Positions 1 through 64,000 of a DNA stretch of 64,000 nt are shown here, in pieces. The stretch lies in sequence record MZ475895.1; one strand, given 5' to 3'. Within the stretch, counting starts at the first letter, position 1; each line of letters starts with the position of its first letter. The notes below the pieces were generated by a model. The model did no database searches, was not told the origin of the DNA, and saw nothing but the letters and a program-made list of their open reading frames with translations. The position numbers and the translations under genes are program-made.

Positions 1-2
1 AT

Positions 3-233
3 GAGGACGAAGACGATAAGCCTAAGAAGAAAAAGAAATCTTCTAAGGACAAGCCGTCCAAGTCGTCTAAAGTGAAGTCCAAAAAGTCTAAGAAGTCAGA
101 TGATGACGACGAAGACGAAGACGACGAAGATGATAAGCCGAAGAAGAAAAAGAAATCCTCTTCGGTGAAGTCGTCGTCTAAGAAAAAGTCTTCGAAGGAC
201 GATGAGCCTAAGAAGAAAAAGAAAAAGAAGTAA
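3..233 (+). CDS. 3' end of a gene truncated by the window edge; low-complexity tail alternating Lys/Ser and Asp/Glu blocks
   Basis: Open frame from base 3 to TAA at 231-233 reads EDEDDKPKKKKKSSKDKPSKSSKVKSKKSKKSDDDDEDEDDEDDKPKKKKK...KKKKKKK*. Confidence 0.8.
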   Translation, partial: EDEDDKPKKKKKSSKDKPSKSSKVKSKKSKKSDDDDEDEDDEDDKPKKKKKSSSVKSSSKKKSSKDDEPKKKKKKK

Positions 234-292
234 AATGAATCGGGGTGGCTAGCGCCGCCCCTTTCTTTTCTCCACTCAGGAATTATCTCTCA

Positions 293-2794
293 ATGGCAAA
301 AGAGAAGAAGGCCAAAGCAAGCAAGAAAGCGAAAGCTGTTGCTTCTGATGACATTGGCGGGACCGTAGTAGAACTGTTTAGTCTGGGTAGCTACATGGAC
401 GACGTCCTCGATGCTATCGAAAAGAAGACGAAAGTTAGTTCCGCTGATGCTGCCCGACATGCTCCTCGTATCTCGACCGGTGTGCTTGCTCTCGACATGT
501 ATCTGGATGGTGGTATCGTGCCTGGTGGCTGGTACACGTTCAGCGGCGGTGAGCAATCATGTAAGTCAACCATGACCATGAGTATCATGGCCTCTCTTAT
601 TCGTCTCAAGTACAGCGGCATTAGCGTTGTGTTTGACTACGAAGGTTCCACCGATGCTGACTACGTTGCTGGTCAGCTCAAAACGTTCGGCGTTAAAGTC
701 GATCCGAAAACTATCTTCGGTGTGCGTGATGAAGAAGGCGGCTGGATTATCAAGCCTACCATTCGCTACTACGCGCCTGACAACGGTGAGCGCTTCTTCG
801 ATTATATGTCGATGCTGCGTCGTCGTCTGCCTGACAAGATCGTTGAGAAAGACGGTTCAGCTTACTACCTCTTCGAGAACACCAAAGAGAACTCGAAGAA
901 GCTGGCAGGCAAGTACGATAAGAAGTGGTTCAGTCGTAACAACCAGTTCAAAGTTCCTGCGCCGGATGGCCACATGCAGGCTGCTGTTATCGTTGACTCA
1001 TATCCGGCAATGCTGCCTGATCAGGTCGATGATGACGACGGTTCAAAAGCAATGGCTCTGCAAGCGCGTATGTTCTCCGATGGCATCAAACGTTTCCGTG
1101 GCGGTATGCGCCGTAAGATGATGACTATCGTGGGCGTTAACCAGTTGCGCCAGAAGCCTGCTGTAATGTTCGGTAGCCCTGAATATGAGCCAGGCGGTGA
1201 TGCGCTCAAGTTCTATTGCTTCGCTGATGACACGCGCATTCGTACCGACCACGGTGTGTTGACTGCACCTCAGATTAAAGCGCTGCTGGACGAAGGCAAA
1301 GAAGTTTGCGTTGAATCGTTCGAAGGCTTCCAGAAGATTAACGGTGCGTGGAAAGTTGAAGACGCTCCTTATCCGATTGAAGTCAATGCTGGTGGCCATG
1401 TGTATATTGGCAGTGCTGAGCATCGCCAGTTCACCTTCATGCATGACACAACCGCAGAAGGTATGCGTGTACTTCGTCCTGAGTGGAACACGCTTAGCCA
1501 ACTGGCTCAGTACCCTTCTGCGGAAGGTCAGTACGCTGCGATTCGTCTTGCGTCCGTCGAAGAACTCAAGCAGAACACGCCTGATCAATTCGATGCCTCC
1601 AGCAAGAACATCGAGCTGGTGCTTTCTAACTGCGGTCCTGAGAAGCGTGATATTAATATCCTCTCTCATGACGGCACAACGTACACAATGCCTGCTGTGC
1701 TGATCGACGCCGTTGGTCCTTACGATCACGTTGAAGACTTCGCGCATTACATTCAGGACTTCCTGAACATCGGTATCTATGCGTATGCAGACAACTCCGG
1801 TATCTGGATTCCTGGTCTGGTTGAAGCTGACCTGCACAACGCTGTTGCACGCGATGCAGACTCTGGTTATCAGGGCGTTGACTTCTACGCTACCTCGCGT
1901 CAGATCAGCTATCAGATGATGGCAGTTATCTCTGACGTGTTCCCAGAGCTGACCCGCTTCGTTCTGGACTTCAATGCCAAGTACGCCGCAGAACAGGAAG
2001 ACGTAGTTTATCTGGCGCCTGGCTTTGACATTGCCGAAGCTATGGACGGCATTCTGCACAAAGAGATCAGCGGCTACGACGACCAATACGATCTGCTGAT
2101 GCAGCAACTGGCATACGTTGAAGACTGGTTCAGTGTTGATGACCGTCTGCTGCCTGTACCGTTTACGCTGCGTGCGCTTGACAAGCAAGTTGAGTTCTGG
2201 GATGTTAACGTCGATGAAACTTCCGTCGTTATCACCAACAACTTCGTTAGTCATAACAGTGACGTCCGCGTTCGTCTGGCCTCTCGCGCTGTGCCTGAAG
2301 GCTGGCCGAAACTCAAAGACGCGCCTGGCGTTGTCGGTGAGAAGTCTGTTTCTGTTGAAGGTGGTACTGACCGCTATCGCTTCATTGCAGCCAAGACCAT
2401 CAAGAACAAGATGGGCGGTATCCCTAACCAGTTGACGTGGTTACGCCTGTGGGAAGCTGACGGTAACGGTGAAGCGCGTGGCTTTGACCCCGTGTTCGAT
2501 ACATGGCACTACGTCAAAACTCTCGGCCTCGTCAACGGTACGCGCAAGTCATTCAAACTGAAAGCACCGTGCCCTGTAGCATCCGAAGTTAAGATGGATT
2601 GGGATGACTTCCGTACGCTGATCAACGGTAACAAAGAACAGATTGTTAGCGTGTGCAAAAAGCTGAAAGTCAAACCTGTATCTCTGCGTCTGTGGGCGTT
2701 CAAGTTCGTGCAGTCCCAGAAAGGCAAAGATATGTTGAAAGCGTCGATCAGTAAGTCCGTTAAGAACGTTAACGACGACGAAGACGACGATTAA
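293..2794 (+). CDS. recA: RecA/UvsX-family recombinase containing an intein
   Basis: Motifs RISTGVLALDMYLDGGIVPG, Walker A-like GGEQSCKST, Walker B IVDS, ALQARMFS, NQLRQK, MFGSPEYEPGGDALKFY. ATG 293 with AGGA upstream is preferred over GTG 245. Confidence 0.95.
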   Translation: MAKEKKAKASKKAKAVASDDIGGTVVELFSLGSYMDDVLDAIEKKTKVSSADAARHAPRISTGVLALDMYLDGGIVPGGWYTFSGGEQSCKSTMTMSIMASLIRLKYSGISVVFDYEGSTDADYVAGQLKTFGVKVDPKTIFGVRDEEGGWIIKPTIRYYAPDNGERFFDYMSMLRRRLPDKIVEKDGSAYYLFENTKENSKKLAGKYDKKWFSRNNQFKVPAPDGHMQAAVIVDSYPAMLPDQVDDDDGSKAMALQARMFSDGIKRFRGGMRRKMMTIVGVNQLRQKPAVMFGSPEYEPGGDALKFYCFADDTRIRTDHGVLTAPQIKALLDEGKEVCVESFEGFQKINGAWKVEDAPYPIEVNAGGHVYIGSAEHRQFTFMHDTTAEGMRVLRPEWNTLSQLAQYPSAEGQYAAIRLASVEELKQNTPDQFDASSKNIELVLSNCGPEKRDINILSHDGTTYTMPAVLIDAVGPYDHVEDFAHYIQDFLNIGIYAYADNSGIWIPGLVEADLHNAVARDADSGYQGVDFYATSRQISYQMMAVISDVFPELTRFVLDFNAKYAAEQEDVVYLAPGFDIAEAMDGILHKEISGYDDQYDLLMQQLAYVEDWFSVDDRLLPVPFTLRALDKQVEFWDVNVDETSVVITNNFVSHNSDVRVRLASRAVPEGWPKLKDAPGVVGEKSVSVEGGTDRYRFIAAKTIKNKMGGIPNQLTWLRLWEADGNGEARGFDPVFDTWHYVKTLGLVNGTRKSFKLKAPCPVASEVKMDWDDFRTLINGNKEQIVSVCKKLKVKPVSLRLWAFKFVQSQKGKDMLKASISKSVKNVNDDEDDD
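1217..2257 (+). mobile_element. Intein (347 aa) in RecA with a degenerate LAGLIDADG-like central domain
   Basis: Begins with Cys (CFADDTRIRT) right after ALKFY and ends ...NNFVSHN followed by Ser+1; removal restores ALKFY-SDVRVRL, matching RecA ALKFYASVRL. The middle has IPGLVEADL and VDFYATSRQISYQM, resembling intein endonuclease blocks. Confidence 0.92.
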
Positions 2795-2801
2795 TTAACT
2801 C

Positions 2802-2819
2802 GCGGTCCTTCGGGGCCGC
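2802..2819 (+). terminator. UUCG-tetraloop hairpin after recA, no U-tract
   Basis: GCGGTCC-TTCG-GGGCCGC; identical copy at 50334-50351. Confidence 0.55.
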
Positions 2820-2838
2820 CCTCTACCCGGAGAAAGAG

Positions 2839-3222
2839 ATGCGTACTCTGATTCATACCGCAGACGTAACCAATCTGTCTGTGCTGGAACTGGAAGAAGG
2901 CTCTGTAGCAAAGCCTGTTACTCCAAATCTGATTTCTGATCTCAAAGAGCTGCTGTCACGCGAAAACCTGAGCCAGAACATTCGCCACGTTGTGTTCATC
3001 TCTGCTGATCAGGTCGGCGTATTCACCGAAGCTGAGATGATCAACTACTTCGACCCAATCGAGCAGGTGTCTGAAATCAACGCAGGCAATATCGGTACTG
3101 TGCTGGCTATGCAGGTTATTCGTGTCGATGACAAGACTAATCTGATCGCAGTGGCTGGTGTCACTGATGTGGAAGAAGGCGTTACTATCAACGAGTTCAA
3201 CGCATCGCCTGTAAATCTGTAA
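2839..3222 (+). CDS. hypothetical protein (127 aa)
   Basis: ORF with GGAG/AGAG upstream; no recognised motif. Confidence 0.8.
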   Translation: MRTLIHTADVTNLSVLELEEGSVAKPVTPNLISDLKELLSRENLSQNIRHVVFISADQVGVFTEAEMINYFDPIEQVSEINAGNIGTVLAMQVIRVDDKTNLIAVAGVTDVEEGVTINEFNASPVNL

Positions 3223-3292
3223 ATAAAACAAGTGAGGGCAATCGTGTCCTCACTTAACTCACTCTGATAGGGCATTGACCCAGGAGATAAAC

Positions 3293-4015
3293 ATGACAAT
3301 CAAATTTGTCGAAGTACCGAACATTAGTATGTTCGAGGGTCTGGTGCATGGCGCCAACCGACACGCACAAAACGCCAACATCGGCGGCAAGGCTCGTTAC
3401 GCATTCTACGTGGATGTGACAGAAGCTGCGGCAGAAGCTGCACTGTATTCAATGTTGCGCAAGAAGGCACACGCAGATGTTAGAGCTGTGGGCTACTCTG
3501 TTTCTCATACTGTTCGCGGTATGACTCAACCTAAAGAGATTCCTGTTTTCTTGTCGGACAATTTGTCTCACATATCATTGGATTCTTTGAAACAAAATTT
3601 ATGTGAGTTGCTTCGTGCGCTGTGTCGTTCAGCCGCCAGCTCGGATAGCAATATCATTCTGTATTACCAAAAGGACATGGCTTTCATCAAAAGCAAAATG
3701 TTCGATTGGGTTCTTGAAAGCAAGTTAAGCAGACCTTCAAAAGTAGACTGCGAACTGTATGTTCGTTCCTCAAACATTGATCTTAACGTCCTTCTTAATA
3801 TCGTTAGAGATCACGATTATATCGGACACTTTGCATCTAGCATACCACAAGAGATTACAATAGGCTCTGATGCGAGTGCCATAGATGCCGTCAAGTTATG
3901 TGACACAGCCGACGTACTGGCTGCTCAAGGCCGCAAAGTGCATCTGTGCAATGACATTTACCGCAAAGCGGTGTCTATCTCCTTTGCCGACGGTATTCCG
4001 CGTAATCAACTGTAA
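3293..4015 (+). CDS. hypothetical protein (240 aa)
   Basis: AGGAG ribosome-binding site before ATG 3293; visibly AT-richer codon use than neighbours. Confidence 0.8.
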   Translation: MTIKFVEVPNISMFEGLVHGANRHAQNANIGGKARYAFYVDVTEAAAEAALYSMLRKKAHADVRAVGYSVSHTVRGMTQPKEIPVFLSDNLSHISLDSLKQNLCELLRALCRSAASSDSNIILYYQKDMAFIKSKMFDWVLESKLSRPSKVDCELYVRSSNIDLNVLLNIVRDHDYIGHFASSIPQEITIGSDASAIDAVKLCDTADVLAAQGRKVHLCNDIYRKAVSISFADGIPRNQL

Positions 4016-4059
4016 ACCAAACACATTGCTGTGTGTAGTCTTTGGCCAAACTTAGGCTC

Positions 4060-4090
4060 GGGAGTCCAGGACGGGCTCCCATTTTTATTT
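4060..4090 (+). terminator. Rho-independent terminator
   Basis: GGGAGTCC-aggac-GGGCTCCC followed by ATTTTTATTT. Confidence 0.75.
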
Positions 4091-4103
4091 CGGAGACAGA
4101 ACA

Positions 4104-5168
4104 GTGACTGACATTAGAAGCAAAACAGCCTACGAATATCTGCACGACACCTATCTTGAAAACAATTTCTTTGTTGGCGTTCCTCGATCTAAACTCACAG
4201 CAAAGTTTCAAGAGTACCTGAAGACAACTAACGGTAGGCTGCATCGTCACGGTCTTCCTCTCGCTGACTTTATGACGTGGGCCAACATGCGCCCTGAGAT
4301 TAAAAAGGGCGAACAGCAATTTGATGCCGTCATGAGACTGCACAAACTTTCTTTTGATGCGGCCGCTGTGTACACACAATTCGTATGGTCGTTTACCAAA
4401 GGTGTGTTCAAGATCGATCAAGAGATATGGAAACATCTTGCAGAGGGTGAGCCACCCAAGATACTTCCCTCAGATACGCTCAAGCGTTTGCCTAACTGGT
4501 CACAGTGGTTAGATACGTCATTGAGAATGGTCCGTCACGATAGCGCCAGTGACACGCTGTTTGCTTTGACCACTGAAGGCTTCTGGTCAACGTATTTGTG
4601 CTATGATCATCAAAACAGAACGCACATGTTCCTCGTAGCGCCTACCGTTATGCAGATAGGCAAAGATAGTTTCATCGCAACCACTCTGGTTATGTTTGAC
4701 ATAACAAAAGACCATGAGATGGAAGACAACATGGATTGGCAAATCACCGCCACATCAACTGACGGTCAAACTTCCGTACGCTTTACGAAAGAGCATGAAA
4801 CGTACGGCAAGATACTTGACGGTTTGGTTAGTGCTTGGATTGATTCTGCTGTCAATGCGTTGTTGTTCGTCGCTTCATCCGTTGATAACGTTTATAAAGG
4901 AGGTGTAAAGGGAATCGTCCCACGCAAACAAGGTAAGACGTTCAAAGTTCTACCAATACGTGACGTGCGTGTATGGCATGTAGGTTCAGAGTTGCTTAAC
5001 GAGATACGCCAGTATGAATCTGATGTAGCCTCAGAGAGTTCTCAGAATCGCCGTGCTCACATTCGTCGTGGTCATTATCATAACTACTGGTATGGCCCGC
5101 GTGATGGTGAACGTGTTCTAAAAGCCAAATGGCTTCCACCGTGTGTCGTTCGAGGCACCGCAGAGTAA
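4104..5168 (+). CDS. AcrVA2/FinQ-family protein
   Basis: Collinear motifs matching AcrVA2 as I recall it: WSFTKGVFKIDQEI, LKRLPNWSQWLD, EGFWSTY, WHVGSELLNEIRQYES, RAHIRRGHYHNYWYG, KWLPPCVV. Confidence 0.75.
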   Translation: MTDIRSKTAYEYLHDTYLENNFFVGVPRSKLTAKFQEYLKTTNGRLHRHGLPLADFMTWANMRPEIKKGEQQFDAVMRLHKLSFDAAAVYTQFVWSFTKGVFKIDQEIWKHLAEGEPPKILPSDTLKRLPNWSQWLDTSLRMVRHDSASDTLFALTTEGFWSTYLCYDHQNRTHMFLVAPTVMQIGKDSFIATTLVMFDITKDHEMEDNMDWQITATSTDGQTSVRFTKEHETYGKILDGLVSAWIDSAVNALLFVASSVDNVYKGGVKGIVPRKQGKTFKVLPIRDVRVWHVGSELLNEIRQYESDVASESSQNRRAHIRRGHYHNYWYGPRDGERVLKAKWLPPCVVRGTAE

Positions 5169-5217
5169 TCACAATCAACCTTATCTTCCACAAAGGCGTT
5201 TAGCCTAGGAGAATCTT

Positions 5218-5976
5218 ATGTCCCGTGTACAAACGTTGTTCATCCCTGAAGTTGAACGTTTTGAAGCGTATGTTAAGTCGTTGCTGCACATGGCACGCAC
5301 GCTAGATAACAGCGGTCGTCAATACAACCGCACGAAACATGTCGTCGTCGTTGGCTCAACAACTCGCATAGTCGAAGCCTACGTCAAAACAACAATCGGC
5401 TCTAACACAGTTCCAGATGGCGTTTTCTGCCTCGGACTGAACCAAGCGCCTGACCTCTATAAGAAGTATGACTTCGGCTCTGCTCATGTTGTACTGATGT
5501 TCGATCTGATGTATACGTCGGAGAGCGCAATCAACTCACTCGCCCACAGACTGTTTGATATTATCCTGACGCTCAAGCAGCGACCAGAAGATAAAGAACT
5601 GAAAAACCTTCCGATACATATCGTCGGTCAGAACTGGAAGGTGTGGGATGCTATGATGGAGTCGGGTGCAGGCAATGCAGCAAACTACGAATGCTATTCT
5701 AAGGGATTGCAGTTTGCACCCAATCAAACTTTCGAAACAGCCTCATGCATCACGTTTGATCAGCTACTCACGCAGGACCCGAACACTTACGCCAAGCACG
5801 ACATTTCGATTGGCCGAGAGTTCACCGTGATTGATCATGCTACGCTGATTCAAAAACTCCATAACATCAAATGGGTGTTGCAGTCAGGCCAGACACAACA
5901 CAAACTCATCCTCGACCACGCGTTTCAGCGCATTTTGTTCGAGCAATATCTCTGCTATGAGTTTCAGGGTCTTTAA
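5218..5976 (+). CDS. hypothetical protein (252 aa)
   Basis: AGGAG upstream; long ORF. Confidence 0.85.
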   Translation: MSRVQTLFIPEVERFEAYVKSLLHMARTLDNSGRQYNRTKHVVVVGSTTRIVEAYVKTTIGSNTVPDGVFCLGLNQAPDLYKKYDFGSAHVVLMFDLMYTSESAINSLAHRLFDIILTLKQRPEDKELKNLPIHIVGQNWKVWDAMMESGAGNAANYECYSKGLQFAPNQTFETASCITFDQLLTQDPNTYAKHDISIGREFTVIDHATLIQKLHNIKWVLQSGQTQHKLILDHAFQRILFEQYLCYEFQGL

Positions 5977-6050
5977 GAATAATCTTAGTCCGCTAACTAA
6001 TTTAAAAACGTTGGCAAGTAGTGCTGACGTCTAGTTATCGGAGACATAAC

Positions 6051-6314
6051 GTGTACGAACGTAGCCTCGTGCGATTGAAGTACCACGCCAGAGCAAACCT
6101 CTGGTATAATAATACAGAACACGCTTGCAGTGAGCGGAAGGCTACTAATGTGCAATGTGAACAATTCTTGGAAGCAACCAAGAACTGTCGCTCTGTGCAG
6201 GAGTCGCCTAGTGTTGTTTCTTTCTACTCAGGAGCCGAGCTTGTTGGTCAAGCAATATGGCAGCATGATGCAGACAGTGACAGCACACTTCAATTCCGGC
6301 TTCTACTTGCGTAA
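6051..6314 (+). CDS. hypothetical protein (87 aa)
   Basis: GGAG followed by GTG at 6051, in frame with track ORF 6021..6314. Confidence 0.5.
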   Translation: MYERSLVRLKYHARANLWYNNTEHACSERKATNVQCEQFLEATKNCRSVQESPSVVSFYSGAELVGQAIWQHDADSDSTLQFRLLLA

Positions 6315-6378
6315 CATCCTAAAGGGCTTTCAGATACCTCTGGCGGCCCTTTATCATTTCAATACACGGAGAAAGCCA

Positions 6379-6645
6379 ATGTCTGTTCAGATTCAACTGT
6401 CCGAGAAAAACCTCGACGATATTATGCAGCACTCCACCAGCCGCATCAGCCTGTCTGAGTTGAATGCGCGTCTGGCGCAAGATGAAATCATCATGCAGAA
6501 CGTGCTGGTGGAACGCCCTGTAGGCGCCGGTGTGCCTATCACTGTCGTGCGTGATATTGTTGATCGCTATCTGGAGCTGATTCGCAATCCAGGTCCGATT
6601 GACGGTCAATGGCAGCCGCAAGAATACGCTATCGTGCAATACTGA
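6379..6645 (+). CDS. hypothetical protein (88 aa)
   Basis: GGAG upstream of ATG 6379 (MSVQIQLSEK...), C-terminal part of track ORF 6130..6645. Confidence 0.75.
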   Translation: MSVQIQLSEKNLDDIMQHSTSRISLSELNARLAQDEIIMQNVLVERPVGAGVPITVVRDIVDRYLELIRNPGPIDGQWQPQEYAIVQY

Positions 6646-6649
6646 TCTC

Positions 6650-6671
6650 ATGGGTGCCTTAGGGCGCCCAT
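6650..6671 (+). terminator. intergenic hairpin, probable terminator
   Basis: ATGGGTGCC-TTAG-GGCGCCCAT then ATTCGTTT. Confidence 0.6.
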
Positions 6672-6719
6672 ATTCGTTTATATGCTAATTTCTACCTACA
6701 TTCAACTAGGAGAGACAGC

Positions 6720-7379
6720 ATGAAAATATTCGTTTCGCTGTCGGCCCCACAAAAACAAAAAGAACCGCCGATTGTAACTGAATCTGATCAAAAGAATCCT
6801 CGCGTAAACGATAACAGCAAACTCGGTCAAGTGTTTGATGTGTTCGTGCTCCAGCAAATGTCCTATCTCGATATGAAAGAGATTCGTGGCTCTGCTGGTC
6901 CAAAATACGCGCAGGTTATTGCCGACTGGCTTAACAGCCAACGCAGTATCGACAATAAGTTCCGTGTGTCTAAGCGCAGTAAGATCTCTATTGCTGTCAA
7001 GAACACTCAACAGCTTGCCGCTCGCTATACGGACATTTACCTGTTGAGTCCTGAGAGCAATAAAGAGCGTTCGTGGTTGCTTAAAGGCGAAGGCCCACAA
7101 GGCAACAACAAGACGATTGAGATTGGTCGTAATCTCTTATTAGACGTCCTATATGCTTCTGCTCTGACGTTGCTTGGTGCACACCTCGTAACAGAAGAAT
7201 GGCCAGGCAACAGCACGTATGATCAAGTGTTGTTTGAAATGGACAAGCGAAGCAAACGTGGTAAAAGGATTGGTAAGCGCTACCCACGCATTGCCAAAGA
7301 AAATGAAAACACACTAATCACGATGATGCAGGACGGGTTGTCTATTGCAGAAATCACCGATTGGGTTCTGAAACAGTAA
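6720..7379 (+). CDS. hypothetical protein (219 aa)
   Basis: AGGAG upstream; long ORF. Confidence 0.85.
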   Translation: MKIFVSLSAPQKQKEPPIVTESDQKNPRVNDNSKLGQVFDVFVLQQMSYLDMKEIRGSAGPKYAQVIADWLNSQRSIDNKFRVSKRSKISIAVKNTQQLAARYTDIYLLSPESNKERSWLLKGEGPQGNNKTIEIGRNLLLDVLYASALTLLGAHLVTEEWPGNSTYDQVLFEMDKRSKRGKRIGKRYPRIAKENENTLITMMQDGLSIAEITDWVLKQ

Positions 7380-7388
7380 GAGGAATCT

Positions 7389-8201
7389 ATGTCACTCGTA
7401 AAACTTCAAGGCGTCCCGTCCTTGTCCGCGCCTACCAAGGCCCAGAAAGATGCAGCTATCTATATGTTTGGCTCTAAAGGCCATTCTATCGTTGCTGTGT
7501 TGGATAAATTCAGTCGTGCCAAAGAAGTGCGTGCACCGCATCTCGATGGCCTGTTGAAGCTGATGAAGGAAGGCGAAGATGATGAGATCATCAAATTCGT
7601 TTCATCTGCTGCTGGTAAGAAAGCTCTGGCTAACGCGAAAGCATTCGCCGTTGCAAAGACACTGACCGCAAGCATCAAAGCGCTTAAACTGATTCGCGTT
7701 CCGATGAAGTGGATCGACGGTCACTCGGATGTTGCTGCTGCACGCAACGAAGAAACCAAAGAGATTCGCGCACGCAAGACTGCTGGCAATCGTCCTGAAA
7801 AGCCTATCAAGCTCGATAACCCGCAAGCGCCTGCGCCTGTTACTCCTAAGGCCAAGCCTGTTCACATCCCGTCTGGCAAGTCTGCTGATACGCTGGTGGA
7901 TGAGATGGGCGATATTCCTGCGCGTAAGATCTCAGGCAAGAGTATGCAACAGCGTGAGGAATATTTGAATGCTCTGGGCTTCGTTATCCAGCGCAATATT
8001 CCGCGTGCAAAAGTCAACGTCTCTGCTGACAGCGTTATGGTAACTAAAGGCTCCAAGATTTATACCATTGCACTGACGCCACAAGCGTGGACGCTGCAAG
8101 AAGGTGTGACTAAGAAGCCTAAGCGCATCGGCACAACGTTCGACGTTGTTTCCATACTGTCTGCGATTGATTCTTCCTTCGCGCCTGTACTGATGAAGTA
8201 A
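7389..8201 (+). CDS. hypothetical Lys/Ala-rich protein (270 aa)
   Basis: GAGG upstream; basic composition with a Pro/Lys linker. Confidence 0.85.
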   Translation: MSLVKLQGVPSLSAPTKAQKDAAIYMFGSKGHSIVAVLDKFSRAKEVRAPHLDGLLKLMKEGEDDEIIKFVSSAAGKKALANAKAFAVAKTLTASIKALKLIRVPMKWIDGHSDVAAARNEETKEIRARKTAGNRPEKPIKLDNPQAPAPVTPKAKPVHIPSGKSADTLVDEMGDIPARKISGKSMQQREEYLNALGFVIQRNIPRAKVNVSADSVMVTKGSKIYTIALTPQAWTLQEGVTKKPKRIGTTFDVVSILSAIDSSFAPVLMK

Positions 8202-8205
8202 CAAC

Positions 8206-8235
8206 AAAAGGGTGGCCTAAGGGTCGCCCTTTTTC
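8206..8235 (+). terminator. Rho-independent terminator (bidirectional geometry)
   Basis: AAAAGGGTGGCC-TAAG-GGTCGCCCTTTTT. Confidence 0.85.
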
Positions 8236-8456
8236 GATCTATTTGCGTGCCAATCGTAAATAACCTTTCCTCTGCGTTGCCTCTCCTACTCCTGCCTCGA
8301 CGCCCACACGCTGCATACTCATTCCATTTGTCTCTACTAACTCTGGCTCTAACTCAAAACCTGCCTCAGTTTCCTGCTAACCTGATCGCTAATTCCTATC
8401 TGCAAGCCAAGTTCTTGCATACGCAAATTTGCTATTAGGTTAAGAGGAATATTCCC

Positions 8457-10295
8457 ATGATTGAAGTAAACTGTTTCGCAGATTTACGCACTACCGCTCC
8501 AGCAAAGGCTGGCGACATGGCGTTACTGAAACGTTACTATGACAAAGACAGTTCGTTTCGTGGGGGCGGCTACTTCATCGGCTTTCCGCAGACAAAAGAT
8601 CTGCCCGCAGATGATGGTGGTATCACGGCAGTAGATGCAAACAAAAGTTTCTTCTGGAAGCGTGTTGTGAATGACCCAGAAGAGATTAACCTGTTCCACT
8701 TCGGTGGTCGCTGCGACGGTAAGACAGATGACAGTGACGCGTTCCTGCGTAACTTCATGTGGACGTGTAAGTCTGCTGACGGTAACGACACTATAGGTGT
8801 GCGCTTCCCAACAGGCACAACGTTGATCAACCCTATCGATCTTACGCACTTGGGTGAGATACCTGTGTTCGCTATCTATGGTGACACACGTTCTGATAAG
8901 GGCTGGCGTCCTCGTGTCAAGCTGATCAGTAACCAAGGCGAAGCTACTGTATTCAAGTTCAATGCACGCCGCACTATTGTTCGTGGTCTGAACTGGAATG
9001 GTCAGTGCTATCCTGTGAAGGACGGCAAGAAGGTAGACGTGTCCACGATCGTGGGTGCTGTCATGCCTGAGCAGCGTTCAAACAATCAGATCTTCCTTGA
9101 GAACATCTGTACTATGGGTCAGTACATTGGCGTACAGTGCTTCCGTGCTGAGAGCAACGGCGGATCTGCATTGAAGTTCCAAGACACCATCGATACTTCT
9201 ATCACAGAGATCTACGGCAGCAAGAGCTATGGTGCTGTGATTGAAGCCAAGTGGTCGAACACAGTGCAGGCCGGCTGGAACCACTCGACTGCTGTGCGCT
9301 TAGAGAACGGTAACTTCCAGTACGGCTACGGCCCTGCTGTGTTAGACATGCCGCGTATGACTCAGGCGTTCATGAAGAACGTCTGGATTGAACACACGCG
9401 CTTCCCAGGTAATATGAACGATGGTCAATGGGTGCTTGAAGGTAACTCGATTGAGAGTTCTGACAACCCACTCAATCTGGCCAACACTCGTTGCGTGATC
9501 AATGGCTACTACTTCCAAGGCGTTGGTACAATGAACTTGGAACGTGCATCAAGCCCTGACAACTGGCTGAGTGGCTACGAGCGCGGCAGCATTCGTACTG
9601 AGACGTACGGTATCATCATGACCGATTCCTGCTTCCGCGCAGGCTACTACACGGGTTATAAGATTACCAACAATACAGATCAGGACAAATGGTTCTATCT
9701 GGGCAGCTACTCATTCCCGAAAGTGAATCAAGTGTGGCAGATTGAACTGCTGGGTACTGCACCAAACGTTGTACCGAACACGAAGCTGCAACAGCCTACG
9801 CAGATGGACGGCATGGGTCGTCGTGTTATCACAATGCAACGCTGCATTTCACCGCAGAAGAAAGTGTATGCCGATATGCACATGGAAGGAACGGACGCAA
9901 TCGCCGATGTTGTGTACCAGCGCCTGTGGGAAGACTACGGCAAGGTGTGGGTTAAGCTGAAAGCCAACAGTGGTGATACTATCTTCAACCTGACCACCAC
10001 TGGTCCAACTCGTTTCGAAGCAGGTGTTTGTACGTTGTTCAGCGACGGTCCAATTGAATGCGTGGATCCCGTTCTGACCGAGATGACCACCAGTGTCGAA
10101 AAGAATCAGAAGGACTATGCGCGACCTCAGGCTCGTTTCAGTTTGCACAATGGCCTTGCAGGTGTAGGCGCAAACGAGCAGGGTCTCATCACTATTCAAA
10201 CCAAAGACGCTACAGCACCGAAAGATACCACTAAGCCTGCTGGCTATGTGAGTGTCAATATCAACGGTGTTGATCGTCTCTTGCCTTACTACTAA
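8457..10295 (+). CDS. AmsF/WceF-like beta-helix glycosidase / exopolysaccharide depolymerase (tailspike-like)
   Basis: N-terminal FADLRTTAP...GGGYF tailspike-type domain, then INLFHFGGRCDGKTDDSDAF (pectate-lyase-3-type start motif) and Asn/Gly-rich beta-helix-like sequence; family call from recall. Confidence 0.65.
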   Translation: MIEVNCFADLRTTAPAKAGDMALLKRYYDKDSSFRGGGYFIGFPQTKDLPADDGGITAVDANKSFFWKRVVNDPEEINLFHFGGRCDGKTDDSDAFLRNFMWTCKSADGNDTIGVRFPTGTTLINPIDLTHLGEIPVFAIYGDTRSDKGWRPRVKLISNQGEATVFKFNARRTIVRGLNWNGQCYPVKDGKKVDVSTIVGAVMPEQRSNNQIFLENICTMGQYIGVQCFRAESNGGSALKFQDTIDTSITEIYGSKSYGAVIEAKWSNTVQAGWNHSTAVRLENGNFQYGYGPAVLDMPRMTQAFMKNVWIEHTRFPGNMNDGQWVLEGNSIESSDNPLNLANTRCVINGYYFQGVGTMNLERASSPDNWLSGYERGSIRTETYGIIMTDSCFRAGYYTGYKITNNTDQDKWFYLGSYSFPKVNQVWQIELLGTAPNVVPNTKLQQPTQMDGMGRRVITMQRCISPQKKVYADMHMEGTDAIADVVYQRLWEDYGKVWVKLKANSGDTIFNLTTTGPTRFEAGVCTLFSDGPIECVDPVLTEMTTSVEKNQKDYARPQARFSLHNGLAGVGANEQGLITIQTKDATAPKDTTKPAGYVSVNINGVDRLLPYY

Positions 10296-10300
10296 CAGAC

Positions 10301-10319
10301 GAGGGGCGCAATGCCCCTC
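10301..10319 (+). terminator. GC-rich hairpin after the depolymerase gene
   Basis: GAGGGGC-gcaat-GCCCCTC. Confidence 0.55.
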
Positions 10320-10389
10320 AACTAAGTCAAATCTCTGTACTCTCCCTAACTCAAATAAGATACGCCGCACAGCGTACTATGCACTAATA

Positions 10390-10434
10390 AGGTCAAAATG
10401 ACCATTCTCTGCTATATGCTGCCTATGCTATAAT
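10390..10434 (+). promoter_or_regulatory. Box-plus-extended -10 promoter (copy 1)
   Basis: AGGTCAAAAT; 33 nt from hexamer to TATAAT, preceded by TGc. Confidence 0.7.
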
Positions 10435-10480
10435 AGTTGCGAGCGCATTGCTCAATACAATCATGCTGAGGAGCATAACA

Positions 10481-10822
10481 ATGAACGCATCTACTTTCGA
10501 TTTTTCTATCATCTGCACCGAGAGCTTCAACATTAATGAGCTGAACAAAATCGCCGTTGAGCTGAACAAGCTGATCACTAACTCGCAGATCAAAATTGAA
10601 GCCGCAGAGCTTGATGATGAAGGCACAGAGTGCATTCTTCTGGCTATCGGCCTCGATGAAGACGGCGAAGAGACTGGCGAGAACGGCTACTCCCTGCATC
10701 TGGACAACGGCGACTATCAGATCGTATATCTCGGTGTGCCGCATCCTGACTTCGATAAGCACGAACTTGCGACCAGTGACTTCGAGTTGTTCATCAAATC
10801 AGTCAACGGCCTTGAGTTCTAA
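10481..10822 (+). CDS. small acidic protein (113 aa)
   Basis: GAGGAG before ATG 10481; I count 24 Asp/Glu versus 5 Lys and 0 Arg. Confidence 0.85.
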   Translation: MNASTFDFSIICTESFNINELNKIAVELNKLITNSQIKIEAAELDDEGTECILLAIGLDEDGEETGENGYSLHLDNGDYQIVYLGVPHPDFDKHELATSDFELFIKSVNGLEF

Positions 10823-10842
10823 TCACTAATCTGGAGTCCAGT

Positions 10843-11196
10843 ATGCGCCCTAACGCCGCAGCACATCTCGCCGCATCTCTTGCCTTGTTTGCGAAACGTA
10901 ACCGTAGAGCAAAATTCACTATCTCTACAAAATCGATAATTCAAGCGACTGATATGGGGACTGGTGCCTATATACCTGATCTATTCATTATGCAATTAGA
11001 CCTAGAGTTGCGTCTACGTGGTTACATCCTGATTAAACAGGAGGAGACAAACTACATGATAATGAAAGCTAGACCCCGCAATCATGGCCTTCGCATTTCT
11101 TCAAATCATATAGATGAATATATGAACCTGCCTCTTGAAGTAGTCGATCTTCAACTCTCTGAGACGTTGGACACAGAAGACACAGAAGAAGACTAA
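10843..11196 (+). CDS. hypothetical protein (117 aa)
   Basis: GGAG upstream; acidic tail. Confidence 0.75.
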   Translation: MRPNAAAHLAASLALFAKRNRRAKFTISTKSIIQATDMGTGAYIPDLFIMQLDLELRLRGYILIKQEETNYMIMKARPRNHGLRISSNHIDEYMNLPLEVVDLQLSETLDTEDTEED

Positions 11197-11204
11197 CACT
11201 AATC

Positions 11205-11248
11205 TGGCAGAAATCGCCGTTGTGTTTAGACGCTCAACGGCATACTAT
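11205..11248 (+). promoter_or_regulatory. Box-plus--10 promoter (copy 2)
   Basis: CACTAATC-TGGCAGAAAT, TTGTGT at the -35 position, TACTAT 32 nt after the hexamer. Confidence 0.65.
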
Positions 11249-11297
11249 TATGTCTCTAGCGCAATGACGCGCTACAACAACGAAAGAGAGAAACAAC

Positions 11298-11552
11298 ATG
11301 AGCGAAGACGTTAAAGTAACAATCGATTTAGTAGCTGACTTTGTATCACGCACCGAAGTTGTGTTTGAAGATGGTCAATCATCTAATGACTGGCTCGCGC
11401 CGTATGATCTGCGCCTGAACGTAACTGAGCCGCAAGGGCCGAACGGCTACCCCGAAGTTGAAATCGTTGGCCAGCGCGATAACGTCTTGCGCTTCTTTGA
11501 TGAGCAGATGCCTGATAGCGACATTACAGAAGACTCGCTTGAATCTGCCTAA
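11298..11552 (+). CDS. small acidic protein (84 aa)
   Basis: GAGAG upstream; I count 20 Asp/Glu versus 5 Lys/Arg. Confidence 0.85.
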   Translation: MSEDVKVTIDLVADFVSRTEVVFEDGQSSNDWLAPYDLRLNVTEPQGPNGYPEVEIVGQRDNVLRFFDEQMPDSDITEDSLESA

Positions 11553-11567
11553 GCAACAAACAACACT

Positions 11568-11591
11568 GTGGCGTTACGGCGCCACTTTTCT
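11568..11591 (+). terminator. Rho-independent terminator with UACG loop
   Basis: GTGGCGT-TACG-GCGCCAC-TTTTCT. Confidence 0.75.
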
Positions 11592-11611
11592 ATTTCTGAT
11601 CTGAGGTCAAT

Positions 11612-12151
11612 ATGAAACAAAAATTCTTATTCTTGCGCATGAGCCGACACGAGCTGAATCAGCATTTGTTTTTACTTCGTGGCATGAGCCGTGAGCGTCT
11701 TGAATCATTCACTGGCATTATCGCCGTTGTCAAAGACGATACGACGATGGCGAACATCGATGATACTGACCTGTATTATTTCAGCGAAGTAACAGCCGAA
11801 GAGACAACATCAGAGACGCAACAAACCTGGTGGAACCTGATTCATTACTACGACAATCAGATTGCTATCGGCTCACTCCCACGTATAGAGCCGCTGCTGC
11901 CTGACGATTTAGTTGAGCGCATCAAAACAACTCGCAGCAATCGCTTCTACTACGAGTTCGATACGCAAATGCCAGAAGTATTGGCCACTGTTGATCTTGA
12001 CCTACACTTCTTACCGTCTGCCGCTCAGCCTCGTGTGAAGAAGCCTAAAGAAGAACAGCCAGAAGTTAATCCCCTGGCCGCATACACAGTCGAACAACTG
12101 TGTGCCGAACTACGTACTCGCCTGAGTGCAAAAATCACTATCGAATTTTAA
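11612..12151 (+). CDS. hypothetical protein (179 aa)
   Basis: GAGG upstream; long ORF. Confidence 0.85.
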   Translation: MKQKFLFLRMSRHELNQHLFLLRGMSRERLESFTGIIAVVKDDTTMANIDDTDLYYFSEVTAEETTSETQQTWWNLIHYYDNQIAIGSLPRIEPLLPDDLVERIKTTRSNRFYYEFDTQMPEVLATVDLDLHFLPSAAQPRVKKPKEEQPEVNPLAAYTVEQLCAELRTRLSAKITIEF

Positions 12152-12168
12152 TCAACTAGCACAGGGAA

Positions 12169-12798
12169 GTGCCTCTAACTGAGATCAAAACTATGTTCAC
12201 CAAAGCATTCTTCTTCAAAACTAACTACTCTGTATTGGCCGAAGGTGAGTTCGCGCTGCCTGTTGACTCACTGACCTCTCTCGTCAACTCGCGTATTTTC
12301 ATCTGCATCACAGAAGACAACCTGCGCTTCGCACTGACCAACATCACTGTGCAGCCGATTCGCAATGGCTTCTTGCGCGTTGGCTTCGAGCCGAAGACTG
12401 ACGTGAATGCAATCACTACTCCAATCATCACGCCTAAAACGATGTGGAGCGAGTATGATTTTGATGCGTGCAGTGTCGAAAACATTCCGTCATTCAATAT
12501 CAGTACGCATGAAGACAAGAACAACGAACAACTGATTGCACTGTCATATGACCTTCGTATGGCTCTCATGCATTATCGTGAAGGCATGTACTGCGTGACC
12601 GACATCGTTTTGCGTCTGCATGAACACGGCATTTTCGTTGTAGATATTGATCAGAATCTCAAGGTTGCTCTCTCGCCTATCGCCGTGCTTAGCGAACGAC
12701 CTACACATGCGATTAGTCTGAGCAAAGACAACGGCGTGCTGTCCCGCATTGATGACTTCGAGCTGCCTGATCTCGCTAAACTGATCGTCCTACTGTAA
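12169..12798 (+). CDS. hypothetical protein (about 200 aa)
   Basis: Long ORF; start may instead be ATG 12193. Confidence 0.8.
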   Translation: MPLTEIKTMFTKAFFFKTNYSVLAEGEFALPVDSLTSLVNSRIFICITEDNLRFALTNITVQPIRNGFLRVGFEPKTDVNAITTPIITPKTMWSEYDFDACSVENIPSFNISTHEDKNNEQLIALSYDLRMALMHYREGMYCVTDIVLRLHEHGIFVVDIDQNLKVALSPIAVLSERPTHAISLSKDNGVLSRIDDFELPDLAKLIVLL

Positions 12799-12810
12799 AC
12801 AAACAACTCT

Positions 12811-12834
12811 AGCCTCGCATCGTGCGGGGCTTTC
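12811..12834 (+). terminator. hairpin terminator
   Basis: AGCCTCGCA-tcg-TGCGGGGCT-TTC. Confidence 0.6.
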
Positions 12835-12850
12835 TGCTTTGGAGAATACC

Positions 12851-13111
12851 ATGTATCAATATGACCGCGATGAATTGAATGACCTGCCGCTTGACGTGCT
12901 GCATGGCGAAGCTGAAAAGCGTGGCTTGCTCGCTGACCTGGAAGACGATGATGATTGTCCTGACCGTGCAGTGCTGGTGGGCATGATCATTGATGATCAG
13001 AACGAGCGCAATGCCGAAAACGAAGAGGAAGAGCAGCGCCGTCAGATGCAAGATGACGCTGACGATCACCGTCGCATGTTAGACGAACGCGACGGCTCAG
13101 ACGACTGCTAA
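12851..13111 (+). CDS. small acidic protein with a helix-extension-helix-like N-terminus (86 aa)
   Basis: GGAG before ATG 12851; YDRDELNDLPLDVLHGEAEKRGL...DRAVLVGMII. Confidence 0.85.
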   Translation: MYQYDRDELNDLPLDVLHGEAEKRGLLADLEDDDDCPDRAVLVGMIIDDQNERNAENEEEEQRRQMQDDADDHRRMLDERDGSDDC

Positions 13112-13112
13112 C

Positions 13113-13451
13113 ATGCTATACTCTGGGCAGCAATACGATACACTCAGTCCTGACCAGTTGAATGAGTGTTTCAATCTGATTGAAAGTTGCATGGTGGCCT
13201 CTGGCTGTCGTGGCTTTCAAATAGTGTTATCACCATCTGGTCATGGCGATTGTCGTAGCGTCGTCCACATTCAGCACCCACAGTATGCAGGTCACATTGA
13301 GTTCCCCTCAGTTGACCGTGATACTTTTCGTGTGACTCTCGTCGCAACACGCGGTTGCTATGACAGCCGCACCGTGTTCGTACCAAATTCAGATACAGCC
13401 TATTCAGTGATAGGTCTGTATCTCTCAAACTTTATAGGGGCTACAAAATGA
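13113..13451 (+). CDS. hypothetical protein (112 aa)
   Basis: Abuts the previous gene and overlaps the next by ATGA. Confidence 0.75.
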   Translation: MLYSGQQYDTLSPDQLNECFNLIESCMVASGCRGFQIVLSPSGHGDCRSVVHIQHPQYAGHIEFPSVDRDTFRVTLVATRGCYDSRTVFVPNSDTAYSVIGLYLSNFIGATK

Positions 13452-13792
13452 AACGCCGCATTATTCGTATCGATCAGTCAGAGTTCAACGGTGAAGCGCT
13501 TGTCTTCCCACCATCATTCAACATCACCGGCATTGACGTTGTGGTGCTTGTGACCGTGAAGCACGAAGATTTCGGTGGCTTGAAGTTTCAAGATACCTAT
13601 CGTGTGAACGAACTACGTGTAAGCGAACATACAAATCCCCTGCGTCAGGAGATTGAGATCGTAGAGTACAGCAAACTGCCGAACGATGAAGCAATCTTCA
13701 CACGACTACTCGACGTTGATTATTTCGACGACGACATTGCAGAGCGTGACCTGCGTCTGTACGATGCACCGACCACAATCGTCACTGCGTAA
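13448..13792 (+). CDS. hypothetical protein (114 aa)
   Basis: ATGA coupling with the upstream gene. Confidence 0.8.
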   Translation: MKRRIIRIDQSEFNGEALVFPPSFNITGIDVVVLVTVKHEDFGGLKFQDTYRVNELRVSEHTNPLRQEIEIVEYSKLPNDEAIFTRLLDVDYFDDDIAERDLRLYDAPTTIVTA

Positions 13793-13800
13793 TAATCTTT

Positions 13801-13827
13801 AGGGCTGCCATCTTGGTGGCCCTTTTT
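13801..13827 (+). terminator. Rho-independent terminator
   Basis: AGGGCTGCCA-tct-TGGTGGCCCT-TTTT. Confidence 0.8.
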
Positions 13828-13875
13828 GTTTTCTGTAAACTACACGCACAATCCCAACAATGCGAGAACGCACAG

Positions 13876-14250
13876 ATGCCAAAGCGCCGCTTTTATTTGA
13901 TGTTCTTTATCAGTCAGGCAGAACTCGACGCCAAGACTTTCTATCAACACAACATGCGCATCCTGACAACGATACGCCGCACACGCTGCATTTTCCTTGT
14001 GGTAAGAGAGACTGGTGAAGTCTATGTGCCAGGCAGCGCCGTGTATCAGTCTGCAATCGAAGAAGATCTAACGCAGATGGTCTTTGACGATCTGCACAAG
14101 GCCACCGAGTCTGTGAATGCGGTTGAGTCCTTTGCTCAAGCCATCGCAGTAAACAAAAACGATAAGACAGTTCGCTACTGCGGCCGCAATCCAGAAGTGA
14201 GTGTCGTCTTCTTTGATCGCATGTTCACGAAAGTGGAGGTTCATCTATGA
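13876..14250 (+). CDS. hypothetical protein (124 aa)
   Basis: ATG 13876 (MPKRRFYLMF...); ATGA overlap with the next gene. Confidence 0.75.
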   Translation: MPKRRFYLMFFISQAELDAKTFYQHNMRILTTIRRTRCIFLVVRETGEVYVPGSAVYQSAIEEDLTQMVFDDLHKATESVNAVESFAQAIAVNKNDKTVRYCGRNPEVSVVFFDRMFTKVEVHL

Positions 14251-14522
14251 GTTACGATCCACCAAAGCCAACTACGTCTCTTGGCGCTTCTCTTGCTTCG
14301 CGTTGTGCTCATTCCACCAGAGAGAAAGCGAACAAGACGCGCAAGAAATACCCCGCGACAAAGACTGTGGTTGCTACACTGACAGCACCTATGCACGCTG
14401 CTGTGCAACGTCTCGCTAACAGTCGCGGCCTGTCTATTCAGAAGTGTCTGGTGCGTATGCTTGAAGCCGAGTTGGCGAAAGAGGGTATCACTTACGCTAA
14501 AGAACAGGACGAAGACGAATGA
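14247..14522 (+). CDS. ribbon-helix-helix (CopG/Arc-like) DNA-binding protein
   Basis: KTVVATLTAPMHAAVQRLANSRGLSIQKCLVRMLEAEL fits the RHH strand-helix-G-x-S-helix pattern. Confidence 0.6.
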   Translation: MSYDPPKPTTSLGASLASRCAHSTREKANKTRKKYPATKTVVATLTAPMHAAVQRLANSRGLSIQKCLVRMLEAELAKEGITYAKEQDEDE

Positions 14523-15154
14523 AACGTTTAGGTACAGTCATGGCGTTAGGTCTAAAAGACAAAGCGCCAAAGAACACTGACCTCGACATTACGCCCGTTT
14601 CGAAAGATGCAGAATGGGGCTCTTTGAGTCCCTTTCACTTGGGGCCATGTCGAAGCGCAGATGGTATTATGTTCCACAACTTCGAAAATCTCTGGCAGTA
14701 TAGCAAGGTCTACGAAGAACATTTGGAGAACACAAACCTCATCCTCGCTGGAGAGATAAACGCTGATTGGTATCAGTGGCATCTTAAAGGTGCAAGATCA
14801 AAACAGGCGCATCGCTATCCTATGGGAAAAGGCCAGAAGGCTTTATTCTCCAAATGGGGCGACTTGCGCCTTTCGTACATTCCCGCACGTAAACAGATTT
14901 ATGTTCCAGGCTATGCCGAGCTACTTCTGCCTCAAAAGAAATTCAAACAACTCCTTAAGCAATACAAGGACGGCGCCAACATAATCGTCAGGGACTACGA
15001 CACCTACGATCTGCTGAAAGCCTATCCCAATTCTAATCGCATGTGGCTTGATGCTCTCAGTAACCCAAACGCCAAGTTCGGTCACAGTTTCGTGATCGCC
15101 CTTGCTCTCATACTGCACGACAGACCTCTATGGTACAATCAATGGGTGATATAA
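14519..15154 (+). CDS. NADAR (YbiA-like) superfamily protein, divergent
   Basis: WGSLSPFHLGPCRSADGIMFHNFENLWQYSKV aligns by eye with E. coli YbiA YGDFSNFAAWPIKVDGKTWPTSEHYFQAQKF (from memory). Confidence 0.55.
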   Translation: MKRLGTVMALGLKDKAPKNTDLDITPVSKDAEWGSLSPFHLGPCRSADGIMFHNFENLWQYSKVYEEHLENTNLILAGEINADWYQWHLKGARSKQAHRYPMGKGQKALFSKWGDLRLSYIPARKQIYVPGYAELLLPQKKFKQLLKQYKDGANIIVRDYDTYDLLKAYPNSNRMWLDALSNPNAKFGHSFVIALALILHDRPLWYNQWVI

Positions 15155-15453
15155 TCTACGAATGGGTCCACGACCTTGAAGGTAACGAAAGTCAGAATCT
15201 GCCTATCTTGCCTCCAGACATTTATGCGTATGTGCGCGATGCCGTCACTGGCGCACGTACCCCAATCAACTTTGAAGGCCGCACCGAGTTACAGCGTCAA
15301 GACAAGAAAGTCATAGGCGTTGTCTATTGGTCTAATCGAGCTAATCTGATTTCATGGACGGGCGTCGAGCGCTTTCGTTTTACGCTGTATGTAGTACGTG
15401 CCGCACATAAGTCAAATGAGCAACATGAGGAAGCTCAAGTCTGCACTAATTAG
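15142..15453 (+). CDS. hypothetical protein (103 aa)
   Basis: ATG 15142 overlapping the previous gene end. Confidence 0.7.
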   Translation: MGDIIYEWVHDLEGNESQNLPILPPDIYAYVRDAVTGARTPINFEGRTELQRQDKKVIGVVYWSNRANLISWTGVERFRFTLYVVRAAHKSNEQHEEAQVCTN

Positions 15454-15495
15454 GCTGAAATAGCTATCGCGCATAATACGCTCCTGTGCTATACT
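15452..15495 (+). promoter_or_regulatory. Box-plus-extended -10 promoter (copy 3)
   Basis: GCACTAATT-AGGCTGAAAT, 32 nt, TGc-TATACT. Confidence 0.65.
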
Positions 15496-15540
15496 CATAG
15501 ACGAAGCAACACATAATCTATTCACGCTAAGGAGCGTATT

Positions 15541-15972
15541 ATGACTATCAACAAGTTTGACTTTCAAACACTGACTACTCCAGAACAATGGTCTTCCGCT
15601 GCTTGGGGTTTCTATCGTGACTTCGCAGATCGTTTGCGTGATACTATCGGCCGCGATGATCTTTACTTCGACATTGAAGTTGATGGTGGCAGCGATAGCG
15701 ACCAAGTTGCCGAAGAGATGGTCGATGATGGTGTGATTCATTTACTCATCTCGTACAAAAACGAAGATGAAGATTTCATTAACGCCAAAGGCGTCTGGCT
15801 GTTCCAAGTCACTTACCCAACAGAAAGTGATATTGACGGTGAGTGGTCTAACCGCTTCGTGGTCGATGTGCAGACCGTTGATATGGAAATCTTAGAGCTG
15901 GTGGACTTTGATAACGGCCACCCACGTTTGCTTGAAGATATTGCAGCGCGGGTTAATCACTGGTTAGTGTAA
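15541..15972 (+). CDS. acidic hypothetical protein (143 aa)
   Basis: AAGGAG upstream; Asp/Glu-rich. Confidence 0.85.
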   Translation: MTINKFDFQTLTTPEQWSSAAWGFYRDFADRLRDTIGRDDLYFDIEVDGGSDSDQVAEEMVDDGVIHLLISYKNEDEDFINAKGVWLFQVTYPTESDIDGEWSNRFVVDVQTVDMEILELVDFDNGHPRLLEDIAARVNHWLV

Positions 15973-15980
15973 TTGCTTGC

Positions 15981-16000
15981 GGGTCTTTTACGAAGGGCCC
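15981..16000 (+). other. UACG-loop hairpin
   Basis: GGGTCTTT-TACG-AAGGGCCC. Confidence 0.55.
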
Positions 16001-16037
16001 GTCGTCAACAACACAAACCTGTTCTAAGGAGAACAAC

Positions 16038-16355
16038 ATGTCATCATTAGTTAAACTGCAATTCATCTTTCCAGAACTGACCTCAGTTACTGTAACTGTT
16101 TCTGATTCTGACATTCCTCGCTATCTCAATATTGCAGCGGGCGCAGAAGTAACATACGAAGGCGAGACGGCGCTGGAGCGTATTACTGACGTAAACCTGC
16201 TGCGCAATCTTCTCGTGGTTGATCGTAAAATCCTAGAGATGTTGCTTGAGCGTCACAACAGCGCAAACGTTTCTAGTGAAATCGCTCACGCTGTAGACCA
16301 GATCAAGTTTGTGCCTAATCGAGGCCTAAAGTTAATCGTCAATCGTTACCGCTGA
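16038..16355 (+). CDS. hypothetical protein, paralogue A (105 aa)
   Basis: MSSLVKLQFIFPELTSVTVTV...GETAL; similar to 16420..16737. Confidence 0.85.
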   Translation: MSSLVKLQFIFPELTSVTVTVSDSDIPRYLNIAAGAEVTYEGETALERITDVNLLRNLLVVDRKILEMLLERHNSANVSSEIAHAVDQIKFVPNRGLKLIVNRYR

Positions 16356-16393
16356 GATTTGTGAAGGGCATTTGCGAGTGCTCTTTGAAAATC
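16356..16393 (+). repeat. Repeated long imperfect hairpin, copy 1 (RNase III-site-like)
   Basis: GATTTGTGAAGGGCATT-tgcg-AGTGCTCTTTGAAAATC; both arms recur at 16738-16779. Confidence 0.8.
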
Positions 16394-16419
16394 CTAAACC
16401 CTAAGCTGAGGAGCTTAAC

Positions 16420-16737
16420 ATGTCATCATCTACTGAATTTCATTTCATCTTTCCAGAGTCAACCACTCTTATCGTTACTGTGGGTAACGGCATCGTCCCT
16501 GAGTATATGGGCATCCCTGCTAATCAAGAAACCCACCTGACGGGTGAGACTGCATTCAACTTTATGCAGAACTCTAACATCGTGGGCGTTATGAATCGTT
16601 TTGATCAGTCGCTTCTCAATCTGCTTATTGATCGCCATGAGCAGAACGAAGAAGAGGAGAGTGCGTTGCGTCAAGCACACATGCAGAAGCACACGAAGAA
16701 CTTCGGCGTGTATCTGCTGATTAAACATCACCGCTAA
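16420..16737 (+). CDS. hypothetical protein, paralogue B (105 aa)
   Basis: MSSSTEFHFIFPESTTLIVTV...GETAF; same length and motifs as 16038..16355. Confidence 0.85.
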   Translation: MSSSTEFHFIFPESTTLIVTVGNGIVPEYMGIPANQETHLTGETAFNFMQNSNIVGVMNRFDQSLLNLLIDRHEQNEEEESALRQAHMQKHTKNFGVYLLIKHHR

Positions 16738-16779
16738 GATTTGTGAAGGGCATTCGTTGCTGAGTGCTCTTTGAAAATC
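16738..16779 (+). repeat. Repeated long imperfect hairpin, copy 2
   Basis: GATTTGTGAAGGGCATTC-gttgct-GAGTGCTCTTTGAAAATC. Confidence 0.8.
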
Positions 16780-16802
16780 AACCCTGTTCTGAGGAGAACA
16801 AT

Positions 16803-17213
16803 ATGAAACATGCACAACCTGGCTCTGTATACACCCTGCGTGAAATGTTGACTGAACTGAGTCTGCGCGACACGCCGAATCTTGGCTTCACTCCTGTTTC
16901 TGTGCGCTATCCAGAAACGAAGGAGATTCGCCAGCAGACGGTTCAGGATTCGCATCTGACCGAAGAAGAAATGCTCGCTCTTCCTGGCTGGGCAGAAACG
17001 AAGTGGCGCTACATTCGTGAAACCCATGAGTGGATCCCTGTGTTCGTCGCTGTTGACAATGCAGAGATTGAAGCGCTGTGTGTTATCGAACCCTACACGG
17101 ACCGCTACTTCCGTAATGAGGGTATCATGCACGTTTACCCACGCGGCGTTGAGCGTGCGCAGCATAAAGCGTATGACCCAGAAACGCACGGCACACTGGT
17201 TAAAGTGGCCTAA
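16803..17213 (+). CDS. hypothetical protein (136 aa)
   Basis: GAGGAG before ATG 16803. Confidence 0.85.
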   Translation: MKHAQPGSVYTLREMLTELSLRDTPNLGFTPVSVRYPETKEIRQQTVQDSHLTEEEMLALPGWAETKWRYIRETHEWIPVFVAVDNAEIEALCVIEPYTDRYFRNEGIMHVYPRGVERAQHKAYDPETHGTLVKVA

Positions 17214-17227
17214 GCACAAACTACCTC

Positions 17228-17250
17228 AAGCGGCTTACGGGCCGCTTTTC
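17228..17250 (+). terminator. Rho-independent terminator with UACG loop
   Basis: AAGCGGCT-TACG-GGCCGCTT-TTC. Confidence 0.75.
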
Positions 17251-17270
17251 TTAAACATCAGGAGTCTATC

Positions 17271-17792
17271 ATGAAAACCACCGACGTAGTTCATATCGCT
17301 CATCACCTCATGACCCATCTCGCATCAGCTCGTCTCATCAGTGCATTGACTTTCATCGGTCAGGACGCTGTGCGTTTCAAAGTTGGTTCGCAGACGTTTG
17401 ACGTTCGTGGTCGTCACCCAAGCTTCATCGTTCATCAAGTTGAAGGTGGCTGCTTATGTGCAGACGCAGACTCTGCCGAGATCGAAGCGCAGTTGAACGG
17501 TGACCCAATATCTAGTATGCGTGATCAACTGCCTCATCCTGAGAACGTGCAATCTGCCATCATCGATCACGTCAACTCCATGCCAGACAAAGACGTGCAG
17601 AACTTTAGCGAGCATCAGGGTGGCCCAGACATGGACACGATGTTTGAGCAGCGTCTGTGGTTGAAGAACTGGTTGATTAGTCGTTCAATCGTACTCGCCG
17701 ACATGCTCGACATTGTTGCGTTTCTTGAAGGCACTGAGCGCCGTAACTCACTGGCTATGGCAATTGAACTCAACAAAGGGAAACGCGCATGA
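17271..17792 (+). CDS. hypothetical protein (173 aa)
   Basis: AGGAG upstream. Confidence 0.85.
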   Translation: MKTTDVVHIAHHLMTHLASARLISALTFIGQDAVRFKVGSQTFDVRGRHPSFIVHQVEGGCLCADADSAEIEAQLNGDPISSMRDQLPHPENVQSAIIDHVNSMPDKDVQNFSEHQGGPDMDTMFEQRLWLKNWLISRSIVLADMLDIVAFLEGTERRNSLAMAIELNKGKRA

Positions 17793-18289
17793 ACTTTGTA
17801 CGCAGACTTAAAGCAATCGACCAGTTGCCGTTAATCACTGGTCAGTATTACAATGCGCAAGCCATGGCAGAACAATCAGCATTCGGCTCGTGTGCGTTTC
17901 ATATAACTGATCGTGTGGAGCTTGACGGCATCTCGATGTATATTCGTTTCCGCGCCAATCAGCAACGTCTGTGGATGCATCCTGTTTTGATACTCGCATC
18001 AATCGACATTGAACATCAGGGCTGCGGTATCTTCACTGAACTTCTCGCAGAAGCCCAACGCGTATGTCGTGAGAACAAGTGGGTGCTGCAAATTGAGAAC
18101 GTGCTTGAGCAACGCTTCCGCCGTTTCCTGTTTGATCGTTCATTCGAAACTATCGGCGTTGATAAAGATTGTGCGCACGGTAGCATGTTCTGGTTCTTTG
18201 ATGAGAAGATCAAAGAGAGCGCAACGCAGTTCCAAGCGATGGAAGAAAACATCCGAGAACGCGCCGCAGCACAGAAGGCAACAACATGA
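17789..18289 (+). CDS. GNAT-family acetyltransferase-like protein
   Basis: ASIDIEHQGCGIFTELLAEAQRVCRE resembles GNAT motif A (Q/R-G-x-G), followed by a strand and NVLEQRFRRFL. Confidence 0.55.
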   Translation: MNFVRRLKAIDQLPLITGQYYNAQAMAEQSAFGSCAFHITDRVELDGISMYIRFRANQQRLWMHPVLILASIDIEHQGCGIFTELLAEAQRVCRENKWVLQIENVLEQRFRRFLFDRSFETIGVDKDCAHGSMFWFFDEKIKESATQFQAMEENIRERAAAQKATT

Positions 18290-18753
18290 ACATTCCATGG
18301 TACATGATGTTTGCCATTGGCTGTGTGCCTCTTTTCTTCTGCTATGTGACTATGCCGTGGTTTCGCGCTGCTGTCAAAAGACGGTTGCTGTTTAAACCTC
18401 GTGACTACGATTCGGTGCAGGAGATCTTAGACACAGGCATACCACCTGAGATCTCTATCGAATGCTTGCAGGCTAGCTATCGCAGCAACATGCCTGCCAA
18501 GTACGCGCAGCACATCGACTTCTATCCGCACAAGGAAGGCATCGTGTGTTGTCGCATGAAGTACGACGAGCAATTCCCAATCGCTCGCATATTTAATGGT
18601 GTACTCGTCGCAAACATCGGACTGCTTGCTCTGCCTAGCAAGAAGATGCCGCGCATCACCATTAACTATTCCACTTATCAAGTCACGGACTTTGATAGTG
18701 ATAATGAGTACCTGCACATTTATCTTCAACATAAGGAAGGCAAGCATGAATAA
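18286..18753 (+). CDS. hypothetical protein with an N-terminal membrane anchor (155 aa)
   Basis: Hydrophobic N-terminus WYMMFAIGCVPLFFCYVTMPW; ATGA coupling. Confidence 0.8.
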   Translation: MNIPWYMMFAIGCVPLFFCYVTMPWFRAAVKRRLLFKPRDYDSVQEILDTGIPPEISIECLQASYRSNMPAKYAQHIDFYPHKEGIVCCRMKYDEQFPIARIFNGVLVANIGLLALPSKKMPRITINYSTYQVTDFDSDNEYLHIYLQHKEGKHE

Positions 18754-19798
18754 CGAATCTGCAATGATCGACGAAGACGTTCTCGAATGGCTCGAAGACC
18801 TGACCCGTCATAAGTTGCTGGACGTGATTGGCTTAATCAACAATCTGATTTTCGTCCATCGTCCTGTTCTCGATCTGCCGACGCTCGGTACAGACGAAGA
18901 TGTAGCTGCACTGTCGCACGCTGACCTGACAACGTTGTTCCGTCTGGTTGCACCTGAATGCTCTGTTGATACAAACACGCTGAGCAATCTACAACTGCTT
19001 GGGCTTATGCTCAATCAGAAAGGCGTTGTTGTGTTCTCGCTGCCAAACAACAACAGCCCTATTCTAACTGCCCGTACGTTCAACGTGCCTAATAAGCCGC
19101 AGCGCTTGAACCCAGCCTCTTCTAAGGGTGAGATTGCTACTGCTGTTAGCGCGTGGCTGTTCGGACTGTTCCCGCTTGAGCTGCGTTCTGATCAAAACGA
19201 CATGCCGCGGGAGAACGGCCTGTACCTTGCCAAAGACGAGCATGAGCAGATTCGTTTCGGGCGTTTGTTCCGTAACGGCGCAGAAGGTGATGGCTGGACT
19301 TTCTGCGAAAGCTATTCTGATGCTACAGCTACTTACTGGCATCACAGCGATTCACCTGTGGACGACGAACTGCCTATGAGTTTGCTGCATAGCTGGCTGC
19401 AAGTCTCCGCAACAACTTCACCAAACGAAGTGCATAACGAAAACGTCAGTGTGCTGGTAACTGACTCGCAGCGCATCTTTGCTTTCCTGCGTAGCCTGAG
19501 TCAACACGTTAAAGCTGAGCTGGTGGCCAACTTTGATGGTGTGCTTAATTCAACACATACCAGTGTTGAATCCATCGGGCGTCTGACGCGTGCTGACTGG
19601 ACAGCCGCTGCCGTAGCAGTAGCAGATGATAAAGACATGAAGGACGGACTTGGCTCATGGGAAGAGCACAGCGCGTGGGATTGTTTCGTGGCTACGCTAC
19701 AAAGTCTACGCTTCAATTTTGATACACGGGAATTCGACCCGATGTATGACTATGGGAAACACGACAATGAGACCGATATTGATCGAGGAGACGAATAA
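18746..19798 (+). CDS. hypothetical protein (350 aa)
   Basis: AAGGAAGG before ATG 18746 (MNNESAMIDE...). Confidence 0.85.
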   Translation: MNNESAMIDEDVLEWLEDLTRHKLLDVIGLINNLIFVHRPVLDLPTLGTDEDVAALSHADLTTLFRLVAPECSVDTNTLSNLQLLGLMLNQKGVVVFSLPNNNSPILTARTFNVPNKPQRLNPASSKGEIATAVSAWLFGLFPLELRSDQNDMPRENGLYLAKDEHEQIRFGRLFRNGAEGDGWTFCESYSDATATYWHHSDSPVDDELPMSLLHSWLQVSATTSPNEVHNENVSVLVTDSQRIFAFLRSLSQHVKAELVANFDGVLNSTHTSVESIGRLTRADWTAAAVAVADDKDMKDGLGSWEEHSAWDCFVATLQSLRFNFDTREFDPMYDYGKHDNETDIDRGDE

Positions 19799-19805
19799 AC
19801 TAAGG

Positions 19806-19985
19806 ATGGCCTACGCACTGACTGCAATATTTCTATCTTGGCTTGAGCTGAGCATTGCAGTTCGGTATCTCGACTATACACAGATTTTTGATGCGCTGAT
19901 CATTCTGGTTAGCGGTGTGAATCTGGTGATTGCTTTTATCTCGTCACTTGATGAGGTAGACCATATCTTTTCGTGGGAAGATTAA
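19806..19985 (+). CDS. small membrane protein (59 aa)
   Basis: AAGGA then ATG 19806; two hydrophobic segments. Confidence 0.65.
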   Translation: MAYALTAIFLSWLELSIAVRYLDYTQIFDALIILVSGVNLVIAFISSLDEVDHIFSWED

Positions 19986-19986
19986 A

Positions 19987-20193
19987 ATGAAAGACATTGT
20001 GCTACACACAGCCCTTTTATTGACCATGATCGTTGTTAGCTTTTTGACTCTCCACTACATTCGCTTCCTGAGTCTGGGCTACTATATGCTGATCACTATG
20101 ACAGCATTCGTACTGGCAGTCTATGCGTGCAAACGTCTCGCATCTGTCGTATCTAAAAATCGTTTTAACAAAGTGAGAATCAATCGTGGCTAA
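19987..20193 (+). CDS. small membrane protein (68 aa)
   Basis: Two hydrophobic segments and a basic tail. Confidence 0.7.
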   Translation: MKDIVLHTALLLTMIVVSFLTLHYIRFLSLGYYMLITMTAFVLAVYACKRLASVVSKNRFNKVRINRG

Positions 20194-20731
20194 ATCTTTC
20201 GGTGTGTACCTGACGTTCATTCTGCGCCATCGCCCGCAAGACATTGGCCTTGCAATGGACACTCAGGGTTGGGTATCAGTTCCTGACTTGCTCGAACGTG
20301 CTCAATATAAGAAGCAGCCAATCACGTTAGAGATGTTGCGTGAAGAAGTTGCTACTGACGGTAAAGGCCGCTTCCAGTTCAACGCTGCCCACTCTCGCAT
20401 TCGTTGTGTGCAGGGACATTCAGTTGAGCATGTGATTCTTAACCTCAAGCCGTACACGAATCACAATGACCCGCTGTATCACGGAACGGCCAGCAAGAAC
20501 GTTGCGTCTATTCTTGCGCAGGGAATTCTTCGCGGTAAACGTAAACACGTCCACATCGCAACCAACACCGCTACTGCTAAGCAAGTTGGTCAGCGTCACG
20601 GTGAACCTGTTGTATTTGAGATCGACACGTATGCCATGATTACTCACGGCTACAAGTTCGAACAAGCCGAGAACGGTGTGATTCTTATCGAGCACGTCCC
20701 ATCCCGATATCTAAGGTTGGTAGAGTTATGA
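20186..20731 (+). CDS. kptA: RNA 2'-phosphotransferase (Tpt1/KptA family, NAD+-dependent)
   Basis: ILRHRP..IGL..D..GWV, KGRF, IRCVQGHS, LYHGT, RKHVHI, VGQRHGEPVVFEID, NGVIL. Confidence 0.93.
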   Translation: MAKSFGVYLTFILRHRPQDIGLAMDTQGWVSVPDLLERAQYKKQPITLEMLREEVATDGKGRFQFNAAHSRIRCVQGHSVEHVILNLKPYTNHNDPLYHGTASKNVASILAQGILRGKRKHVHIATNTATAKQVGQRHGEPVVFEIDTYAMITHGYKFEQAENGVILIEHVPSRYLRLVEL

Positions 20732-21135
20732 CTGAACAACGAATGAGTTATTGCGGTTCACGTTACATCCGTACATCTTCCGGCAGGTGGTATTTGCTTT
20801 TCGAACGAGCGGCCTGCTTGTGCATCAATCGTCATGGTACCCAGTACTGGCGAGCAGGTACGCAAGTGTGGAAAGATGTGTCCATCTCAACTCGCGCCAC
20901 TTTGGAAAACGAGTTTATCAGTCGTACCTGCAAAGATTTCAGGGAGTCGAAGTCTGCGTACAACAGATGGGGCAAGGTGATTCGTACACTCATTCTAGGT
21001 GCAGGTACTAACGAGCATCTCCACGATTTAGCGTCTATTCTTGAGTCACTGAGACAGACGCATATAGGGCGCAAGCAACAGCAACTGCGCACTACATTGG
21101 ATGAAATAGCTATTCAGTCAAGAACCACCCTATGA
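20728..21135 (+). CDS. hypothetical protein (135 aa)
   Basis: ATGA coupling to kptA. Confidence 0.7.
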   Translation: MTEQRMSYCGSRYIRTSSGRWYLLFERAACLCINRHGTQYWRAGTQVWKDVSISTRATLENEFISRTCKDFRESKSAYNRWGKVIRTLILGAGTNEHLHDLASILESLRQTHIGRKQQQLRTTLDEIAIQSRTTL

Positions 21136-21141
21136 TATAAT
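21098..21141 (+). promoter_or_regulatory. Box-plus-extended -10 promoter (copy 4)
   Basis: CACTACAT-TGGATGAAAT, 32 nt, TGa-TATAAT. Confidence 0.7.
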
Positions 21142-21186
21142 AGCAGCGAACGCTAAACAGTCTCGTTTAGCTACTTACATGAGGAT

Positions 21187-21294
21187 ATGTACATGAATAC
21201 CAACTACTGCCCGTTTCGCGCTGTGATGTACCACGCTTCAATCATCCTTCTCGCCATTTGCTCTGGCGTTGTTTTAGCCCATGCACATTTCTGA
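21187..21294 (+). CDS. 35-aa hydrophobic peptide (absent from the ORF track)
   Basis: GAGG then ATG 21187: MYMNTNYCPFRAVMYHASIILLAICSGVVLAHAHF*; first ORF after promoter copy 4. Confidence 0.5.
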   Translation: MYMNTNYCPFRAVMYHASIILLAICSGVVLAHAHF

Positions 21295-21305
21295 GGAGAA
21301 AGATT

Positions 21306-21542
21306 ATGTCAGACCCAAAACCAAAACCAGAAGTAACAAAAGCTGATCTCCAACATCTGCTGCACGTAGCAGGTGCGTATGAAGGCAACGACCGCCATCG
21401 CTGGTACGCAATGTTCGTCGTGCTCAAACTGAAACGTCAGATGGACGGTCAGAGCCTGCCGCGCTCTTGTGCCAACATTACGCATGAGAGCCAAGACTAC
21501 GAGATCGAAGAGGCTTGCTACAAGCTGGGGTATTTATCATGA
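21306..21542 (+). CDS. hypothetical protein (78 aa)
   Basis: GAGGAG before ATG 21306. Confidence 0.8.
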   Translation: MSDPKPKPEVTKADLQHLLHVAGAYEGNDRHRWYAMFVVLKLKRQMDGQSLPRSCANITHESQDYEIEEACYKLGYLS

Positions 21543-21904
21543 AAGAGCGCCGTAACTATTACTGGGATAGCCCGTTCTATTACGGGCTGATACTCTGGCG
21601 TAAGCGTATGCGCAATGTCGTGCTGTTTCTGATTGCTATCTTAATCTATCATGGCACGCACGCACCTGCCGTTGAGAACATGTGGATGTGGACAGGCACT
21701 ATCTTCGGCATTCTCTTTCTCGTCTGCTATATCAAGATGTGGGAATACGAGCGCATGATTCTCGAAGCTATGGGGCCGCTGAATAATAACTGCGTTATCG
21801 GTGCTCTTAACTTTGAGAGTCTTGAGCGCCGCCATGCTGTTTGGTATCGGAAGAAATTTAAATCCGAACCACCTAAGACTAACACGTATTCGAGGGAAAA
21901 CTAA
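21539..21904 (+). CDS. membrane protein (121 aa)
   Basis: Two or three hydrophobic segments; ATGA coupling. Confidence 0.75.
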   Translation: MKERRNYYWDSPFYYGLILWRKRMRNVVLFLIAILIYHGTHAPAVENMWMWTGTIFGILFLVCYIKMWEYERMILEAMGPLNNNCVIGALNFESLERRHAVWYRKKFKSEPPKTNTYSREN

Positions 21905-22266
21905 TGCCACGTATGTTCACACAAACTCATCGCAACAAATATAAACTGACCGAAGCTGATGCAGACTATCACGGTGATGCCTGCGAAGCTGTCTACCTTG
22001 AAGGTATGGAGTTACTCAAAGAGCTTCACTATCTGAAAGGGCTTCTGCATGATCGTCACATTGCAGAAAAGCCGATGCCCATTCCTCCTGAGTCTAAGCG
22101 TTGGTCAAAGTGGATGGCTTGCACGAAAATGTCACAGCTTGATGTGCGCTCCACTGACCGTCTGCGCAAGCGCTATCGTCGTGTCATGGAAGAACTCAAG
22201 ATTGCCCGCGTGTCTTATACGTTGCTGCACACGGCACGACATGCACCGGCGGTCGAGGTTAAGTAA
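21904..22266 (+). CDS. hypothetical protein (120 aa)
   Basis: TAATG coupling on both sides. Confidence 0.8.
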   Translation: MPRMFTQTHRNKYKLTEADADYHGDACEAVYLEGMELLKELHYLKGLLHDRHIAEKPMPIPPESKRWSKWMACTKMSQLDVRSTDRLRKRYRRVMEELKIARVSYTLLHTARHAPAVEVK

Positions 22267-22547
22267 TGCAGTTTACTTCAAAAGAAGAAATAGACGAAAC
22301 GTATGCAATGGTTGTTCATGCCATGCTGGCCGCCCTTGTGCCTGACGATACTCGCACAAAAGACCAACGCGTTCTCGACTACGTGGCGAAGCACTTAGCG
22401 CCCAATAACATTTTTGACAGGGATCTGTTTAGCATTACATTTGAACATCGGTTCAAGTTTCAAACAACACACAGGATGATGCGCAATGCTAAAGTGAGCG
22501 GCGCACCTTTTCTATATCTAAAGCAGGCTCATAGCCTAAAGAATTGA
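22266..22547 (+). CDS. hypothetical protein (93 aa)
   Basis: TAATG coupling. Confidence 0.75.
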   Translation: MQFTSKEEIDETYAMVVHAMLAALVPDDTRTKDQRVLDYVAKHLAPNNIFDRDLFSITFEHRFKFQTTHRMMRNAKVSGAPFLYLKQAHSLKN

Positions 22548-22557
22548 GGTTAGTATC

Positions 22558-22821
22558 ATGGCAGTAGGTTTCGCCAAAGATGATGACGTGTCCAACACCG
22601 TCGAAACAAACGTGCTGAATGAAATCGACCGCGCTCGTTCTGAGTTGCGTGGCGCTGGTAGTTCGCATTGTATCAACCCTGACTGTGGTGCAGAGATTCC
22701 ACTCATGCGCCGCGTAGCAATGCCGAACGCTCGCTACTGCGTTAGCTGTCAAGCACACCACGACGGTACGCCGACTGCTGGCTACAATCGTCGTGGTTCC
22801 AAAGATTCTCAACTGAGGTAG
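22558..22821 (+). CDS. ybiI: DksA/TraR C4-type zinc finger protein (YbiI-like)
   Basis: C-x4-C-x17-C-x2-C finger (CINPDCGAEIPLMRRVAMPNARYCVSC) and C-terminus GYNRRGSKDSQLR as in E. coli YbiI. Confidence 0.88.
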   Translation: MAVGFAKDDDVSNTVETNVLNEIDRARSELRGAGSSHCINPDCGAEIPLMRRVAMPNARYCVSCQAHHDGTPTAGYNRRGSKDSQLR

Positions 22822-22826
22822 AAACT

Positions 22827-23135
22827 ATGTTAAGCAAACTTTGGGCTGCCTTAGGGATAACTTATCCGTCAGTCGATAGCGCCCTACTCAAGAATGCAAA
22901 GTGTGTGCGTATAGGTCAGGACGGCTACTGCATTCGCTCTGCTTCTGGTTTTGCAGAAGCACTTACCCATCATATGGCCCGAGACTATGTTACTTTGGCC
23001 TCTGACACTGAGGCTAGAAAGAAGATTGTTGACCGAGCACAGTCTTTGACATACCCATGCGTTGTTTGGTTCACTGGTCATGATTTTAATTCTATGTCTG
23101 TGGGTGATCCAAACATGGCCTACCCGGTACAATAG
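22827..23135 (+). CDS. hypothetical protein (102 aa)
   Basis: GAGG upstream. Confidence 0.75.
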   Translation: MLSKLWAALGITYPSVDSALLKNAKCVRIGQDGYCIRSASGFAEALTHHMARDYVTLASDTEARKKIVDRAQSLTYPCVVWFTGHDFNSMSVGDPNMAYPVQ

Positions 23136-23154
23136 AAAACACGTGGAGAATAAA

Positions 23155-23295
23155 ATGTCCGAACCAGACAGAGAGAGTGAAGTACCTTGTGCGCGATGCA
23201 CTAAGCCCACACCTGTTGTTGATTTGGGTGGGCCTTACGGTGATCTGTGTGATGACTGTGTAACGCTGATGCGTGAAGAACAGGAGGAAGAATGA
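23155..23295 (+). CDS. small C4 zinc-finger-like protein (46 aa)
   Basis: GGAG before ATG 23155; CARC...CDDC. Confidence 0.65.
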   Translation: MSEPDRESEVPCARCTKPTPVVDLGGPYGDLCDDCVTLMREEQEEE

Positions 23296-23474
23296 AACTG
23301 TCCGAATCTGAGTTAGAGTCTTTGCGTTTTCGTATGCGTCTGCGTGAGCAACCCAAGCCGATGCCTGACACGCACAAAATGCCAGACAAGAAGTTTGACA
23401 GTCATAAGCTGGACAAGTCCACTGATATGACGCTCGGCGATGTTCGCCACCACTTCCCTCCAAAAGGAAATTGA
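23292..23474 (+). CDS. hypothetical protein (60 aa)
   Basis: GGAGG upstream; ATGA coupling. Confidence 0.7.
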   Translation: MKLSESELESLRFRMRLREQPKPMPDTHKMPDKKFDSHKLDKSTDMTLGDVRHHFPPKGN

Positions 23475-23475
23475 A

Positions 23476-23808
23476 ATGGAAGAGATTCTTGATGTTGACA
23501 GCAAGATGTATGCTGTCTATGACGGTCACGTTGTTACCAACTATCATCATGAAGGTAGCGGCGTGATGTACATCGAAGACAGCTTCTGGCTCAGCTTGAA
23601 TCTGCGCGATGATCTTTTCCCTGCGCCTGCAACTCGTTTGGCGCATTACAAAAACATACACACTCGTTCTATTGATCGCGTCCGTGTTAGCACCCTTCAG
23701 GATATACGCGAATCCTTGTATAAGGTTCGTCACTATATTCGTTGGTTCGAGTATATCTCCGAAGATAAGCTGCAAGGTTTGCAGCACCTGTTCCGCGAAC
23801 CTGATTAA
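23476..23808 (+). CDS. hypothetical protein (110 aa)
   Basis: AAGGA before ATG 23476. Confidence 0.75.
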   Translation: MEEILDVDSKMYAVYDGHVVTNYHHEGSGVMYIEDSFWLSLNLRDDLFPAPATRLAHYKNIHTRSIDRVRVSTLQDIRESLYKVRHYIRWFEYISEDKLQGLQHLFREPD

Positions 23809-23905
23809 AGGTAACGCTCATGTGTTTGCTAGTCAATTTCCTCAAGGACGAGGGTACGATGCGTATCTGTAAACGTATACAACAACCCAACTAAAGGTAG
23901 CGATC

Positions 23906-24271
23906 ATGATTTCTCGAATCAGTAATCTCCTCTTTGCCGAATCAATGTCCGTTGAGCAGTTAGCGCAGGCATTGCGTATTGAAAACTTCAACGCGACTGT
24001 TCGTGGTGAGTTCAAGTTGGTTGCTGGCACTAACTCCAGTGGCTATATTACTTCTGCACTGTCAGGCCCTGTCGAAGTGCTGCGCGACCTGAAAGGCGTT
24101 CAGACTTTGAAAGATGCAGGATTCTCTGACCCTGACATTGCACTCGCTCTCGGCATCGACCGTTTGCGTCTCAAGAAAGTTTATAACGAGGCACGCAAGA
24201 GCAACAAGAAGCCTGTTGAGCCGGCTCCAGTGCAGCGTACCTCTAAAGCAATTTCACTCGACGATCTGTAA
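23906..24271 (+). CDS. hypothetical protein, possible HTH (121 aa)
   Basis: AAGG upstream; GFSDPDIALALGIDRLRLKKV is HTH-like. Confidence 0.75.
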   Translation: MISRISNLLFAESMSVEQLAQALRIENFNATVRGEFKLVAGTNSSGYITSALSGPVEVLRDLKGVQTLKDAGFSDPDIALALGIDRLRLKKVYNEARKSNKKPVEPAPVQRTSKAISLDDL

Positions 24272-24281
24272 GGAAACAATC

Positions 24282-24986
24282 ATGACAAGTAAATTTGAAA
24301 AGTCGGATGCATCTACTCGCCGCGCCGAACTGCTGGTACTGATGTGTGAGATCTACACGTCATTGCGTGACCAGTCGTTGTCTGAGTCAGAGACAAAAGC
24401 CTTTGCGTTGTTCAAAGACATTATGGATTTGGCTGACGTGCGCACAGTCGATGCCGTGTTTTCTGAAATCGAACACGAACTGGATCCTAAAGTTGAAGGT
24501 CTGCTGAATTATGTCCACAGAACGTTTATGCTGCATGACACTCTGTGCAAAGCTGAGGCAGAAGCCGCAGCAAAACTCAAAGCTGAGGAGGCGCGTGAGC
24601 ATGTACGCAAACACACGTACAAGCCTCCTGTGGAAAAGCTCATTAGTAAAGAGCAGATAACCGAACTGTGTGCAGGCCTGACTGCATACGTTGAACGCGA
24701 AGATGTTCGACCTAAAGTCAACGTCGATCTTATCGATGATATCCTCGAATCGTTGGACAAGAACTACACGTTCATCGACACGCTCGACCTGTCCAATCAC
24801 CTTGAAGGTGAAGATCTGAAAACTGCCGTCAAGCTGATTGAAGACGCAGTGACCGAGAGCCACCAACCACTGAAAGAAGTCATGGACACTATCTGGTGCC
24901 ACATGGCTAAACGCGATTTGCCTGCCGTTGACTTCTTTGACCAATACGGCAATGCCGAAGATGAGAACTATGCACTTGCACCTTAA
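24282..24986 (+). CDS. hypothetical helical protein (234 aa)
   Basis: AAGGA before ATG 24282 (MTSKFEKS...). Confidence 0.85.
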   Translation: MTSKFEKSDASTRRAELLVLMCEIYTSLRDQSLSESETKAFALFKDIMDLADVRTVDAVFSEIEHELDPKVEGLLNYVHRTFMLHDTLCKAEAEAAAKLKAEEAREHVRKHTYKPPVEKLISKEQITELCAGLTAYVEREDVRPKVNVDLIDDILESLDKNYTFIDTLDLSNHLEGEDLKTAVKLIEDAVTESHQPLKEVMDTIWCHMAKRDLPAVDFFDQYGNAEDENYALAP

Positions 24987-25167
24987 ACGTTATTGGCGGG
25001 CACTCATTGTGTTGCTCGTCGTTTTCATCATTAGTTGTTTGCTGCCCATTCTTGAAGTGCGCAACCCAACACTGACTCTTATCGTGGTCGTGATTGTTGC
25101 CTGCTACTTCATTGCAGTCTGGGCATACAAACCTGTTAAAGCAATTAAGGAAGAGTTGGATGACTAG
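24970..25167 (+). CDS. small membrane protein (about 65 aa)
   Basis: Two transmembrane-length hydrophobic segments; start uncertain (24961 or 24970). Confidence 0.65.
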   Translation: MHLHLKRYWRALIVLLVVFIISCLLPILEVRNPTLTLIVVVIVACYFIAVWAYKPVKAIKEELDD

Positions 25168-25717
25168 TCGTAAGAACGAGGTCAAGTTGACTGACGCTGA
25201 GATAGCCGCAGGCGCACGGCAGATACTTGAGATGCTGGTTAGTATGCGTCTCAGTGCGCATCATCAGGATGTCGGCTATGAAACGCTGTACACCGATTCT
25301 TTGGGTGAGACGCAGGGCGGTTGGTACGTAGCATTCGACAGCATGAGCCGTACTCGACTCAAAGAATCCAAAGCTGTATCGTGGCGCAACGTTGGCATGG
25401 TCTCTGGTGATTCGCTCGAAGATGTTCTCACAACGCTACGAACGCTCCGCCGCGATATGTCCAATCGCGTACATGCGCCCACACCAGAAGAACGTGAGCG
25501 CGTACTCAACTTGCGTGATAGCAACATACGCAACGCACTGACTAAGTTCCACAAGGGTGAGTCGCTGTCTGATGGTGAACTCAACCTGAGCATTAAGCAT
25601 TTTCAGTCGTTAGAGAATGCGCTTCGCGTAGATGAGTTGTTGCAACTTGCAGCACCCTACATTACTCAGAATCTCAACGTGCTCTTAGGATATAAAGAAG
25701 CACGCCGTCGCAAATAA
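25160..25717 (+). CDS. hypothetical protein (185 aa)
   Basis: ATG 25160 after AAGGAAGAG. Confidence 0.8.
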   Translation: MTSRKNEVKLTDAEIAAGARQILEMLVSMRLSAHHQDVGYETLYTDSLGETQGGWYVAFDSMSRTRLKESKAVSWRNVGMVSGDSLEDVLTTLRTLRRDMSNRVHAPTPEERERVLNLRDSNIRNALTKFHKGESLSDGELNLSIKHFQSLENALRVDELLQLAAPYITQNLNVLLGYKEARRRK

Positions 25718-25722
25718 CAATC

Positions 25723-25753
25723 GGGAGATCCCTAACAAGGGGTTTCCCTTTTT
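25723..25753 (+). terminator. Rho-independent terminator
   Basis: GGGAGATCCCT-aaca-AGGGGTTTCCC-TTTTT. Confidence 0.85.
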
Positions 25754-25773
25754 GCATTTCTGGAGCAAATTTT

Positions 25774-26754
25774 ATGCGTTTTGGTTTCGCCTGCAAACTG
25801 CTTGATGACAACGGTAAACAACCGTACACGAACAAGAGCCTGAGCTATGCTCACTTCTCCAAGCTGTCTCAGACAGAGCAGCAAGAAAAGCTGGTGCTCG
25901 TCGTCACACACAATCTGACCTCGTTACTTGAGATGATCAGACACGTTGGTCGTCTGCGTACAGACTTGCGCATGTTTCGAATCACAAGCGAGCTACTTCC
26001 GCTGTTCACGCACCCGATGGTCACACGCATGTATCTCCAAACACACATGACCAAACTGACAGACACGATGTTGGCAACATGTGGTGCAGCGGCTAGACGT
26101 CTTGGTGTTCGACTGTCATTCCACCCTGGTCAGTTTACCGTGCTTGCGTCTGACCGACCCGACGTTATGCTCAACTCGATTAACGAAATGGAATATCACG
26201 CCTACTGTGCGCAGGCTATGGGCTACGGTCGTAAGTTCCAAGATTTCAAAATCAACATTCATTTGAGTGGTCGTCGTGGTGCCACAGGTTTCAGAGACGC
26301 CTACTCTCGTCTAAGCGATCATTGTCGCAAGATGATCACGGTAGAGAATGACGAGTACACTTCCTCGATCGAGGATTGTCTTGAGCTTGCCGACATTTGT
26401 CCTGTTGTTCTCGACATTCACCATCACTGGGTAATGACTAACGAATACATTCAGCCGACCGATGATCGTGTTCAACGTGTCATTGACTCGTGGCGAGGCG
26501 TTCGCCCTGTTGCGCATTACTCTGTGTCACGCCCAGAGTTCATACCGTCTACAGGTCTGCCTGATCAGAACAAGCTAGAAGCAAAGTCTGCCTCGCTGCG
26601 TGCTCATTCTGACTACTACCACAATGACAGCGTAAACGAGTGGGCCCTCAGCTTCGAGCAATTCGACCTGATGTGCGAGTCTAAAGCGAAGAATCTAGCA
26701 CGCACGAAACTAGCCCTTTTTAAGGGCAACTCTGCACAAATATGGTCAAAATAA
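25774..26754 (+). CDS. uvsE: UV damage endonuclease UvsE/UVDE
   Basis: MRFGFACK, FRITSELLP, RLSFHPGQFTVLAS, INIHLSG, VENDE, DIHHH, HYS, HSDY, MCESKAKNLA. Confidence 0.93.
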   Translation: MRFGFACKLLDDNGKQPYTNKSLSYAHFSKLSQTEQQEKLVLVVTHNLTSLLEMIRHVGRLRTDLRMFRITSELLPLFTHPMVTRMYLQTHMTKLTDTMLATCGAAARRLGVRLSFHPGQFTVLASDRPDVMLNSINEMEYHAYCAQAMGYGRKFQDFKINIHLSGRRGATGFRDAYSRLSDHCRKMITVENDEYTSSIEDCLELADICPVVLDIHHHWVMTNEYIQPTDDRVQRVIDSWRGVRPVAHYSVSRPEFIPSTGLPDQNKLEAKSASLRAHSDYYHNDSVNEWALSFEQFDLMCESKAKNLARTKLALFKGNSAQIWSK

Positions 26755-26787
26755 GGCTTGTTTTAGAAGGTGCCCCTATGATACACT
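26743..26787 (+). promoter_or_regulatory. Box-plus-extended -10 promoter (copy 5)
   Basis: GCACAAATA-TGGTCAAAAT, 33 nt, TGa-TACACT; overlaps the uvsE stop. Confidence 0.7.
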
Positions 26788-26838
26788 GATTACGAGCACT
26801 GTATGCTCGTTTCTACTGATTCAAGAGGATAAGACAAT

Positions 26839-27135
26839 ATGTTCATTACAACTCTAAACGCAAACACTGCGAAACCTGCACCGAAAGCAATCAACCACAT
26901 GAACCTCGACCTTGCACCTTCTGGTCGCATTTCTTGTGTCTGGCCTGGCGCACTCGATGTTCCTGCGAACATCAAACGTTTCTGCCGTGCTTGTGAAATC
27001 ATTACCGACCTTGACCCATGTATGCGTCTTCGTTTCAAAGGTCGTCGCTCTGACGTTCTGGCGCTCATTACCAAGATCGCTCCTGACAACCCTGACCTCG
27101 CAGCGCGAATTGCGGGCACTATCACTGAGGCTTAA
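26839..27135 (+). CDS. hypothetical protein (98 aa)
   Basis: GAGG upstream; first gene after promoter copy 5. Confidence 0.8.
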   Translation: MFITTLNANTAKPAPKAINHMNLDLAPSGRISCVWPGALDVPANIKRFCRACEIITDLDPCMRLRFKGRRSDVLALITKIAPDNPDLAARIAGTITEA

Positions 27136-27136
27136 A

Positions 27137-27400
27137 ATGAAAATCCCCTGTCTGAATGCTGTGTATGGTATTACGAACACCAATACTCCACTCGTGGATA
27201 AACGCGGCTTTCGTTGTATTGAATCGAAATATGTTGACGGAACGGAGGTTAGATTACAACGACAAGCCCATGACATTCATGAACGTGTGGTAGTGGCCTA
27301 TGACCAGTATGGTCGTGCAGTGTATGGAACACTGACTCCGCCCGCATCGTTCGAAGTGCGTGACAGCAAGGAAAGCGACCAATATAACAAGGCGCCCTAG
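27137..27400 (+). CDS. hypothetical protein (87 aa)
   Basis: GAGG then ATG 27137 directly after the upstream stop. Confidence 0.7.
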   Translation: MKIPCLNAVYGITNTNTPLVDKRGFRCIESKYVDGTEVRLQRQAHDIHERVVVAYDQYGRAVYGTLTPPASFEVRDSKESDQYNKAP

Positions 27401-27478
27401 CAAGCTCACAACGAAGCCATAGAATGAATACTAAGAAGTCTAACAATTCATGCGCTGACCTACTCGTGGGGTGTCAAA

Positions 27479-27856
27479 ATGATCGTAGTATGTAACTCTT
27501 CAAAGGAATTTTCTGTTGAACGTTTGAAACACGGGGACGCATTTGTATTCGGCAAGACGCGAATGCTTCTGCGAGCGGACTATCTGATACTAACAGATAA
27601 GCACAATGCTTTTTACGTGGTTCGCAAATCTGATGTTGTTTGGGCTCCCGAATTAACTGGCGCTACGCACATGATTAAGATCAGGGCGTATGCCCAGATT
27701 AAGCCGTTCGAACTCCATGCAGCATGTCCACAGTTCAATGGTCGTGTTTACGGAACAATCGCTTTCCGTAACCCACACTTTGAACATAGAATGAATACAC
27801 TTCGTTATAGTGAGACAATCTTTGGAGGTCAACATGGCACGGTATCATGTGTTTAG
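27479..27856 (+). CDS. hypothetical protein (125 aa)
   Basis: ORF in the co-oriented run. Confidence 0.7.
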   Translation: MIVVCNSSKEFSVERLKHGDAFVFGKTRMLLRADYLILTDKHNAFYVVRKSDVVWAPELTGATHMIKIRAYAQIKPFELHAACPQFNGRVYGTIAFRNPHFEHRMNTLRYSETIFGGQHGTVSCV

Positions 27857-28082
27857 TGCAGAAAGCAAATACTACGGCGAAGCATACGAGGGAACGCACT
27901 TAAAAGCGATTGACCTCGGGTACCCAGTTACCCACGCCGAGTTTAAAAATTTCGAGAGTGCTAAGGAATGCGCAGATAAGTTACATGAGGTTTGCGATAT
28001 GGGCTGGATTGTATACAACGCTTTTTCAGAAGTACCTGTATACGACAGCCGCACTATTGAAGGTGAGTCTGTAAATAACTAA
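27834..28082 (+). CDS. hypothetical protein (82 aa)
   Basis: GGAGG before ATG 27834. Confidence 0.75.
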   Translation: MARYHVFSAESKYYGEAYEGTHLKAIDLGYPVTHAEFKNFESAKECADKLHEVCDMGWIVYNAFSEVPVYDSRTIEGESVNN

Positions 28083-28153
28083 CAGACGACCTTGCATCTT
28101 CCGTGTGATGCTTACGGGCGTCACGCACATTCACTGTGATAATGAGGTTCAAA

Positions 28154-28669
28154 ATGAAATACGCTTCAATCGTTCTTGCTACTCTGCTTGCCACTTCTTT
28201 CGCTGCGTCTGCCGCTAACTATAAAGCACCAGCGCCTGTTAAGGGTATGCAGTCTAGCGGTATGCACATCGATGATCAACTGGACGATAGCTGCCAGACC
28301 AAACTGTCTCAAGCCATCGACTTGCGCGACTCTGTTGTTGACTTCACTGTTAGTCGCAATCAGATTGATACTGTGGCCGCTTGGCCGCTTGTGTGTTCCC
28401 CAACAGTCGAAGCAAAGACTGTTAGTGTTGAGCGTATGGGTTCTGACCTGACGATCACTTACGTTAACAACGACGACACGCTGCACCCGCTGACTCTGAC
28501 ATTGCAGCGTGTTGAATCTGAATCCGAAGATGACGCACCAGCGTATCAGATCGTCCAAGTAGGCGACATGAACGCAATGGGTTATCAAGAGCAGGCTGAC
28601 GTTAAAGATTGGCTGCTGGACTGTTACGCTGCTACGTTGCAGACTGGCATTCCACTGAGCATGAACTAA
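28154..28669 (+). CDS. secreted/periplasmic protein with a Sec signal peptide (171 aa)
   Basis: MKYASIVLATLLATSFAASA-A: basic n-region, hydrophobic h-region, A-x-A cleavage site. Confidence 0.8.
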   Translation: MKYASIVLATLLATSFAASAANYKAPAPVKGMQSSGMHIDDQLDDSCQTKLSQAIDLRDSVVDFTVSRNQIDTVAAWPLVCSPTVEAKTVSVERMGSDLTITYVNNDDTLHPLTLTLQRVESESEDDAPAYQIVQVGDMNAMGYQEQADVKDWLLDCYAATLQTGIPLSMN

Positions 28670-28947
28670 TGCAGCACCGTCGTAAAGTAAAGGCCGAGTC
28701 AAAGCAACGTTCAATACCCGAAGACTGGCCTGTATTCAAAGACATGTTGCTGACGTTGCGCATCGCTGTACTCACGGACGAGAAACCTCACGCTAAACTG
28801 CGTGCGCTTGCTCTCCAATGGTATACAGATGGGAAGTATCGTAACCCTGTCTGTGATTCTGTTCTGCTTAGGTTGACCGCTGAGAAACGACCTAAGCAAA
28901 CTCTTGATCAATTGATCACTCTCTATAACTTTCTTGAGGAAGAATAA
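28669..28947 (+). CDS. hypothetical protein (92 aa)
   Basis: TAATG coupling. Confidence 0.7.
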   Translation: MQHRRKVKAESKQRSIPEDWPVFKDMLLTLRIAVLTDEKPHAKLRALALQWYTDGKYRNPVCDSVLLRLTAEKRPKQTLDQLITLYNFLEEE

Positions 28948-28949
28948 AA

Positions 28950-30161
28950 ATGGCTATCATTTCCGCAGAAGAACAAGCGCGTCTGGACTCACTTGCTGCT
29001 ATCGTAGCTAAGATGTGGGCACAAGGCGGCCCTGCTGTGCGTGATGCTCTGCGCTACGTTGCTAACCAAATGCTGAGCGACGAGCATTCATTCCTGTACG
29101 AAGAAGTGCCTGGTGTAACGCCTGACATTGAATCTGTCTACCACCATCTGAGCGATTTGCCACTGACGGGTATGACCCGCATCGTGCGCAATCCTGACTT
29201 GATCAGCTCGCTTGAAGATCTGATGAACAAAAACGAGCGTGAGATCTTCGGCTCTGCCGTACGTAACAGCGCGTACACTATGTTCAAACTTTTACCGCAG
29301 AATGAAACCTCGGTGTTCTGCCATCCAGGTAAAGGTGCTACCTCTCGCACCCAGCCGCGTCAGGTCGCTGAAAGACTGCATCGCGGTTTAAGCTACATGT
29401 TGTCCGTGCGCGGTCTGGACGCGTATATCAAAAAGGCTGATAATCAGATTCGCTCTTACGGGCATACTCGCCTAGCCTCTCTGGTAATCGCAGTCGCAGT
29501 CAAAGGCGAACGCAGTGTTGCTACTCGCATCGTACCTCTGTGGCGTATGGACGATCACACGGAAGAGGTAGGCACGATTGAACTTGATCAGGATATCCCG
29601 AACGATCAGCCCGCTTACTCAACTGCGGTAGAAACCGATAGTCAGGTTTGGCAGAAGTTCGATGCAGAACACCTTATCGCTATCCTGCTCAAGCATGAGA
29701 ATCATAGCGCGTCTAAGTTACGTGGCATGGACCGCGAAGAATTAGACGATACCTATGAAGCCTTCGTTGATGACTATCTTGACGACAACCAAGATGAGGA
29801 AGAAGATGAAGGGTGGGACGAAGAAGAGGATGAAGACGAAGAAGATGCCTTCTGTCCTGAAATCCCTTCGCGCCTAGCTCTGCCTATTGAACTGCCTATT
29901 GTTAATCTCGAACGTCCGAAGTTGGACATTCGTCCAGGTATGCGTTTGAAGACCAAAAAGCCTAAACAGTCTCATATTCAGAATATTCTGATTGATCCAG
30001 TTTGGCACGCAGTTGACCTACAAGACGAGAACAATATTCATTATTTCAGTGTGTCTATTGTTGCCCGTGATACTGTCGGTCATAAGGCTATTTCAGCTTC
30101 GCCGCTTGAAGCACTGACTATCTCCAACGTGCTGATGCAGATCGCTGAAACTAACACTTAA
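28950..30161 (+). CDS. hypothetical protein with an acidic tract (403 aa)
   Basis: GAGG upstream; DDNQDEEEDEGWDEEEDEDEED tract after LRGMDREELDDTYE. Confidence 0.88.
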   Translation: MAIISAEEQARLDSLAAIVAKMWAQGGPAVRDALRYVANQMLSDEHSFLYEEVPGVTPDIESVYHHLSDLPLTGMTRIVRNPDLISSLEDLMNKNEREIFGSAVRNSAYTMFKLLPQNETSVFCHPGKGATSRTQPRQVAERLHRGLSYMLSVRGLDAYIKKADNQIRSYGHTRLASLVIAVAVKGERSVATRIVPLWRMDDHTEEVGTIELDQDIPNDQPAYSTAVETDSQVWQKFDAEHLIAILLKHENHSASKLRGMDREELDDTYEAFVDDYLDDNQDEEEDEGWDEEEDEDEEDAFCPEIPSRLALPIELPIVNLERPKLDIRPGMRLKTKKPKQSHIQNILIDPVWHAVDLQDENNIHYFSVSIVARDTVGHKAISASPLEALTISNVLMQIAETNT

Positions 30162-30162
30162 C

Positions 30163-30206
30163 TGGACAAAACAGCGCTTCTTAACGAGGCGCTTTTCTGC
30201 TATAAT
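30163..30206 (+). promoter_or_regulatory. Box-plus-extended -10 promoter (copy 6)
   Basis: CACTTAAC-TGGACAAAAC, 32 nt, TGc-TATAAT. Confidence 0.8.
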
Positions 30207-30272
30207 AGCAGCTAGAGCATAAGCTCTCACGTTTGCATTTACTATACGTTAAATACGGGAACCTCACATATT

Positions 30273-30575
30273 ATGGCACGTAACATTTCACGCAAGAAAG
30301 CGCTCGACCTGATGGCAAAAACTTACAACGAAAAACATCCAGAGTATTTGCCGCGCCTCATGAAAGAGGACATGAATGCGAAAGACCTGTTCGAATTCCG
30401 TGAAGATGTTGTAGCTCAAATTCAGGCAGGTTTGAATCCTGCGAAAGTTGTTGATGATATGATCGACAACGCAATACGCGTCACCACGATGCGCCGCCGT
30501 ATGAGCAATGATTATAATCCGAAAATCTCCGACGTTCTTACCGATGAACTGCGTGAGGAACTTCGTAAACTCTAA
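30273..30575 (+). CDS. hypothetical protein (100 aa)
   Basis: First gene after promoter copy 6. Confidence 0.8.
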   Translation: MARNISRKKALDLMAKTYNEKHPEYLPRLMKEDMNAKDLFEFREDVVAQIQAGLNPAKVVDDMIDNAIRVTTMRRRMSNDYNPKISDVLTDELREELRKL

Positions 30576-30584
30576 GGAATAAAA

Positions 30585-31145
30585 ATGAAAAACTACGGTT
30601 ACTTCTTTATCCTGAATCACATCGCACTCGCCGTAGATAGCGCCAGCAAGGAAGCTGGCTTTAAAGATTTGGTTGAGCTGGACATGTTCAATCGCGCTTC
30701 TGTTTTAGTTGTAGCTGACGCCGAGCCAAGGGGACGTCAGATTGCAAACGATTTGACCGCTGCACTTTATCCACGAGCGGCTGATTGTGTGCCAACAGTT
30801 GAGCAACGCATGATGTTAGTGCAAGCTCTGCATGATGCCGAAATCGAAAAGATTCTTGGCAACATCCGCTTCTTCGTACCGCACGCTCACACGCGAGAAG
30901 ATTTGATTTCGCGTTTCGGCTTTTACGTGGAGAACGATCAGCCTGCGCTGTTTATGCCGTACTACATGCGAAAGCATATTCTCAGTGATACCGCTGTGTT
31001 CTGCGAGGGGCGTCTGACTTCATTCAGAGACGCTTGCTCTAACGGAACTGTCACTGAGAACATCCGTGACTACGGCCTATTGACTGCGCAAGCGTACGGA
31101 AAAGACAACGTGCCTGAAATGTATCAGGACCTGCCTTTGTTTTAA
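30585..31145 (+). CDS. hypothetical protein (186 aa)
   Basis: AAGGA upstream. Confidence 0.85.
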   Translation: MKNYGYFFILNHIALAVDSASKEAGFKDLVELDMFNRASVLVVADAEPRGRQIANDLTAALYPRAADCVPTVEQRMMLVQALHDAEIEKILGNIRFFVPHAHTREDLISRFGFYVENDQPALFMPYYMRKHILSDTAVFCEGRLTSFRDACSNGTVTENIRDYGLLTAQAYGKDNVPEMYQDLPLF

Positions 31146-31156
31146 GGAGACACCTC

Positions 31157-31624
31157 ATGGGTGTAGTTAACGGTATCAGTTCAACTAAGTTCCCGCGTCG
31201 AGGGCGGGACGAAGGTCTGACAGTCATTCTTCGTCGTCGCTGGGGATTGTACCCAGCGGTTATTGTTCGTCAAGATCACGGCGAACCCAACAACACGATT
31301 CATCGCATCGAGGCTAAAGCGCTACCCAAGCGCTTCTTTGATGGCAGTCATGAACTCTATGTTGCTGAGTATTATCAAACGAACTTCCCTAAAGACACTC
31401 CCATCTGCGCTGCTGGTGAAGTTGAAGGTCTGTTCGTTGAGATTGTATTCGACCATGACGTTCGCAACAAGTGCGAAGGCATCTGTGTGACCGATCGCGG
31501 TATGCAGAAAATCTTTTTGATCACGACAGGTCAACACGAAGGTCGTTACGTCACTGAGGCCGAGTGTGATTACAAAGTCAAACCTAAACTTGTAAAGGAT
31601 AATAGAGATGACAGTAACATCTGA
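31157..31624 (+). CDS. hypothetical protein (155 aa)
   Basis: AAGGAG upstream. Confidence 0.85.
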   Translation: MGVVNGISSTKFPRRGRDEGLTVILRRRWGLYPAVIVRQDHGEPNNTIHRIEAKALPKRFFDGSHELYVAEYYQTNFPKDTPICAAGEVEGLFVEIVFDHDVRNKCEGICVTDRGMQKIFLITTGQHEGRYVTEAECDYKVKPKLVKDNRDDSNI

Positions 31625-31913
31625 ACACTCAACAACATCTAGCTGCAAGCGTGCGACTACAGGTCTGGGTCGTTTGACTAGCGGTGATCAGTTCTTCCTG
31701 TCGCTGGCCATCACTGGTTCTAAGACAGGCGAAGATGCAGGCTTCATTGATTCCGTTCGTGATCTGCACAAGCACATCGCTGCGTTTGCAGCAAAGCATG
31801 AGGTTACGCAAGTGACCGCGTTTCTTGGACATAACGTTATGTCCGACGCCGAGTACACGTTAGAGTTCAACGTGTCTCAAGTATTCACACTCAAAAAAGA
31901 AAGGACGTATTAA
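31608..31913 (+). CDS. hypothetical protein (101 aa)
   Basis: Overlaps the upstream gene; TAATG-coupled to dut. Confidence 0.75.
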   Translation: MTVTSEHSTTSSCKRATTGLGRLTSGDQFFLSLAITGSKTGEDAGFIDSVRDLHKHIAAFAAKHEVTQVTAFLGHNVMSDAEYTLEFNVSQVFTLKKERTY

Positions 31914-32458
31914 TGGAATTTCAAATTAAGCCAGACTTGCAGACCTACCCAAATTTCATTCTGCCCAAGCGCGGCTCTGCTCAGGCGGCGGGCCTCGACC
32001 TGTTTGCGCAGGAAGATATGATCTTCACTGAAACCACTGAGCTGTTTAATCTGGGCTTCCGCGCCGCTGTGCCTGAAGGCTACGTTGCCTTAATCGTACC
32101 GCGCTCTGGCTTGGGTGCTAAGTTCAACATGCAACTGTCAAACACGATGGGCGTTATCGATAGCGACTATCGCGGTGATTGGATGGCAGCTTTCCATCTG
32201 GGCGGTAAAGGCACTCAAGCTGATACGCTGCCGCCATACGGTCAGTATCAGAAAGAGTTCTATCATCACGGCAGTGAGCTGTGGGAAAAAGCGAATCAAA
32301 ACGAAGCGCCTATGCTCCTAGTTCCTAAAGGTGATGCGTTTGCACAGGTGCTGTTCTTTGAAGTACCGTTGATGCAAGTGACTCTGGTCGACGAGCTGCC
32401 TGAAACAGAGCGTGGTGAAGGTGGTTTCGGTTCTACCACTAAGTCGCAAAGTGCCTGA
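31913..32458 (+). CDS. dut: trimeric dUTPase with an insertion between motifs III and IV
   Basis: Motifs AGLDL (I), PRSG (II), GVIDSDYRG (III), FAQ (IV), RGEGGFGST (V). Confidence 0.95.
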   Translation: MEFQIKPDLQTYPNFILPKRGSAQAAGLDLFAQEDMIFTETTELFNLGFRAAVPEGYVALIVPRSGLGAKFNMQLSNTMGVIDSDYRGDWMAAFHLGGKGTQADTLPPYGQYQKEFYHHGSELWEKANQNEAPMLLVPKGDAFAQVLFFEVPLMQVTLVDELPETERGEGGFGSTTKSQSA

Positions 32459-32666
32459 TTACCTTATCTTCATCTTGATCGCCTACTACATTGTAGGCTT
32501 CATGCAGTTTATGCGTGAAGTGTTCAGTTCTAAACTGAGTGAGAGCGAACGCTTGGCTGTCATTAAAGAAGATGAGGACACTCCAACGTCCGTAGTTTGG
32601 GCGCAGGCATTTAAGCTGATGTTATACGTTCTGTTCATTCACATACCAATGTGGATATTCAGATAA
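32451..32666 (+). CDS. small membrane protein (about 71 aa)
   Basis: GTG 32451 overlapping the dut end; hydrophobic at both ends. Confidence 0.55.
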   Translation: MPDYLIFILIAYYIVGFMQFMREVFSSKLSESERLAVIKEDEDTPTSVVWAQAFKLMLYVLFIHIPMWIFR

Positions 32667-32676
32667 CGTCAATCGT

Positions 32677-32700
32677 TAGGTCCTTGCGGGGACCTATTTT
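32677..32700 (+). terminator. terminator with UGCG loop
   Basis: TAGGTCCT-TGCG-GGGACCTA-TTTT. Confidence 0.75.
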
Positions 32701-32717
32701 ATCGTAATATAAACACT

Positions 32718-33038
32718 ATGAGCAAAAAGAAACCGCAGTACATTCTGCCTCGTGAGCGTCCTACGCGCTTGCCAAATCTGCGTGCTTATCTGATGCATCT
32801 GGCACGCAACCCAAACAAACATCGTGCCGTCCTTGAGATGCATTGCAATGCAGCGCTGGCCCAGCTGCGTAAAGATCGTTTCTTTCTTGGCAGACTGTTT
32901 GCTCATAAGGTGTATACGAAGTCGAGCAAGGTCGCATACACAATAGTATGGATTGACCCGTACAACTACGATTGCCTTGTTCTAAATCATATAAAAAGGA
33001 GAGTAGAGTTTAAAAACCTTTACGGCCTGATTCTTTGA
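32718..33038 (+). CDS. hypothetical basic protein (106 aa)
   Basis: ORF after the terminator. Confidence 0.7.
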   Translation: MSKKKPQYILPRERPTRLPNLRAYLMHLARNPNKHRAVLEMHCNAALAQLRKDRFFLGRLFAHKVYTKSSKVAYTIVWIDPYNYDCLVLNHIKRRVEFKNLYGLIL

Positions 33039-33071
33039 TTAGGTCCTAGCGCCTTCACACTAGGAGACACA

Positions 33072-33752
33072 ATGACTATTCTTATTTCTAACCGCACCGA
33101 CGAGGTGATTCGCCAACTCAACGTAGCTATCTGGTCAAGCGTTCTATTCGGACTCATTGTACTTGCATCAATTCTGGTGCAGCCGAATGCAACAGCCAGC
33201 GTCTCTACGGGCCCTGATAACGTTATCGATATGTCCTCAACAACTTCACTCGATCCCTCCAATCGTGTGGCAAGAGAATACAAGGAGATTGCAAAGACGC
33301 TAGTTGTGCAAGACGAGCGAAGGCCCTCGCGTTCTGTTACGAGAGAGCGCCTCCGACAATTGTACTCGCATCTACCGCACCCCAATGATTTAGGCAGGCA
33401 GATTGATTTGGCCGCTGCAAAGTATGCAGTGGACGCAAAGCTGATTCTTTCCATTTGCGTTTCCGAGTCGCATCTTCGTGCTAAAGTCAGAAACAAGTCT
33501 GGTGCAACAGGTATCTGCCAAGTAATGGCTAAGATGCATGGGCATTCAGCAAAAGACCTCCTCGATTATCGTATCAACATTGATGCGGCAACGAAGATAA
33601 TTGCAGATCTTAATAAACAGTGTCGTGGTCGTACTGCTTGTGTTATTCAAGCGTACAACACAGGCTGGGGAGCATATTCGAAGGGTGCCCGTGCACCGCA
33701 ATACTTGGCTAAAGTTAGATCAGAGATGCGCAAGCACCCATCATCATCCTAA
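33072..33752 (+). CDS. SLT-domain lytic transglycosylase with an N-terminal membrane anchor
   Basis: AAAKYAVDAKLILSICVSES (catalytic Glu), GATGICQV, LLDYRINIDAA, AYNTG; hydrophobic segment VAIWSSVLFGLIVLASILV. Confidence 0.88.
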   Translation: MTILISNRTDEVIRQLNVAIWSSVLFGLIVLASILVQPNATASVSTGPDNVIDMSSTTSLDPSNRVAREYKEIAKTLVVQDERRPSRSVTRERLRQLYSHLPHPNDLGRQIDLAAAKYAVDAKLILSICVSESHLRAKVRNKSGATGICQVMAKMHGHSAKDLLDYRINIDAATKIIADLNKQCRGRTACVIQAYNTGWGAYSKGARAPQYLAKVRSEMRKHPSSS

Positions 33753-33765
33753 AGAGGACATAATA

Positions 33766-34419
33766 ATGAGCACCGCCAACATCGCAGACTTGTACAAAAT
33801 GCAGTTCCAGATTCTCAAACCACTTTCGCCTCGCCAAGAGTACGCACTGATTGTGCTACATGCTTCCGCGACCGAAGATGACGTTCGTGGTCTGGCCGAA
33901 GTTGTTGTTCGTGATTACCCGCACGTTGCGCGTCTGTATGATGCGTTTGCTGCTGCGACTGAGTACGGTGATAACTCTGTACCGTTCATCATTCCAGTAT
34001 CAAACAGTGAGCACGTCACCGAAGAGATTTACGCTATCGTTGATCACTCACTCGTCGTTGCGCCAAGTCTGCGCCAACTTTTGGAGCAAGCCCTTGAGCG
34101 TGTTCAATACATGCCAGAGACTGCTGACGAAAGACGTTTCGTAATTGAACGCGAACCCCTGACTATGGGCTGGTTCATTGATTGTGTCCTTGACGCGTAC
34201 AACTGTGGTCAACTGCCTATGGCTGTTCGTCCATCGAAAGCGCAACAAGAAATGCGTAACGAAAACCTGCTGTCGTTCAATCAGCTCCGTGATGCTGATA
34301 TGTTCAGCGGCGAGATCGACTACACGCAAGCCTTACAGCCAAGTATGCAAGCGCGTCACATTGCAGCTAAGCTGATCGCACGTCTGCAAAACAGCAAGCG
34401 TGCCGTAACTGTTAACTAA
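33766..34419 (+). CDS. hypothetical protein (217 aa)
   Basis: GAGG before ATG 33766. Confidence 0.85.
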   Translation: MSTANIADLYKMQFQILKPLSPRQEYALIVLHASATEDDVRGLAEVVVRDYPHVARLYDAFAAATEYGDNSVPFIIPVSNSEHVTEEIYAIVDHSLVVAPSLRQLLEQALERVQYMPETADERRFVIEREPLTMGWFIDCVLDAYNCGQLPMAVRPSKAQQEMRNENLLSFNQLRDADMFSGEIDYTQALQPSMQARHIAAKLIARLQNSKRAVTVN

Positions 34420-34425
34420 CAACTC

Positions 34426-34453
34426 GGGAGACCTTAACTGGTTTCCCTTTTTA
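34426..34453 (+). terminator. Rho-independent terminator
   Basis: GGGAGACC-ttaact-GGTTTCCC-TTTTTT. Confidence 0.85.
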
Positions 34454-34483
34454 CTTTCTCGCTGAATTTTTAAGGAAATTCCA

Positions 34484-35629
34484 ATGACTAATTCATCTCT
34501 GCCTTTCGTTTCTTGGTTCGAACGTGACAACTACTTTGATGACATGATTGAGCGTCTCGACCTCAAACGTCTCTGGGGCTATGTTGAAAAGAACAACGTG
34601 GTCAACAAGACTAAATACAATCTGCCTAACCTCACTGCCTACCACACCACCGAGCACATGAAAGAAGTTGCGTGCATTGCGTCCTCTCTACTGCACCGCG
34701 AGTCGAACCACGACTGGCAGATTCGTCTGATGGAATATCCGTTAGTCGTCGCGTGCCTTTTCCACGATATGAATCACAGTCTGGGTAAATATACTGATGA
34801 CGTGAACATCAACCATGCGCTCGTTGCGTTTAATGACTATCTTAATACCAAAGATGAGAATCAGGGCAACGACAAGCTGCTGTTTGAATATCGCGATCAG
34901 ATCTGTGCACTGATTCGTTGCACCCAATTCCCGTTCCATGACTCACGCAAGCCAACTAACCTGATGGAACGCTGCATTCGTGATGCGGACATTTTATACG
35001 GCCTGCAGGATGACGCAATGCCTGCTGTTGTGATTGGTCTACTGGATGAAGTGAACGTTCGTTTGGCTCCAGAAAGCAAATACTCCACCGCACAGTGGGT
35101 GGCAGGTCGCATTGAGTTCCTGTTGTCGTGCGAGATGTTCACCGAAACTGCTAACAAAATCTTCTGCGATGCTCTTAGCACCAACAGCCCGAACTATCAC
35201 GGTAATGTGCTGCAATCTTTCCTTGAGATGAAAGTGCGGCTGATCGATGTTCGTGCAGATAAGCTACGTGGTGGTGATGTTATCTGGACAGACACAGAGA
35301 ACGACTCAGCCTATCGTCCACGCCAAATCAGAAACATCGGCAACGAAGCGCTGCCAGACGTTAACGTGTATTTCACTGACGGTCAGGCTTGCGGCTATCG
35401 TAGCGGGGAGACCGTTCAGTTGCTGCCTAACACTGAGATGGTGAAGCTCGAAGACATTGTAGTTGGCGACATTATTCTTGAGCCTGCACAGGGTGAAGTG
35501 AAGCGCGATCTGCATCGCATCGTAAACATCGCTAACGGTGGCCTGCATGAAAGCGTGCTCTATCTCGAAAATGGCGGTGTGTTTACGTCAGCGCCCAAAG
35601 GCCGTGTCTGTCGTGTAGTCAGCAAATAA
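34484..35629 (+). CDS. HD-domain phosphohydrolase (PDEase-like) with two C-terminal SH3/KOW-like repeats
   Basis: YHTTEH...LFHDMNH...RDADIL metal ligands; repeats ADKLRGGDVIW and LEDIVVGDIIL. Confidence 0.8.
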   Translation: MTNSSLPFVSWFERDNYFDDMIERLDLKRLWGYVEKNNVVNKTKYNLPNLTAYHTTEHMKEVACIASSLLHRESNHDWQIRLMEYPLVVACLFHDMNHSLGKYTDDVNINHALVAFNDYLNTKDENQGNDKLLFEYRDQICALIRCTQFPFHDSRKPTNLMERCIRDADILYGLQDDAMPAVVIGLLDEVNVRLAPESKYSTAQWVAGRIEFLLSCEMFTETANKIFCDALSTNSPNYHGNVLQSFLEMKVRLIDVRADKLRGGDVIWTDTENDSAYRPRQIRNIGNEALPDVNVYFTDGQACGYRSGETVQLLPNTEMVKLEDIVVGDIILEPAQGEVKRDLHRIVNIANGGLHESVLYLENGGVFTSAPKGRVCRVVSK

Positions 35630-35630
35630 C

Positions 35631-35674
35631 TGGACGAAATAAGGCTACTCTGCTTAGGCTGCTTATGCTATAAT
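35631..35674 (+). promoter_or_regulatory. Box-plus-extended -10 promoter (copy 7)
   Basis: TAAC-TGGACGAAAT, 32 nt, TGc-TATAAT. Confidence 0.8.
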
Positions 35675-35716
35675 ATGCGTGAGCAGTCATTTATCATATT
35701 CTCAAGGGAGAAACGT

Positions 35717-36391
35717 ATGTACAGATCATTCAATCCAGATATGACAGGCAAGTTTTTCGTAATCGAACACAGCTTTAAAATTCAAAACATCTTTTGGATG
35801 GGCTTCAAAACGATTGATGGCAGAGAAATCATTTTGCCTATTCCTGCACGTGACGCACAGAGTGGTTATCGTGTTGGCCGAGAAGCGGCCTTCCCTGTAA
35901 TTCGCTCCAACATTAATACGAACGCTGACCCAGATTCAGACGTCTTGTTCGAACATACGGTAGGCATCTTGCATATGCGAGCACGCCGTTTCGAAACTCA
36001 GATCATGACGCGCACTGCCGTCTCTTATACTGGCTTGCTGCCTGACGTCCGTATGGCAAAAGAGGGCGAGCGCTATGTTACGCCTCTTAATTCGTTTGAA
36101 GGTCCTCTTATTCCTGCACTGAGTCGTCGTCTTACTCATTTCTGCGAAGAAACGCCGATGCTGCACAGTTCTTTCCTTGAGACGTTCTCTGACGAAGAGT
36201 GGTCGAAACTGAAAGCCGCACCTGTATCAATCAATGATTGGCATAGTGTTTCTAACTCTATTCGTGAGGGTAAGCTAAAGCCTACAGTTAATATCCCAGA
36301 CTTCTATCTGTCTACCCGTAAAGAAGATACGACAATACCGTCAGACGTTATCGAATATTACGCCGAAGCTAACGCACGAGGTGACATATAG
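35717..36391 (+). CDS. hypothetical protein (224 aa)
   Basis: AGGGAG before ATG 35717. Confidence 0.85.
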   Translation: MYRSFNPDMTGKFFVIEHSFKIQNIFWMGFKTIDGREIILPIPARDAQSGYRVGREAAFPVIRSNINTNADPDSDVLFEHTVGILHMRARRFETQIMTRTAVSYTGLLPDVRMAKEGERYVTPLNSFEGPLIPALSRRLTHFCEETPMLHSSFLETFSDEEWSKLKAAPVSINDWHSVSNSIREGKLKPTVNIPDFYLSTRKEDTTIPSDVIEYYAEANARGDI

Positions 36392-36624
36392 TGAGCAACG
36401 TCATACATCAAACGTCCGAGACTGTCTTCTACGTTCTTGGTGCTGTAACCCTTCTTGCTCACCTTGTGGGCTTCGTTAAGAACTGGCTCAAGATTCATGA
36501 GATGCGCCAGAAGCGCCGCGATAGACTCGCAAAAGCTAAAACTCCGCACGAAAAGATGCAACGCCGTCTGGGTAAAGCTCGGCGCGATGCTCTGCTTTAT
36601 AAACCTCGCAAAGTAAGGAATTGA
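36391..36624 (+). CDS. membrane-anchored basic protein (77 aa)
   Basis: GAGG then GTG overlapping the upstream TAG; one hydrophobic segment and an Arg/Lys-rich tail. Confidence 0.7.
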   Translation: MSNVIHQTSETVFYVLGAVTLLAHLVGFVKNWLKIHEMRQKRRDRLAKAKTPHEKMQRRLGKARRDALLYKPRKVRN

Positions 36625-36626
36625 TT

Positions 36627-36929
36627 ATGTCTTCTGATTTACGCCGCAAGCTCATGGCTGTGCTTGACAAGATGTTTGAGCACAAGTCTGAAAACAATCT
36701 CGCAGACGACACGGCCTACTCCGTACCTCGTTCTGAGTTCTCTATGATTGCACCTGAGAGTGCTGCTGAGAAATGCGCGGTCATTACAGAGATTCTGCGT
36801 GACGGCCACATCATCAATCTGTACGGTCCGTATGCCGTTACTGTTAGTCGTGATAGTGAAGGCCAACAGGTGTTTGTGTTCGTCCGCGTTCCAGACTATC
36901 AAGACATTGTTGCTGTGGAGAAACTGTGA
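36627..36929 (+). CDS. hypothetical protein (100 aa)
   Basis: AAGGA before ATG 36627. Confidence 0.75.
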   Translation: MSSDLRRKLMAVLDKMFEHKSENNLADDTAYSVPRSEFSMIAPESAAEKCAVITEILRDGHIINLYGPYAVTVSRDSEGQQVFVFVRVPDYQDIVAVEKL

Positions 36930-37477
36930 TGGAACAGATCGACATGTTCTACCAAGATCAGCCTCAGCAAACAACAACGCGTGCTGAATACTATAACCCG
37001 CACATCTCAGAAGAAGATCGTCTTCGCCAGTGGCGTTATGTGCAAGCTGCATTCGGTGGCGGTCCTGCAGGTAGTCCTATTCGTGTTGAGAAGATGCCGA
37101 AAGACATTACCAACATTCATGAGTTCATCATTGTGCCTAACGAGAAACAGCGTAAGGAAATGAATGAACTCATGGGAGATCCCCAAGACCCGTCCGACCA
37201 GAAGTATCTGACGATGCTGTACACGTACACGACAAAAGTCGGTATGATGGTACGCTCGTTCCAAGAGCTGGCTGAACGTGGTGGCCCTATGGGTTGTCTC
37301 AACGTGTTCACTACAACGAACATCTATGAGTCTCGCCTGCTTGTGTTCTGGAATAAGAACCCTCTCGAAGATCAAGAGGAGTACACACAGTGGCTTGACC
37401 ACATTCGCGGAAACTTCAACAAGAAGTCCCGACGCTTCTATGAGATTTCCTCAGAGCGTGAACTTTACTCAGCATAA
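36929..37477 (+). CDS. hypothetical protein (182 aa)
   Basis: TGATG coupling; GGAG upstream. Confidence 0.8.
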   Translation: MEQIDMFYQDQPQQTTTRAEYYNPHISEEDRLRQWRYVQAAFGGGPAGSPIRVEKMPKDITNIHEFIIVPNEKQRKEMNELMGDPQDPSDQKYLTMLYTYTTKVGMMVRSFQELAERGGPMGCLNVFTTTNIYESRLLVFWNKNPLEDQEEYTQWLDHIRGNFNKKSRRFYEISSERELYSA

Positions 37478-37483
37478 TTCATT

Positions 37484-37501
37484 TTGGCCTTGCGGGGCCA
37501 A
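37484..37501 (+). other. UGCG-loop hairpin
   Basis: TTGGCCT-TGCG-GGGCCAA. Confidence 0.55.
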
Positions 37502-37514
37502 TTAGGAGAACATC

Positions 37515-38906
37515 ATGATTTTCGATCTGCGCAAAAGTTTGGCCATGGTTCGTACCGTAATCGATGACCAAGTAATCTATAACTTCTACAACATGATTGG
37601 CCGCGATATGCAACTGCCCGGTACTACTCTCAAAGAGATTATCGACGTGCAGCGTAAGGGCGAACTGTGCACCAACATCATGTGGGGTACTCAGAAGATG
37701 GAGTATCGCACACTCAGATTCGATGAGCGTGGTGATCTTCTCTTAGACGTGACCGTTGGTCCGCATTGCTACGCACGGCTCTCTTACGATCAGATTGAAC
37801 ACTATGGGCGCAAAGAGTTTAAGGCTATTAACTGCATCGAGATCGATAGCTACCTCGCCCGTGACATTAGAGCGCATCTTCGCGCAGTGGGCCAAACTGA
37901 GCCTAAGCTCGAATGGTATGACAACGTGTCGGATGATGAACTGAAGGACGCTCTACTTTCAGTTGGTCACATGGGACCTCTGGCTTATGAAGGTAAATCT
38001 CGTAACCAGTTAGAGGACATGTTTGAGAAATTCCAGCGTAAGCACGATGCAGAATACAAGTACACGCACGCGCATATTGGCTTAGACCCAGACGAAAAGC
38101 TGCCTGCTGATTTGTATGAAGATGAGGCACGCTCAATCACTCGTCGTTCTTTTGCTCCTCAGAAGACTGTCGATATGATGATCACTGAGATCTCAAACGT
38201 GATGCGCATGTTCGATATCTGGGATTCAGCGCCGACATCCGAGACGCATGAGTGGTCAATGCAGGAGGCGTACATGGCCTTCTATAACAGCTTAGTGATT
38301 GATAGCGATGGCAGCCGTCTGCGTGAACTGAAAGATAATCCACAGTTCGCTATCAACTTCATCTACGGCATGGCGGCAGACCTGAATTGGATTCACATCA
38401 ACGAGATGACCGAAGACTATCGTGGCTCGGTTGTGAATCGCATCCTGCAGGAGATTGCTGTTGAGATCAGCACCTCTGATGATTACTGCACGACGGAGCA
38501 CGGCATCGCTCTTATTAAGAAAGAAGAAGAGACAGAAGAAGAGGAGGAGGATGCTTCTGAGCCCGTCTCCATCGAAAAGAAAAAGAAGAAAGGCTTCCCG
38601 GATATTCGCTCAGTAGAAGAGGTGAACTATGACGCACTGCATATCATCGAGATTACATACAAACTGCCCAAGCAGCCTAAGCTGCGCACTAAGCTAGACG
38701 TACTGCAATCTCGTGAGTGCTATCTTGAGCACTTCTTCGGTTGTTTGAAAGAAAATGATTGGCATAGATTAGACAATATCACTAATCTTGACCTGCGCCG
38801 TATTGTTGGTGCTGTTACTAAATCTAATGGTGGTAGATTCAGCCACAACGCCCTGTTAAACATAATTAAACGTGCAGCTAAGAAACTGGCTGCCACTGAG
38901 TTCTAA
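37515..38906 (+). CDS. hypothetical protein (463 aa) with a helix-extension-helix-like module and an acidic/basic linker
   Basis: AGGAG upstream; YDNVSDDELKDALLSVG...YEGKSRNQLEDMFE; KKEEETEEEEED...IEKKKKK. Confidence 0.88.
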   Translation: MIFDLRKSLAMVRTVIDDQVIYNFYNMIGRDMQLPGTTLKEIIDVQRKGELCTNIMWGTQKMEYRTLRFDERGDLLLDVTVGPHCYARLSYDQIEHYGRKEFKAINCIEIDSYLARDIRAHLRAVGQTEPKLEWYDNVSDDELKDALLSVGHMGPLAYEGKSRNQLEDMFEKFQRKHDAEYKYTHAHIGLDPDEKLPADLYEDEARSITRRSFAPQKTVDMMITEISNVMRMFDIWDSAPTSETHEWSMQEAYMAFYNSLVIDSDGSRLRELKDNPQFAINFIYGMAADLNWIHINEMTEDYRGSVVNRILQEIAVEISTSDDYCTTEHGIALIKKEEETEEEEEDASEPVSIEKKKKKGFPDIRSVEEVNYDALHIIEITYKLPKQPKLRTKLDVLQSRECYLEHFFGCLKENDWHRLDNITNLDLRRIVGAVTKSNGGRFSHNALLNIIKRAAKKLAATEF

Positions 38907-38939
38907 CCGCTATTATACCTAACATTGTAGGGAACCAAA

Positions 38940-39362
38940 ATGAATTTCAATCCAAACATCATTGTTGTTGATCGTGTTGTTGTCATGGCCACCAAAGAGA
39001 CCACAGACAAGTGGGCTGTTGCTGCAAAGCAAGATCGTGACAACGCACAGTTCGGTATGGCTTTATTGCACGCGGAGCTTCAACGCAAAATCAGTAGCAC
39101 GCTGCGTAACGCCAACCCTGAATCGATGTTCCGTCCAGAGATATTCTGGGCGGACTACGGCCCGCTCTCCGTTAGCGGCTTCATGTATATTGAGAGCAGT
39201 GCGGACGAAGAAGTGTTGAATCAGGCAGATGACCGCGATTACCTGTGCCATCTTGAAGCGATCAAAAACATCGCCGCATCTATGGGACACACCGTTGTTA
39301 TTCAGCGTGTGAAAGCCCAGTTCCCTATTGTTGATACTCGCGTACCTGTTGCTTATGCCTAA
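38940..39362 (+). CDS. hypothetical protein (140 aa)
   Basis: AGGGA upstream. Confidence 0.8.
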   Translation: MNFNPNIIVVDRVVVMATKETTDKWAVAAKQDRDNAQFGMALLHAELQRKISSTLRNANPESMFRPEIFWADYGPLSVSGFMYIESSADEEVLNQADDRDYLCHLEAIKNIAASMGHTVVIQRVKAQFPIVDTRVPVAYA

Positions 39363-39372
39363 GAGGTGACCT

Positions 39373-39669
39373 ATGTCTGAACAAACTCAATTGCCTGGCC
39401 AAGTCGTTATCGTTTGTGTTATGCAGGAATCTGATTCTTTCATGGGTCAGAAGTTTGATGGCTATGTGTACTTGCTTAATCCAGAACACAAAGAGATGTT
39501 TGAACGTCACCTGCAGGCGCACAAAAGTCGTGAGAACTATTCACACATTATCAGCCACGCTAATCACTATATAACTAGCACGGGCTTCGATGCGCTTCAT
39601 GCTGCTATACGCAAAGATGCAAACAGACCCTGGCTGTGGTCAGATACTGATTACACGATAACTGCATAA
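39373..39669 (+). CDS. hypothetical protein (98 aa)
   Basis: GAGGT upstream. Confidence 0.8.
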   Translation: MSEQTQLPGQVVIVCVMQESDSFMGQKFDGYVYLLNPEHKEMFERHLQAHKSRENYSHIISHANHYITSTGFDALHAAIRKDANRPWLWSDTDYTITA

Positions 39670-39672
39670 ATC

Positions 39673-39716
39673 TGGACAAAATAGAGGTAGCTAGAAAAAG
39701 CTGCCCCTGATATACT
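39673..39716 (+). promoter_or_regulatory. Box-plus-extended -10 promoter (copy 8)
   Basis: GCATAAATC-TGGACAAAAT, 32 nt, TGa-TATACT. Confidence 0.8.
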
Positions 39717-39769
39717 AAAAGCGTAGCTTGTGCTGCGCTTTTTTACTTTCTGTCTGAGGAGACAACAAA

Positions 39770-40225
39770 ATGAAACCAATCAAAGCAACTGAGGCTGATA
39801 AAGCGCTTCAAAACGAATGTATGGACGCTGTTGCTCAGTGTATTATCCTGAACACACCCGACTGGCGCGATGTAGCGATTGCAGGTTTGCGCCTGTATCT
39901 GGTTGCAGCAAAGATGAGCGGCGCGGAAATCCCGTGTATGCAATTCGAACATAACGGCAAGCCGTGCCGTTTGTCGTTCAAGATGAACCTTGTTGATGAA
40001 GGCGAAGAGTTCACTCCGAACGAAGTGAACCAAGCGCACCAGCAAGAAATGATCGAATGCATTCTTGCTAAGACCGAAGCGCTCGGCGGTTACAGTTACT
40101 TTGATTTGTTCGTTTGCTCAGGCCGCCTATTTATGATTGGCTTCGACGGTATGGCCGACACCGTTCCTGCTCTGATGTTCCGCTCAGACAAAAAGAACTA
40201 CCGCGTTAACTTGATCAACGGATAA
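39770..40225 (+). CDS. hypothetical protein (151 aa)
   Basis: GAGGAG upstream. Confidence 0.85.
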   Translation: MKPIKATEADKALQNECMDAVAQCIILNTPDWRDVAIAGLRLYLVAAKMSGAEIPCMQFEHNGKPCRLSFKMNLVDEGEEFTPNEVNQAHQQEMIECILAKTEALGGYSYFDLFVCSGRLFMIGFDGMADTVPALMFRSDKKNYRVNLING

Positions 40226-40228
40226 GCT

Positions 40229-40411
40229 GTGAAGACCACCAACGACCTGATTAAAGAATTAAAGCAACATCGTGTTATCATCATTGAAGAACACGACAAG
40301 CATATTCTGCCTGACCTGACATTCGCCCTGAGTTGCTTATGCATCGATCATACTAAGCGTGTGGTCGAAACAAAGCGTAGTGCTCAGGCAACCAAAATCA
40401 AACTCGCATGA
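40229..40411 (+). CDS. hypothetical protein (60 aa)
   Basis: GTG start 3 nt after the upstream stop. Confidence 0.6.
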   Translation: MKTTNDLIKELKQHRVIIIEEHDKHILPDLTFALSCLCIDHTKRVVETKRSAQATKIKLA

Positions 40412-40418
40412 GGTTACT

Positions 40419-40856
40419 ATGAAATTTGATCAAGCACCAACGAAAGCACAACTCGTGCTGCTGGCCCTCGCTCTCGAATCCGTTCTCCTCTCTATGGAGA
40501 AAACGTTTATCAACCGTAATCTGCTGGAGCAGTTACTTGCGAAGTACGGCATCTCGTTTAACGATCTGAAAGAGTTGCGAGAGTACGGCGAAAAGCATTC
40601 CGCCATCGGTACCAGCGTTGCTCAAGTTATGGAGATAGCTGCCTTGCATGTGGCTCATCTGAAAACAGAACCTGTGCCTGAATACAGTCAAGACGACCTT
40701 GATCTAATTCGCGTAGAATACGAGCCAATCGATACGTCTGTCCTACGCCAGGGCGCTGTGAATGATGGGGTTATCACAGTGCAGCAAGCAGCCACTTTTG
40801 AGCGCGATCAGATACTGACTGCTATTCTTGAGTACCGACTGCGCTCAGAAGCATAA
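40419..40856 (+). CDS. hypothetical protein (145 aa)
   Basis: GAGG before ATG 40419. Confidence 0.8.
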   Translation: MKFDQAPTKAQLVLLALALESVLLSMEKTFINRNLLEQLLAKYGISFNDLKELREYGEKHSAIGTSVAQVMEIAALHVAHLKTEPVPEYSQDDLDLIRVEYEPIDTSVLRQGAVNDGVITVQQAATFERDQILTAILEYRLRSEA

Positions 40857-40859
40857 ATC

Positions 40860-40903
40860 TGGACAAAATCGTGGTTGTAGCAAAAACCGTCCTATGTTAT
40901 AAT
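40860..40903 (+). promoter_or_regulatory. Box-plus-sigma70 promoter (copy 9)
   Basis: GCATAAATC-TGGACAAAAT; TTGTAG-17 nt-TATAAT with extended TG. Confidence 0.85.
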
Positions 40904-40944
40904 AGAGATGTAGCGTAGACGTGAGGTATGCGCTATAAATTGAA

Positions 40945-41085
40945 TGACGCGTTTTTGCTTGACTGTAAGGTAGCGGTATCTTACAGTCCTTTTTCAAGTG
41001 GCTTCGAAGTTTGAGGCTTCTTGCGAAAGGTCAAATGTACCTTTGAGCGTTTTCGGATTTACGCGGTTTTCACCGACTGCGCTCT
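40945..41085 (+). ncRNA. structured 5' leader RNA, element A
   Basis: Stem GACTGTAAG(40961-69)/CTTACAGTC(40980-88), then a second stem starting CTTTTCAAG and a downstream GACTGC (41074); related to 41995-42105. Confidence 0.45.
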
Positions 41086-41112
41086 CACTTTAAACCGCAA
41101 AGGAAATACATC

Positions 41113-41934
41113 ATGCCAGAAGCACGCAAACCTCGCCCAGCTGATCGTTTCGCTAAAGCCCGTGCAGAGAAAAACTCACCGGAGCGTCAAGATGCGGCAG
41201 CCCAGCGCACGTATAAAGACACTCCGCCTAAATCTGTTCAGGTGAAACTTGATGCTGTGGCAGCTTCTAAGAAGAAAGTTTCTCGCGGCCCCAAGGCCTC
41301 TCGTCCACGTCAGTCGCCTGCTGTTGACGCAGCACCAAAGCCTCGCATTCGTGATGAGGAACGTGTGTACAATCTCGTACACATGATTCTCTCTGCGTGG
41401 AAAGCCGATGCAGAAAACGCGGCAGCAAGTGTGGGAATCATTAAAGTGTCTCGTCGTAAGATTGAGGGTGCGTTACGCGATCTCAAGAATACGCGCTTCA
41501 CTAAAATCCCAGGCTTAATCAATGACGTGCTTGTCTACAATGAACTGGTAGCTGAGTTCGGACAGTGGGTGTACGTCGAGCACGACAGTCCTGATTGGAT
41601 TTTTGTGCGCCTGCCTGAAAACAGCACGCCTGTGATTCGCGCTGACATTAGCTATGCCAAGACGGGTGAAACTTCCACGTCTGTTTCGACTTCTAGTGAA
41701 GTTCTGCTGAAAGATCTTAGCGAAGACGAAGAAGATGAGATCCCCGAGAATGTCGAGTACGACGATGCGGACGAGACTGACGAAGACGAAGAGGAGCCGT
41801 ATGACTACAGCGCTTGGTCTCTGCGTGACCTGCAGGAGTATGCGAAGCGCTATGACTTCTTGCAGCCCGACACTGAGGGGTTTGATGATCGCGAGAAGTT
41901 GATAGCAGCCATCGAGCTGGGGGAACAGCACTAA
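41113..41934 (+). CDS. basic N-terminus / acidic C-terminus protein with a terminal helix-extension-helix module (273 aa)
   Basis: Lys/Arg/Pro-rich N-terminus, Asp/Glu tract, YDYSAWSLRDLQEYAKRYDF...DREKLIAAIE. Confidence 0.88.
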   Translation: MPEARKPRPADRFAKARAEKNSPERQDAAAQRTYKDTPPKSVQVKLDAVAASKKKVSRGPKASRPRQSPAVDAAPKPRIRDEERVYNLVHMILSAWKADAENAAASVGIIKVSRRKIEGALRDLKNTRFTKIPGLINDVLVYNELVAEFGQWVYVEHDSPDWIFVRLPENSTPVIRADISYAKTGETSTSVSTSSEVLLKDLSEDEEDEIPENVEYDDADETDEDEEEPYDYSAWSLRDLQEYAKRYDFLQPDTEGFDDREKLIAAIELGEQH

Positions 41935-41943
41935 GCACAAATA

Positions 41944-41988
41944 TGGACAAAATAGTGGTAGCATCTAAAGCATGACCTGTGCTACACT
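41944..41988 (+). promoter_or_regulatory. Box-plus-extended -10 promoter (copy 10)
   Basis: GCACAAATA-TGGACAAAAT, 33 nt, TGc-TACACT. Confidence 0.8.
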
Positions 41989-41994
41989 ATAGAT

Positions 41995-42105
41995 CGAATG
42001 CCTTGTAGTTTTTTGACTGTGAGTTACTTTCCGGCTCACAGTCCTTTTTAAAGTGCTCTCCCAAGAACGCTTTAAAAAGCACAGACTGCCTGCGCTTTTG
42101 ATAGA
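41995..42105 (+). ncRNA. putative stand-alone small RNA, element B
   Basis: Sits between two promoters with no credible ORF; stems GACTGTGAG(42015-23)/CTCACAGTC(42035-43) and CTTTTTAAAGTG(42044-55)/CGCTTTAAAAAG(42068-79). Confidence 0.55.
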
Positions 42106-42116
42106 CAGCATAAATC

Positions 42117-42160
42117 TGGACAAAATCATGGTTGTATCAGAATGCTGCCTGTCATACACT
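42117..42160 (+). promoter_or_regulatory. Box-plus-sigma70 promoter (copy 11)
   Basis: GCATAAATC-TGGACAAAAT; TTGTAT-17 nt-TACACT. Confidence 0.8.
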
Positions 42161-42221
42161 TTAATGAGTCGAGCAATAGTGCTCGCAACAAACTAAATCC
42201 CAATACTGAGGAGTATTACAC

Positions 42222-43811
42222 ATGGCACGTTTCGAAACTAACACTAACCTGGTTGGCAAAACTATCGTCCTGCTGAACGGCACCAAAGCGAAGATTGAAG
42301 ACGCTATCGTTTCTGGCTACAAAGTGAAAGGCCAGACCAAGCGCATCGCAACCCGTGACGTTATCAAAGAGGGTGCGCACTTTAAAGAAATCGAGCGCAC
42401 GCCGCTGAGCCAGCTGGAAGATACTGGTGAAGGTTATGTGAAGTTGAAAGAAGCCAAAGCTGCTTCTAAGAAAGCGCCTGCGAAAGACGCTAAAGCTACT
42501 GGCAAAAAAGCTGCGGCAAAAGACAAGCCTGCTAAGACCAGCAAAAAAGCTGCCGCTAAAGATAAGCCAGCGAAAGAGCAAGAGCCGAAAGTTCGCCGTA
42601 AGTCTGCGAAAGAGCAGGGCAACGATTATCAGGAACTCGCGCAGGCTATCATCAAAGGCGGTCGCCGTGCAGCGCCAGTTGAAATTGACAGCGTAGACGA
42701 AGCGCTGACCGATGCAATCGCTAAGCGTCTGACCGCTGTTGTCGAATCGTCTGAGATTGCGAAACTCGCCGCTGATAACAAAACGCCGATCGCTAACGCA
42801 CTGACCGTAACTTACGGTGCTGAGTTTGCGACTGATGCAAACGTTGTGCAGATTACGCTGAACCTGCAATACGCTAAGCCGACTGCTGTTGAGTCTGCCG
42901 CTCCTACTCTGGAGAATGCCGAAGCAATCGCAATGCGTGCTGCTAAAATGGCCGCGCCGAAAGTGAGCGCTAAACTCAAGAAGGCAGTGCGTGAAGCATT
43001 CGATATTGAAACAGACCTTGAGCTGGGTACTGTGATTATGTCAGGCGATGATCAATTCGCTTACTACGGCGAAAGCGCGAAGCACGCTGGCAAAGCGCTG
43101 CTGTATGTTGTCGAAACTGACAAGTTCAAATCTGTCTTGGCCTCTACTCTGACCGACTACGAACTGCCTGCTGATGAAGAAGCTGAGGCAGAAGAAGAGG
43201 AGGAAGAAGAAGAGGAGGAAGAAGAACCCGCTGATGACTTCGACGACGAAGAGGAAGAAGATGCGGACGATGCAGATGATGCCGACGATGCTGATGGCGA
43301 CGACGACGAATTCCAGTACGTTGCTGTAGGCGATGAACACTTTGCTCTGGTCAACAAAAAGATCACAGCCAAGTATCACGATGCACTGGCTGAGCAATTC
43401 GGCGTTAGCACCGAAGCGCTGGTCCCAGGCTTAGTGTTGACCAACGGCGAGATCACTTTCGCTTATCTGGGCAACGATAGCAAAGGCGGCCTGCTCGTTA
43501 TCGACCTCGACGACGATGCGGACGAAGACGACAACGTTCTGGTCTACCCGAAAGCCGACGTTAAATCTCTGACCGACTTCTCTCCTGTGCTGGGTGATGC
43601 AGATGAAGAAGACGCAGACGATGCAGAAGAGACCGACGAAGAAGACGAAGATCAGGACGACGACTTCGAATTTGACGATGCGCCGACTGCCGACCTCGAA
43701 GATCTGTCCGACGATGAGCTGCGTGACCGCGCTGTTGAGATGGGCCTGACCACTGTACGCAAAGCTGACAAAATGAACGCCAAGCAACTGCGTGCGCTGC
43801 TGTCTGAATAA
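42222..43811 (+). CDS. multidomain Lys/Ala-rich plus Asp/Glu-rich protein with a C-terminal helix-extension-helix module (529 aa)
   Basis: GAGGAG upstream; KKAAAKDKPAK repeats; long Asp/Glu tracts; DLEDLSDDELRDRAVEMGL...KMNAKQLRALL. Confidence 0.92.
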   Translation: MARFETNTNLVGKTIVLLNGTKAKIEDAIVSGYKVKGQTKRIATRDVIKEGAHFKEIERTPLSQLEDTGEGYVKLKEAKAASKKAPAKDAKATGKKAAAKDKPAKTSKKAAAKDKPAKEQEPKVRRKSAKEQGNDYQELAQAIIKGGRRAAPVEIDSVDEALTDAIAKRLTAVVESSEIAKLAADNKTPIANALTVTYGAEFATDANVVQITLNLQYAKPTAVESAAPTLENAEAIAMRAAKMAAPKVSAKLKKAVREAFDIETDLELGTVIMSGDDQFAYYGESAKHAGKALLYVVETDKFKSVLASTLTDYELPADEEAEAEEEEEEEEEEEEPADDFDDEEEEDADDADDADDADGDDDEFQYVAVGDEHFALVNKKITAKYHDALAEQFGVSTEALVPGLVLTNGEITFAYLGNDSKGGLLVIDLDDDADEDDNVLVYPKADVKSLTDFSPVLGDADEEDADDAEETDEEDEDQDDDFEFDDAPTADLEDLSDDELRDRAVEMGLTTVRKADKMNAKQLRALLSE

Positions 43812-43834
43812 GTAACCTGTAGTTCTGAATACAT

Positions 43835-43852
43835 GCGGCTCGAAAGGGCCGC
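43835..43852 (+). terminator. GNRA-loop hairpin, variant of the 2802/50334 hairpin
   Basis: GCGGCTC-GAAA-GGGCCGC, no U-tract. Confidence 0.55.
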
Positions 43853-43886
43853 ACACTGACAACAAAGTTGATTGAGGAATCACATT

Positions 43887-45173
43887 ATGTCAAACGCAAA
43901 CAAAATTCTGCTTAACGCTCGTGTACGCCGCTTAGACGGTACTGTTACTTACATCAACAAAGTGAATGCTAACGGTTATAGCACCGATGCGAAAGGCCCG
44001 CAGATTCCTGTCAAGCGCATTGTGTTTGCAGGCAAGATGCTGAAAGAGATTGAACAGCCCTTTGAGAAAGGCGAGCACGTCATTGTGCAGGGCGTTGCAG
44101 TGAAGCTGAACAAGCGCCAGCAACGTGAGCTTGCTGATGGCACTCTCGATGAGAAAGCGCTGCGTCCTGAGTTCGGTAAGCTGGCAGTGATTGACCCTGA
44201 TACAGGCAAAGCAACTGACGGCAAGAAAGTGAAGCCAACCAAGTCTGATGCTAAAGCCCCGAAAGCTGGCGCGAAAGCAAGTCTGAAAGCAACGCGTGAG
44301 CACAACAAAGAGCCGAAGCGCAGTCGCAAACAGCACAAAGCTGAAACGAACGATCTCAAAGACAGTCTGGACATTATCGACGAACGCAAATCACCGAAAG
44401 CGTCTCTGATTGAACGTCTGGATGCAGCAATCGCCGAAGCGAAAACGAAAGCACGCCGTAAGCTGTTAGCCGAAACGTTCGACATGGACTGGGCTGATAT
44501 TAAAAAGCATGGCGGTGCAGGTATCGTTAAGCAGCACGGCCGCAAGAACGCCCAGAAGTTTATTGATCGTCAGACAGTGCAGGTCGATAGCACAACGTTC
44601 ATCAAACAAATGCCAGCGCCGCTCAAGCGTCTTATTCAGGACACTGAGTTGCGTCTCAATCAAAAGCAGATTGAGCAAGTGCTTGGTGCGCTGGGGCTTG
44701 ATACGCAATTCTACGCAGTCGCCGTGCAGGAGCTGCTGGGCAAACTCAAACTGTCCATAGGCGGTCGCGTGATCGAAGGCGAAGTTGTTCGAAAGGAGAA
44801 CACGCCGAAGCCAAAAAGGTTCGTACACGCTGAGGCGCTATATGCAGACAAGAAAGAAGCGAAACGCCGCGTAAGCAAAATGAAATATGCGCTGCTGATT
44901 CCGCCTACGAAAGGTCTGCCTGCGTTACGCATCCATCAGGCAGAGGCAAAGCAGTCACTCGCCGTTCTGCTGCACCTGAAGCCTGGGAACATCAAGCGTG
45001 GTCTGCTTGCGTATGACAACAAAGGCCGTGAGTATATGTATGTCGCTTGCGATATGACGGGCCCTGTGTTCATCGATAAAGATAGCAACGAACTGGCGTT
45101 CACGTATGCCAATCTGATCGATAACTTCAAACTCAAAGCGCAGCCTGTGTCTGAACTGGACGTGGCCGTATGA
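43887..45173 (+). CDS. basic paralogue of 42222..43811 (428 aa)
   Basis: GAGGA before ATG 43887; shares the N-terminal L(N/D)GT...GY...KEIE domain and a C-terminal beta domain with the previous gene. Confidence 0.88.
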   Translation: MSNANKILLNARVRRLDGTVTYINKVNANGYSTDAKGPQIPVKRIVFAGKMLKEIEQPFEKGEHVIVQGVAVKLNKRQQRELADGTLDEKALRPEFGKLAVIDPDTGKATDGKKVKPTKSDAKAPKAGAKASLKATREHNKEPKRSRKQHKAETNDLKDSLDIIDERKSPKASLIERLDAAIAEAKTKARRKLLAETFDMDWADIKKHGGAGIVKQHGRKNAQKFIDRQTVQVDSTTFIKQMPAPLKRLIQDTELRLNQKQIEQVLGALGLDTQFYAVAVQELLGKLKLSIGGRVIEGEVVRKENTPKPKRFVHAEALYADKKEAKRRVSKMKYALLIPPTKGLPALRIHQAEAKQSLAVLLHLKPGNIKRGLLAYDNKGREYMYVACDMTGPVFIDKDSNELAFTYANLIDNFKLKAQPVSELDVAV

Positions 45174-45556
45174 GAACTGAAATCATCGTAGCGGGAGTTC
45201 TCTCTCAACTTTACACGCGGCTGATTACGGCCGCTATAATGAAAGCGCATGTGTATTACTCAGACCTTGCGCCGGTGGTATTCGGTGTGCAGCTTACCAA
45301 AGTCGGTAAGTCGCAGTATCAAGCGCTGTGGGATTTAGTAGCGCTGACGATGCAGATGGACCACGCACACGGCCGACCGCCTGTTGCTGCTCTGTATGTG
45401 TCTCGCGCTAATGCATCAAAACGACCGCCGCAAGCATTCTTCGCTGAATACGAGCGGCTAACTGGTAAGCGACTCAATGACGACGACTGGGAAGAGTTAG
45501 TCGATGAAGTATGGGCAGCTTACTCTCCACCAGAAATCTGTCAGGAGCCGACATGA
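45170..45556 (+). CDS. winged-helix-like protein (128 aa)
   Basis: YYSDLA...GRPPVAALYVSR...PPQAFF resembles the TY.eLA / RP.LsalVV / P..GFF family often found next to restriction-type nucleases (recall). Confidence 0.5.
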   Translation: MRTEIIVAGVLSQLYTRLITAAIMKAHVYYSDLAPVVFGVQLTKVGKSQYQALWDLVALTMQMDHAHGRPPVAALYVSRANASKRPPQAFFAEYERLTGKRLNDDDWEELVDEVWAAYSPPEICQEPT

Positions 45557-46011
45557 AGAAGTTGAAAGCCGTAAAGGTTAAAATTAGCCGCGGTGGTTAT
45601 AAGCCTTCTTCTAAGGAAGAGGCAAAGAAGCTGGTGGCAGAGTTTCTGCTCGGCACCATCGGCATTAGCCCAACGCAAGTCAGTCAACAACTGCTGTTGA
45701 ATATCACGAACTACAACTATTTGACCTCTGTTGCGTATTCTGGACGTTCTACAGATTACAGCCAGGCGGCAGCGCACAAAACTGTAAAAGAACTAAATGA
45801 ATTTTGTCGAAAGCATAAAATTCAACTGGGCTTGCTAATTATGCCCCACACGTCGGCGTCTGAATATGATGGTGACGTAATTGTTGCAATCCCGTGGGAG
45901 CATGTTAAGAACAATCCGCAAATCCAGTCTGCCGTTAATTCTCTGTTTGAATCGGTTGAAGCAGACGGCTACCCACAGTATGTGACTGATGCTAAAACAG
46001 TAGAGGGATAA
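45553..46011 (+). CDS. hypothetical protein (152 aa)
   Basis: AGGAG before ATG 45553; ATGA overlap. Confidence 0.8.
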   Translation: MKKLKAVKVKISRGGYKPSSKEEAKKLVAEFLLGTIGISPTQVSQQLLLNITNYNYLTSVAYSGRSTDYSQAAAHKTVKELNEFCRKHKIQLGLLIMPHTSASEYDGDVIVAIPWEHVKNNPQIQSAVNSLFESVEADGYPQYVTDAKTVEG

Positions 46012-46012
46012 G

Positions 46013-47293
46013 ATGTTCTACGACTATGTATTCAACTTCGACGAGCGCCAGACGCTACTGTCGTTAGCGGAATCCAAGTATCTTCTTAAACGGGACATTC
46101 CCGAGTATCTTAAAAAGTCCAAACACGCAATTGAGATTCGTCACACTGTGACCAATCGTGGACGCGAGCGCCGCTCAGGAACAATAACAACTCCTATCGT
46201 GCCGCGTATTCACACCCGTGATGTTATGCGCTTGCTTGATGATATTCGTGACAACGCGACTTACAGCTCCTGCCAAAGTCTCGCTGAACTGTTTGAATTG
46301 GGCTTGGGCGTTCCGCGCCAGAAAGATATTGCTACTTACCTTCATGCTTATTCGCGTGAGCACGATAAGAAAGGTATCGGTATCAAGTATATCCGCAAGC
46401 TGGTGGTTGATTATCATCGTAAGCACCGTCGTAGTATGGCGGGCAGTCGCTGGTTAATGCCTGCTGCTTACACGGCCAATCTGCTGAACATGCAGAACTT
46501 CATTCATCTGAAAGAAGACGGCTACAAGGGTAAAGTCAAAACGCCAGACGGCATCCCTGTAGTCTTGATTTACCAGAGCACTGAATACGCGACTGGCGAG
46601 TTTACTCTGTGTGACGCATTCATGATTAGTCCGATGGGATATCCAATGCCGTTCGCACAGATTGCGCTGCGTCCCGAGTTCAAGGCTGTGCCTAAAACGT
46701 TTTGCTCCCAAGCTCTGCGTGGCAAAGGCATGTACTCAATGGTTCTCGGTATGATTTACTGGGAGAAAGGTGATTCAGTCGAATTGACACGCGAAGTCAT
46801 GGAGATTGATGACAACCAGTATCTCACGTTGCTCGATGATGAACGTTATGCTGACCGCCGCTCTGATGAATATTCAGCGATGCTGGTCAAGCGTGAAGAG
46901 TTCCGTCGCAATCGTGACAAGTGGCAGTCAGTGATTGATAAGTACGGCCAGACAGTTCGAACCCTCAAGCCTGAGATTAGCGCTCGTCTTGATCGTGCTC
47001 GTCAGTTCTTCTACGACCGCTCCGAGTTCCTGAAAGAGTTCGAGTCTCAGGAGAAGCGTGAGAACACCCGCGCATCAAAACGTTTTGCTGTAGCGTCTGC
47101 GATGTTTGCTGCGATTGACTGTGGGACAATTGCTGATCGTCAGACCTACCTTGCAGTGAGCACAAAGATTGATAAAGTGCATGACATTCTCGGTAAGTGG
47201 GGATTCAACACTGTAAAATCTGTTAATGCTAGTTTGAAGAAGTCTCTTTTAACCTATGACGAATCAGGCGTATCTCGCGTCTGGTCACTATAA
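46013..47293 (+). CDS. hypothetical protein (426 aa)
   Basis: Long ORF; GAGGG upstream. Confidence 0.88.
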   Translation: MFYDYVFNFDERQTLLSLAESKYLLKRDIPEYLKKSKHAIEIRHTVTNRGRERRSGTITTPIVPRIHTRDVMRLLDDIRDNATYSSCQSLAELFELGLGVPRQKDIATYLHAYSREHDKKGIGIKYIRKLVVDYHRKHRRSMAGSRWLMPAAYTANLLNMQNFIHLKEDGYKGKVKTPDGIPVVLIYQSTEYATGEFTLCDAFMISPMGYPMPFAQIALRPEFKAVPKTFCSQALRGKGMYSMVLGMIYWEKGDSVELTREVMEIDDNQYLTLLDDERYADRRSDEYSAMLVKREEFRRNRDKWQSVIDKYGQTVRTLKPEISARLDRARQFFYDRSEFLKEFESQEKRENTRASKRFAVASAMFAAIDCGTIADRQTYLAVSTKIDKVHDILGKWGFNTVKSVNASLKKSLLTYDESGVSRVWSL

Positions 47294-47314
47294 CCCTTAT
47301 CTGAGGAGATAAAC

Positions 47315-50300
47315 ATGTCCGAGAACAATCAAAGCGGAGCTACTCGCTTCGGCACAGAAGTGCAGGCCGGCATCGCAGAAGCGCAACGCCGTGCTAACTC
47401 TGCTGAGAGTGGCAAGCTGAACAAATGCACGATCATCGTGCTGACTTCGATTGACGCCAACCAGCGTTACTCTTATCTGTCCGCAGACGAACAACTGCGC
47501 GAAGAACTGGTGCGTGGTAAAGTAATCAATCGTCTGCCTGATCTGTTAGAGCGTGCTGGTGGTAATACCGCTGCTGACAATAACAGCGCGTTCCACATCC
47601 TGCATCCAAACAACGGTGTGCCTACCTCGATCGATGCTCGCATCAAAGTGGGCGAAGGCAATGCGGTCATTCTGTCATATACTGTAAACAAAGCAGTGAC
47701 AGAGATGCACGGTAGCTTATCGCTTGCTCTGTTTGCATCTGGCGCCGAAGACTTAAATGATCTGGCCGCTGATTTCGGTATTCACGCAATTGCGATTGTT
47801 GAAGAATCGAAAGCCGCTGAGTTCATCAAAGGACTTGAAGCTCAGGTGGAAGCGTTGAATATTGTAAATCTCACTAGCATTGATGATTCTAACGATTCGT
47901 TAGACCTGCCAGTGATTGACTTCGCTGCATTAGCGGGCAATCCTACAACAGTGCTTACGGGCGCTGTGCGTACCTTCATCATGCAATCAATCAGCGGCGA
48001 AGTCTTCGCTGCAATCCCTAATAACGGAGAACTGAACGTGAAAAACGATAACGTGGCTCAGCCTGCTGACCTGGAAGAAGACTTCGACAACAATGATGAG
48101 ATTGTTGATCAGAACGGCGGCGAAGGCGAAGTTACTGGCGAAGAGCTGCTGGGCTACAAAGCAGAAAATCTTTCGCTTGACCAAATGCGTAGTGCGCTTG
48201 AAGCGATCAACTACGACCTGTCTGAAATGACGGAAGAAGCAATCCGTGAAGCGTTCGAAACTGAACAGAACCTTTACCTGGGTGGCGGCGATGATGAATC
48301 TTCCGAAGAAGAGGAAGATGAAGACGCCACTGATGTTGACAGCGACGAAGAAGAAGAGGAAGAAGACGAGGAGTTCGATGCTCCTGCGTATCTGGCTCAA
48401 GCGCTCGCTGCTGAAAACTTTAGCCGTAGCGATCTGAAACTGCTGGTCAAGTCGCAAGACCTGAAAGTGATGAAGAACGACACTCCTGAAACTCTGGTGC
48501 AGAAGCTGCTGGACCTGGTGCAGGACGCATCGTCTGATGAAGTGTTCGAACTGATCACTGTGTTCGTTGAACTGCTGGACGAGCACGGCGTTGAGTGTGA
48601 CGCGCTGCGTGCTACCATCGCTGAGGATGAAAGCGATGAAGACGAAGAAGAGGACGGCGAAGACGAAGACGCCGATGAAGATGGCGACGACGAAGAAGAG
48701 GAAGATGAAGAGGAGTCTGATGAAGACGAATCTGAAACCGAATCTGACGACGAACCTGCAACGCTGTTTTCTGCCTCTGACGTTACTGATCCTCTCGACT
48801 ACTTCCAGTTCGAAGGTGGTGACCTGACTCACGAACAACGCGCCGCTGCCGTACAGGCGATGGGTTCAAGCACTGTTGGTCTGAACATCGTTCAGGTCAT
48901 GAAAGCGTTCAATCAAATCCGTTCACAGTCTAACGCGATTGACATTGCCGCTGATGAAGCCGACTCTGCGCTGTACGACATGCTGACTGCGCTGCCGTAT
49001 GCAACGCTGCTGAGCTTCGCTCAAGAGATTGAGCTGGACGTTGACGGCGAAGAGTCTGCCGAAGATCTCGTCACTTTGCTGATGGACGAATCTACTGCCG
49101 ACAGCGATACGCTGAAAGCGCTGGCGTATGTGTTTGAAACCTACGGCGGCCTGGGTGTTGAAGCAGATGATATCCTGCTGATGGACTGGCATGAAGCGCT
49201 GGCGCTGGTTATTCCTGTGTATGCATCGTCAGACGAAGTTGAGTCCGATGCAGAAGAAGACGAAGACGAAGACGTTATCGCTGATGAAGATTCGTCTAAC
49301 GCTAACCTGAAGTTCCTGAAATCTGTTGACGTCAACAACCCTGTCGGCCCGATGCTCGAAGTTGATATGGACCGCACTCTGGTTATCAACTACACCTTCA
49401 CTGACGGTAACACTTACCGCGATGTGCAAGATGAGCTGGCTGATATCGGTGGCGTTAACTACCGCTTCCCGTTCAATCTGGGCAAAGCTGGTAAAGCAAA
49501 CAAGAGCAGCGCGCCTGGTAGCCTGATTGCTCCTGCTGAACATCTGATCGCAATGTTAGACCGCGCTGGTACTACTCGCTTCTTAGCTGACCCGAACACC
49601 TTCGATGTTGGTGTGTGGGCAGAATCTCTGGAGCGTATGCTGAACGCAGAAATCGCTAACAATCTGTATGCTGGTCGCATTGAAGACGGCGCTGACCCGC
49701 AGCAAGCTGGCATCGTAGTCGGTGACTTCATCGATGAAGACGAGCAAGCAGAAGTTGCTGACCTCGGCCTGCTGGATGAAGATGAGCTGGAAGCGTACAC
49801 TGGTGATCATCTGCCGATTGCAAGCCTGTACAATGCGCAAGCCCGCGTACGTCCAGTCAACGTCGATAGCTCTTACGTTGCACTGAGCACCGTAGTGCTG
49901 AACGTTGCAGTCCCTGGCTTCTGGTGTGACTCTGATGTTGGCCGTCTGGTGCAAGCGTGTGTTAATCGCGTAATCAGCCTGGCAGAAAGCGTTGAAGGCA
50001 TCAAAGTGTACGCAGGCTTCACTCTGGAATCTGCTGCGCTGCTGAACAACGGTCGCCTGTACGAAGTTGTTGGTGCGCTGCGTGAGATGGACGGTGTGCA
50101 GTCTTACTCCGCCGCAGACGCTGCTAACTTCTCAGAAGCGGAAGACATTATCGAAGTAGCGTCTTCTATCGATGATCGTGACCTGCCGTTCACTGTACTG
50201 GCAAGCGGCCTGTCTGGCGCAACGTTTGAAAACGGCGGTGACCTGACCGTGCTGGTTCCGTGCTCTGTCTTCGACGAAGAAGAAGATGAGTCCGAAGAGG

Positions 50301-50326
50301 ACGAGTCAGAAGAAGACGAAGAGTAA
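47315..50326 (+). CDS. very large acidic protein (1003 aa) with repeated helix-extension-helix-like modules
   Basis: GAGGAG upstream; several poly-Asp/Glu tracts; modules AENLSLDQMRSALE, AENFSRSDLKLLVK, LTALPYATLLSFAQEIEL. Confidence 0.92.
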   Translation: MSENNQSGATRFGTEVQAGIAEAQRRANSAESGKLNKCTIIVLTSIDANQRYSYLSADEQLREELVRGKVINRLPDLLERAGGNTAADNNSAFHILHPNNGVPTSIDARIKVGEGNAVILSYTVNKAVTEMHGSLSLALFASGAEDLNDLAADFGIHAIAIVEESKAAEFIKGLEAQVEALNIVNLTSIDDSNDSLDLPVIDFAALAGNPTTVLTGAVRTFIMQSISGEVFAAIPNNGELNVKNDNVAQPADLEEDFDNNDEIVDQNGGEGEVTGEELLGYKAENLSLDQMRSALEAINYDLSEMTEEAIREAFETEQNLYLGGGDDESSEEEEDEDATDVDSDEEEEEEDEEFDAPAYLAQALAAENFSRSDLKLLVKSQDLKVMKNDTPETLVQKLLDLVQDASSDEVFELITVFVELLDEHGVECDALRATIAEDESDEDEEEDGEDEDADEDGDDEEEEDEEESDEDESETESDDEPATLFSASDVTDPLDYFQFEGGDLTHEQRAAAVQAMGSSTVGLNIVQVMKAFNQIRSQSNAIDIAADEADSALYDMLTALPYATLLSFAQEIELDVDGEESAEDLVTLLMDESTADSDTLKALAYVFETYGGLGVEADDILLMDWHEALALVIPVYASSDEVESDAEEDEDEDVIADEDSSNANLKFLKSVDVNNPVGPMLEVDMDRTLVINYTFTDGNTYRDVQDELADIGGVNYRFPFNLGKAGKANKSSAPGSLIAPAEHLIAMLDRAGTTRFLADPNTFDVGVWAESLERMLNAEIANNLYAGRIEDGADPQQAGIVVGDFIDEDEQAEVADLGLLDEDELEAYTGDHLPIASLYNAQARVRPVNVDSSYVALSTVVLNVAVPGFWCDSDVGRLVQACVNRVISLAESVEGIKVYAGFTLESAALLNNGRLYEVVGALREMDGVQSYSAADAANFSEAEDIIEVASSIDDRDLPFTVLASGLSGATFENGGDLTVLVPCSVFDEEEDESEEDESEEDEE

Positions 50327-50333
50327 TTGACAT

Positions 50334-50351
50334 GCGGTCCTTCGGGGCCGC
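50334..50351 (+). terminator. UUCG hairpin identical to 2802-2819
   Basis: GCGGTCCTTCGGGGCCGC. Confidence 0.55.
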
Positions 50352-50377
50352 AATCTTTCTCAACAGGAACTGTCTAA

Positions 50378-51199
50378 ATGTCAGAACAAGTTGATCACGC
50401 AACTAACATCATTAAGATGGTTAGTGACCGTGATGCTAAGATTAGCGAGCTGTCTGTTACGGCAAACGAGCTGCAAGGTCAGGTGAATGACTATGCTGCC
50501 GAACTCGCCGCATCTGCTGTGCGTGAAACTGCATTGCGTTTGAAGCTACGTTCTCAAGAGCGCCAGACGAATACCGATTTAGTTCGTCTGGAAACTCGCA
50601 CGAAAGAGCTGGTGGATATTTCAAACACTCAGATGGCCGAAAGTAACGAGCTTAAAGCACGCGTTGAAGAAATGAACGCTAAGCTGGCGCAAGTTGACCC
50701 GATGCCGTTCGTGCTGCATCTGGTTGCTGTGCAAGCCGCATCTGTGTTCTCGTACATGGTGCAGTCGTTTGCTCATGCTCATGTTAACCAGCGCACCAAC
50801 GATACCACACGCACACTCAGTGCTCTGATGGTAGGCGAAACAGCGCGGCGTTATCAGTCTTTCGAAAAGACCATCGCTCGTTACTGCAACTCGATTGGCG
50901 CTGAACGTCCGAAAGCAAATGATGTGCGTAACGCTTTCCCTGACTTCATGCGTAATGAAGCTGATTTATTCTGTAAAGACCCGAAGTACAGTCACGATTG
51001 CATGGCGTTAGCTGCTATGCTTAATCTGCCTCGTACATCGTGGATGTATCGAAAGTCTCTGGACGCCGTAAACCACTTCGCGTGGATTGCAGCTTTCGAA
51101 GGCAGTCCTCAAGAGTTTGAGTCAGATTCAGATTACAACGAATTATACGTTAACTCGCTTATCGATATTGCAAGCGCGTTAATCGGGCAAAACTTTTAA
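50378..51199 (+). CDS. coiled-coil hypothetical protein (273 aa)
   Basis: AGGA upstream; heptad-like N-terminal half. Confidence 0.85.
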   Translation: MSEQVDHATNIIKMVSDRDAKISELSVTANELQGQVNDYAAELAASAVRETALRLKLRSQERQTNTDLVRLETRTKELVDISNTQMAESNELKARVEEMNAKLAQVDPMPFVLHLVAVQAASVFSYMVQSFAHAHVNQRTNDTTRTLSALMVGETARRYQSFEKTIARYCNSIGAERPKANDVRNAFPDFMRNEADLFCKDPKYSHDCMALAAMLNLPRTSWMYRKSLDAVNHFAWIAAFEGSPQEFESDSDYNELYVNSLIDIASALIGQNF

Positions 51200-51225
51200 T
51201 CTGTAAAACTTCCCTGTGATTTATT

Positions 51226-51244
51226 CTGTAAACACTAATTGAAG
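51226..51244 (+). promoter_or_regulatory. second motif class CTGTAAACAYTAATTGAAG (candidate phage-sigma promoter)
   Basis: 18 of 19 nt identical to 51940-51958; another CTGTAAA at 51201. Confidence 0.55.
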
Positions 51245-51294
51245 TTCGCAACGGGCAAAAGCCCAAATCGAAAAATTAACGGAGTTCCACTACA

Positions 51295-51864
51295 ATGGCA
51301 AAAGCTACTAAGTCAACTAACCTGGTTCCTACCCTGGTTTCTCGCATCGCTAAAAAGTCTGGCTCTATCGGTACTTCGAAAGCAAAAGCAACTGACCTGC
51401 CGCATGACATTCTGATCGAATCTCAGCACGTTGTCGAAATCATCGGTTATATCACTGACCGTTCTGCGAACCACGTTACTCTGCGTCACAAAAAAGGCCA
51501 CGGTTCTTCTTCTCAGATCGTTTCAACCTTCGGCCCGGGTCAACTGCTGACCGTTCTGGGTGAAGCTGGTTCACACGGTTCTGTGCGTGCGCTGATTACT
51601 GCTCCGGTCTGCGAACTGAAAGGCTTCACCATTAAGTATGACGGCGATACCATCATCGCTACTTCTATCGAAACTGGCGAAGTGATTCACGTTAACACCC
51701 AGCTGGCCGGTCACACCGTTCGCGCTACTGTGAACGAAACTGCCGCCGCTAAGAAATACGGCACGCCTGCTCCAGGCAAAGGCAAGAAAGATGCTAAGCC
51801 TGCTAAAGCAGACAAAGCAGCGAAAGGCGGTAAGAAAAAGAAAGGTAGCGACGAAGACTTTTAA
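51295..51864 (+). CDS. protein with two beta-rich repeats and a Lys/Ala-rich tail (189 aa)
   Basis: GGAG upstream; VEIIGYITD... / CELKGFTIK... internal repeat; tail PAKADKAAKGGKKKKGSDEDF. Confidence 0.88.
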   Translation: MAKATKSTNLVPTLVSRIAKKSGSIGTSKAKATDLPHDILIESQHVVEIIGYITDRSANHVTLRHKKGHGSSSQIVSTFGPGQLLTVLGEAGSHGSVRALITAPVCELKGFTIKYDGDTIIATSIETGEVIHVNTQLAGHTVRATVNETAAAKKYGTPAPGKGKKDAKPAKADKAAKGGKKKKGSDEDF

Positions 51865-51897
51865 TCGCTGATCTGAAAATCTGTAAAAACTGATTAT

Positions 51898-51927
51898 GCA
51901 GAGCAACAAAAAATAAAGTTGCTCTGC
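51898..51927 (+). terminator. perfect 10-bp hairpin with an A-rich loop
   Basis: GCAGAGCAAC-aaaaaataaa-GTTGCTCTGC. Confidence 0.6.
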
Positions 51928-51939
51928 CGTTAAACGAAT

Positions 51940-51958
51940 CTGTAAACATTAATTGAAG
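51940..51958 (+). promoter_or_regulatory. second motif class, copy 2
   Basis: CTGTAAACATTAATTGAAG; another CTGTAAA at 51881. Confidence 0.55.
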
Positions 51959-51994
51959 CAAGTCGCTTCTCATCCCATACAGGAAATAAAAACC

Positions 51995-52789
51995 ATGGCT
52001 AAATCTGCTAAAGTAACCGTAACCGTCGCACAGAAAGTTCTGGCTCAGATGCTGGGTGTTGTTGTAGCGAACGCAAGCGAGAAAGAACTCGTTGCGATTC
52101 TGTCTGACCTGGGCCTGACTGTTGCTGCGAAAGGTAAAGGTGCTAAAGCTGAGAAAGCTGCGAAAGGCGGCAAGAAAGCTAAAGCCGCTACCGTTGCTCA
52201 GATCGTTAAGGCCGTTGAAGAAGAGGAAGCTATCTCCCTCGACGGCGTAAGTGAAGATGACCTGCGTGCTGCGGTCGTCAAAGCTAAGCTGGCTAAGGCC
52301 AACAAAGCTAAAGCGCTGGACGAAGAGGAGTTGACTGAACTCCTGACCGACGCAATGGGTGCCGAGTCTGATGAAGACGAGGAAGAGGACGAAGAAGAAG
52401 AGGACGAAGACGAGGACGAAGACGACTCGGACGACGAAGACGAAGATGAAGACGACGAGGACTCAGATGATGAAGATGAGGACGAAGACGACGAAGATTC
52501 GGACGACGAAGACGAGGACGAAGATGATGAGGAGGAAGACGAAGACGAGGATGAAGATGAGGACGAAGATGAAGATCTCGACCTCGACGGCCTCGACGAA
52601 GACGAACTCCGCGCCCTCGTGATCGACAACAAGCTGGCCACTAAGGCCAAAGCTAAAAAGATGGACGAAGACGAACTTCGTGAACTGTGTGAATCCCACT
52701 TCGGCGGCGACGATGAAGACGAAGACGAAGATGAGGACGAAGACGATGAAGACTTCGACGACGAAGACGAAGACGAAGACGACGAATAA
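51995..52789 (+). CDS. bipolar Lys-rich / poly-Asp-Glu protein with duplicated helix-extension-helix modules (264 aa)
   Basis: AGGA before ATG 51995; about 70-residue Asp/Glu run; LDGVSEDDLRAAV...KAKALDEEEL and LDGLDEDELRALV...KAKKMDEDEL. Confidence 0.92.
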   Translation: MAKSAKVTVTVAQKVLAQMLGVVVANASEKELVAILSDLGLTVAAKGKGAKAEKAAKGGKKAKAATVAQIVKAVEEEEAISLDGVSEDDLRAAVVKAKLAKANKAKALDEEELTELLTDAMGAESDEDEEEDEEEEDEDEDEDDSDDEDEDEDDEDSDDEDEDEDDEDSDDEDEDEDDEEEDEDEDEDEDEDEDLDLDGLDEDELRALVIDNKLATKAKAKKMDEDELRELCESHFGGDDEDEDEDEDEDDEDFDDEDEDEDDE

Positions 52790-52840
52790 GTCCTGATCTG
52801 CCGCTGCCCTGCAAGACTAATGAGTGTCTGCGCAGGGCAA

Positions 52841-52871
52841 GAAATATTCGAAAAATAGTTCGAATTATTTC
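52841..52871. promoter_or_regulatory. AT-rich inverted repeat with two TTCGAA palindromes (operator-like)
   Basis: GAAATA-TTCGAA-aaatag-TTCGAA-TTATTTC upstream of the histone-H1-like gene. Confidence 0.4.
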
Positions 52872-53002
52872 GCAAAAAGTTTGAAAAATTCCTGTCGTTG
52901 TTTATTGCACATAGTAATATTCGACTACAGGAATTAAACCTGAAAAATTTTACTTTTATCCAACGCGACGAGTCGCACACAATAAATTCACGGAGTATTA
53001 CG

Positions 53003-53515
53003 ATGACTAAGAAAATCATTTCTGGCCTGAACAAAAACCTGAAAGCTATCGCTAAATCAGAAGCTGCCCTGGCCAAAACTGTTGTTGCTACCAACAAAGA
53101 GATCGAAAACCTGGGTTCACAGCGTGCTGGTATCGAAGCGCAGATCGCTGAACTGTCTGGCGTTGCTGCTCCTGCCAAAGCTGATAAAAAAGCTAAAGGC
53201 GCGAAAGCAGAAAAAGCGGCCAAGCCTGCTAAAGCTGAAAAAGCAGCTAAAGCCGGTAAGAAAGAAAAAGCTGCTAAAGCTGAAAAGCCTGCCAAAGCTG
53301 ATAAAAAAGCTAAAGGCGCGAAAGCGGATAAAGCTGCTAAGCCTGCCAAAGCTGAAAAAGCTGGCAAGAAAGAAAAAGCTGCTACCAAGCCTGCTAAAGC
53401 TGATAAAAAAGCTAAAGGCGCCAAGGCCGACAAAGCTGCTAAAGGCGGTAAAGCTGACAAAGCCGGTAAGAAAAAGAAAGCGCAGTCTGATGACTTCGAA
53501 TTCGAAATGGAATAA
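53003..53515 (+). CDS. histone H1-like (AlgP/Hc2-type) Lys/Ala/Pro repeat protein with an N-terminal coiled coil (170 aa)
   Basis: GGAG before ATG 53003; three PAKADKKAKGAKA(D/E)KAAK units; ends SDDFEFEME. Confidence 0.88.
   Translation: MTKKIISGLNKNLKAIAKSEAALAKTVVATNKEIENLGSQRAGIEAQIAELSGVAAPAKADKKAKGAKAEKAAKPAKAEKAAKAGKKEKAAKAEKPAKADKKAKGAKADKAAKPAKAEKAGKKEKAATKPAKADKKAKGAKADKAAKGGKADKAGKKKKAQSDDFEFEME
53171..53490 (+). repeat. imperfect tandem coding repeat with 117 and 102 nt periods
   Basis: CCTGCYAAAGCTGATAAAAAAGCTAAAGGCGC starts at 53171, 53288 and 53390. Confidence 0.85.
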
Positions 53516-53545
53516 GCAAGCGGTCGCATAGCGCGATAACTTGAT

Positions 53546-53580
53546 CGAGAGGGCAGCGCTGACGGGCGTTTGCCCTCTTG
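53546..53580 (+). other. long intergenic hairpin
   Basis: CGAGAGGGCAGCGCT-gac-GGGCGTTTGCCCTCTTG. Confidence 0.55.
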
Positions 53581-53612
53581 TCGTATCTATCTCATTTTCG
53601 AGGCTCTTTAAA

Positions 53613-54098
53613 ATGTCCAAACAAGAAGTATTCAACAGGCTTGATGATCTTCACTCCAAAGAACGTGAGCGTATCAAACAAGCCAAGCAAGGCCCCTCCT
53701 ATTTCGAACTGACGAACCTGCGTATTGAAGCAGCCGCTCGTCTAGCTCGTGCTCTCCAAACTCTCAAAGCCGCAAACGTTGTTGGTAACGTTGAAGGTGT
53801 CTCTCTGCAGGAAGATGCGCTTGAAGTCGCTCAAGCCTACTGGACTGCTATCTTAGATGGCTTAACCCCTGTAGTAGTTGATGACTCGCCTATGCGCAAG
53901 CTGCTTGCTGGTATGCCTGCATGTATCGAAGCCTTCCGTGTTGTCGTAATGGAAAGCGCTATGCGTGAACATCTGGTCGTTCAATGCAATGCGATTGCAG
54001 ATGACATTAAGGGCTTCCCGCAACTGACTGGGCATGTTCTGCCTACTATTCAACACACCTGCGAAGAGGGGTGCAACTGTGGCTCAATCACTGAGTGA
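53613..54098 (+). CDS. hypothetical protein (161 aa)
   Basis: GAGG before ATG 53613. Confidence 0.8.
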   Translation: MSKQEVFNRLDDLHSKERERIKQAKQGPSYFELTNLRIEAAARLARALQTLKAANVVGNVEGVSLQEDALEVAQAYWTAILDGLTPVVVDDSPMRKLLAGMPACIEAFRVVVMESAMREHLVVQCNAIADDIKGFPQLTGHVLPTIQHTCEEGCNCGSITE

Positions 54099-54849
54099 GA
54101 AGATTAACCGTTACTTCAATCTGATGGAGGACATCCGTGCTGAGATGTTCCGTGTGATTGATGTATCTGACCGTTACTTCGGTATCGTTAGTTTCAACAC
54201 TAACATGCAGGCACTGCAAACCACACTGGTGAGCAAGTCCACCCTGATGGAAGTTAAGCTGCTTGAGGGTATCACTGGTGCGGAGCTGATTGCGTTTGGC
54301 AATATGGTTCACACTGTAGAGCAATGGGTTGCTGGTGGCATGAAGGGTGCTTTCCCTATCGAGCAGACCAAAGACGTGTATGCCAAATATCGCGCTGCTA
54401 CCTCAGATGAACCACAGGCACAAAGTGAACCTGAGCCTGCTAATACCCCGCAGCCTGATGCTGATGAGTTAGACAGCCAGGAACTGGACAATATCAAAGT
54501 TCAACTTCTGTCCTTCGATGACTCTGAACTGATCGACCATGCCGCTCAGTTTAAACTTGGGACGCGTACACGCCTGAGAAGAATGAGCCGAGACGATCTG
54601 CTGGACATGCTGTTTGACCATCACGGTATCTATGCAGAAAACGACCAGCGCCGTAATGAAAGTGTTGCAGACTGGTTAGAACGTATACCTCTTGATGATG
54701 CGCTCCGTGAAGTCGACCGCATAGATGATAGCAGTGTACTTGATCACGTTGCGGACGCTATGAGCGTTATGACGGGTGTCAATGACGCTGTGACGCGAGC
54801 GCGTATTAAGCAGGCTCTGAAAGAGCTACACACTAAGCCCGCGCAGTAA
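54079..54849 (+). CDS. protein with helix-extension-helix modules (256 aa)
   Basis: GAGGGG before GTG 54079; LLSFDDSELIDHAAQFKL...RRMSRDDLLDMLFD. Confidence 0.85.
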   Translation: MAQSLSEKINRYFNLMEDIRAEMFRVIDVSDRYFGIVSFNTNMQALQTTLVSKSTLMEVKLLEGITGAELIAFGNMVHTVEQWVAGGMKGAFPIEQTKDVYAKYRAATSDEPQAQSEPEPANTPQPDADELDSQELDNIKVQLLSFDDSELIDHAAQFKLGTRTRLRRMSRDDLLDMLFDHHGIYAENDQRRNESVADWLERIPLDDALREVDRIDDSSVLDHVADAMSVMTGVNDAVTRARIKQALKELHTKPAQ

Positions 54850-54873
54850 GTCAAATTTGTCTCTACACTAAGC

Positions 54874-54918
54874 TGGACAGATCGTGGGTAGCGTCTGACG
54901 CTCTGCCTATGTTATAAT
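54874..54918 (+). promoter_or_regulatory. Box-plus-extended -10 promoter (copy 12), drives the topoisomerase operon
   Basis: CACTAAGC-TGGACAGAT, 33 nt, TGt-TATAAT. Confidence 0.8.
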
Positions 54919-54989
54919 ACATATAGGACAAGTAGTGTCTGAATATGCTAATATCGAGTGGTCAACGCTACTCATTAGGAGAAACGAAA

Positions 54990-57014
54990 ATGGCGAAAAC
55001 GCCTAAAGCCGCAAAAGTCAAAAAGGGTGACGGCTCCCAAGATGGCTTCACTATCGCAGAAGGCCTCGACGGTATAAGATTGAATCCCGGCATGTACATG
55101 GGTCAACAGGGCGCGGACATGGCGTATCGCGCTGTGAAAGAACCTGTGGACAATGACTACGATGAATACATCGCAGGTCGTAACAAGTTGATCGAAGTGG
55201 TCATTGATTACGATAGCGACCTGAACATCGTAGCTGACCAAGCAGGCGGCATTCCTACCGACTTCAAGAAACTGAAAGACGGTACGAAAGAAACGATCAT
55301 GACCGCAGCGTTTAGCCGTGTTCATGCGGGTGGTAAATTCAACGATCAGGCATATAAGACCTCTGCTGGTACACACGGTGTAGGTGTAGCTGCACTGAAC
55401 GCAATCTCCAGTCAGTTGCGTGTGTGGTCAATGTACAAAGGCAGTTGCGCTTATCAGATGTGGCAATGCGGCGAAGTCAAGTCTGGCAAAGACCCTAAGA
55501 AAGTCAAGACCATCGACAAAGACGTTATGAGCCTGTTGCGCGATAAGAAGCACAGCAAGTACGGTACTGTGGTAGCGTGGACGCTTGACCAGACCGTTGT
55601 GTCTGCTGATGCACAGCGTGGTAAGAAGCTGCCTAAGAACTACCGTCACGCTGCTCCTAATCCAGCTCAGCTTGGCGAGTGGCTGCGTAACATGTCAATG
55701 CTCAACCCAGGCCTTGAGATTCGCCTGACGTTGATCAAGAAGGGCAAGCGCAAAGAGTTCACGTTCATCAACAAGAAAGACCTGAACTATGTTGTGAAGA
55801 CTATGTGTGAAGAACGCGAGCTGGGTACTGTCGGCAAGCCGTTCATCTTCAAGTCTGACAATATCACGGCTGCGCTCGTCTGGACAGATCATGCAGACAC
55901 CGACAACTTCCTCAGTTTCGTTAACACCAGCCCAACAGTTGACGGCGGGTGGCATGTAGTAGGTTTCCGTGATGCTCTGTTTGATGCAATCAAGCCGTTC
56001 ATGAAAGAACCGAAAGGTAAGGGCAAGAAAAAGCAGGGCTTCAAACAAGAAGACTTGTTGATTGGCCTGACCGGTATGTTCGACTGGCGTATGCACGGTG
56101 CTCAATACACCTCGCAGGTAAAAGACAAGCTGGCCAGCCGCGTCGAGAAAGACGTGTACGAAATGCTGAAAGATGCTTTCGTGAAATACTTCAAGGACAA
56201 TAAGAAGGTCGCTACGACAATCATCAAACGTGCCGAAGCGATGAACAAGGGACGTGAAGAACTCAGCGCTGTCGTTAAGTCTATGGCTGACACGAAGAAG
56301 AAGCTGAAAGGTAACGCACTGCCTGCCGACCTCGTTGTCGCAAACAAGTGTAAGCCGCATGAGCGCGAGCTTGTCGTGGTGGAAGGGGATTCTGCTGGTG
56401 GTACTGCGAAAGATGCGCGTAACCCTGACTATCAGGAAGTTATGAAAGCTGGTGGTAAGCCGCTGAACGGTCTGAAAGCAAGTCTGGCTGACGTGCTCAA
56501 GCACAAAGAAGTGCAGGGTATGCTGGTGAGTATCGGTGCTGACCTGAAATCACTTGACCCGAAAGCAGAAGCGCCAAAGTTGAGCACGAAGAATCTGCGT
56601 ATCGGCAACATCCTGTTCCTTGCTGATGCTGACCCCGATGGCTTCCACATCAACGTGCTGTTCCTCGGCGTTATCTATCGCTTGCTGCCTGACTTGATGA
56701 AAGAAGGCCGTGTGTGGATTGTTGATGCACCGCTGTACAACGTTATTCATCAAGGCAAACACTACGGTGGTATGACGTTTGAAGAATGCCGTGCTAAAGC
56801 GCCGTCTGCTGTAAAAGACAAAGACATTGTACGCGCCAAAGGTTGGGGTGAAGTTGAACCTGACGTGCTTGAAGCAATCGCGTTCAATCCGAAAACTCGT
56901 CGTCTCATTCGTGTTAACCCGTTTGAGAACGTCGAGCAGGAACGTTTCTTTAGAGGTGTAGTTGCAGAAGATGCAGTTCACCGTCGTCGCTTGCTCGGTC
57001 TGGAGGCAGCATGA
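54990..57014 (+). CDS. gyrB: type IIA DNA topoisomerase, ATPase/TOPRIM (GyrB/ParE-like) subunit
   Basis: GLDGIRLNPGMYMG, EPVDNDYDE, DQAGGIP, HAGGKF, GTHGVGVAALNA, VEGDSAGG, ADADPDGFHI, KGWGE. Confidence 0.93.
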   Translation: MAKTPKAAKVKKGDGSQDGFTIAEGLDGIRLNPGMYMGQQGADMAYRAVKEPVDNDYDEYIAGRNKLIEVVIDYDSDLNIVADQAGGIPTDFKKLKDGTKETIMTAAFSRVHAGGKFNDQAYKTSAGTHGVGVAALNAISSQLRVWSMYKGSCAYQMWQCGEVKSGKDPKKVKTIDKDVMSLLRDKKHSKYGTVVAWTLDQTVVSADAQRGKKLPKNYRHAAPNPAQLGEWLRNMSMLNPGLEIRLTLIKKGKRKEFTFINKKDLNYVVKTMCEERELGTVGKPFIFKSDNITAALVWTDHADTDNFLSFVNTSPTVDGGWHVVGFRDALFDAIKPFMKEPKGKGKKKQGFKQEDLLIGLTGMFDWRMHGAQYTSQVKDKLASRVEKDVYEMLKDAFVKYFKDNKKVATTIIKRAEAMNKGREELSAVVKSMADTKKKLKGNALPADLVVANKCKPHERELVVVEGDSAGGTAKDARNPDYQEVMKAGGKPLNGLKASLADVLKHKEVQGMLVSIGADLKSLDPKAEAPKLSTKNLRIGNILFLADADPDGFHINVLFLGVIYRLLPDLMKEGRVWIVDAPLYNVIHQGKHYGGMTFEECRAKAPSAVKDKDIVRAKGWGEVEPDVLEAIAFNPKTRRLIRVNPFENVEQERFFRGVVAEDAVHRRRLLGLEAA

Positions 57015-57268
57015 TGTTCAACAACGCAAAATGGTCTGACGGTACGATGCTACGTTTTCTCGATATGCCTGACGTCCAGCATCCGCCAATGACCGAAGAA
57101 CAACACAAGCAGTATGAGGCGTTAATGGCAAAAGGTCGTGAGTTGTCGAAAAACGTTACTGTATCTGCATTCAGTGTAGTTGACGGTAAGCCTGCTAAGC
57201 GTGTGCAGGTGCAGATGAGTCGCACAACTCTCGATAAGATTAATGCGATGCACTCAGGAGATCAGTAA
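57011..57268 (+). CDS. small protein, paralogue 1 (85 aa)
   Basis: ATGA-coupled to gyrB; FLDMPDVQHPPMTEEQ. Confidence 0.8.
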   Translation: MMFNNAKWSDGTMLRFLDMPDVQHPPMTEEQHKQYEALMAKGRELSKNVTVSAFSVVDGKPAKRVQVQMSRTTLDKINAMHSGDQ

Positions 57269-57507
57269 TGCTCAAGGGTAAGAAAGTCAACCAAGCACCG
57301 TCGCGTGCTGCACGAATCTTTCCTGTAGTCGCTGGTACAGAGCACTGGCATATCCCGTTGTTCGATATGCCTGACATTCACATCAATATGAGCGAGGAGC
57401 AGAAAGCTCGTCTTGATTCTGCTATGGCTAACGTCAAGCAACACATTAAAGATAGCCCGTACAACGGGAAGCGATTCTTTACTATGCCTGGAGATGCTCA
57501 TGAATAA
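57268..57507 (+). CDS. small protein, paralogue 2 (79 aa)
   Basis: TAATG coupling; LFDMPDIHINMSEEQ. Confidence 0.8.
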   Translation: MLKGKKVNQAPSRAARIFPVVAGTEHWHIPLFDMPDIHINMSEEQKARLDSAMANVKQHIKDSPYNGKRFFTMPGDAHE

Positions 57508-57739
57508 GTTCCAGCGTCACATTAAATCTCTGCCCGAATCTGGTGCCAGCTTTCAGCAAGCAGCACCGCTCGGCCGTACTGTCGTAACACATTCAGCGGG
57601 TATCACACGCGGTGTAACTCGCATGGCTTATCCTCAGTTGCAGCAAATCCCGCGCAACTTATCGGGCCTGAATGATGTGAACGTTCGTCGCATCGATATT
57701 AACTTGGATGAAAACGTTTTCATCCAGACGCATTCGTAA
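57500..57739 (+). CDS. hypothetical protein (79 aa)
   Basis: GGAG before ATG 57500. Confidence 0.7.
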   Translation: MNKFQRHIKSLPESGASFQQAAPLGRTVVTHSAGITRGVTRMAYPQLQQIPRNLSGLNDVNVRRIDINLDENVFIQTHS

Positions 57740-57748
57740 GAGGCTGGC

Positions 57749-59410
57749 ATGCCAATCAAACCTAAGAAAGTCAAAGCGGCCAAAGCAGTTAAGCCTGCTA
57801 AAGCGACCGCCGTTGCAAAGCCACTTAAAGTCAAAGTGAAGTCGAAAGCCGTTTCTGTCGATGACATTAAGACGAAGAAAAAGTCGAAAGAAGTCGCCAC
57901 AGTGCAGACAGGCGCATCGCTCTATCCGATGATTGGTCAAGACGAATCGAACATTCGTGATCAGGGCCTCGCAGATTACACACGCCACGCGCTGGGTGTG
58001 TACGGTTCTTACGTTGTTGAAGACCGTGCTATCGCTGACTATCGTGATGGCCTCAAGCCTGTGCACCGTGCGCTGCTGTGGTCGTTGTCTGATCTTAACT
58101 TGCGTCCTGGCGGTGCGTTCAAGAAGTCTGCGCGTACTGTTGGTGACACGATTGGTAAGTATCACCCGCACGGCGATGCAGCCTGCTACGGCGCAATGGT
58201 AACGATTGCAAACACAGTGCCCCCAGCTGTTGCGGGTTCTGGTAACTGGGGTAGCCCTGTTGACCCTGCTGCTGCGATGCGTTATACCGAAGCGAAGATG
58301 AGTAAGTTCACGGGCACGTTCTTGCTCGACTCTGATTACTTAGAAGTTGTGCCGCGTGTGCCTAACTTCTCAAACGATCTTGAGCTGCCGCTTTACTTGC
58401 CTGCTCTGTTGCCGTACATGTTGTTCAATGGCTCTGTGCCTGCACCAGCGTACGGCGTTAAGTGTGGCAACCCGTCATTCAGCTTCACGTCCGTATCTAA
58501 AGTCGTGTGTGAGATGCTGAGCGGCAAAGAGTACACAGCGAAGACGCTGGCGAAGACGCTTGAGATTCGCCATGAGTTCGGCTGTATCGACGTTAGCTCT
58601 GACGAAGATATGTACCAGCTTATCTCAACAGGCCGTGGCAAAGTCACATACGAACCGCTGATTAAGATCGATGAGAAGTCGAAGACCATCACGATTCAAA
58701 CGTATGTGCCTGCTGGCATGTCCAATACTGCGGGTATCACTAAGAAGCTGGAGAAGATTTCTGAGTGGCCAGGCATTAGCTCCGCAGCAAACGCCAGTGG
58801 CAAGAAGAACAAGAACGCAGGTCCTTACGGTGCAGCGTTTGAGTTCCGCGTACGTGGTAGTGAAGACCAGTTGTACGAACTCGCCTCACGCATTCAGAAG
58901 GAAGTGACTGCTGGCGTCAACTACAATCTGGGCGTTACGATTCGTCGCGCCGATAAGCCGAACACCTTCAAGTATCTGAACTATCTGGATTACTTCAAGG
59001 CGTGGGTAGCGTATCGTATCAAACTCGAAACAGCCATGCTGAACAACAAGCTGGCCAAAGCAGAGAAAGCCCTGCACTTGCAGCAAGTTTATCTGTGGGC
59101 AGTTGACAACATGAAGCAACTGCTGGCAGCCTTGCCTAAAGTGTTAGTCGCAGAAGATCCAGACAAAGCGCTGGCCAAAGCGTGCAAGATTCCAGTTGAA
59201 GATGCGAAGATCATCCTCGACCGTCAAGTGCGTAAGCTCGCCAAGCTGGAACGTGGTGGTCTGATTGCCAAAATCAAAGACATTAAGGAAGAGATTGCTG
59301 GATATAAGGCAGGCTTGAAAGCGCCAGGCAAATATGCAGCACAGAGCACGGCTGCTAAAGTCAAAGCGTACATCAAATCACCTGATGATAAGCTGCCCGT
59401 AAGTCTTTGA
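57749..59410 (+). CDS. gyrA: type IIA DNA topoisomerase, cleavage (GyrA/ParC-like) subunit lacking the C-terminal pinwheel domain
   Basis: DGLKPVHR, KKSARTVG, GKYHPHGD, GNWGS, AAMRYTE (catalytic Tyr); only 553 aa. Confidence 0.93.
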   Translation: MPIKPKKVKAAKAVKPAKATAVAKPLKVKVKSKAVSVDDIKTKKKSKEVATVQTGASLYPMIGQDESNIRDQGLADYTRHALGVYGSYVVEDRAIADYRDGLKPVHRALLWSLSDLNLRPGGAFKKSARTVGDTIGKYHPHGDAACYGAMVTIANTVPPAVAGSGNWGSPVDPAAAMRYTEAKMSKFTGTFLLDSDYLEVVPRVPNFSNDLELPLYLPALLPYMLFNGSVPAPAYGVKCGNPSFSFTSVSKVVCEMLSGKEYTAKTLAKTLEIRHEFGCIDVSSDEDMYQLISTGRGKVTYEPLIKIDEKSKTITIQTYVPAGMSNTAGITKKLEKISEWPGISSAANASGKKNKNAGPYGAAFEFRVRGSEDQLYELASRIQKEVTAGVNYNLGVTIRRADKPNTFKYLNYLDYFKAWVAYRIKLETAMLNNKLAKAEKALHLQQVYLWAVDNMKQLLAALPKVLVAEDPDKALAKACKIPVEDAKIILDRQVRKLAKLERGGLIAKIKDIKEEIAGYKAGLKAPGKYAAQSTAAKVKAYIKSPDDKLPVSL

Positions 59411-59448
59411 AAATCTGTAAATAGACTATGATAAACTCTGCACTAAGT

Positions 59449-59491
59449 TGGACAGAAGCCGCTTGAGATTATTCTTAGTCTATGATATACT
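59449..59491 (+). promoter_or_regulatory. Box-plus-sigma70 promoter (copy 13)
   Basis: CACTAAGT-TGGACAGAA; TTGAGA-17 nt-TATACT with extended TG. Confidence 0.8.
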
Positions 59492-59630
59492 GGTACTGTT
59501 GATTGCAGACATTCTGACGAGGGTTTTCTGCAATCATGCCAGAAAGAGGAGGGTAGCGTATATAAGCAAAAGACGTAGCATAAAGTTGGGATGAAAATTC
59601 GAGCCGAAAAGGCCGGACGCTGTTTCAAGA

Positions 59631-59659
59631 TTGACCTCTGAAACGGCAAATATTATAAT
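59631..59659 (+). promoter_or_regulatory. near-consensus sigma70 promoter without the upstream box
   Basis: TTGACC-17 nt-TATAAT. Confidence 0.75.
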
Positions 59660-59765
59660 CGACCTACAGAATACTAATATGTAGTTGCAGCACATTAGTT
59701 TCGACGTGTCGCTAGGGCCAAGAGTACGGTCCTCAACTCTTTTATGAGAAGTTTGGAATCCGCAA

Positions 59766-61040
59766 ATGAAAAATCAGGTACACAACCTCAAAGCTGGTTT
59801 GAACGTAGTTGTCACCTCACTGACGGAACTGCGTTCTGGAAAAAACATGAAGCGCCAGCATGTTGTTGAAGTATTAGGTCAGCCGTCTTCCGTTTTGACT
59901 GACCTCACAAAGGCATTGAAAAGTAATACCTTCAAGTCATATCCTGATGTACTCCAGTTGCGCGACTCAGTTCGTGCGACAAGCACTACCTGTCTTAACC
60001 TGTTAGAGCAAGTGGTATCACGCCGTATCAAGCCACGCGATCTGATGGAAAAACTTGGTGAAGTTGTGAAGTCGTTTGAAGCCGACGTTAAGCTGGCTGA
60101 TTCGACCCTCGGGTATCTGCCTGAATCTCGTAAGACTCTCTCGCTCGATGACGTTGAGCGCGATGCTGATGGTAAGCTGAATCTCAAATCCTTGAATGCG
60201 GTCAGTGAAAAGATCTATGAGCAAGAGACGAACGATAAGGCGATACGCAGAGAGCAACGCGAAGACGCAGCGACAGTAAAGACCAGTCGTGTGCTCCAGC
60301 GGCTCAAAGAGTCGTATGCTCACAAAGTCCCAAGAACGTTCAATAAAGCCATTCAAATAATCCAATTGCCTGTGATGGCACGATTCGGTACGCTCGCTAT
60401 GAGTCCTGAGTCGCTGTCTAAGATGGGATTCAAAATTCAAACTGCTGGTCTGCACTCCACCCCGAGTTCTGACTTAGGTATTGTCTTTGAAAACCAGTTG
60501 CTGCTTTTCTTCCGTATGTCTGATGCTAAAGGCGTTGCAGAAGAAGCTGCAAAGAAACACAAGGACCTCGATGGAACTCTCGTAGAACGCAAACGCCTCC
60601 AGAAAGAAAGAAACGCAGAACGCCGCGACATTAAAAAGCTCAATCAGCTTTTGGCGGAAAACAAGTCACTCGTAGCCAAGCGCAAAATCCGTGAACAAAT
60701 TGCGGAAGCACAAGGCAACGTTGACGACATTACTGCGACTCTTGATGACATGGACCAAAAGGTGCGCTCATCGAACTCCAAAGAGCGTGTGTATCGTCAG
60801 ATGAAAACATCAAGCGATCACGCGATGCTGGATTACCTTAACCCTATCGTCGATATGCTCAACGAGAAAAGCAGTTCAACTCTCGGTCTGTTTACTACCA
60901 TGCCGTTACGCGGTGTCATGAAAGACGCTGACGTGCATTGCGCATGGCTCATGGAACAATCAGCTATTCGACTTCTGTTGCGCCACTGTGGCGGTGACGT
61001 GAAGTTGCAGAACTGGTTCTTGCCGTGGACTAATGGCTAA
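59766..61040 (+). CDS. hypothetical protein with coiled-coil regions (424 aa)
   Basis: Long ORF after the sigma70 promoter. Confidence 0.88.
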   Translation: MKNQVHNLKAGLNVVVTSLTELRSGKNMKRQHVVEVLGQPSSVLTDLTKALKSNTFKSYPDVLQLRDSVRATSTTCLNLLEQVVSRRIKPRDLMEKLGEVVKSFEADVKLADSTLGYLPESRKTLSLDDVERDADGKLNLKSLNAVSEKIYEQETNDKAIRREQREDAATVKTSRVLQRLKESYAHKVPRTFNKAIQIIQLPVMARFGTLAMSPESLSKMGFKIQTAGLHSTPSSDLGIVFENQLLLFFRMSDAKGVAEEAAKKHKDLDGTLVERKRLQKERNAERRDIKKLNQLLAENKSLVAKRKIREQIAEAQGNVDDITATLDDMDQKVRSSNSKERVYRQMKTSSDHAMLDYLNPIVDMLNEKSSSTLGLFTTMPLRGVMKDADVHCAWLMEQSAIRLLLRHCGGDVKLQNWFLPWTNG

Positions 61041-61572
61041 CGAAAATCGTTTACCAGCGGAAACAAAAGGTGCGTTAACACGGTGTATCATCTGCGGTCA
61101 GTTCAGTCGCGCGATTCACTACCACCATACTGTTCCCCGCTCACTGGGAGGCGAGCACTCGCTCCAAATCCCAATAGACGGTAACTGCCACACAACGCTC
61201 CATGCGAAAGCAGAAGCTGTGGTAGCGCGTTTGGCCGGTAACCGTAAACAACCAATTGGTCAGTTCTGGGACGACCCAGATGCTGAACAACGAGCTGAAA
61301 TGTGGCTAACGATTCTGGTAGATGCAATGCTTAATCCTCCAGTGCAGCCCGGACAGAAAGAAGTCCTGTTGCCGATGATTAAGGTTGATTTAGAAACCAG
61401 ACATGCGTTAGAATTGTTGAAGCGTGACACACCAGGCATAACAAACATGGGCCAAGTGTTGCGCTACTGTATTGAGACAACGTTAAAGGTTAAGGGGTTA
61501 AAAAATGGCAAATCAGAAAATCCGCACTCTGGACATCAAAGCACTCGTAAAAAGCGAGATGACCTGTGGTGA
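61033..61572 (+). CDS. HNH-motif protein with an RHH-like C-terminus (179 aa)
   Basis: CIIC...HYHHTVPRSLGG...IPIDGNCHTTLH; C-terminal MIKVDLETRHALELLKRDTPGITNMGQVLRYCIE. Confidence 0.65.
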   Translation: MANENRLPAETKGALTRCIICGQFSRAIHYHHTVPRSLGGEHSLQIPIDGNCHTTLHAKAEAVVARLAGNRKQPIGQFWDDPDAEQRAEMWLTILVDAMLNPPVQPGQKEVLLPMIKVDLETRHALELLKRDTPGITNMGQVLRYCIETTLKVKGLKNGKSENPHSGHQSTRKKRDDLW

Positions 61573-62368
61573 TTGCAGAGGGTTGACGCGGGATGCGTTA
61601 TTACCTACAGCGGAAAAACCGTGTGCTACTCAAGGGCAGTTGCCAGATGCTAAGATCTGCAAACACTATCGCCCTGACAGCGCATCACTGACTACCTTAA
61701 TGTCTGAGAATGGCGATTCATTGATCGCTATGTTCAACACAGTAAAAGACTTTAGCACCAAAGACTTGCACGTTGTTGCTGGTCTGTTGTTACGTGAAGC
61801 GAAGACACGTAGCTACGGTGTGCGCATAGGTCAAGCTGTGTTCGTGCGCTATCAAGGCCGCGAGACGCGCAACTATCTCAACAACTTTATGGCAGCGCGT
61901 GTGCTTGACGTTGACGACGAAACGATTCGCCTTATTTCCGAGAAGGGTGACATTGTTCTGACTTACGCCAACACAGGGTTCTCTGGACCGTCTGTCTATT
62001 CTAAACAGCAATTCACCAAACTGCGCAAGGAGATGAAAGCCAGTGGTAAGTTGATCGATCCTGAACGTCAGATCAAGACTACGAAACGCATGTTACCTAT
62101 GGAAGACAATGTTAGCTTCTCCGCACCAAGCTCGCTCGATGGCTTCTCAATCCCGATGATGGATGAAGTTGTCAAAGGCCGTGGTGCTAAGCGTAAGGGC
62201 AAGAAGACCAACACGCTGGTGGACATTGTGAGCATGATCGATAACGGTTATGACATGGGTGCAGAGCAAGACGAGTCTGGTGTTATGTCGCTGGGCAGCA
62301 ACAGCTACAAAAACAAAGGCAAGCGCATTCAGAAGGGCGCTGTCGAACTGTCTGACCTCGAAGGTTAA
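61505..62368 (+). CDS. protein with an N-terminal Cys cluster and a KOW/SH3-like central domain (287 aa)
   Basis: CGDC...C...CKHY; VRIGQAVFVRY...ARVLDVD. Confidence 0.8.
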   Translation: MANQKIRTLDIKALVKSEMTCGDCRGLTRDALLPTAEKPCATQGQLPDAKICKHYRPDSASLTTLMSENGDSLIAMFNTVKDFSTKDLHVVAGLLLREAKTRSYGVRIGQAVFVRYQGRETRNYLNNFMAARVLDVDDETIRLISEKGDIVLTYANTGFSGPSVYSKQQFTKLRKEMKASGKLIDPERQIKTTKRMLPMEDNVSFSAPSSLDGFSIPMMDEVVKGRGAKRKGKKTNTLVDIVSMIDNGYDMGAEQDESGVMSLGSNSYKNKGKRIQKGAVELSDLEG

Positions 62369-62409
62369 TCTGAACAATTCTACCATAATATACGATTAGG
62401 ATCTCGGAA

Positions 62410-63549
62410 ATGATCACAGAAGAAATCACTCTTAATGCTTACCTCTCACAGCGTCTGAACCTCGAAGAAGATTCAGAGCAATTCCGCCGAGTATACGCAG
62501 CCACGATCAAATATATTGGCAGCGGTTATAAGTCTATCGCAGGTTATCATCGTGACCTGCAATCCGAAGTAGATTTTAAGCAATTTGAGTTCACAGCGCC
62601 AGACTTGCGTATTGATATTTCTTCCATATGTCGTTTTACTCTCAAGCTGCGTTTCTTCGTGCTGGCTGTATGCTTGCACAAGGACCCAAAAGAGATTGTT
62701 CAAAAGTATGCAGCGTATGGTCTCTCCAAGCGTGAGGCCGTGCTTGCATGGAATACATTGTTGAAAGAAGTCGCATCCCGCACACAGATTCGTCGTATGG
62801 CCAAACAGAAGTCCAAGACTAAGGGCGGCCTTGATGTTACGATGGTTAGTAGTCGTGAGCTTCGTCTTCGCCTTGACCAGACAGCCAGCCTGTTTGCTGA
62901 ATTGCATCGCAGTGCGAAGCGTCTGGTCAGAAAGAATCTTATGTGGGTGAGCAAGAGCGAGAACATCCCTCTGCCAGATCTGACCTGTGACATTATGTGC
63001 AAGGTGCTGTTGTCGTATTATCAGTCGCTGCCTAATCGTTTCTCAGAAGCCCACCAGCTCAACTACCTGCGTGCGTCTCTGAACAACCGCATCAACAACA
63101 TGAACAACTACTACAGTGCAGACTGCCGCAAGCGTATGCACAAAGTGGGCGAAGACAAGTATGAGATTCTTGTTATGTCTGACAATCAGATGTGGCATAA
63201 TCCAGAAGATGATTCGTCTGCCTCGTATGAGGACCTGTTGGCTTCTGATGCGCGTGTTCATACCGAAGAGATGGAAAACAATCTGACTATTAATCGCCTT
63301 CTTGAGGAAGCTGAAGGCACTAAGCGCCACAAGCTGTACAGTACGGTGTTGGGCCGAGACTGTGCCGAGTTCACTGAGTATCTCCGTGACAACGGTATGC
63401 TCAAACAGACAATGACGTGTGCGACTCAATGGTTCATGGCCAAGCCCTACAAGTTCATTCGTAAGCATCTTGCGCAATGGCTTGAAGTGGCAGTTGAGAC
63501 GGTTAACGCCGGTCTGGTAACATTACGTGGTTCTTTGCAGGCAGCATGA
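62410..63549 (+). CDS. divergent sigma-70-like transcription factor (379 aa)
   Basis: Region-2-like AKRLVRKNL...LPDLTCDIMCKVLLSYY...LNYLRASLNNRINN; region-3.2-like SYEDLLA; region-4.2-like HTH IRKHLAQWLEVAVETVNAGLVTLRGSL. Confidence 0.55.
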   Translation: MITEEITLNAYLSQRLNLEEDSEQFRRVYAATIKYIGSGYKSIAGYHRDLQSEVDFKQFEFTAPDLRIDISSICRFTLKLRFFVLAVCLHKDPKEIVQKYAAYGLSKREAVLAWNTLLKEVASRTQIRRMAKQKSKTKGGLDVTMVSSRELRLRLDQTASLFAELHRSAKRLVRKNLMWVSKSENIPLPDLTCDIMCKVLLSYYQSLPNRFSEAHQLNYLRASLNNRINNMNNYYSADCRKRMHKVGEDKYEILVMSDNQMWHNPEDDSSASYEDLLASDARVHTEEMENNLTINRLLEEAEGTKRHKLYSTVLGRDCAEFTEYLRDNGMLKQTMTCATQWFMAKPYKFIRKHLAQWLEVAVETVNAGLVTLRGSLQAA

Positions 63550-63938
63550 GAGGTCACCAATTAGATATGCAGCAGTCAATCATCAACACTGATTTGGAGC
63601 GCTCAGCTTTCGCTCTGTTCAGCCGTTCTCAGTTAGCTGAGGACTATAAGCGTACCGTATTGTATCTCGTGTATAAGACTGTAAATCGTAATGGCATGAT
63701 GCAGGTTAATCGCCTCATCTATGAACTCGGTCAGAAGTATGAACTCAACCGCGAAGATGTTAAGTCAGCTATCGGTGCGCTCAAAGCTCCGTTCGCGTTT
63801 AACGCGCTGTCTGTGTTCGTGCCTCGTGCCGACGTTAAAACAAATCGAGTGTGTCGTACTAGCTCTAACCCTGCGATTGATAATTGGTTAGCAGAAGTAG
63901 AGCACAATTTCCCACACATCAGTCGTATGTTGCAGTAG
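63546..63938 (+). CDS. hypothetical protein, possible winged helix (130 aa)
   Basis: ATGA-coupled; VLYLVYKTV...MQVNRLIYELGQKYELNREDVKSAIGAL. Confidence 0.75.
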   Translation: MRGHQLDMQQSIINTDLERSAFALFSRSQLAEDYKRTVLYLVYKTVNRNGMMQVNRLIYELGQKYELNREDVKSAIGALKAPFAFNALSVFVPRADVKTNRVCRTSSNPAIDNWLAEVEHNFPHISRMLQ

Positions 63939-63946
63939 GGGCGCAG

Positions 63947-64000
63947 ATGGAAATGTTTTCGCTTGGCCTTGAGATCAGGGCCATCCGAACTATAACTAAT
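63947..64000 (+). CDS. 5' end of a gene truncated by the window edge
   Basis: AGGGG then ATG 63947, open to the end (MEMFSLGLEIRAIRTITN). Confidence 0.5.
   Translation, partial: MEMFSLGLEIRAIRTITN

Follow-up and report, generated by a model that had tools for sequence, protein, structure and literature searches.

An AcrVA2/FinQ-family gene in a hypervariable, apparently exchangeable cassette of Erwinia jumbo phages

The window analysed here, a stretch of 64,000 nucleotides, is the final 64 kb of the genome of Erwinia phage pEa_SNUABM_14 (MZ475895.1, 264,285 bp). Between positions 3000 and 7000 it is 100% identical to pEa_SNUABM_14 and to pEa_SNUABM_7 (265,635 bp) and 97–98% identical to six more isolates, all of these phages coming from Erwinia amylovora. 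A first-pass annotation, made from the letters of the window, had suggested a probable enterobacterial jumbo phage, and the perfect match to pEa_SNUABM_14, with E. amylovora as host, bears this out. These Erwinia phages are taken here to be lytic, being isolated as plaque-forming jumbo phages. In a 2024 review, pEa_SNUABM_7 is assigned to the genus ‘Snuvirus’ (PMC11512310). In the deposited record, every gene of the window carries the label ‘hypothetical protein’.

The gene under study occupies positions 4104..5168 of the + strand. In the list of open reading frames of the window it is an intact frame of 354 codons plus a stop, opening with GTG, and the deposited record holds the same CDS as pEaSNUABM14_00248, a ‘hypothetical protein’; its product belongs to the AcrVA2/FinQ family (Pfam PF26125 ‘AcrVA2-like’, phrog_6160). 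A GGAG ribosome-binding site, read directly at 4092..4095 (+), lies 8 nt upstream of the GTG. The sole alternative start within the first 60 codons is the next in-frame one at codon 57, which lacks a Shine-Dalgarno sequence. Similar GGAG(A) motifs stand upstream of neighbouring genes. Further upstream, between g247 and pEaSNUABM14_00248, a GC-rich hairpin with an 8 bp stem (6 GC pairs) is followed by a T-run (4060..4090, +) and appears terminator-like or RNA-stabilising. Since the hairpin and the GGAG both recur in nearly every nearby intergenic region, they are a trait of the genome and not specific to this gene. A scan for sigma-70 promoters gave fewer sites than shuffled controls and none upstream of pEaSNUABM14_00248. 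No second AcrVA2-like copy (paralog) was found in the 64-kb window, and in tblastn searches of phage genomes each matching record yields a single AcrVA2-like match.

The gene resides in a hypervariable island, g246–g249 (2839..5976, +), bounded by a conserved block of sigma-like, SSB-like and RecA-like genes and by g250. Orphan genes at 2839-3222, 3293-4015 and 5218-5976, all on the + strand, fill the island alongside the AcrVA2-like gene. Neither Pfam nor PHROG nor PDB gives a match for g246, g247 or g249. For g247, just two relatives are found among 5.8 billion proteins, and a structure model built from two sequences reaches a pLDDT of 43. The neighbours of pEaSNUABM14_00248 include no aca regulator, HTH regulator, acrVA1-like or known anti-defence gene. 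The locus was compared in six Erwinia jumbo phages from five genera, namely Snuvirus (the window), Sasquatchvirus, Yoloswagvirus, Alexandravirus (two phages) and Rivsvirus. All six have an AcrVA2-like gene at the same position, in the shared order sigma-like gene, SSB-like gene, long RecA/UvsX-like gene, one or two small orphans and AcrVA2-like gene.

The family assignment is founded on several searches. Against all PDB sequences, phmmer returns a single match, AcrVA2 (7ci1/7ci2), with E 2.2e-13; residues 87–349 of the query are aligned with residues 72–316 of the AcrVA2 chain, and the identity of the two proteins is ~20%. A HMMER search over 1.84 billion cluster representatives yields 1,568 relatives at E ≤ 0.001, including 215 at E ≤ 1e-10. 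Such an exhaustive search of representatives was needed, as a word-indexed homology search, even when run with a profile, gave only 8–10 close relatives. A profile of 100 relatives finds AcrVA2 in the PDB at E 1.3e-54, over chain residues 6–319, and no other PDB entry. The plasmid gene finQ is reached by tblastn in ~500 enterobacterial plasmids, most of them conjugative (E 7e-9 to 4e-6), 498 of the 516 matching records lying on conjugative plasmids. The finQ of IncI plasmids matches at E 7e-9 to 3e-8, with 23% identity over residues 95–349, the C-terminal His-Arg-His motif included. In phage genomes, tblastn matches 91 records, among them Moraxella phages, the source of AcrVA2. Among PHROGs, the protein matches phrog_6160 (‘unknown function’) at E 1e-64, as do 100 of the 100 relatives. 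Precomputed matches to PF26125 ‘AcrVA2-like’ exist for a 99%-identical protein and for every close relative; a copy of Pfam-A that does not hold the PF26125 model gives no match for the protein or for the 100 relatives, and the same is true of NCBIfam. A PADLOC match of pEaSNUABM14_00248 to REase_II was discarded as weak (E 0.033) and meaningless.

The predicted structure agrees with the sequence searches. An AlphaFold2 model based on the alignment of 100 relatives has a mean pLDDT of 91.8 and a pTM of 0.90. Foldseek against the PDB places three AcrVA2 chains on top, 7ci2_A (E 1.5e-12), 7ci1_B (E 3.0e-11) and 7ci1_A (E 6.9e-11), all with probability 1.00; beyond the AcrVA2 entries the PDB contains no significant match, the next having E 0.04. 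The best match, 7ci2_A, covers 360 aligned columns with TM scores of 0.54/0.60. As the global TM is just 0.5–0.6 and the rmsd is high, the packing of the domains in the model differs from that in AcrVA2. In a library of viral structures, the same fold occurs in Erwinia phages Yoloswag and RisingSun, in Dickeya phage JA13 and in several uncultured phages. The first-pass annotation had named both AcrVA2 and FinQ, citing seven peptide blocks, and was right on each count: the blocks are all found, in the order given, at residues 95, 122, 158, 251, 291, 316 and 342; AcrVA2 homology emerges from phmmer, profile and Foldseek alike; and kinship with FinQ is confirmed by tblastn at E-values down to 7e-9. 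Collectively, pEaSNUABM14_00248 is a member of the AcrVA2/FinQ family, with a likeness far beyond chance. It is thus a correctly identified and hitherto unannotated member of an already known family.

The protein can be divided into a variable N-terminal part, a middle domain and a conserved C-terminal domain, encoded consecutively on the + strand. The helical N-terminal domain (residues 1–86, 4104..4361) is specific to the subfamily, with 11–45% identity among alleles of Erwinia and Dickeya jumbo phages, and in the HMMER search residues 1 to ~85 align in just ~10 of the best 150 representatives. Next comes a conserved ‘W-block’ (residues 87–165, 4362..4598), with 28–54% identity among alleles, which holds W95 and D105. 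In the middle domain, a beta-sheet region (residues 166–234, 4599..4805) is the most variable part of the protein, with 7–45% identity, and is a candidate target-recognition surface; a long helix (residues 235–268, 4806..4907) follows, in which L254 and S258 are conserved. The C-terminal domain (residues 269–354, 4908..5165) retains 36–77% identity among alleles. It contains the motif H-I-R-R-G-H (codons 319–324, 5058..5075), whose H319, R321 and H324 do not vary among 100 diverse relatives. This combination, in which the C-terminal domain is conserved and the N-terminal and beta-sheet parts vary, is consistent with an effector module that stays constant, linked to a recognition module that changes.

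Residues known to matter in AcrVA2 are retained. In AcrVA2, the W79A and D89A mutations cause a partial loss of function, and H286A, R288A and H291A abolish down-regulation of the mRNA and leave Cas12a binding intact (Marino et al., bioRxiv 10.1101/2022.11.29.518452). PDB chain numbering equals the numbering of Marino et al. plus one, and with this offset applied to the alignment of residues, W79, D89, H286, R288 and H291 correspond to W95, D105, H319, R321 and H324, all five being present in pEaSNUABM14_00248. P130 joins the His-Arg-His residues as the remaining invariant position in the alignment of 100 sequences. Conservation is at least 90% for W95, P122, G159, G294, H326, W329, G331, W343 and P346; it is 99% for W95, 86% for W132 and 76% for D105. 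The AcrVA2 residues E98, D129 and D195, which contact the Cas12a 620–636 peptide, fall opposite E116, D150 and G221 in the phmmer pairwise alignment, the pairings with D150 and G221 sitting in poorly aligned, low-confidence stretches. In vivo, AcrVA2 can do without this contact (Marino et al., bioRxiv 10.1101/2022.11.29.518452).

A shared fold might nevertheless serve another mechanism, with the protein binding a finished protein stoichiometrically or working as a His-Arg-His enzyme on nucleic acid. Such a reading takes support from the ability of AcrVA2 to bind mature Cas12a and the 620–636 peptide as well, from the invariant His/Arg/His cluster, which is typical of catalytic or phosphate-binding sites, and from the fact that the RNase that cuts in the AcrVA2 system is not yet identified in the literature. 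However, AcrVA2 binding to Cas12a is not in itself inhibitory (Marino et al., bioRxiv 10.1101/2022.11.29.518452), AcrVA2 reportedly does not itself cut mRNA (PMC13728456), and neither profile nor fold searches with the phage protein reveal a known nuclease or other enzyme. A different mechanism behind the same fold is accordingly judged improbable. Since the protein retains both the fold and all residues known to matter, the AcrVA2 mechanism is the best-supported reading.

Selection on the gene can be read from close relatives. Compared with the pEa_SNUABM_34 allele there are 32.5 synonymous and 5.5 non-synonymous differences (dN/dS 0.043), and compared with the pEa_SNUABM_25 allele 31 synonymous differences and 1 non-synonymous difference (dN/dS 0.008), dS being ~0.15 in both cases. 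These two ratios, 0.008 and 0.043, indicate strong purifying selection, and by this yardstick pEaSNUABM14_00248 is functional. A decaying or chance reading frame with a spurious resemblance would suit a gene that bears nothing but a ‘hypothetical protein’ label; this idea has a negligible probability in view of E-values from 1e-13 to 1e-54, the confident model, dN/dS of 0.01–0.04 and a frame that is intact in every relative examined. A chance or decaying ORF is ruled out by the E-values, the confident AlphaFold2 model and the low dN/dS.

The alleles at this locus diverge much more than the genes around them. Between genera, core proteins are 57–89% identical, AcrVA2-like proteins 25–55% and the products of g246/g247 18–44%. 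The divergence extends into a single genus. Alexandra and pEa_SNUABM_32, both of Alexandravirus, share 89% identity in the SSB-like protein, 86% in the RecA-like protein and 90% in g250, but only 28% in their AcrVA2-like proteins. Along the DNA of these two phages, identity of ~75–90% drops sharply to ~41–50% at g246, stays low through the AcrVA2-like gene and then recovers. So abrupt a drop points to a recombinational swap of a ~2.2-kb cassette and not to gradual drift, and the stretch from g246 through the AcrVA2-like gene looks like an exchangeable cassette replaced by recombination.

Relatives of the gene are widespread and mobile: they turn up in phages, on conjugative plasmids and in plasmid-like regions. 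When bacteria were scanned with one genome per species, 262 loci across many phyla were detected; no Erwinia genome is among the 80 listed of these 262. In Pantoea sp. BAV 3049, the locus is flanked by IncFII RepA-like, resolvase and ParA genes, a plasmid-like setting. On a metagenomic contig (Logan DRR494324), a copy with 82% identity lies among genes arranged in the same order.

Comparison with the characterized members clarifies what is shared and what is not. AcrVA2 of the Moraxella bovoculi prophage (PDB 7ci1/7ci2; Marino et al., bioRxiv 10.1101/2022.11.29.518452; Nature 2026, cited through PMC13728456) has a similar length (322 aa in the preprint alignment versus 354 aa here) and the same three-part fold, judged by the AlphaFold2 model; it is the sole PDB match by both sequence and structure, and both genes are on mobile elements. 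In contrast, the N-terminal 86 residues of pEaSNUABM14_00248 have no sequence alignment to AcrVA2, no acrVA1-like neighbour of the kind found at the AcrVA2 locus adjoins the gene, and its carrier is a plaque-forming jumbo phage taken as lytic instead of a prophage. The host differs as well: AcrVA2 acts on Cas12a, and E. amylovora, by the literature, has type I-E and not type V (PMC9004355). FinQ inhibits fertility and is encoded by IncI1 plasmids such as R820a (Ham & Skurray 1989, cited in PMC8744291); it is described as lowering F tra transcripts at several sites (PMC8744291; bioRxiv 10.1101/2022.11.29.518452). FinQ resembles the phage protein in belonging to the same family and in acting in a host without Cas12a, and, as would be expected of the phage protein, it lowers specific transcripts. 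It differs in being borne by a conjugative plasmid and acting on F tra, whereas pEaSNUABM14_00248 is in a phage genome, and the first ~94 residues of the latter have no detectable similarity to FinQ.

Phage-borne orthologs are also on record. The ‘megaphage’ orthologs ORFs 85/178 and 142/248 (Marino et al., Extended Data Fig. 11) have the same C-terminal motif and a similar tail, ORF85/178 resembling by eye the allele of phage Alexandra; they come from uncultured metagenomic contigs, unlike the present gene, whose phage is cultured and has an established host. The ‘orf248’ of the preprint was considered as a possible equivalent of pEaSNUABM14_00248 and rejected: it is a different protein of 295 aa, and the number is coincidental. 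ORF43 of Shewanella phage vB_SbaS_Y11 is another phage-borne AcrVA2 homolog, found by sequence and structure prediction (PMC10846135), and is discussed beside a Shewanella genome with type I-E and not type V (PMC10846135). That phage is a 63-kb siphovirus with a different allele, and its assignment is by prediction, as it is for pEaSNUABM14_00248.

The mechanism and the kind of target of pEaSNUABM14_00248 are deduced by homology to AcrVA2. AcrVA2 is reported to recognize the N-terminal peptide of nascent Cas12a (Marino et al., bioRxiv 10.1101/2022.11.29.518452; PMC13728456), and the loss of cas12a mRNA is independent of promoter and codon usage (bioRxiv 10.1101/2022.11.29.518452; PMC13728456). 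The C-terminal part of AcrVA2 reportedly associates with ribosomes and polysomes, and the protein, with no mRNA cutting of its own, is said to recruit a cellular enzyme (bioRxiv 10.1101/2022.11.29.518452; PMC13728456). Transposed to the phage protein, the variable N-terminal and middle parts would recognize a particular peptide emerging from the ribosome, the conserved C-terminal domain with its His-x-Arg-x-x-His would hold the protein on translating ribosomes, and the protein so held would make a host RNase destroy that one mRNA. The target would be a protein made either by the Erwinia host or by a competing mobile element. Together with the cassette structure, this leads to the reading favoured here, namely that pEaSNUABM14_00248 is a functional AcrVA2/FinQ member, carried in a swappable cassette, that would probably act as a co-translational silencer of one mRNA, with a target other than Cas12a.

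Cas12a itself is very unlikely to be the target. E. amylovora possesses a type I-E cas cluster, the arrays CRR1 and CRR2, and a remnant type I-F array, and Cas12 goes unmentioned in the paper on its CRISPR systems (PMC9004355). AcrVA2 orthologs are encoded on plasmids and ‘megaphages’, mostly in hosts devoid of Cas12a, and other targets were proposed for them (Marino et al., bioRxiv 10.1101/2022.11.29.518452). The ideas of a non-Cas12a target and of the mechanism, which the first-pass annotation had also put forward and which are plausible for this gene, are therefore already in print for the family (Marino et al., bioRxiv 10.1101/2022.11.29.518452). What is added here is a residue-level check, a confident model and evidence for purifying selection, as well as a hypervariable exchangeable cassette with deep allelic classes, even inside one phage genus.

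If Cas12a is set aside, a true anti-CRISPR directed at the type I-E system of the host comes to mind, with cas3 or Cascade-subunit mRNA silenced by the AcrVA2 route. The type I-E system of E. amylovora is functional (PMC9004355), the founding member of the family is an anti-CRISPR, and the surrounding island changes fast, a common setting for counter-defence genes. Yet most family members are found in genomes that lack the cognate CRISPR type, and FinQ, within the same family, targets conjugation genes. Moreover, neither an aca-type regulator nor a known Acr adjoins the gene, mRNA depletion would be slow against pre-assembled Cascade complexes, and no sequence feature points to Cas proteins. 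On balance, an anti-type I-E role has a low probability.

The AcrVA2 logic evolved on prophages and may not transfer directly to phages taken as lytic, because removal of an mRNA protects little within one cycle once the defence protein exists. Given such kinetics, constitutive defence genes are no more plausible as targets than induced host genes or the genes of rival elements. A step further leads to a target outside defence altogether, be it a protein of a rival phage or plasmid, a gene of the phage itself or a host gene induced by infection, with the silencer serving as a temporal-expression or exclusion factor. The reduction of tra transcripts by FinQ in a plasmid–plasmid conflict is a precedent; the fixed site right after the sigma-like, SSB-like and RecA-like genes in 6/6 phages is more that of a core-module accessory than of random cargo; and for a lytic phage, silencing new or incoming genes is kinetically better than acting against ready-made proteins. 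For a conserved target encoded by the phage itself, however, the recognition parts should be conserved, and they are precisely the most variable parts. A non-defence target seems unlikely, if conceivable.

The favoured reading of a co-translational silencer in a swappable cassette has a corollary, since the alleles of the cassette probably differ in the target that they recognize. It is tempting to propose, as a tentative extension with a modest chance of being correct, that the Erwinia jumbo phages possess a natural allelic series of nascent-chain-directed silencers at one locus. In this series, a constant ribosome-engaging C-terminal domain would be combined with swapped recognition modules, exchanged in a ~2-kb cassette together with g246 and g247, and the silencers would be directed at host genes induced by infection or at genes of rival phages or plasmids, and not at CRISPR.

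AcrVA2 is the first bacterial case of peptide-specific, translation-coupled mRNA destruction, and the questions raised by its family concern the targets outside Cas12a hosts and the mode of peptide recognition. In this context, pEaSNUABM14_00248 is a well-conserved member, clearly functional by the selection acting on it, in cultured phages whose host is known and has been sequenced. At a practical level, the gene and its relatives can be relabelled from ‘hypothetical protein’ to ‘AcrVA2-like (PF26125)’, and the label ‘putative mycothiosynthase’ of the RisingSun homolog can likewise be replaced by ‘AcrVA2-like (PF26125)’. As the alleles are 25–55% identical at one locus in otherwise similar genomes, comparative expression and structure studies of target choice become practical. 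If the allelic series is true, comparison of alleles in these cultured phages could reveal which new targets the AcrVA2 mechanism acts on and by what rules peptides are recognized.

The AcrVA2-like gene is flanked by three orphan genes on the + strand (g246, g247 and g249, encoding 127, 240 and 252 aa; within 2839-5976 of the window), for which searches of PHROG, Pfam and the PDB returned zero matches. All three diverge at least as fast as the AcrVA2-like gene. The second of them, g247, immediately precedes the AcrVA2-like gene in each of the six phages compared; a search of 5.8 billion proteins yields just two relatives of it, and its AF2 model (pLDDT 43) is unusable. Between the Alexandra and pEa_SNUABM_32 phages, which belong to the same genus, DNA identity falls abruptly from ∼75-90% to ∼41-50% (∼4760-6960 of the Alexandra locus), and this drop spans just g246, g247 and the AcrVA2-like gene. 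Such a sharp and confined loss of identity between congeneric phages points to replacement of this three-gene block as a cassette by recombination. A second variable block between the same two phages is found in a long gene located 3' of the conserved gene g250.

Upstream of the orphans, a RecA/UvsX-like recombinase (293-2794, + strand; phrog_97 and Pfam RecA matches) comprises 833 aa, roughly double the normal size. The 506 positions of the phrog_97 profile are stretched across residues 1-829 and the Pfam RecA match is split into two separate stretches, so the protein carries large insertions or additional domains. The long form is kept in the related jumbo phages compared, with 57-86% identity. 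On the other side, an EPS depolymerase or tail-spike-type protein (8457-10295, + strand; phrog_4250, E 4e-196) shares 80% identity with the 'EPS depolymerase' of Yoloswag; comparison with Sasquatchvirus and Alexandravirus loci revealed no counterpart at the matching position. Nearly all intergenic spacers in 2795-10481 contain a strong hairpin that is GC-rich (-16 to -31 kcal/mol) and in many cases precedes a T-run, together with a GGAG(A) site ahead of the next start, and sigma-70-like promoters are fewer in this region than in shuffled sequence. The spacer 5' of the depolymerase gene (8202-8456) is unusually long (255 nt) and rich in C and T.

Further downstream, the peaks of AT and GC skew originate from coding repeats. 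They occur in the genes of a 264-aa protein with long Glu/Asp tracts (51995-52789, + strand; GAAGAC repeats at 52373-52786) and, two hundred bases 3' of it, of a 170-aa protein made up of Ala/Lys-rich repeats resembling a histone-H1 tail (53003-53515, + strand; repeats at 53226-53481), as well as in larger ORFs with acidic tracts at 42-44 kb (42222-43811) and 47-50 kb (47315-50326). The 264-aa and 170-aa proteins form an acidic/basic low-complexity pair, side by side.

Among the 80 listed bacterial loci with an AcrVA2-like gene, the sole Erwiniaceae genome is that of Pantoea sp. BAV 3049. Its gene (4821-5906 of the locus) is flanked by IncFII RepA-like, DUF2913, resolvase and ParA genes; these surroundings are plasmid-like, yet they lie on a 5.17 Mb contig. 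Labels across the family are inconsistent. The RisingSun homolog (MF459646.1) is annotated 'putative mycothiosynthase' even though Foldseek matches its predicted fold to the window AcrVA2-like protein at E 5e-15. In Special G (KU886222.1) the homolog is annotated 'putative protein FinQ', and almost all remaining members are named 'hypothetical protein'.

Follow-up and report, generated by a model that had tools for sequence, protein, structure and literature searches.

Several described systems share part of their design with the locus considered here. The SAP, LEM, HeH, Ish1 and Rho N-terminal domains are units of ~35-43 residues with two helices and an extended linker. Prothymosin-alpha with histone H1, and the chaperones of the nucleoplasmin type, rely on disordered chains of very high opposite charge, and histone-binding acidic motifs hold aromatic residues embedded in acidic tracts. 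The acidic C-terminal tips of SSB recruit partner proteins, and DNA mimics of the Ocr, ArdA and DMP12 type are compact and folded. As a jumbo-phage way of organising replicating DNA, the Chimalliviridae use a chimallin-shelled nucleus. Finally, Gp27 of phage SPO1 is a modular protein reported to drive a phase separation that concentrates nucleic-acid machinery (PMC13401047); it is a single transcription factor of a Bacillus phage, unlike the multi-gene locus described below, to which its sequence is unrelated.

The window (a stretch of 64,000 nucleotides from record MZ475895.1) derives from the Erwinia jumbo phage pEa_SNUABM_14, whose host is the fire-blight bacterium. Directly upstream of its type IIA topoisomerase (topo II) genes lies a charged-protein cluster of 12 genes (slots B-M, 42222-54849; Table 1). 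The ORFs singled out in the original prediction are all present. In the synteny check that it proposed, the order B-M and the adjacency to topo II are intact, with the same sizes and net charge, in all 8 phages compared (7-8 genera, of which 7 are other than that of the window phage), as they are in a metagenomic phage of 222 kb in which slot F, the best-conserved protein, is just 26% identical. Down to ~26-35% identity, the slots keep their order, size and net charge, and the modules and short acidic-aromatic motifs are retained. The cluster is genuine and under selection, and the view that it is a coherent conserved system, not a set of scattered low-complexity ORFs, is supported. Slot A, by contrast, is peripheral and no conserved member, with a homologue only in Alexandra, where the Ish1-like C-terminal end is absent. 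For none of the 12 proteins was a characterised homologue found in Pfam, PHROGs, NCBIfam, PDB sequences or by Foldseek against the PDB. The phage is a member of the Lu11/PaBG/Y3 'Lupandier' group, unlike the Chimalliviridae, and the annotations in the genome tables include no shell protein.

Table 1. Coordinates of the cluster genes, their parts and the neighbouring elements in the window.
Feature	Position (nt)	Strand	aa	Remarks
Further type 1 elements	starts 30163, 39673, 59449			motif
Type 1 promoter-like element, upstream of A	40860-40911	+		TGGACA[AG]A box, then extended -10
Hairpin and T-run, directly after type 1 promoter	40961-40988	+		
Slot A	41113-41934	+	273	acidic tract aa 194-237
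A, C-terminal Ish1-like helix pair	41806-41910	+	232-266	Ish1 E = 3.7e-4, sub-threshold
Type 1 elements, upstream of B	starts 41944, 42117	+		motif
Sister hairpin copy, upstream of B	42015-42043			
Slot B	42222-43811	+	529	net -62; -56 to -78 in 8 phages
B, N-terminal SH3-like beta-barrel	42261-42446	+	14-75	AF2
B, disordered Lys/Ala tract	42453-42623	+	78-134	AF2
B, alpha/beta domain		+	135-312	AF2
B, acidic tract 1	43143-43343	+	308-374	
B, second folded domain		+	364-450	AF2
B, acidic tract 2	43569-43727	+	450-502	with invariant F-x-F
B, module copy	43689-43808	+	490-529	helix, short helix, helix; profile, hhalign, AF2
Slot C	43887-45173	+	428	net +29; +22 to +31 in 8 phages
C, N-terminal barrel, then Lys-rich middle	43893-44057	+	3-57	paralogue of B barrel
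Slot D	45170-45556	+	128	ordinary composition, position conserved, no Pfam match
Slot E	45553-46011	+	152	ordinary composition, position conserved, no Pfam match
Slot F	46013-47293	+	426	net +14; best-conserved globular protein of cluster
Slot G	47315-50326	+	1003	net -185; AF2 mean pLDDT 75
G, alpha/beta domains		+	N-terminal 38-235, C-terminal 663-985	AF2
G, disordered acidic tracts	48044-48130, 48269-48403, 48599-48772, 49214-49309, 50246-50323	+		
G, helix-linker-helix unit 1	48176-48283	+	288-323	AF2
G, helix-linker-helix unit 2	48425-48520	+	371-402	AF2
G, helix-linker-helix unit 3	48830-48919	+	506-535	AF2
G, helix-linker-helix unit 4	48998-49084	+	562-590	AF2
Slot H	50378-51199	+	273	N-terminal half helix-rich
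Type 2 promoter-like elements (TCTGTAAA), upstream of I	51200, 51225 (51200-51250)	+		
Slot I	51295-51864	+	189	net +11; +11 to +16 in 8 phages
I, Lys/Ala C-terminal tail	51736-51861	+	148-189	after N-terminal part of ordinary composition
Type 2 promoter-like elements (TCTGTAAA), upstream of J	51880, 51939			
Slot J	51995-52789	+	264	net -97, 47% D/E; -89 to -105
J, short Lys/Ala block	about 52124-52213	+		
J, module 1	52232-52360	+	80-122	
J, poly-D/E	52313-52618	+		
J, module 2	52577-52705	+	195-237	
J, acidic tail	52679-52786	+		one invariant D-F
Slot K	53003-53515	+	170	net +27, 29% K/R, 28% A; +26 to +30 in 8 phages
K, 2.5 imperfect 34-aa Lys/Ala/Asp/Glu repeats	53226-53481	+		after ~60 N-terminal residues
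K, acidic-aromatic tip [DE][DE]F[DE]F	53489-53512	+	163-170	8/8 phages, also L015
Slot L	53613-54098	+	161	ordinary composition
Slot M	54079-54849	+	256	N-terminal ~110 aa conserved, C-terminal half variable
M, module copy in variable C-terminal half	54499-54627	+	141-183	
Type 1 element, upstream of topo II-B	start 54874	+		motif
Topo II large (GyrB-like) subunit	54990-57014	+		Pfam DNA_gyraseB, Toprim, DNA_gyraseB_C
Topo II A (ParC/GyrA-like) subunit	57749-59410	+		Pfam DNA_topoisoIV E = 5e-58

At least eight genes had been described as built from Lys/Ala tracts, Asp/Glu tracts or both, which is true of A, B, C, G, I, J and K and not of M, where at most 10 D/E occur per 30 residues. Dense acidic tracts, defined as at least 18 D/E per 30 residues, are present in A, B, G and J, and Lys/Ala tracts in B, I, J, K and, more weakly, C. 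In the 265.6-kb genome of pEa_SNUABM_7, which is near-identical to the window phage and was used for genome-wide tract and module counts, the cluster region makes up 5.2% of the sequence and holds 4 of the 8 acidic-tract ORFs, as well as 4 of the 8 Lys/Ala-tract ORFs (binomial P = 4e-4 for each). The proposed opposition of charges holds for the acidic side, whose tracts are extreme (-78 over 102 aa in J, aa 107-208), but only in part for the Lys/Ala tracts, which are polyampholytic and just mildly positive (+27 over the 170 aa of K). Although the charged tracts are imperfect repeats whose length varies even between genomes 99.7% identical, per-slot net charge is near-constant in the 8 phages and the metagenomic phage, which argues for selection on charge; across relatives it is ~ -144 to -201 for G (-174 to -201 in the 8 phages, -144 in L015), ~ -89 to -105 for J, -56 to -78 for B and +23 to +30 for K. 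The poly-D/E tracts are predicted to be disordered (AF2 pLDDT <50), and invariant within tracts are the tip of K, the F-x-F of B (F482 and F484 in alignment A2, 33 sequences) and the D-F of J. Disordered chains, very high opposite charges and genes lying side by side recall prothymosin-alpha and H1; the cluster differs in lacking homology to them and the H1 globular domain, and in the low charge density of its polyampholytic basic side. The label 'H1-like' given to the basic proteins, whose charge density is modest, reflects composition alone, since Pfam, NCBIfam and PDB sequences yielded no H1 homology, winged helix or other match, nor did K match H1 or any other family.

Besides the tracts, the cluster contains a helix-linker-helix module of 43 residues. 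It had been assigned to five proteins with a regular expression that fails on its own examples, because its spacing is off by one; the module proves solid in B, J (twice) and M, whereas its support is moderate in G and absent in A. With a leave-one-protein-out profile, B scores 7e-5 and J 3e-7, and hhalign joins the B and J modules at E = 9e-12; these copies occur in 8/8 phages. The M copy is weak when M is left out of the profile (0.15) and is found in 2 of the 8 (SNUABM_14 and AD1). Sequence HMMs of the module give no match in G, where profile-profile comparison (hhalign) aligns residues 364-414 with J 195-232 (E = 5e-6, probability 86%) and the AF2 model has four units of helix (~10), linker (~9-10) and helix. 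The C-terminus of A shows no similarity to the module (E = 0.26); its Ish1 match is separate. Significant module matches in the 265.6-kb genome are confined to this cluster, and a profile search of 1.84 billion representatives returned just 28 proteins, nearly all acidic (net charge -10 or lower in 23 of the 26 library matches).

Kinship of the module with Rho_N, SAP, LEM and HeH, as first proposed, is compatible with its predicted shape and not borne out in score. The AF2 model of the B copy (helices 497-506 and 520-528, pLDDT 85-92) is compatible with a helix-extension-helix fold, and exactly SAP, LEM and Ish1 recur as the nearest Pfam families, always sub-threshold (B module: SAP E = 1.2e-3, LEM E = 0.033, both failing the cut-offs). 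Membership of Rho_N, SAP, LEM or HeH was rejected, as no copy reaches a gathering score or any other curated threshold (best E ~4e-4 to 1e-3), and a PDB profile search of the module found no HeH protein. Unlike those domains, the module sits in poly-Asp/Glu and is often repeated. In BFVD, the Foldseek neighbours of G are the PaBG protein S5WKD4 (4.8e-5) and, weakly, viral proteins named Rho-N-like (0.029 and 0.52); against the PDB its structure gave no match.

The barrels of B and C are related (hhalign, B 5-59 against C 3-57, E = 2.3e-7); the best fold matches of the B barrel are PWWP/Tudor/KOW barrels over ~56-64 columns, not significant (E >= 0.44), and no PDB relative was found for C. Slot F (mean column identity 62% in alignment A4) is present in 57 phage records, with no match in Pfam, PDB or NCBIfam, while H is poorly conserved in sequence and has just weak coiled-coil/SMC-type family matches. 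The tail of I resembles that of K (hhalign E = 2e-5, subject to low complexity). As in SSB and T7 gp2.5, a basic, DNA-binding-like region is followed at the end of K, and of the unrelated P0077, by a short acidic stretch that includes aromatic residues; neither an OB fold nor SSB homology was detected, and the annotated SSB of this phage ends, unlike such tips, in a poly-Lys block.

The cluster is tied to topo II physically and, probably, transcriptionally. Pfam domains confirm both subunits of the type IIA enzyme said to follow it; the large subunit has a short Lys/Ala N-terminal tail conserved in 8/8 phages, and the A subunit an N-terminal Lys-rich tail of ~45-55 aa (15-19 of its first 60 aa are K/R in 8/8). 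Charged low-complexity tails are carried by the topo II subunits and SSB; Lys-rich tails are also found on the large terminase and unrelated proteins, so they are no cluster-specific code. Two promoter classes, inferred from motifs only, precede these genes. The type 1 sites with a -10 (n=7) all lie inside 231-261 kb of the 265.6-kb genome, and those upstream of B and topo II are kept in Alexandra and AD1. Type 2 sites number 31 genome-wide against ~8 expected, lie on the coding strand, mostly 30-50 nt ahead of start codons, and also precede the genes of the clamp loader and the sigma factor; those upstream of I and of J are each kept in 7/8 phages. By these motifs the cluster carries putative non-late promoters, one of them common to topo II. 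The hairpin and T-run copies, without an Rfam or tRNA match, are possibly a leader, an attenuator or a short RNA.

The cluster shares a plus-strand block with the genes of SSB, UvsX, the sigma factor and topo II, and most likely organises phage DNA metabolism. Our leading, still tentative, proposal is that slots B-M make up a conserved accessory module of DNA metabolism that is not part of the virion, is expressed either ahead of replication or together with it, and works with the adjacent topo II; the best reading would be a putative network of polyanionic scaffolds and Lys/Ala-tailed DNA binders with early/middle expression, which acts with topo II and also with the replication machinery. 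The adjacency to topo II could also reflect mere common timing.

A role in host takeover or DNA mimicry fits the data almost as well, and host takeover, if rather unlikely, is the strongest competitor. G, J and B would then act early in infection as mimics or decoys that titrate DNA-binding proteins of the host (nucleoid proteins, RNA polymerase, and nucleases of restriction or other defence), the Lys/Ala proteins would coat or compact the host nucleoid, and topo II would be a neighbour of the same timing. Acidic DNA mimics are a known phage strategy, and the polyanions of the cluster resemble Ocr, ArdA and DMP12 in being strongly negative, phage-encoded and plausibly early; the promoters ahead of A and B are of an early, sigma-70-like type with an extended -10, the density of charge is both extreme and conserved, the cluster proteins yielded no enzymatic domain, and the upstream region is rich in small ORFs without annotated function. 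However, the charge here sits in tracts predicted to be disordered; to our knowledge, DNA mimics are small and folded with patterned surface charge, none being a 1000-residue protein with disordered poly-D/E, and the searches gave no match to any known mimic. Host takeover also leaves unexplained why there are conserved modules, acidic-aromatic motifs and paired basic proteins, and why synteny with topo II is so strict across long distances. Nor does it account for the four-module acidic protein that an unrelated phage (a 20-kb contig) encodes in a replication/recombination operon, after a PDDEXK nuclease and an AAA_24 ATPase and with DNA polymerase A and a primase-helicase upstream.

We consider it improbable that the proteins are virion-associated, whether they are packaged with the DNA as internal head or ejected proteins, act as head-assembly scaffolds or form the tail 'hairs' of the hairy-myovirus group. 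This alternative had been named beforehand, and the location of the cluster speaks against it in part: the cluster is outside the minus-strand block that holds most annotated virion genes, yet its own plus-strand block includes terminase and portal. The clade goes by the description 'hairy Myoviridae', and its appendage proteins lack an assignment; jumbo phages package many proteins without annotated function, five unknowns being in the PaBG virion list, and in pEa_SNUABM_7 three further acidic-tract ORFs adjoin head genes. Furthermore, the I and J promoters hold a TAATT element similar to one that precedes several virion genes, so I and J could be expressed late. On the other hand, none of the 24 virion genes inspected, among them those for head, sheath, tube and portal, has a type 1 or type 2 motif upstream, RefSeq labels no cluster protein as structural, and the 356-aa G-like protein of PaBG is not obviously among the 14 abundant virion proteins of that phage (Coomassie-visible bands only). 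Long polyanions are also, on general electrostatics, unfavourable cargo beside packaged DNA.

That the genes are merely independent, fast-evolving low-complexity ORFan neighbours, the module being a generic amphipathic helix pair, is very improbable: slot A and the C-terminal half of M are present in some relatives and missing from others, H is barely conserved, tract lengths drift and the module is sub-threshold for every curated Pfam family, but order, size and net charge persist per slot at ~26% identity, the module occurs nowhere else in the genome, is rare and lies almost always in acidic proteins, and single aromatic residues are invariant inside poly-D/E.

Under the preferred reading, an accessory module of phage DNA metabolism, the multivalent polyanions G, J and B would serve as flexible scaffolds or counter-ions, with the helix-linker-helix modules and acidic-aromatic motifs that interrupt their disordered poly-Asp/Glu tracts as docking points. 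The DNA binders would be the Lys/Ala-tailed K, I and C and, by way of Lys-rich tails of their own, the topo II subunits; the polyanions would hold, buffer or hand over these proteins by electrostatic, multivalent contacts. DNA binding, polyanion-polycation pairing and any compartment are what we infer, and a simple polycation/polyanion picture is weakened by basic partners that are just mildly cationic; a condensate or 'chromatin' formed by the cluster proteins is a possibility. DNA-binding proteins and topo II would thereby be concentrated and regulated on the replicating phage DNA, in a replication-factory hub that may, or may not, be a true phase-separated condensate.

Between positions 41000 and 55000, the window matches the Erwinia phage pEa_SNUABM_14 (MZ475895.1, 264 kb) at 100% identity and pEa_SNUABM_7, of the genus Snuvirus, at 99.7%; at about 74% nucleotide identity, its relatives are the Alexandra-like Erwinia and Dickeya jumbo phages. 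The published placement of the phage is with Lu11, PaBG, Y3 and the Dickeya JA phages, in the so-called 'Lupandier' or hairy-myovirus group. In the region considered here all genes are annotated as 'hypothetical' and the corresponding PHROGs families are of unknown function. The synteny looked for in related jumbo phages is readily seen, since Alexandra, Y3, Yoloswag, JA11, fHe-Yen9-02, SNUABM_5 and AD1 all share the order and the sizes of the genes in slots B to M (the cluster, 42222-54849, where D starts at 45170, E at 45553 and L at 53613) and of the following type IIA topoisomerase (topo II). The arrangement recurs in L015, a metagenomic contig of 222 kb to which the module search described below led, and whose F protein (window gene 46013) is only 26% identical to that of the window. 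Across these eight phages, SNUABM_14 included, and L015, the net charge of each slot is almost invariant (see table).

Promoter-like elements, hairpins and selected genes of the window, with the net charge of the encoded proteins in the eight phages compared and in contig L015
Feature	Position	Strand	Description	Net charge, eight phages	Net charge, L015
Promoter-like element, type 1	30163, 39673, 40860, 41944, 42117, 54874, 59449	+	TGGACA[AG]A box, then extended -10		
Hairpins with T-run	40961-40988 and 42015-42043	+	similar pair, GC-poor, 60-100 nt downstream of type 1 elements, ahead of A and B		
Slot B	42222			-56 to -78	-66
Slot C	43887			+22 to +31	+13
Slot G	47315			-174 to -201	-144
Slot I	51295			+11 to +16	+11
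Slot J	51995			-89 to -105	-94
Slot K	53003			+26 to +30	+23
topo II-B	54990				
topo II-A	57749				

The charged tracts are imperfect repeats, and the J gene of the window (51995-52789, 264 aa) differs by 42 nt from that of pEa_SNUABM_7 (L001 19996-20748, 250 aa) at 99.7% genome identity; length therefore drifts while charge is held, and the poly-Asp/Glu tracts change in length on very short time scales. Individual aromatic residues within the tracts are constant, as parts of short acidic-aromatic motifs: the C-terminal tip of K reads [DE][DE]F[DE]F in all phages compared, the tail of J has an invariant D-F, and an F-x-F ahead of the module of B is invariant in 33 sequences. Proteins of families B, F and G are restricted to this clade.

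Lys/Ala-rich or poly-Asp/Glu tracts had been attributed by the original prediction to at least eight genes of the region. Acidic tracts are indeed found in A (41113), B, G and J, and Lys/Ala tracts in B, I, J and K; the tract of C is weaker and M (54079) has none. In the genome of pEa_SNUABM_7, on which the genome-wide scans were carried out (265.6 kb, minus about 1.6 kb at 200001-201599), half of the ORFs with a dense acidic tract lie inside the cluster region, which represents 5.2% of the sequence (P = 4e-4), and the same proportion, with the same P value, holds for the ORFs with a Lys/Ala tract. The two polarities are not equivalent, an asymmetry absent from the original prediction: the polyanions are extreme (-78 over the 102 residues 107-208 of J; a net charge of -185 for G), whereas the 'polycations' are polyampholytes of modest net charge. 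K, for example, carries +27 over 170 residues; its 29% K/R and 28% A agree in composition with an H1-type tail, but 13% D/E is mixed in, and +6 or more per 15 residues is reached only in short blocks. Neither K nor I has a match in Pfam, NCBIfam or the PDB sequences, and no H1-like family or winged-helix globular domain was found for them, so that the term 'H1-like', as a claim of homology, should be dropped. Multivalent, oppositely charged chains predicted to be disordered are present, which is a prerequisite of a condensate scaffold only.

In NCBIfam, the matches of J to a sigma factor and of H (50378) to SMC are low-complexity or coiled-coil noise, far under the cut-offs, and an antisense ORF of 443 aa rich in Ser, Ala and Leu (52198-53529, minus strand) is a low-complexity mirror of the J and K coding tracts, not a gene. 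The K orthologue of pEa_SNUABM_5 (gp339, L007 12152-12658) is labelled 'putative valyl-tRNA synthase', almost certainly a low-complexity mis-annotation. Lys-rich tails were also considered as a cluster-specific targeting code, an idea dropped because the terminase and other proteins carry such tails.

Charged tracts occur elsewhere in these genomes too. At 3-233 (plus strand), the window holds the end of a gene labelled single-strand DNA-binding protein (SSB) in pEa_SNUABM_7, of which at least the 76 C-terminal residues consist of poly-Lys/Ser alternating with poly-Asp/Glu, the poly-Lys run coming last; such a charged-block tail is unusual for an SSB and is a second case on a DNA-metabolism protein. 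The gene at 28950-30161 (plus strand; gp303 of pEa_SNUABM_7, 403 aa), outside the cluster, encodes an acidic tract with 21 D/E in 30 residues, a net charge of -31 and a weak match to the module HMM at residues 238-267, and is directly followed by a type 1 promoter-like element. Three more acidic-tract ORFs of pEa_SNUABM_7 (106503-106907, 108885-110957 and 118251-120197, minus strand; L012) lie by the genes of the major head protein and the head protease; one is labelled 'ATPase', none is related to the module family, and they are plausible scaffold or core proteins.

The second shared element is a helix-linker-helix module of 43 residues. The regular expression by which it was originally described finds nothing when taken literally, not even its own examples; profiles were used in its place and tested by leave-one-out, against orthologues and with hhalign, and seed-HMM matches that counted the seeds themselves were discarded as circular. 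In this way the module was found at the C-terminus of B, in two copies in J and in M, those of B and J being present in 8/8 phages and that of M in 2/8. In G it is missed by sequence HMMs, one unit is supported by profile-profile comparison (E = 5e-6), and the AlphaFold2 (AF2) model, computed for B and G only, has four helix-linker-helix units between acidic tracts. The module was thought to be shared by five genes, of which A has to be removed: its C-terminus has a different sequence, its own Ish1 match is sub-threshold, and the slot is not conserved among relatives. Significant matches in the pEa_SNUABM_7 genome fall solely inside the cluster. The match is marginal in a 463-aa protein encoded at 37515-38906 (plus strand; gp318 of pEa_SNUABM_7), and a 512-aa protein of a metagenomic phage (L019 10001-11539) has a clear copy; judged by gene-size order, its gene appears to occupy the corresponding slot, preceded by an SLT transglycosylase and a run of small genes.

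When a profile of the four window copies was compared with 1.84 billion representatives, 28 proteins were returned. In the module library search the net charge was -10 or lower in 23/26 returned proteins, often with 2-4 module copies. One of them, P0077, with four modules and an acidic-aromatic C-terminal tip, is encoded in an unrelated 20-kb phage contig, where its gene is immediately preceded by those of a PDDEXK nuclease and an AAA_24 ATPase, and where the DNA polymerase A, dUTPase and primase-helicase genes lie further upstream. Taken with the acidity of the module proteins, this neighbourhood implies that the association of polyanion and module recurs in DNA-replication neighbourhoods.

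Membership of the module in the Rho_N, SAP or LEM families, as originally suggested, is not sustained. SAP, LEM, HeH (helix-extension-helix), Ish1 and Rho_N all stay below the Pfam gathering scores (SAP 18.9 bits vs 23.9, LEM 14.2 vs 24, Ish1 21.2 vs 26.6). Among 26 module copies compared with Pfam, LEM is matched in 5, SAP in 3 and Ish1 in 1, every time below threshold, and little else coherent recurs. A transitive test with 20 outside relatives gave 2 sub-threshold SAP matches and passed no Pfam threshold. A profile search of the PDB with the module returned no HeH-type domain; its best match, a segment of a Nudix-type hydrolase (E = 0.019), was judged to be due to chance. The layout sought was that of two helices within about 40 residues, with some 8-13 residues of extended linker between them. 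In the AF2 model of B, the module consists of helices 497-506 and 520-528 with a short helix, 512-516, between them (pLDDT 85-92), and the four two-helix units of G, compared by secondary structure only, fit the extended-linker pattern. The three fold searches (Foldseek) were whole-chain and cannot score a 40-residue unit; among the weak viral neighbours of G are two proteins named Rho-N-like (E = 0.029 and 0.52), and a 'SAP domain' neighbour with a probability of 0.06 is no evidence. The module is thus an uncatalogued family, probably with an HeH-type fold.

For the rest of these proteins, whole-chain Foldseek searches of the PDB with B and G gave no match at E <= 0.001. An N-terminal SH3-like barrel is common to B and C, and the sole PDB neighbours of B were PWWP, Tudor and KOW barrels, not significant and a lead only. 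The end domains of G have Foldseek relatives in PaBG and two further viral entries, and no link from G to PaBG was found by BLAST. Profile searches of the PDB sequences with F, C, K and I returned nothing relevant.

The type IIA topoisomerase said to follow the cluster is confirmed by Pfam for both subunits (DNA_gyraseB 1e-26, Toprim 1.2e-8, DNA_gyraseB_C 2.7e-7, DNA_topoisoIV 4.7e-58), with a GyrB-type transducer and Toprim in the one and a GyrA/ParC-type breakage-reunion domain in the other. The stretch between the subunit genes (57011-57739, plus strand) is a variable insertion point within the operon, holding none to three small ORFs among relatives. Further on, 61505-62368 (plus strand) is labelled 'DNA topoisomerase' in a RefSeq relative, a doubtful label because no Pfam match was found at E <= 0.01. 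On the scale of the genome, head, sheath, tube and fibre genes form a minus-strand block (gp080-gp222), and the plus-strand block contains SSB, UvsX, a sigma factor, many small ORFs, the cluster and topo II, together with terminase and portal.

Two types of promoter-like motif were distinguished. The seven type 1 sites all fall in 231-261 kb, within the last ~35 kb of the genome, and include one ahead of A, two ahead of B, one ahead of topo II-B and one ahead of the gene that follows topo II; this confinement points to a local regulon that would have a recognition site of its own upstream. Type 2 (TCTGTAAA) has 31 sites, where about 8 would be expected; they lie on the coding strand, mostly 30-50 nt ahead of start codons, and are found upstream of I and J (kept in 7/8 phages each) and of clamp loader and sigma factor genes. 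None was found ahead of the 24 virion genes that were inspected, among them those of head, sheath, tube and portal. In addition, a TAATT element resembling one ahead of several virion genes is present in the I and J promoters. Read as promoters, the type 1 and type 2 motifs argue for a cluster that would be non-late and co-regulated with topo II. For the two hairpins ahead of A and B, the Rfam and tRNA searches gave no match; they may act as attenuators of transcription, as leaders or as short RNAs. Rfam matches to archaeal snoRNA families, inside GA-rich coding tracts, are spurious, and no tRNA was found in the region, though one is annotated there in the record of a relative.

The most economical reading, adopted here tentatively, places the cluster outside the virion, as an accessory module of DNA metabolism with early/middle expression; its multivalent polyanions would carry docking modules and contact Lys/Ala-tailed DNA binders and topo II. 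A true condensate or 'chromatin' is an improbable sub-case of this reading. A role in host takeover or DNA mimicry is a weaker possibility, rather doubtful, which agrees with the early promoters and with the charge; it leaves unexplained the modules and motifs, the basic partner proteins and the replication-module context. DNA mimics of the Ocr/ArdA type gave no match in Pfam, PHROGs or Foldseek, and disorder is predicted for the acidic tracts. Somewhat less probable still, and unlikely, is the proposal that the phage DNA would be held in a compartment encoded by the cluster, self-organising and without a shell, as a phage analogue of acidic-chaperone/linker-histone chromatin. The polyanions G, J and B would then co-condense with phage DNA and the Lys/Ala-tailed binders K, I and C, acidic-aromatic motifs together with the HeH-like modules would supply specific valency, and topo II and SSB would join by way of their own charged tails. 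Neither demixing nor focus formation is reported for the clade in the literature searched. Such a compartment would be an alternative, in a different jumbo-phage lineage, to the chimallin-type nucleus, and no chimallin shell protein is named among the annotations of pEa_SNUABM_7. That the products are structural or internal proteins of the virion is quite improbable, the location and the promoter motifs being against it; the PaBG virion protein list comprises 14 abundant bands only. Chance aggregation of ORFans, very improbable, is contradicted by the conservation data.

For the question of how jumbo phages without a protein-shelled nucleus organise and protect some 260 kb of replicating genome, the cluster is a concrete and conserved candidate, made of twelve syntenic genes in which net charge is the most conserved property, and of a small module outside the Pfam catalogue, which is found with polyanionic tracts in other phages as well. 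The conservative reading, as an accessory module, already provides a new protein family and a new architecture (poly-Asp/Glu tract, helix-linker-helix module and acidic-aromatic motif) linked to phage DNA metabolism. If the condensate reading were true, the cluster would offer a rare instance of a bacterial virus whose genes encode organisation by polyanions and polycations.
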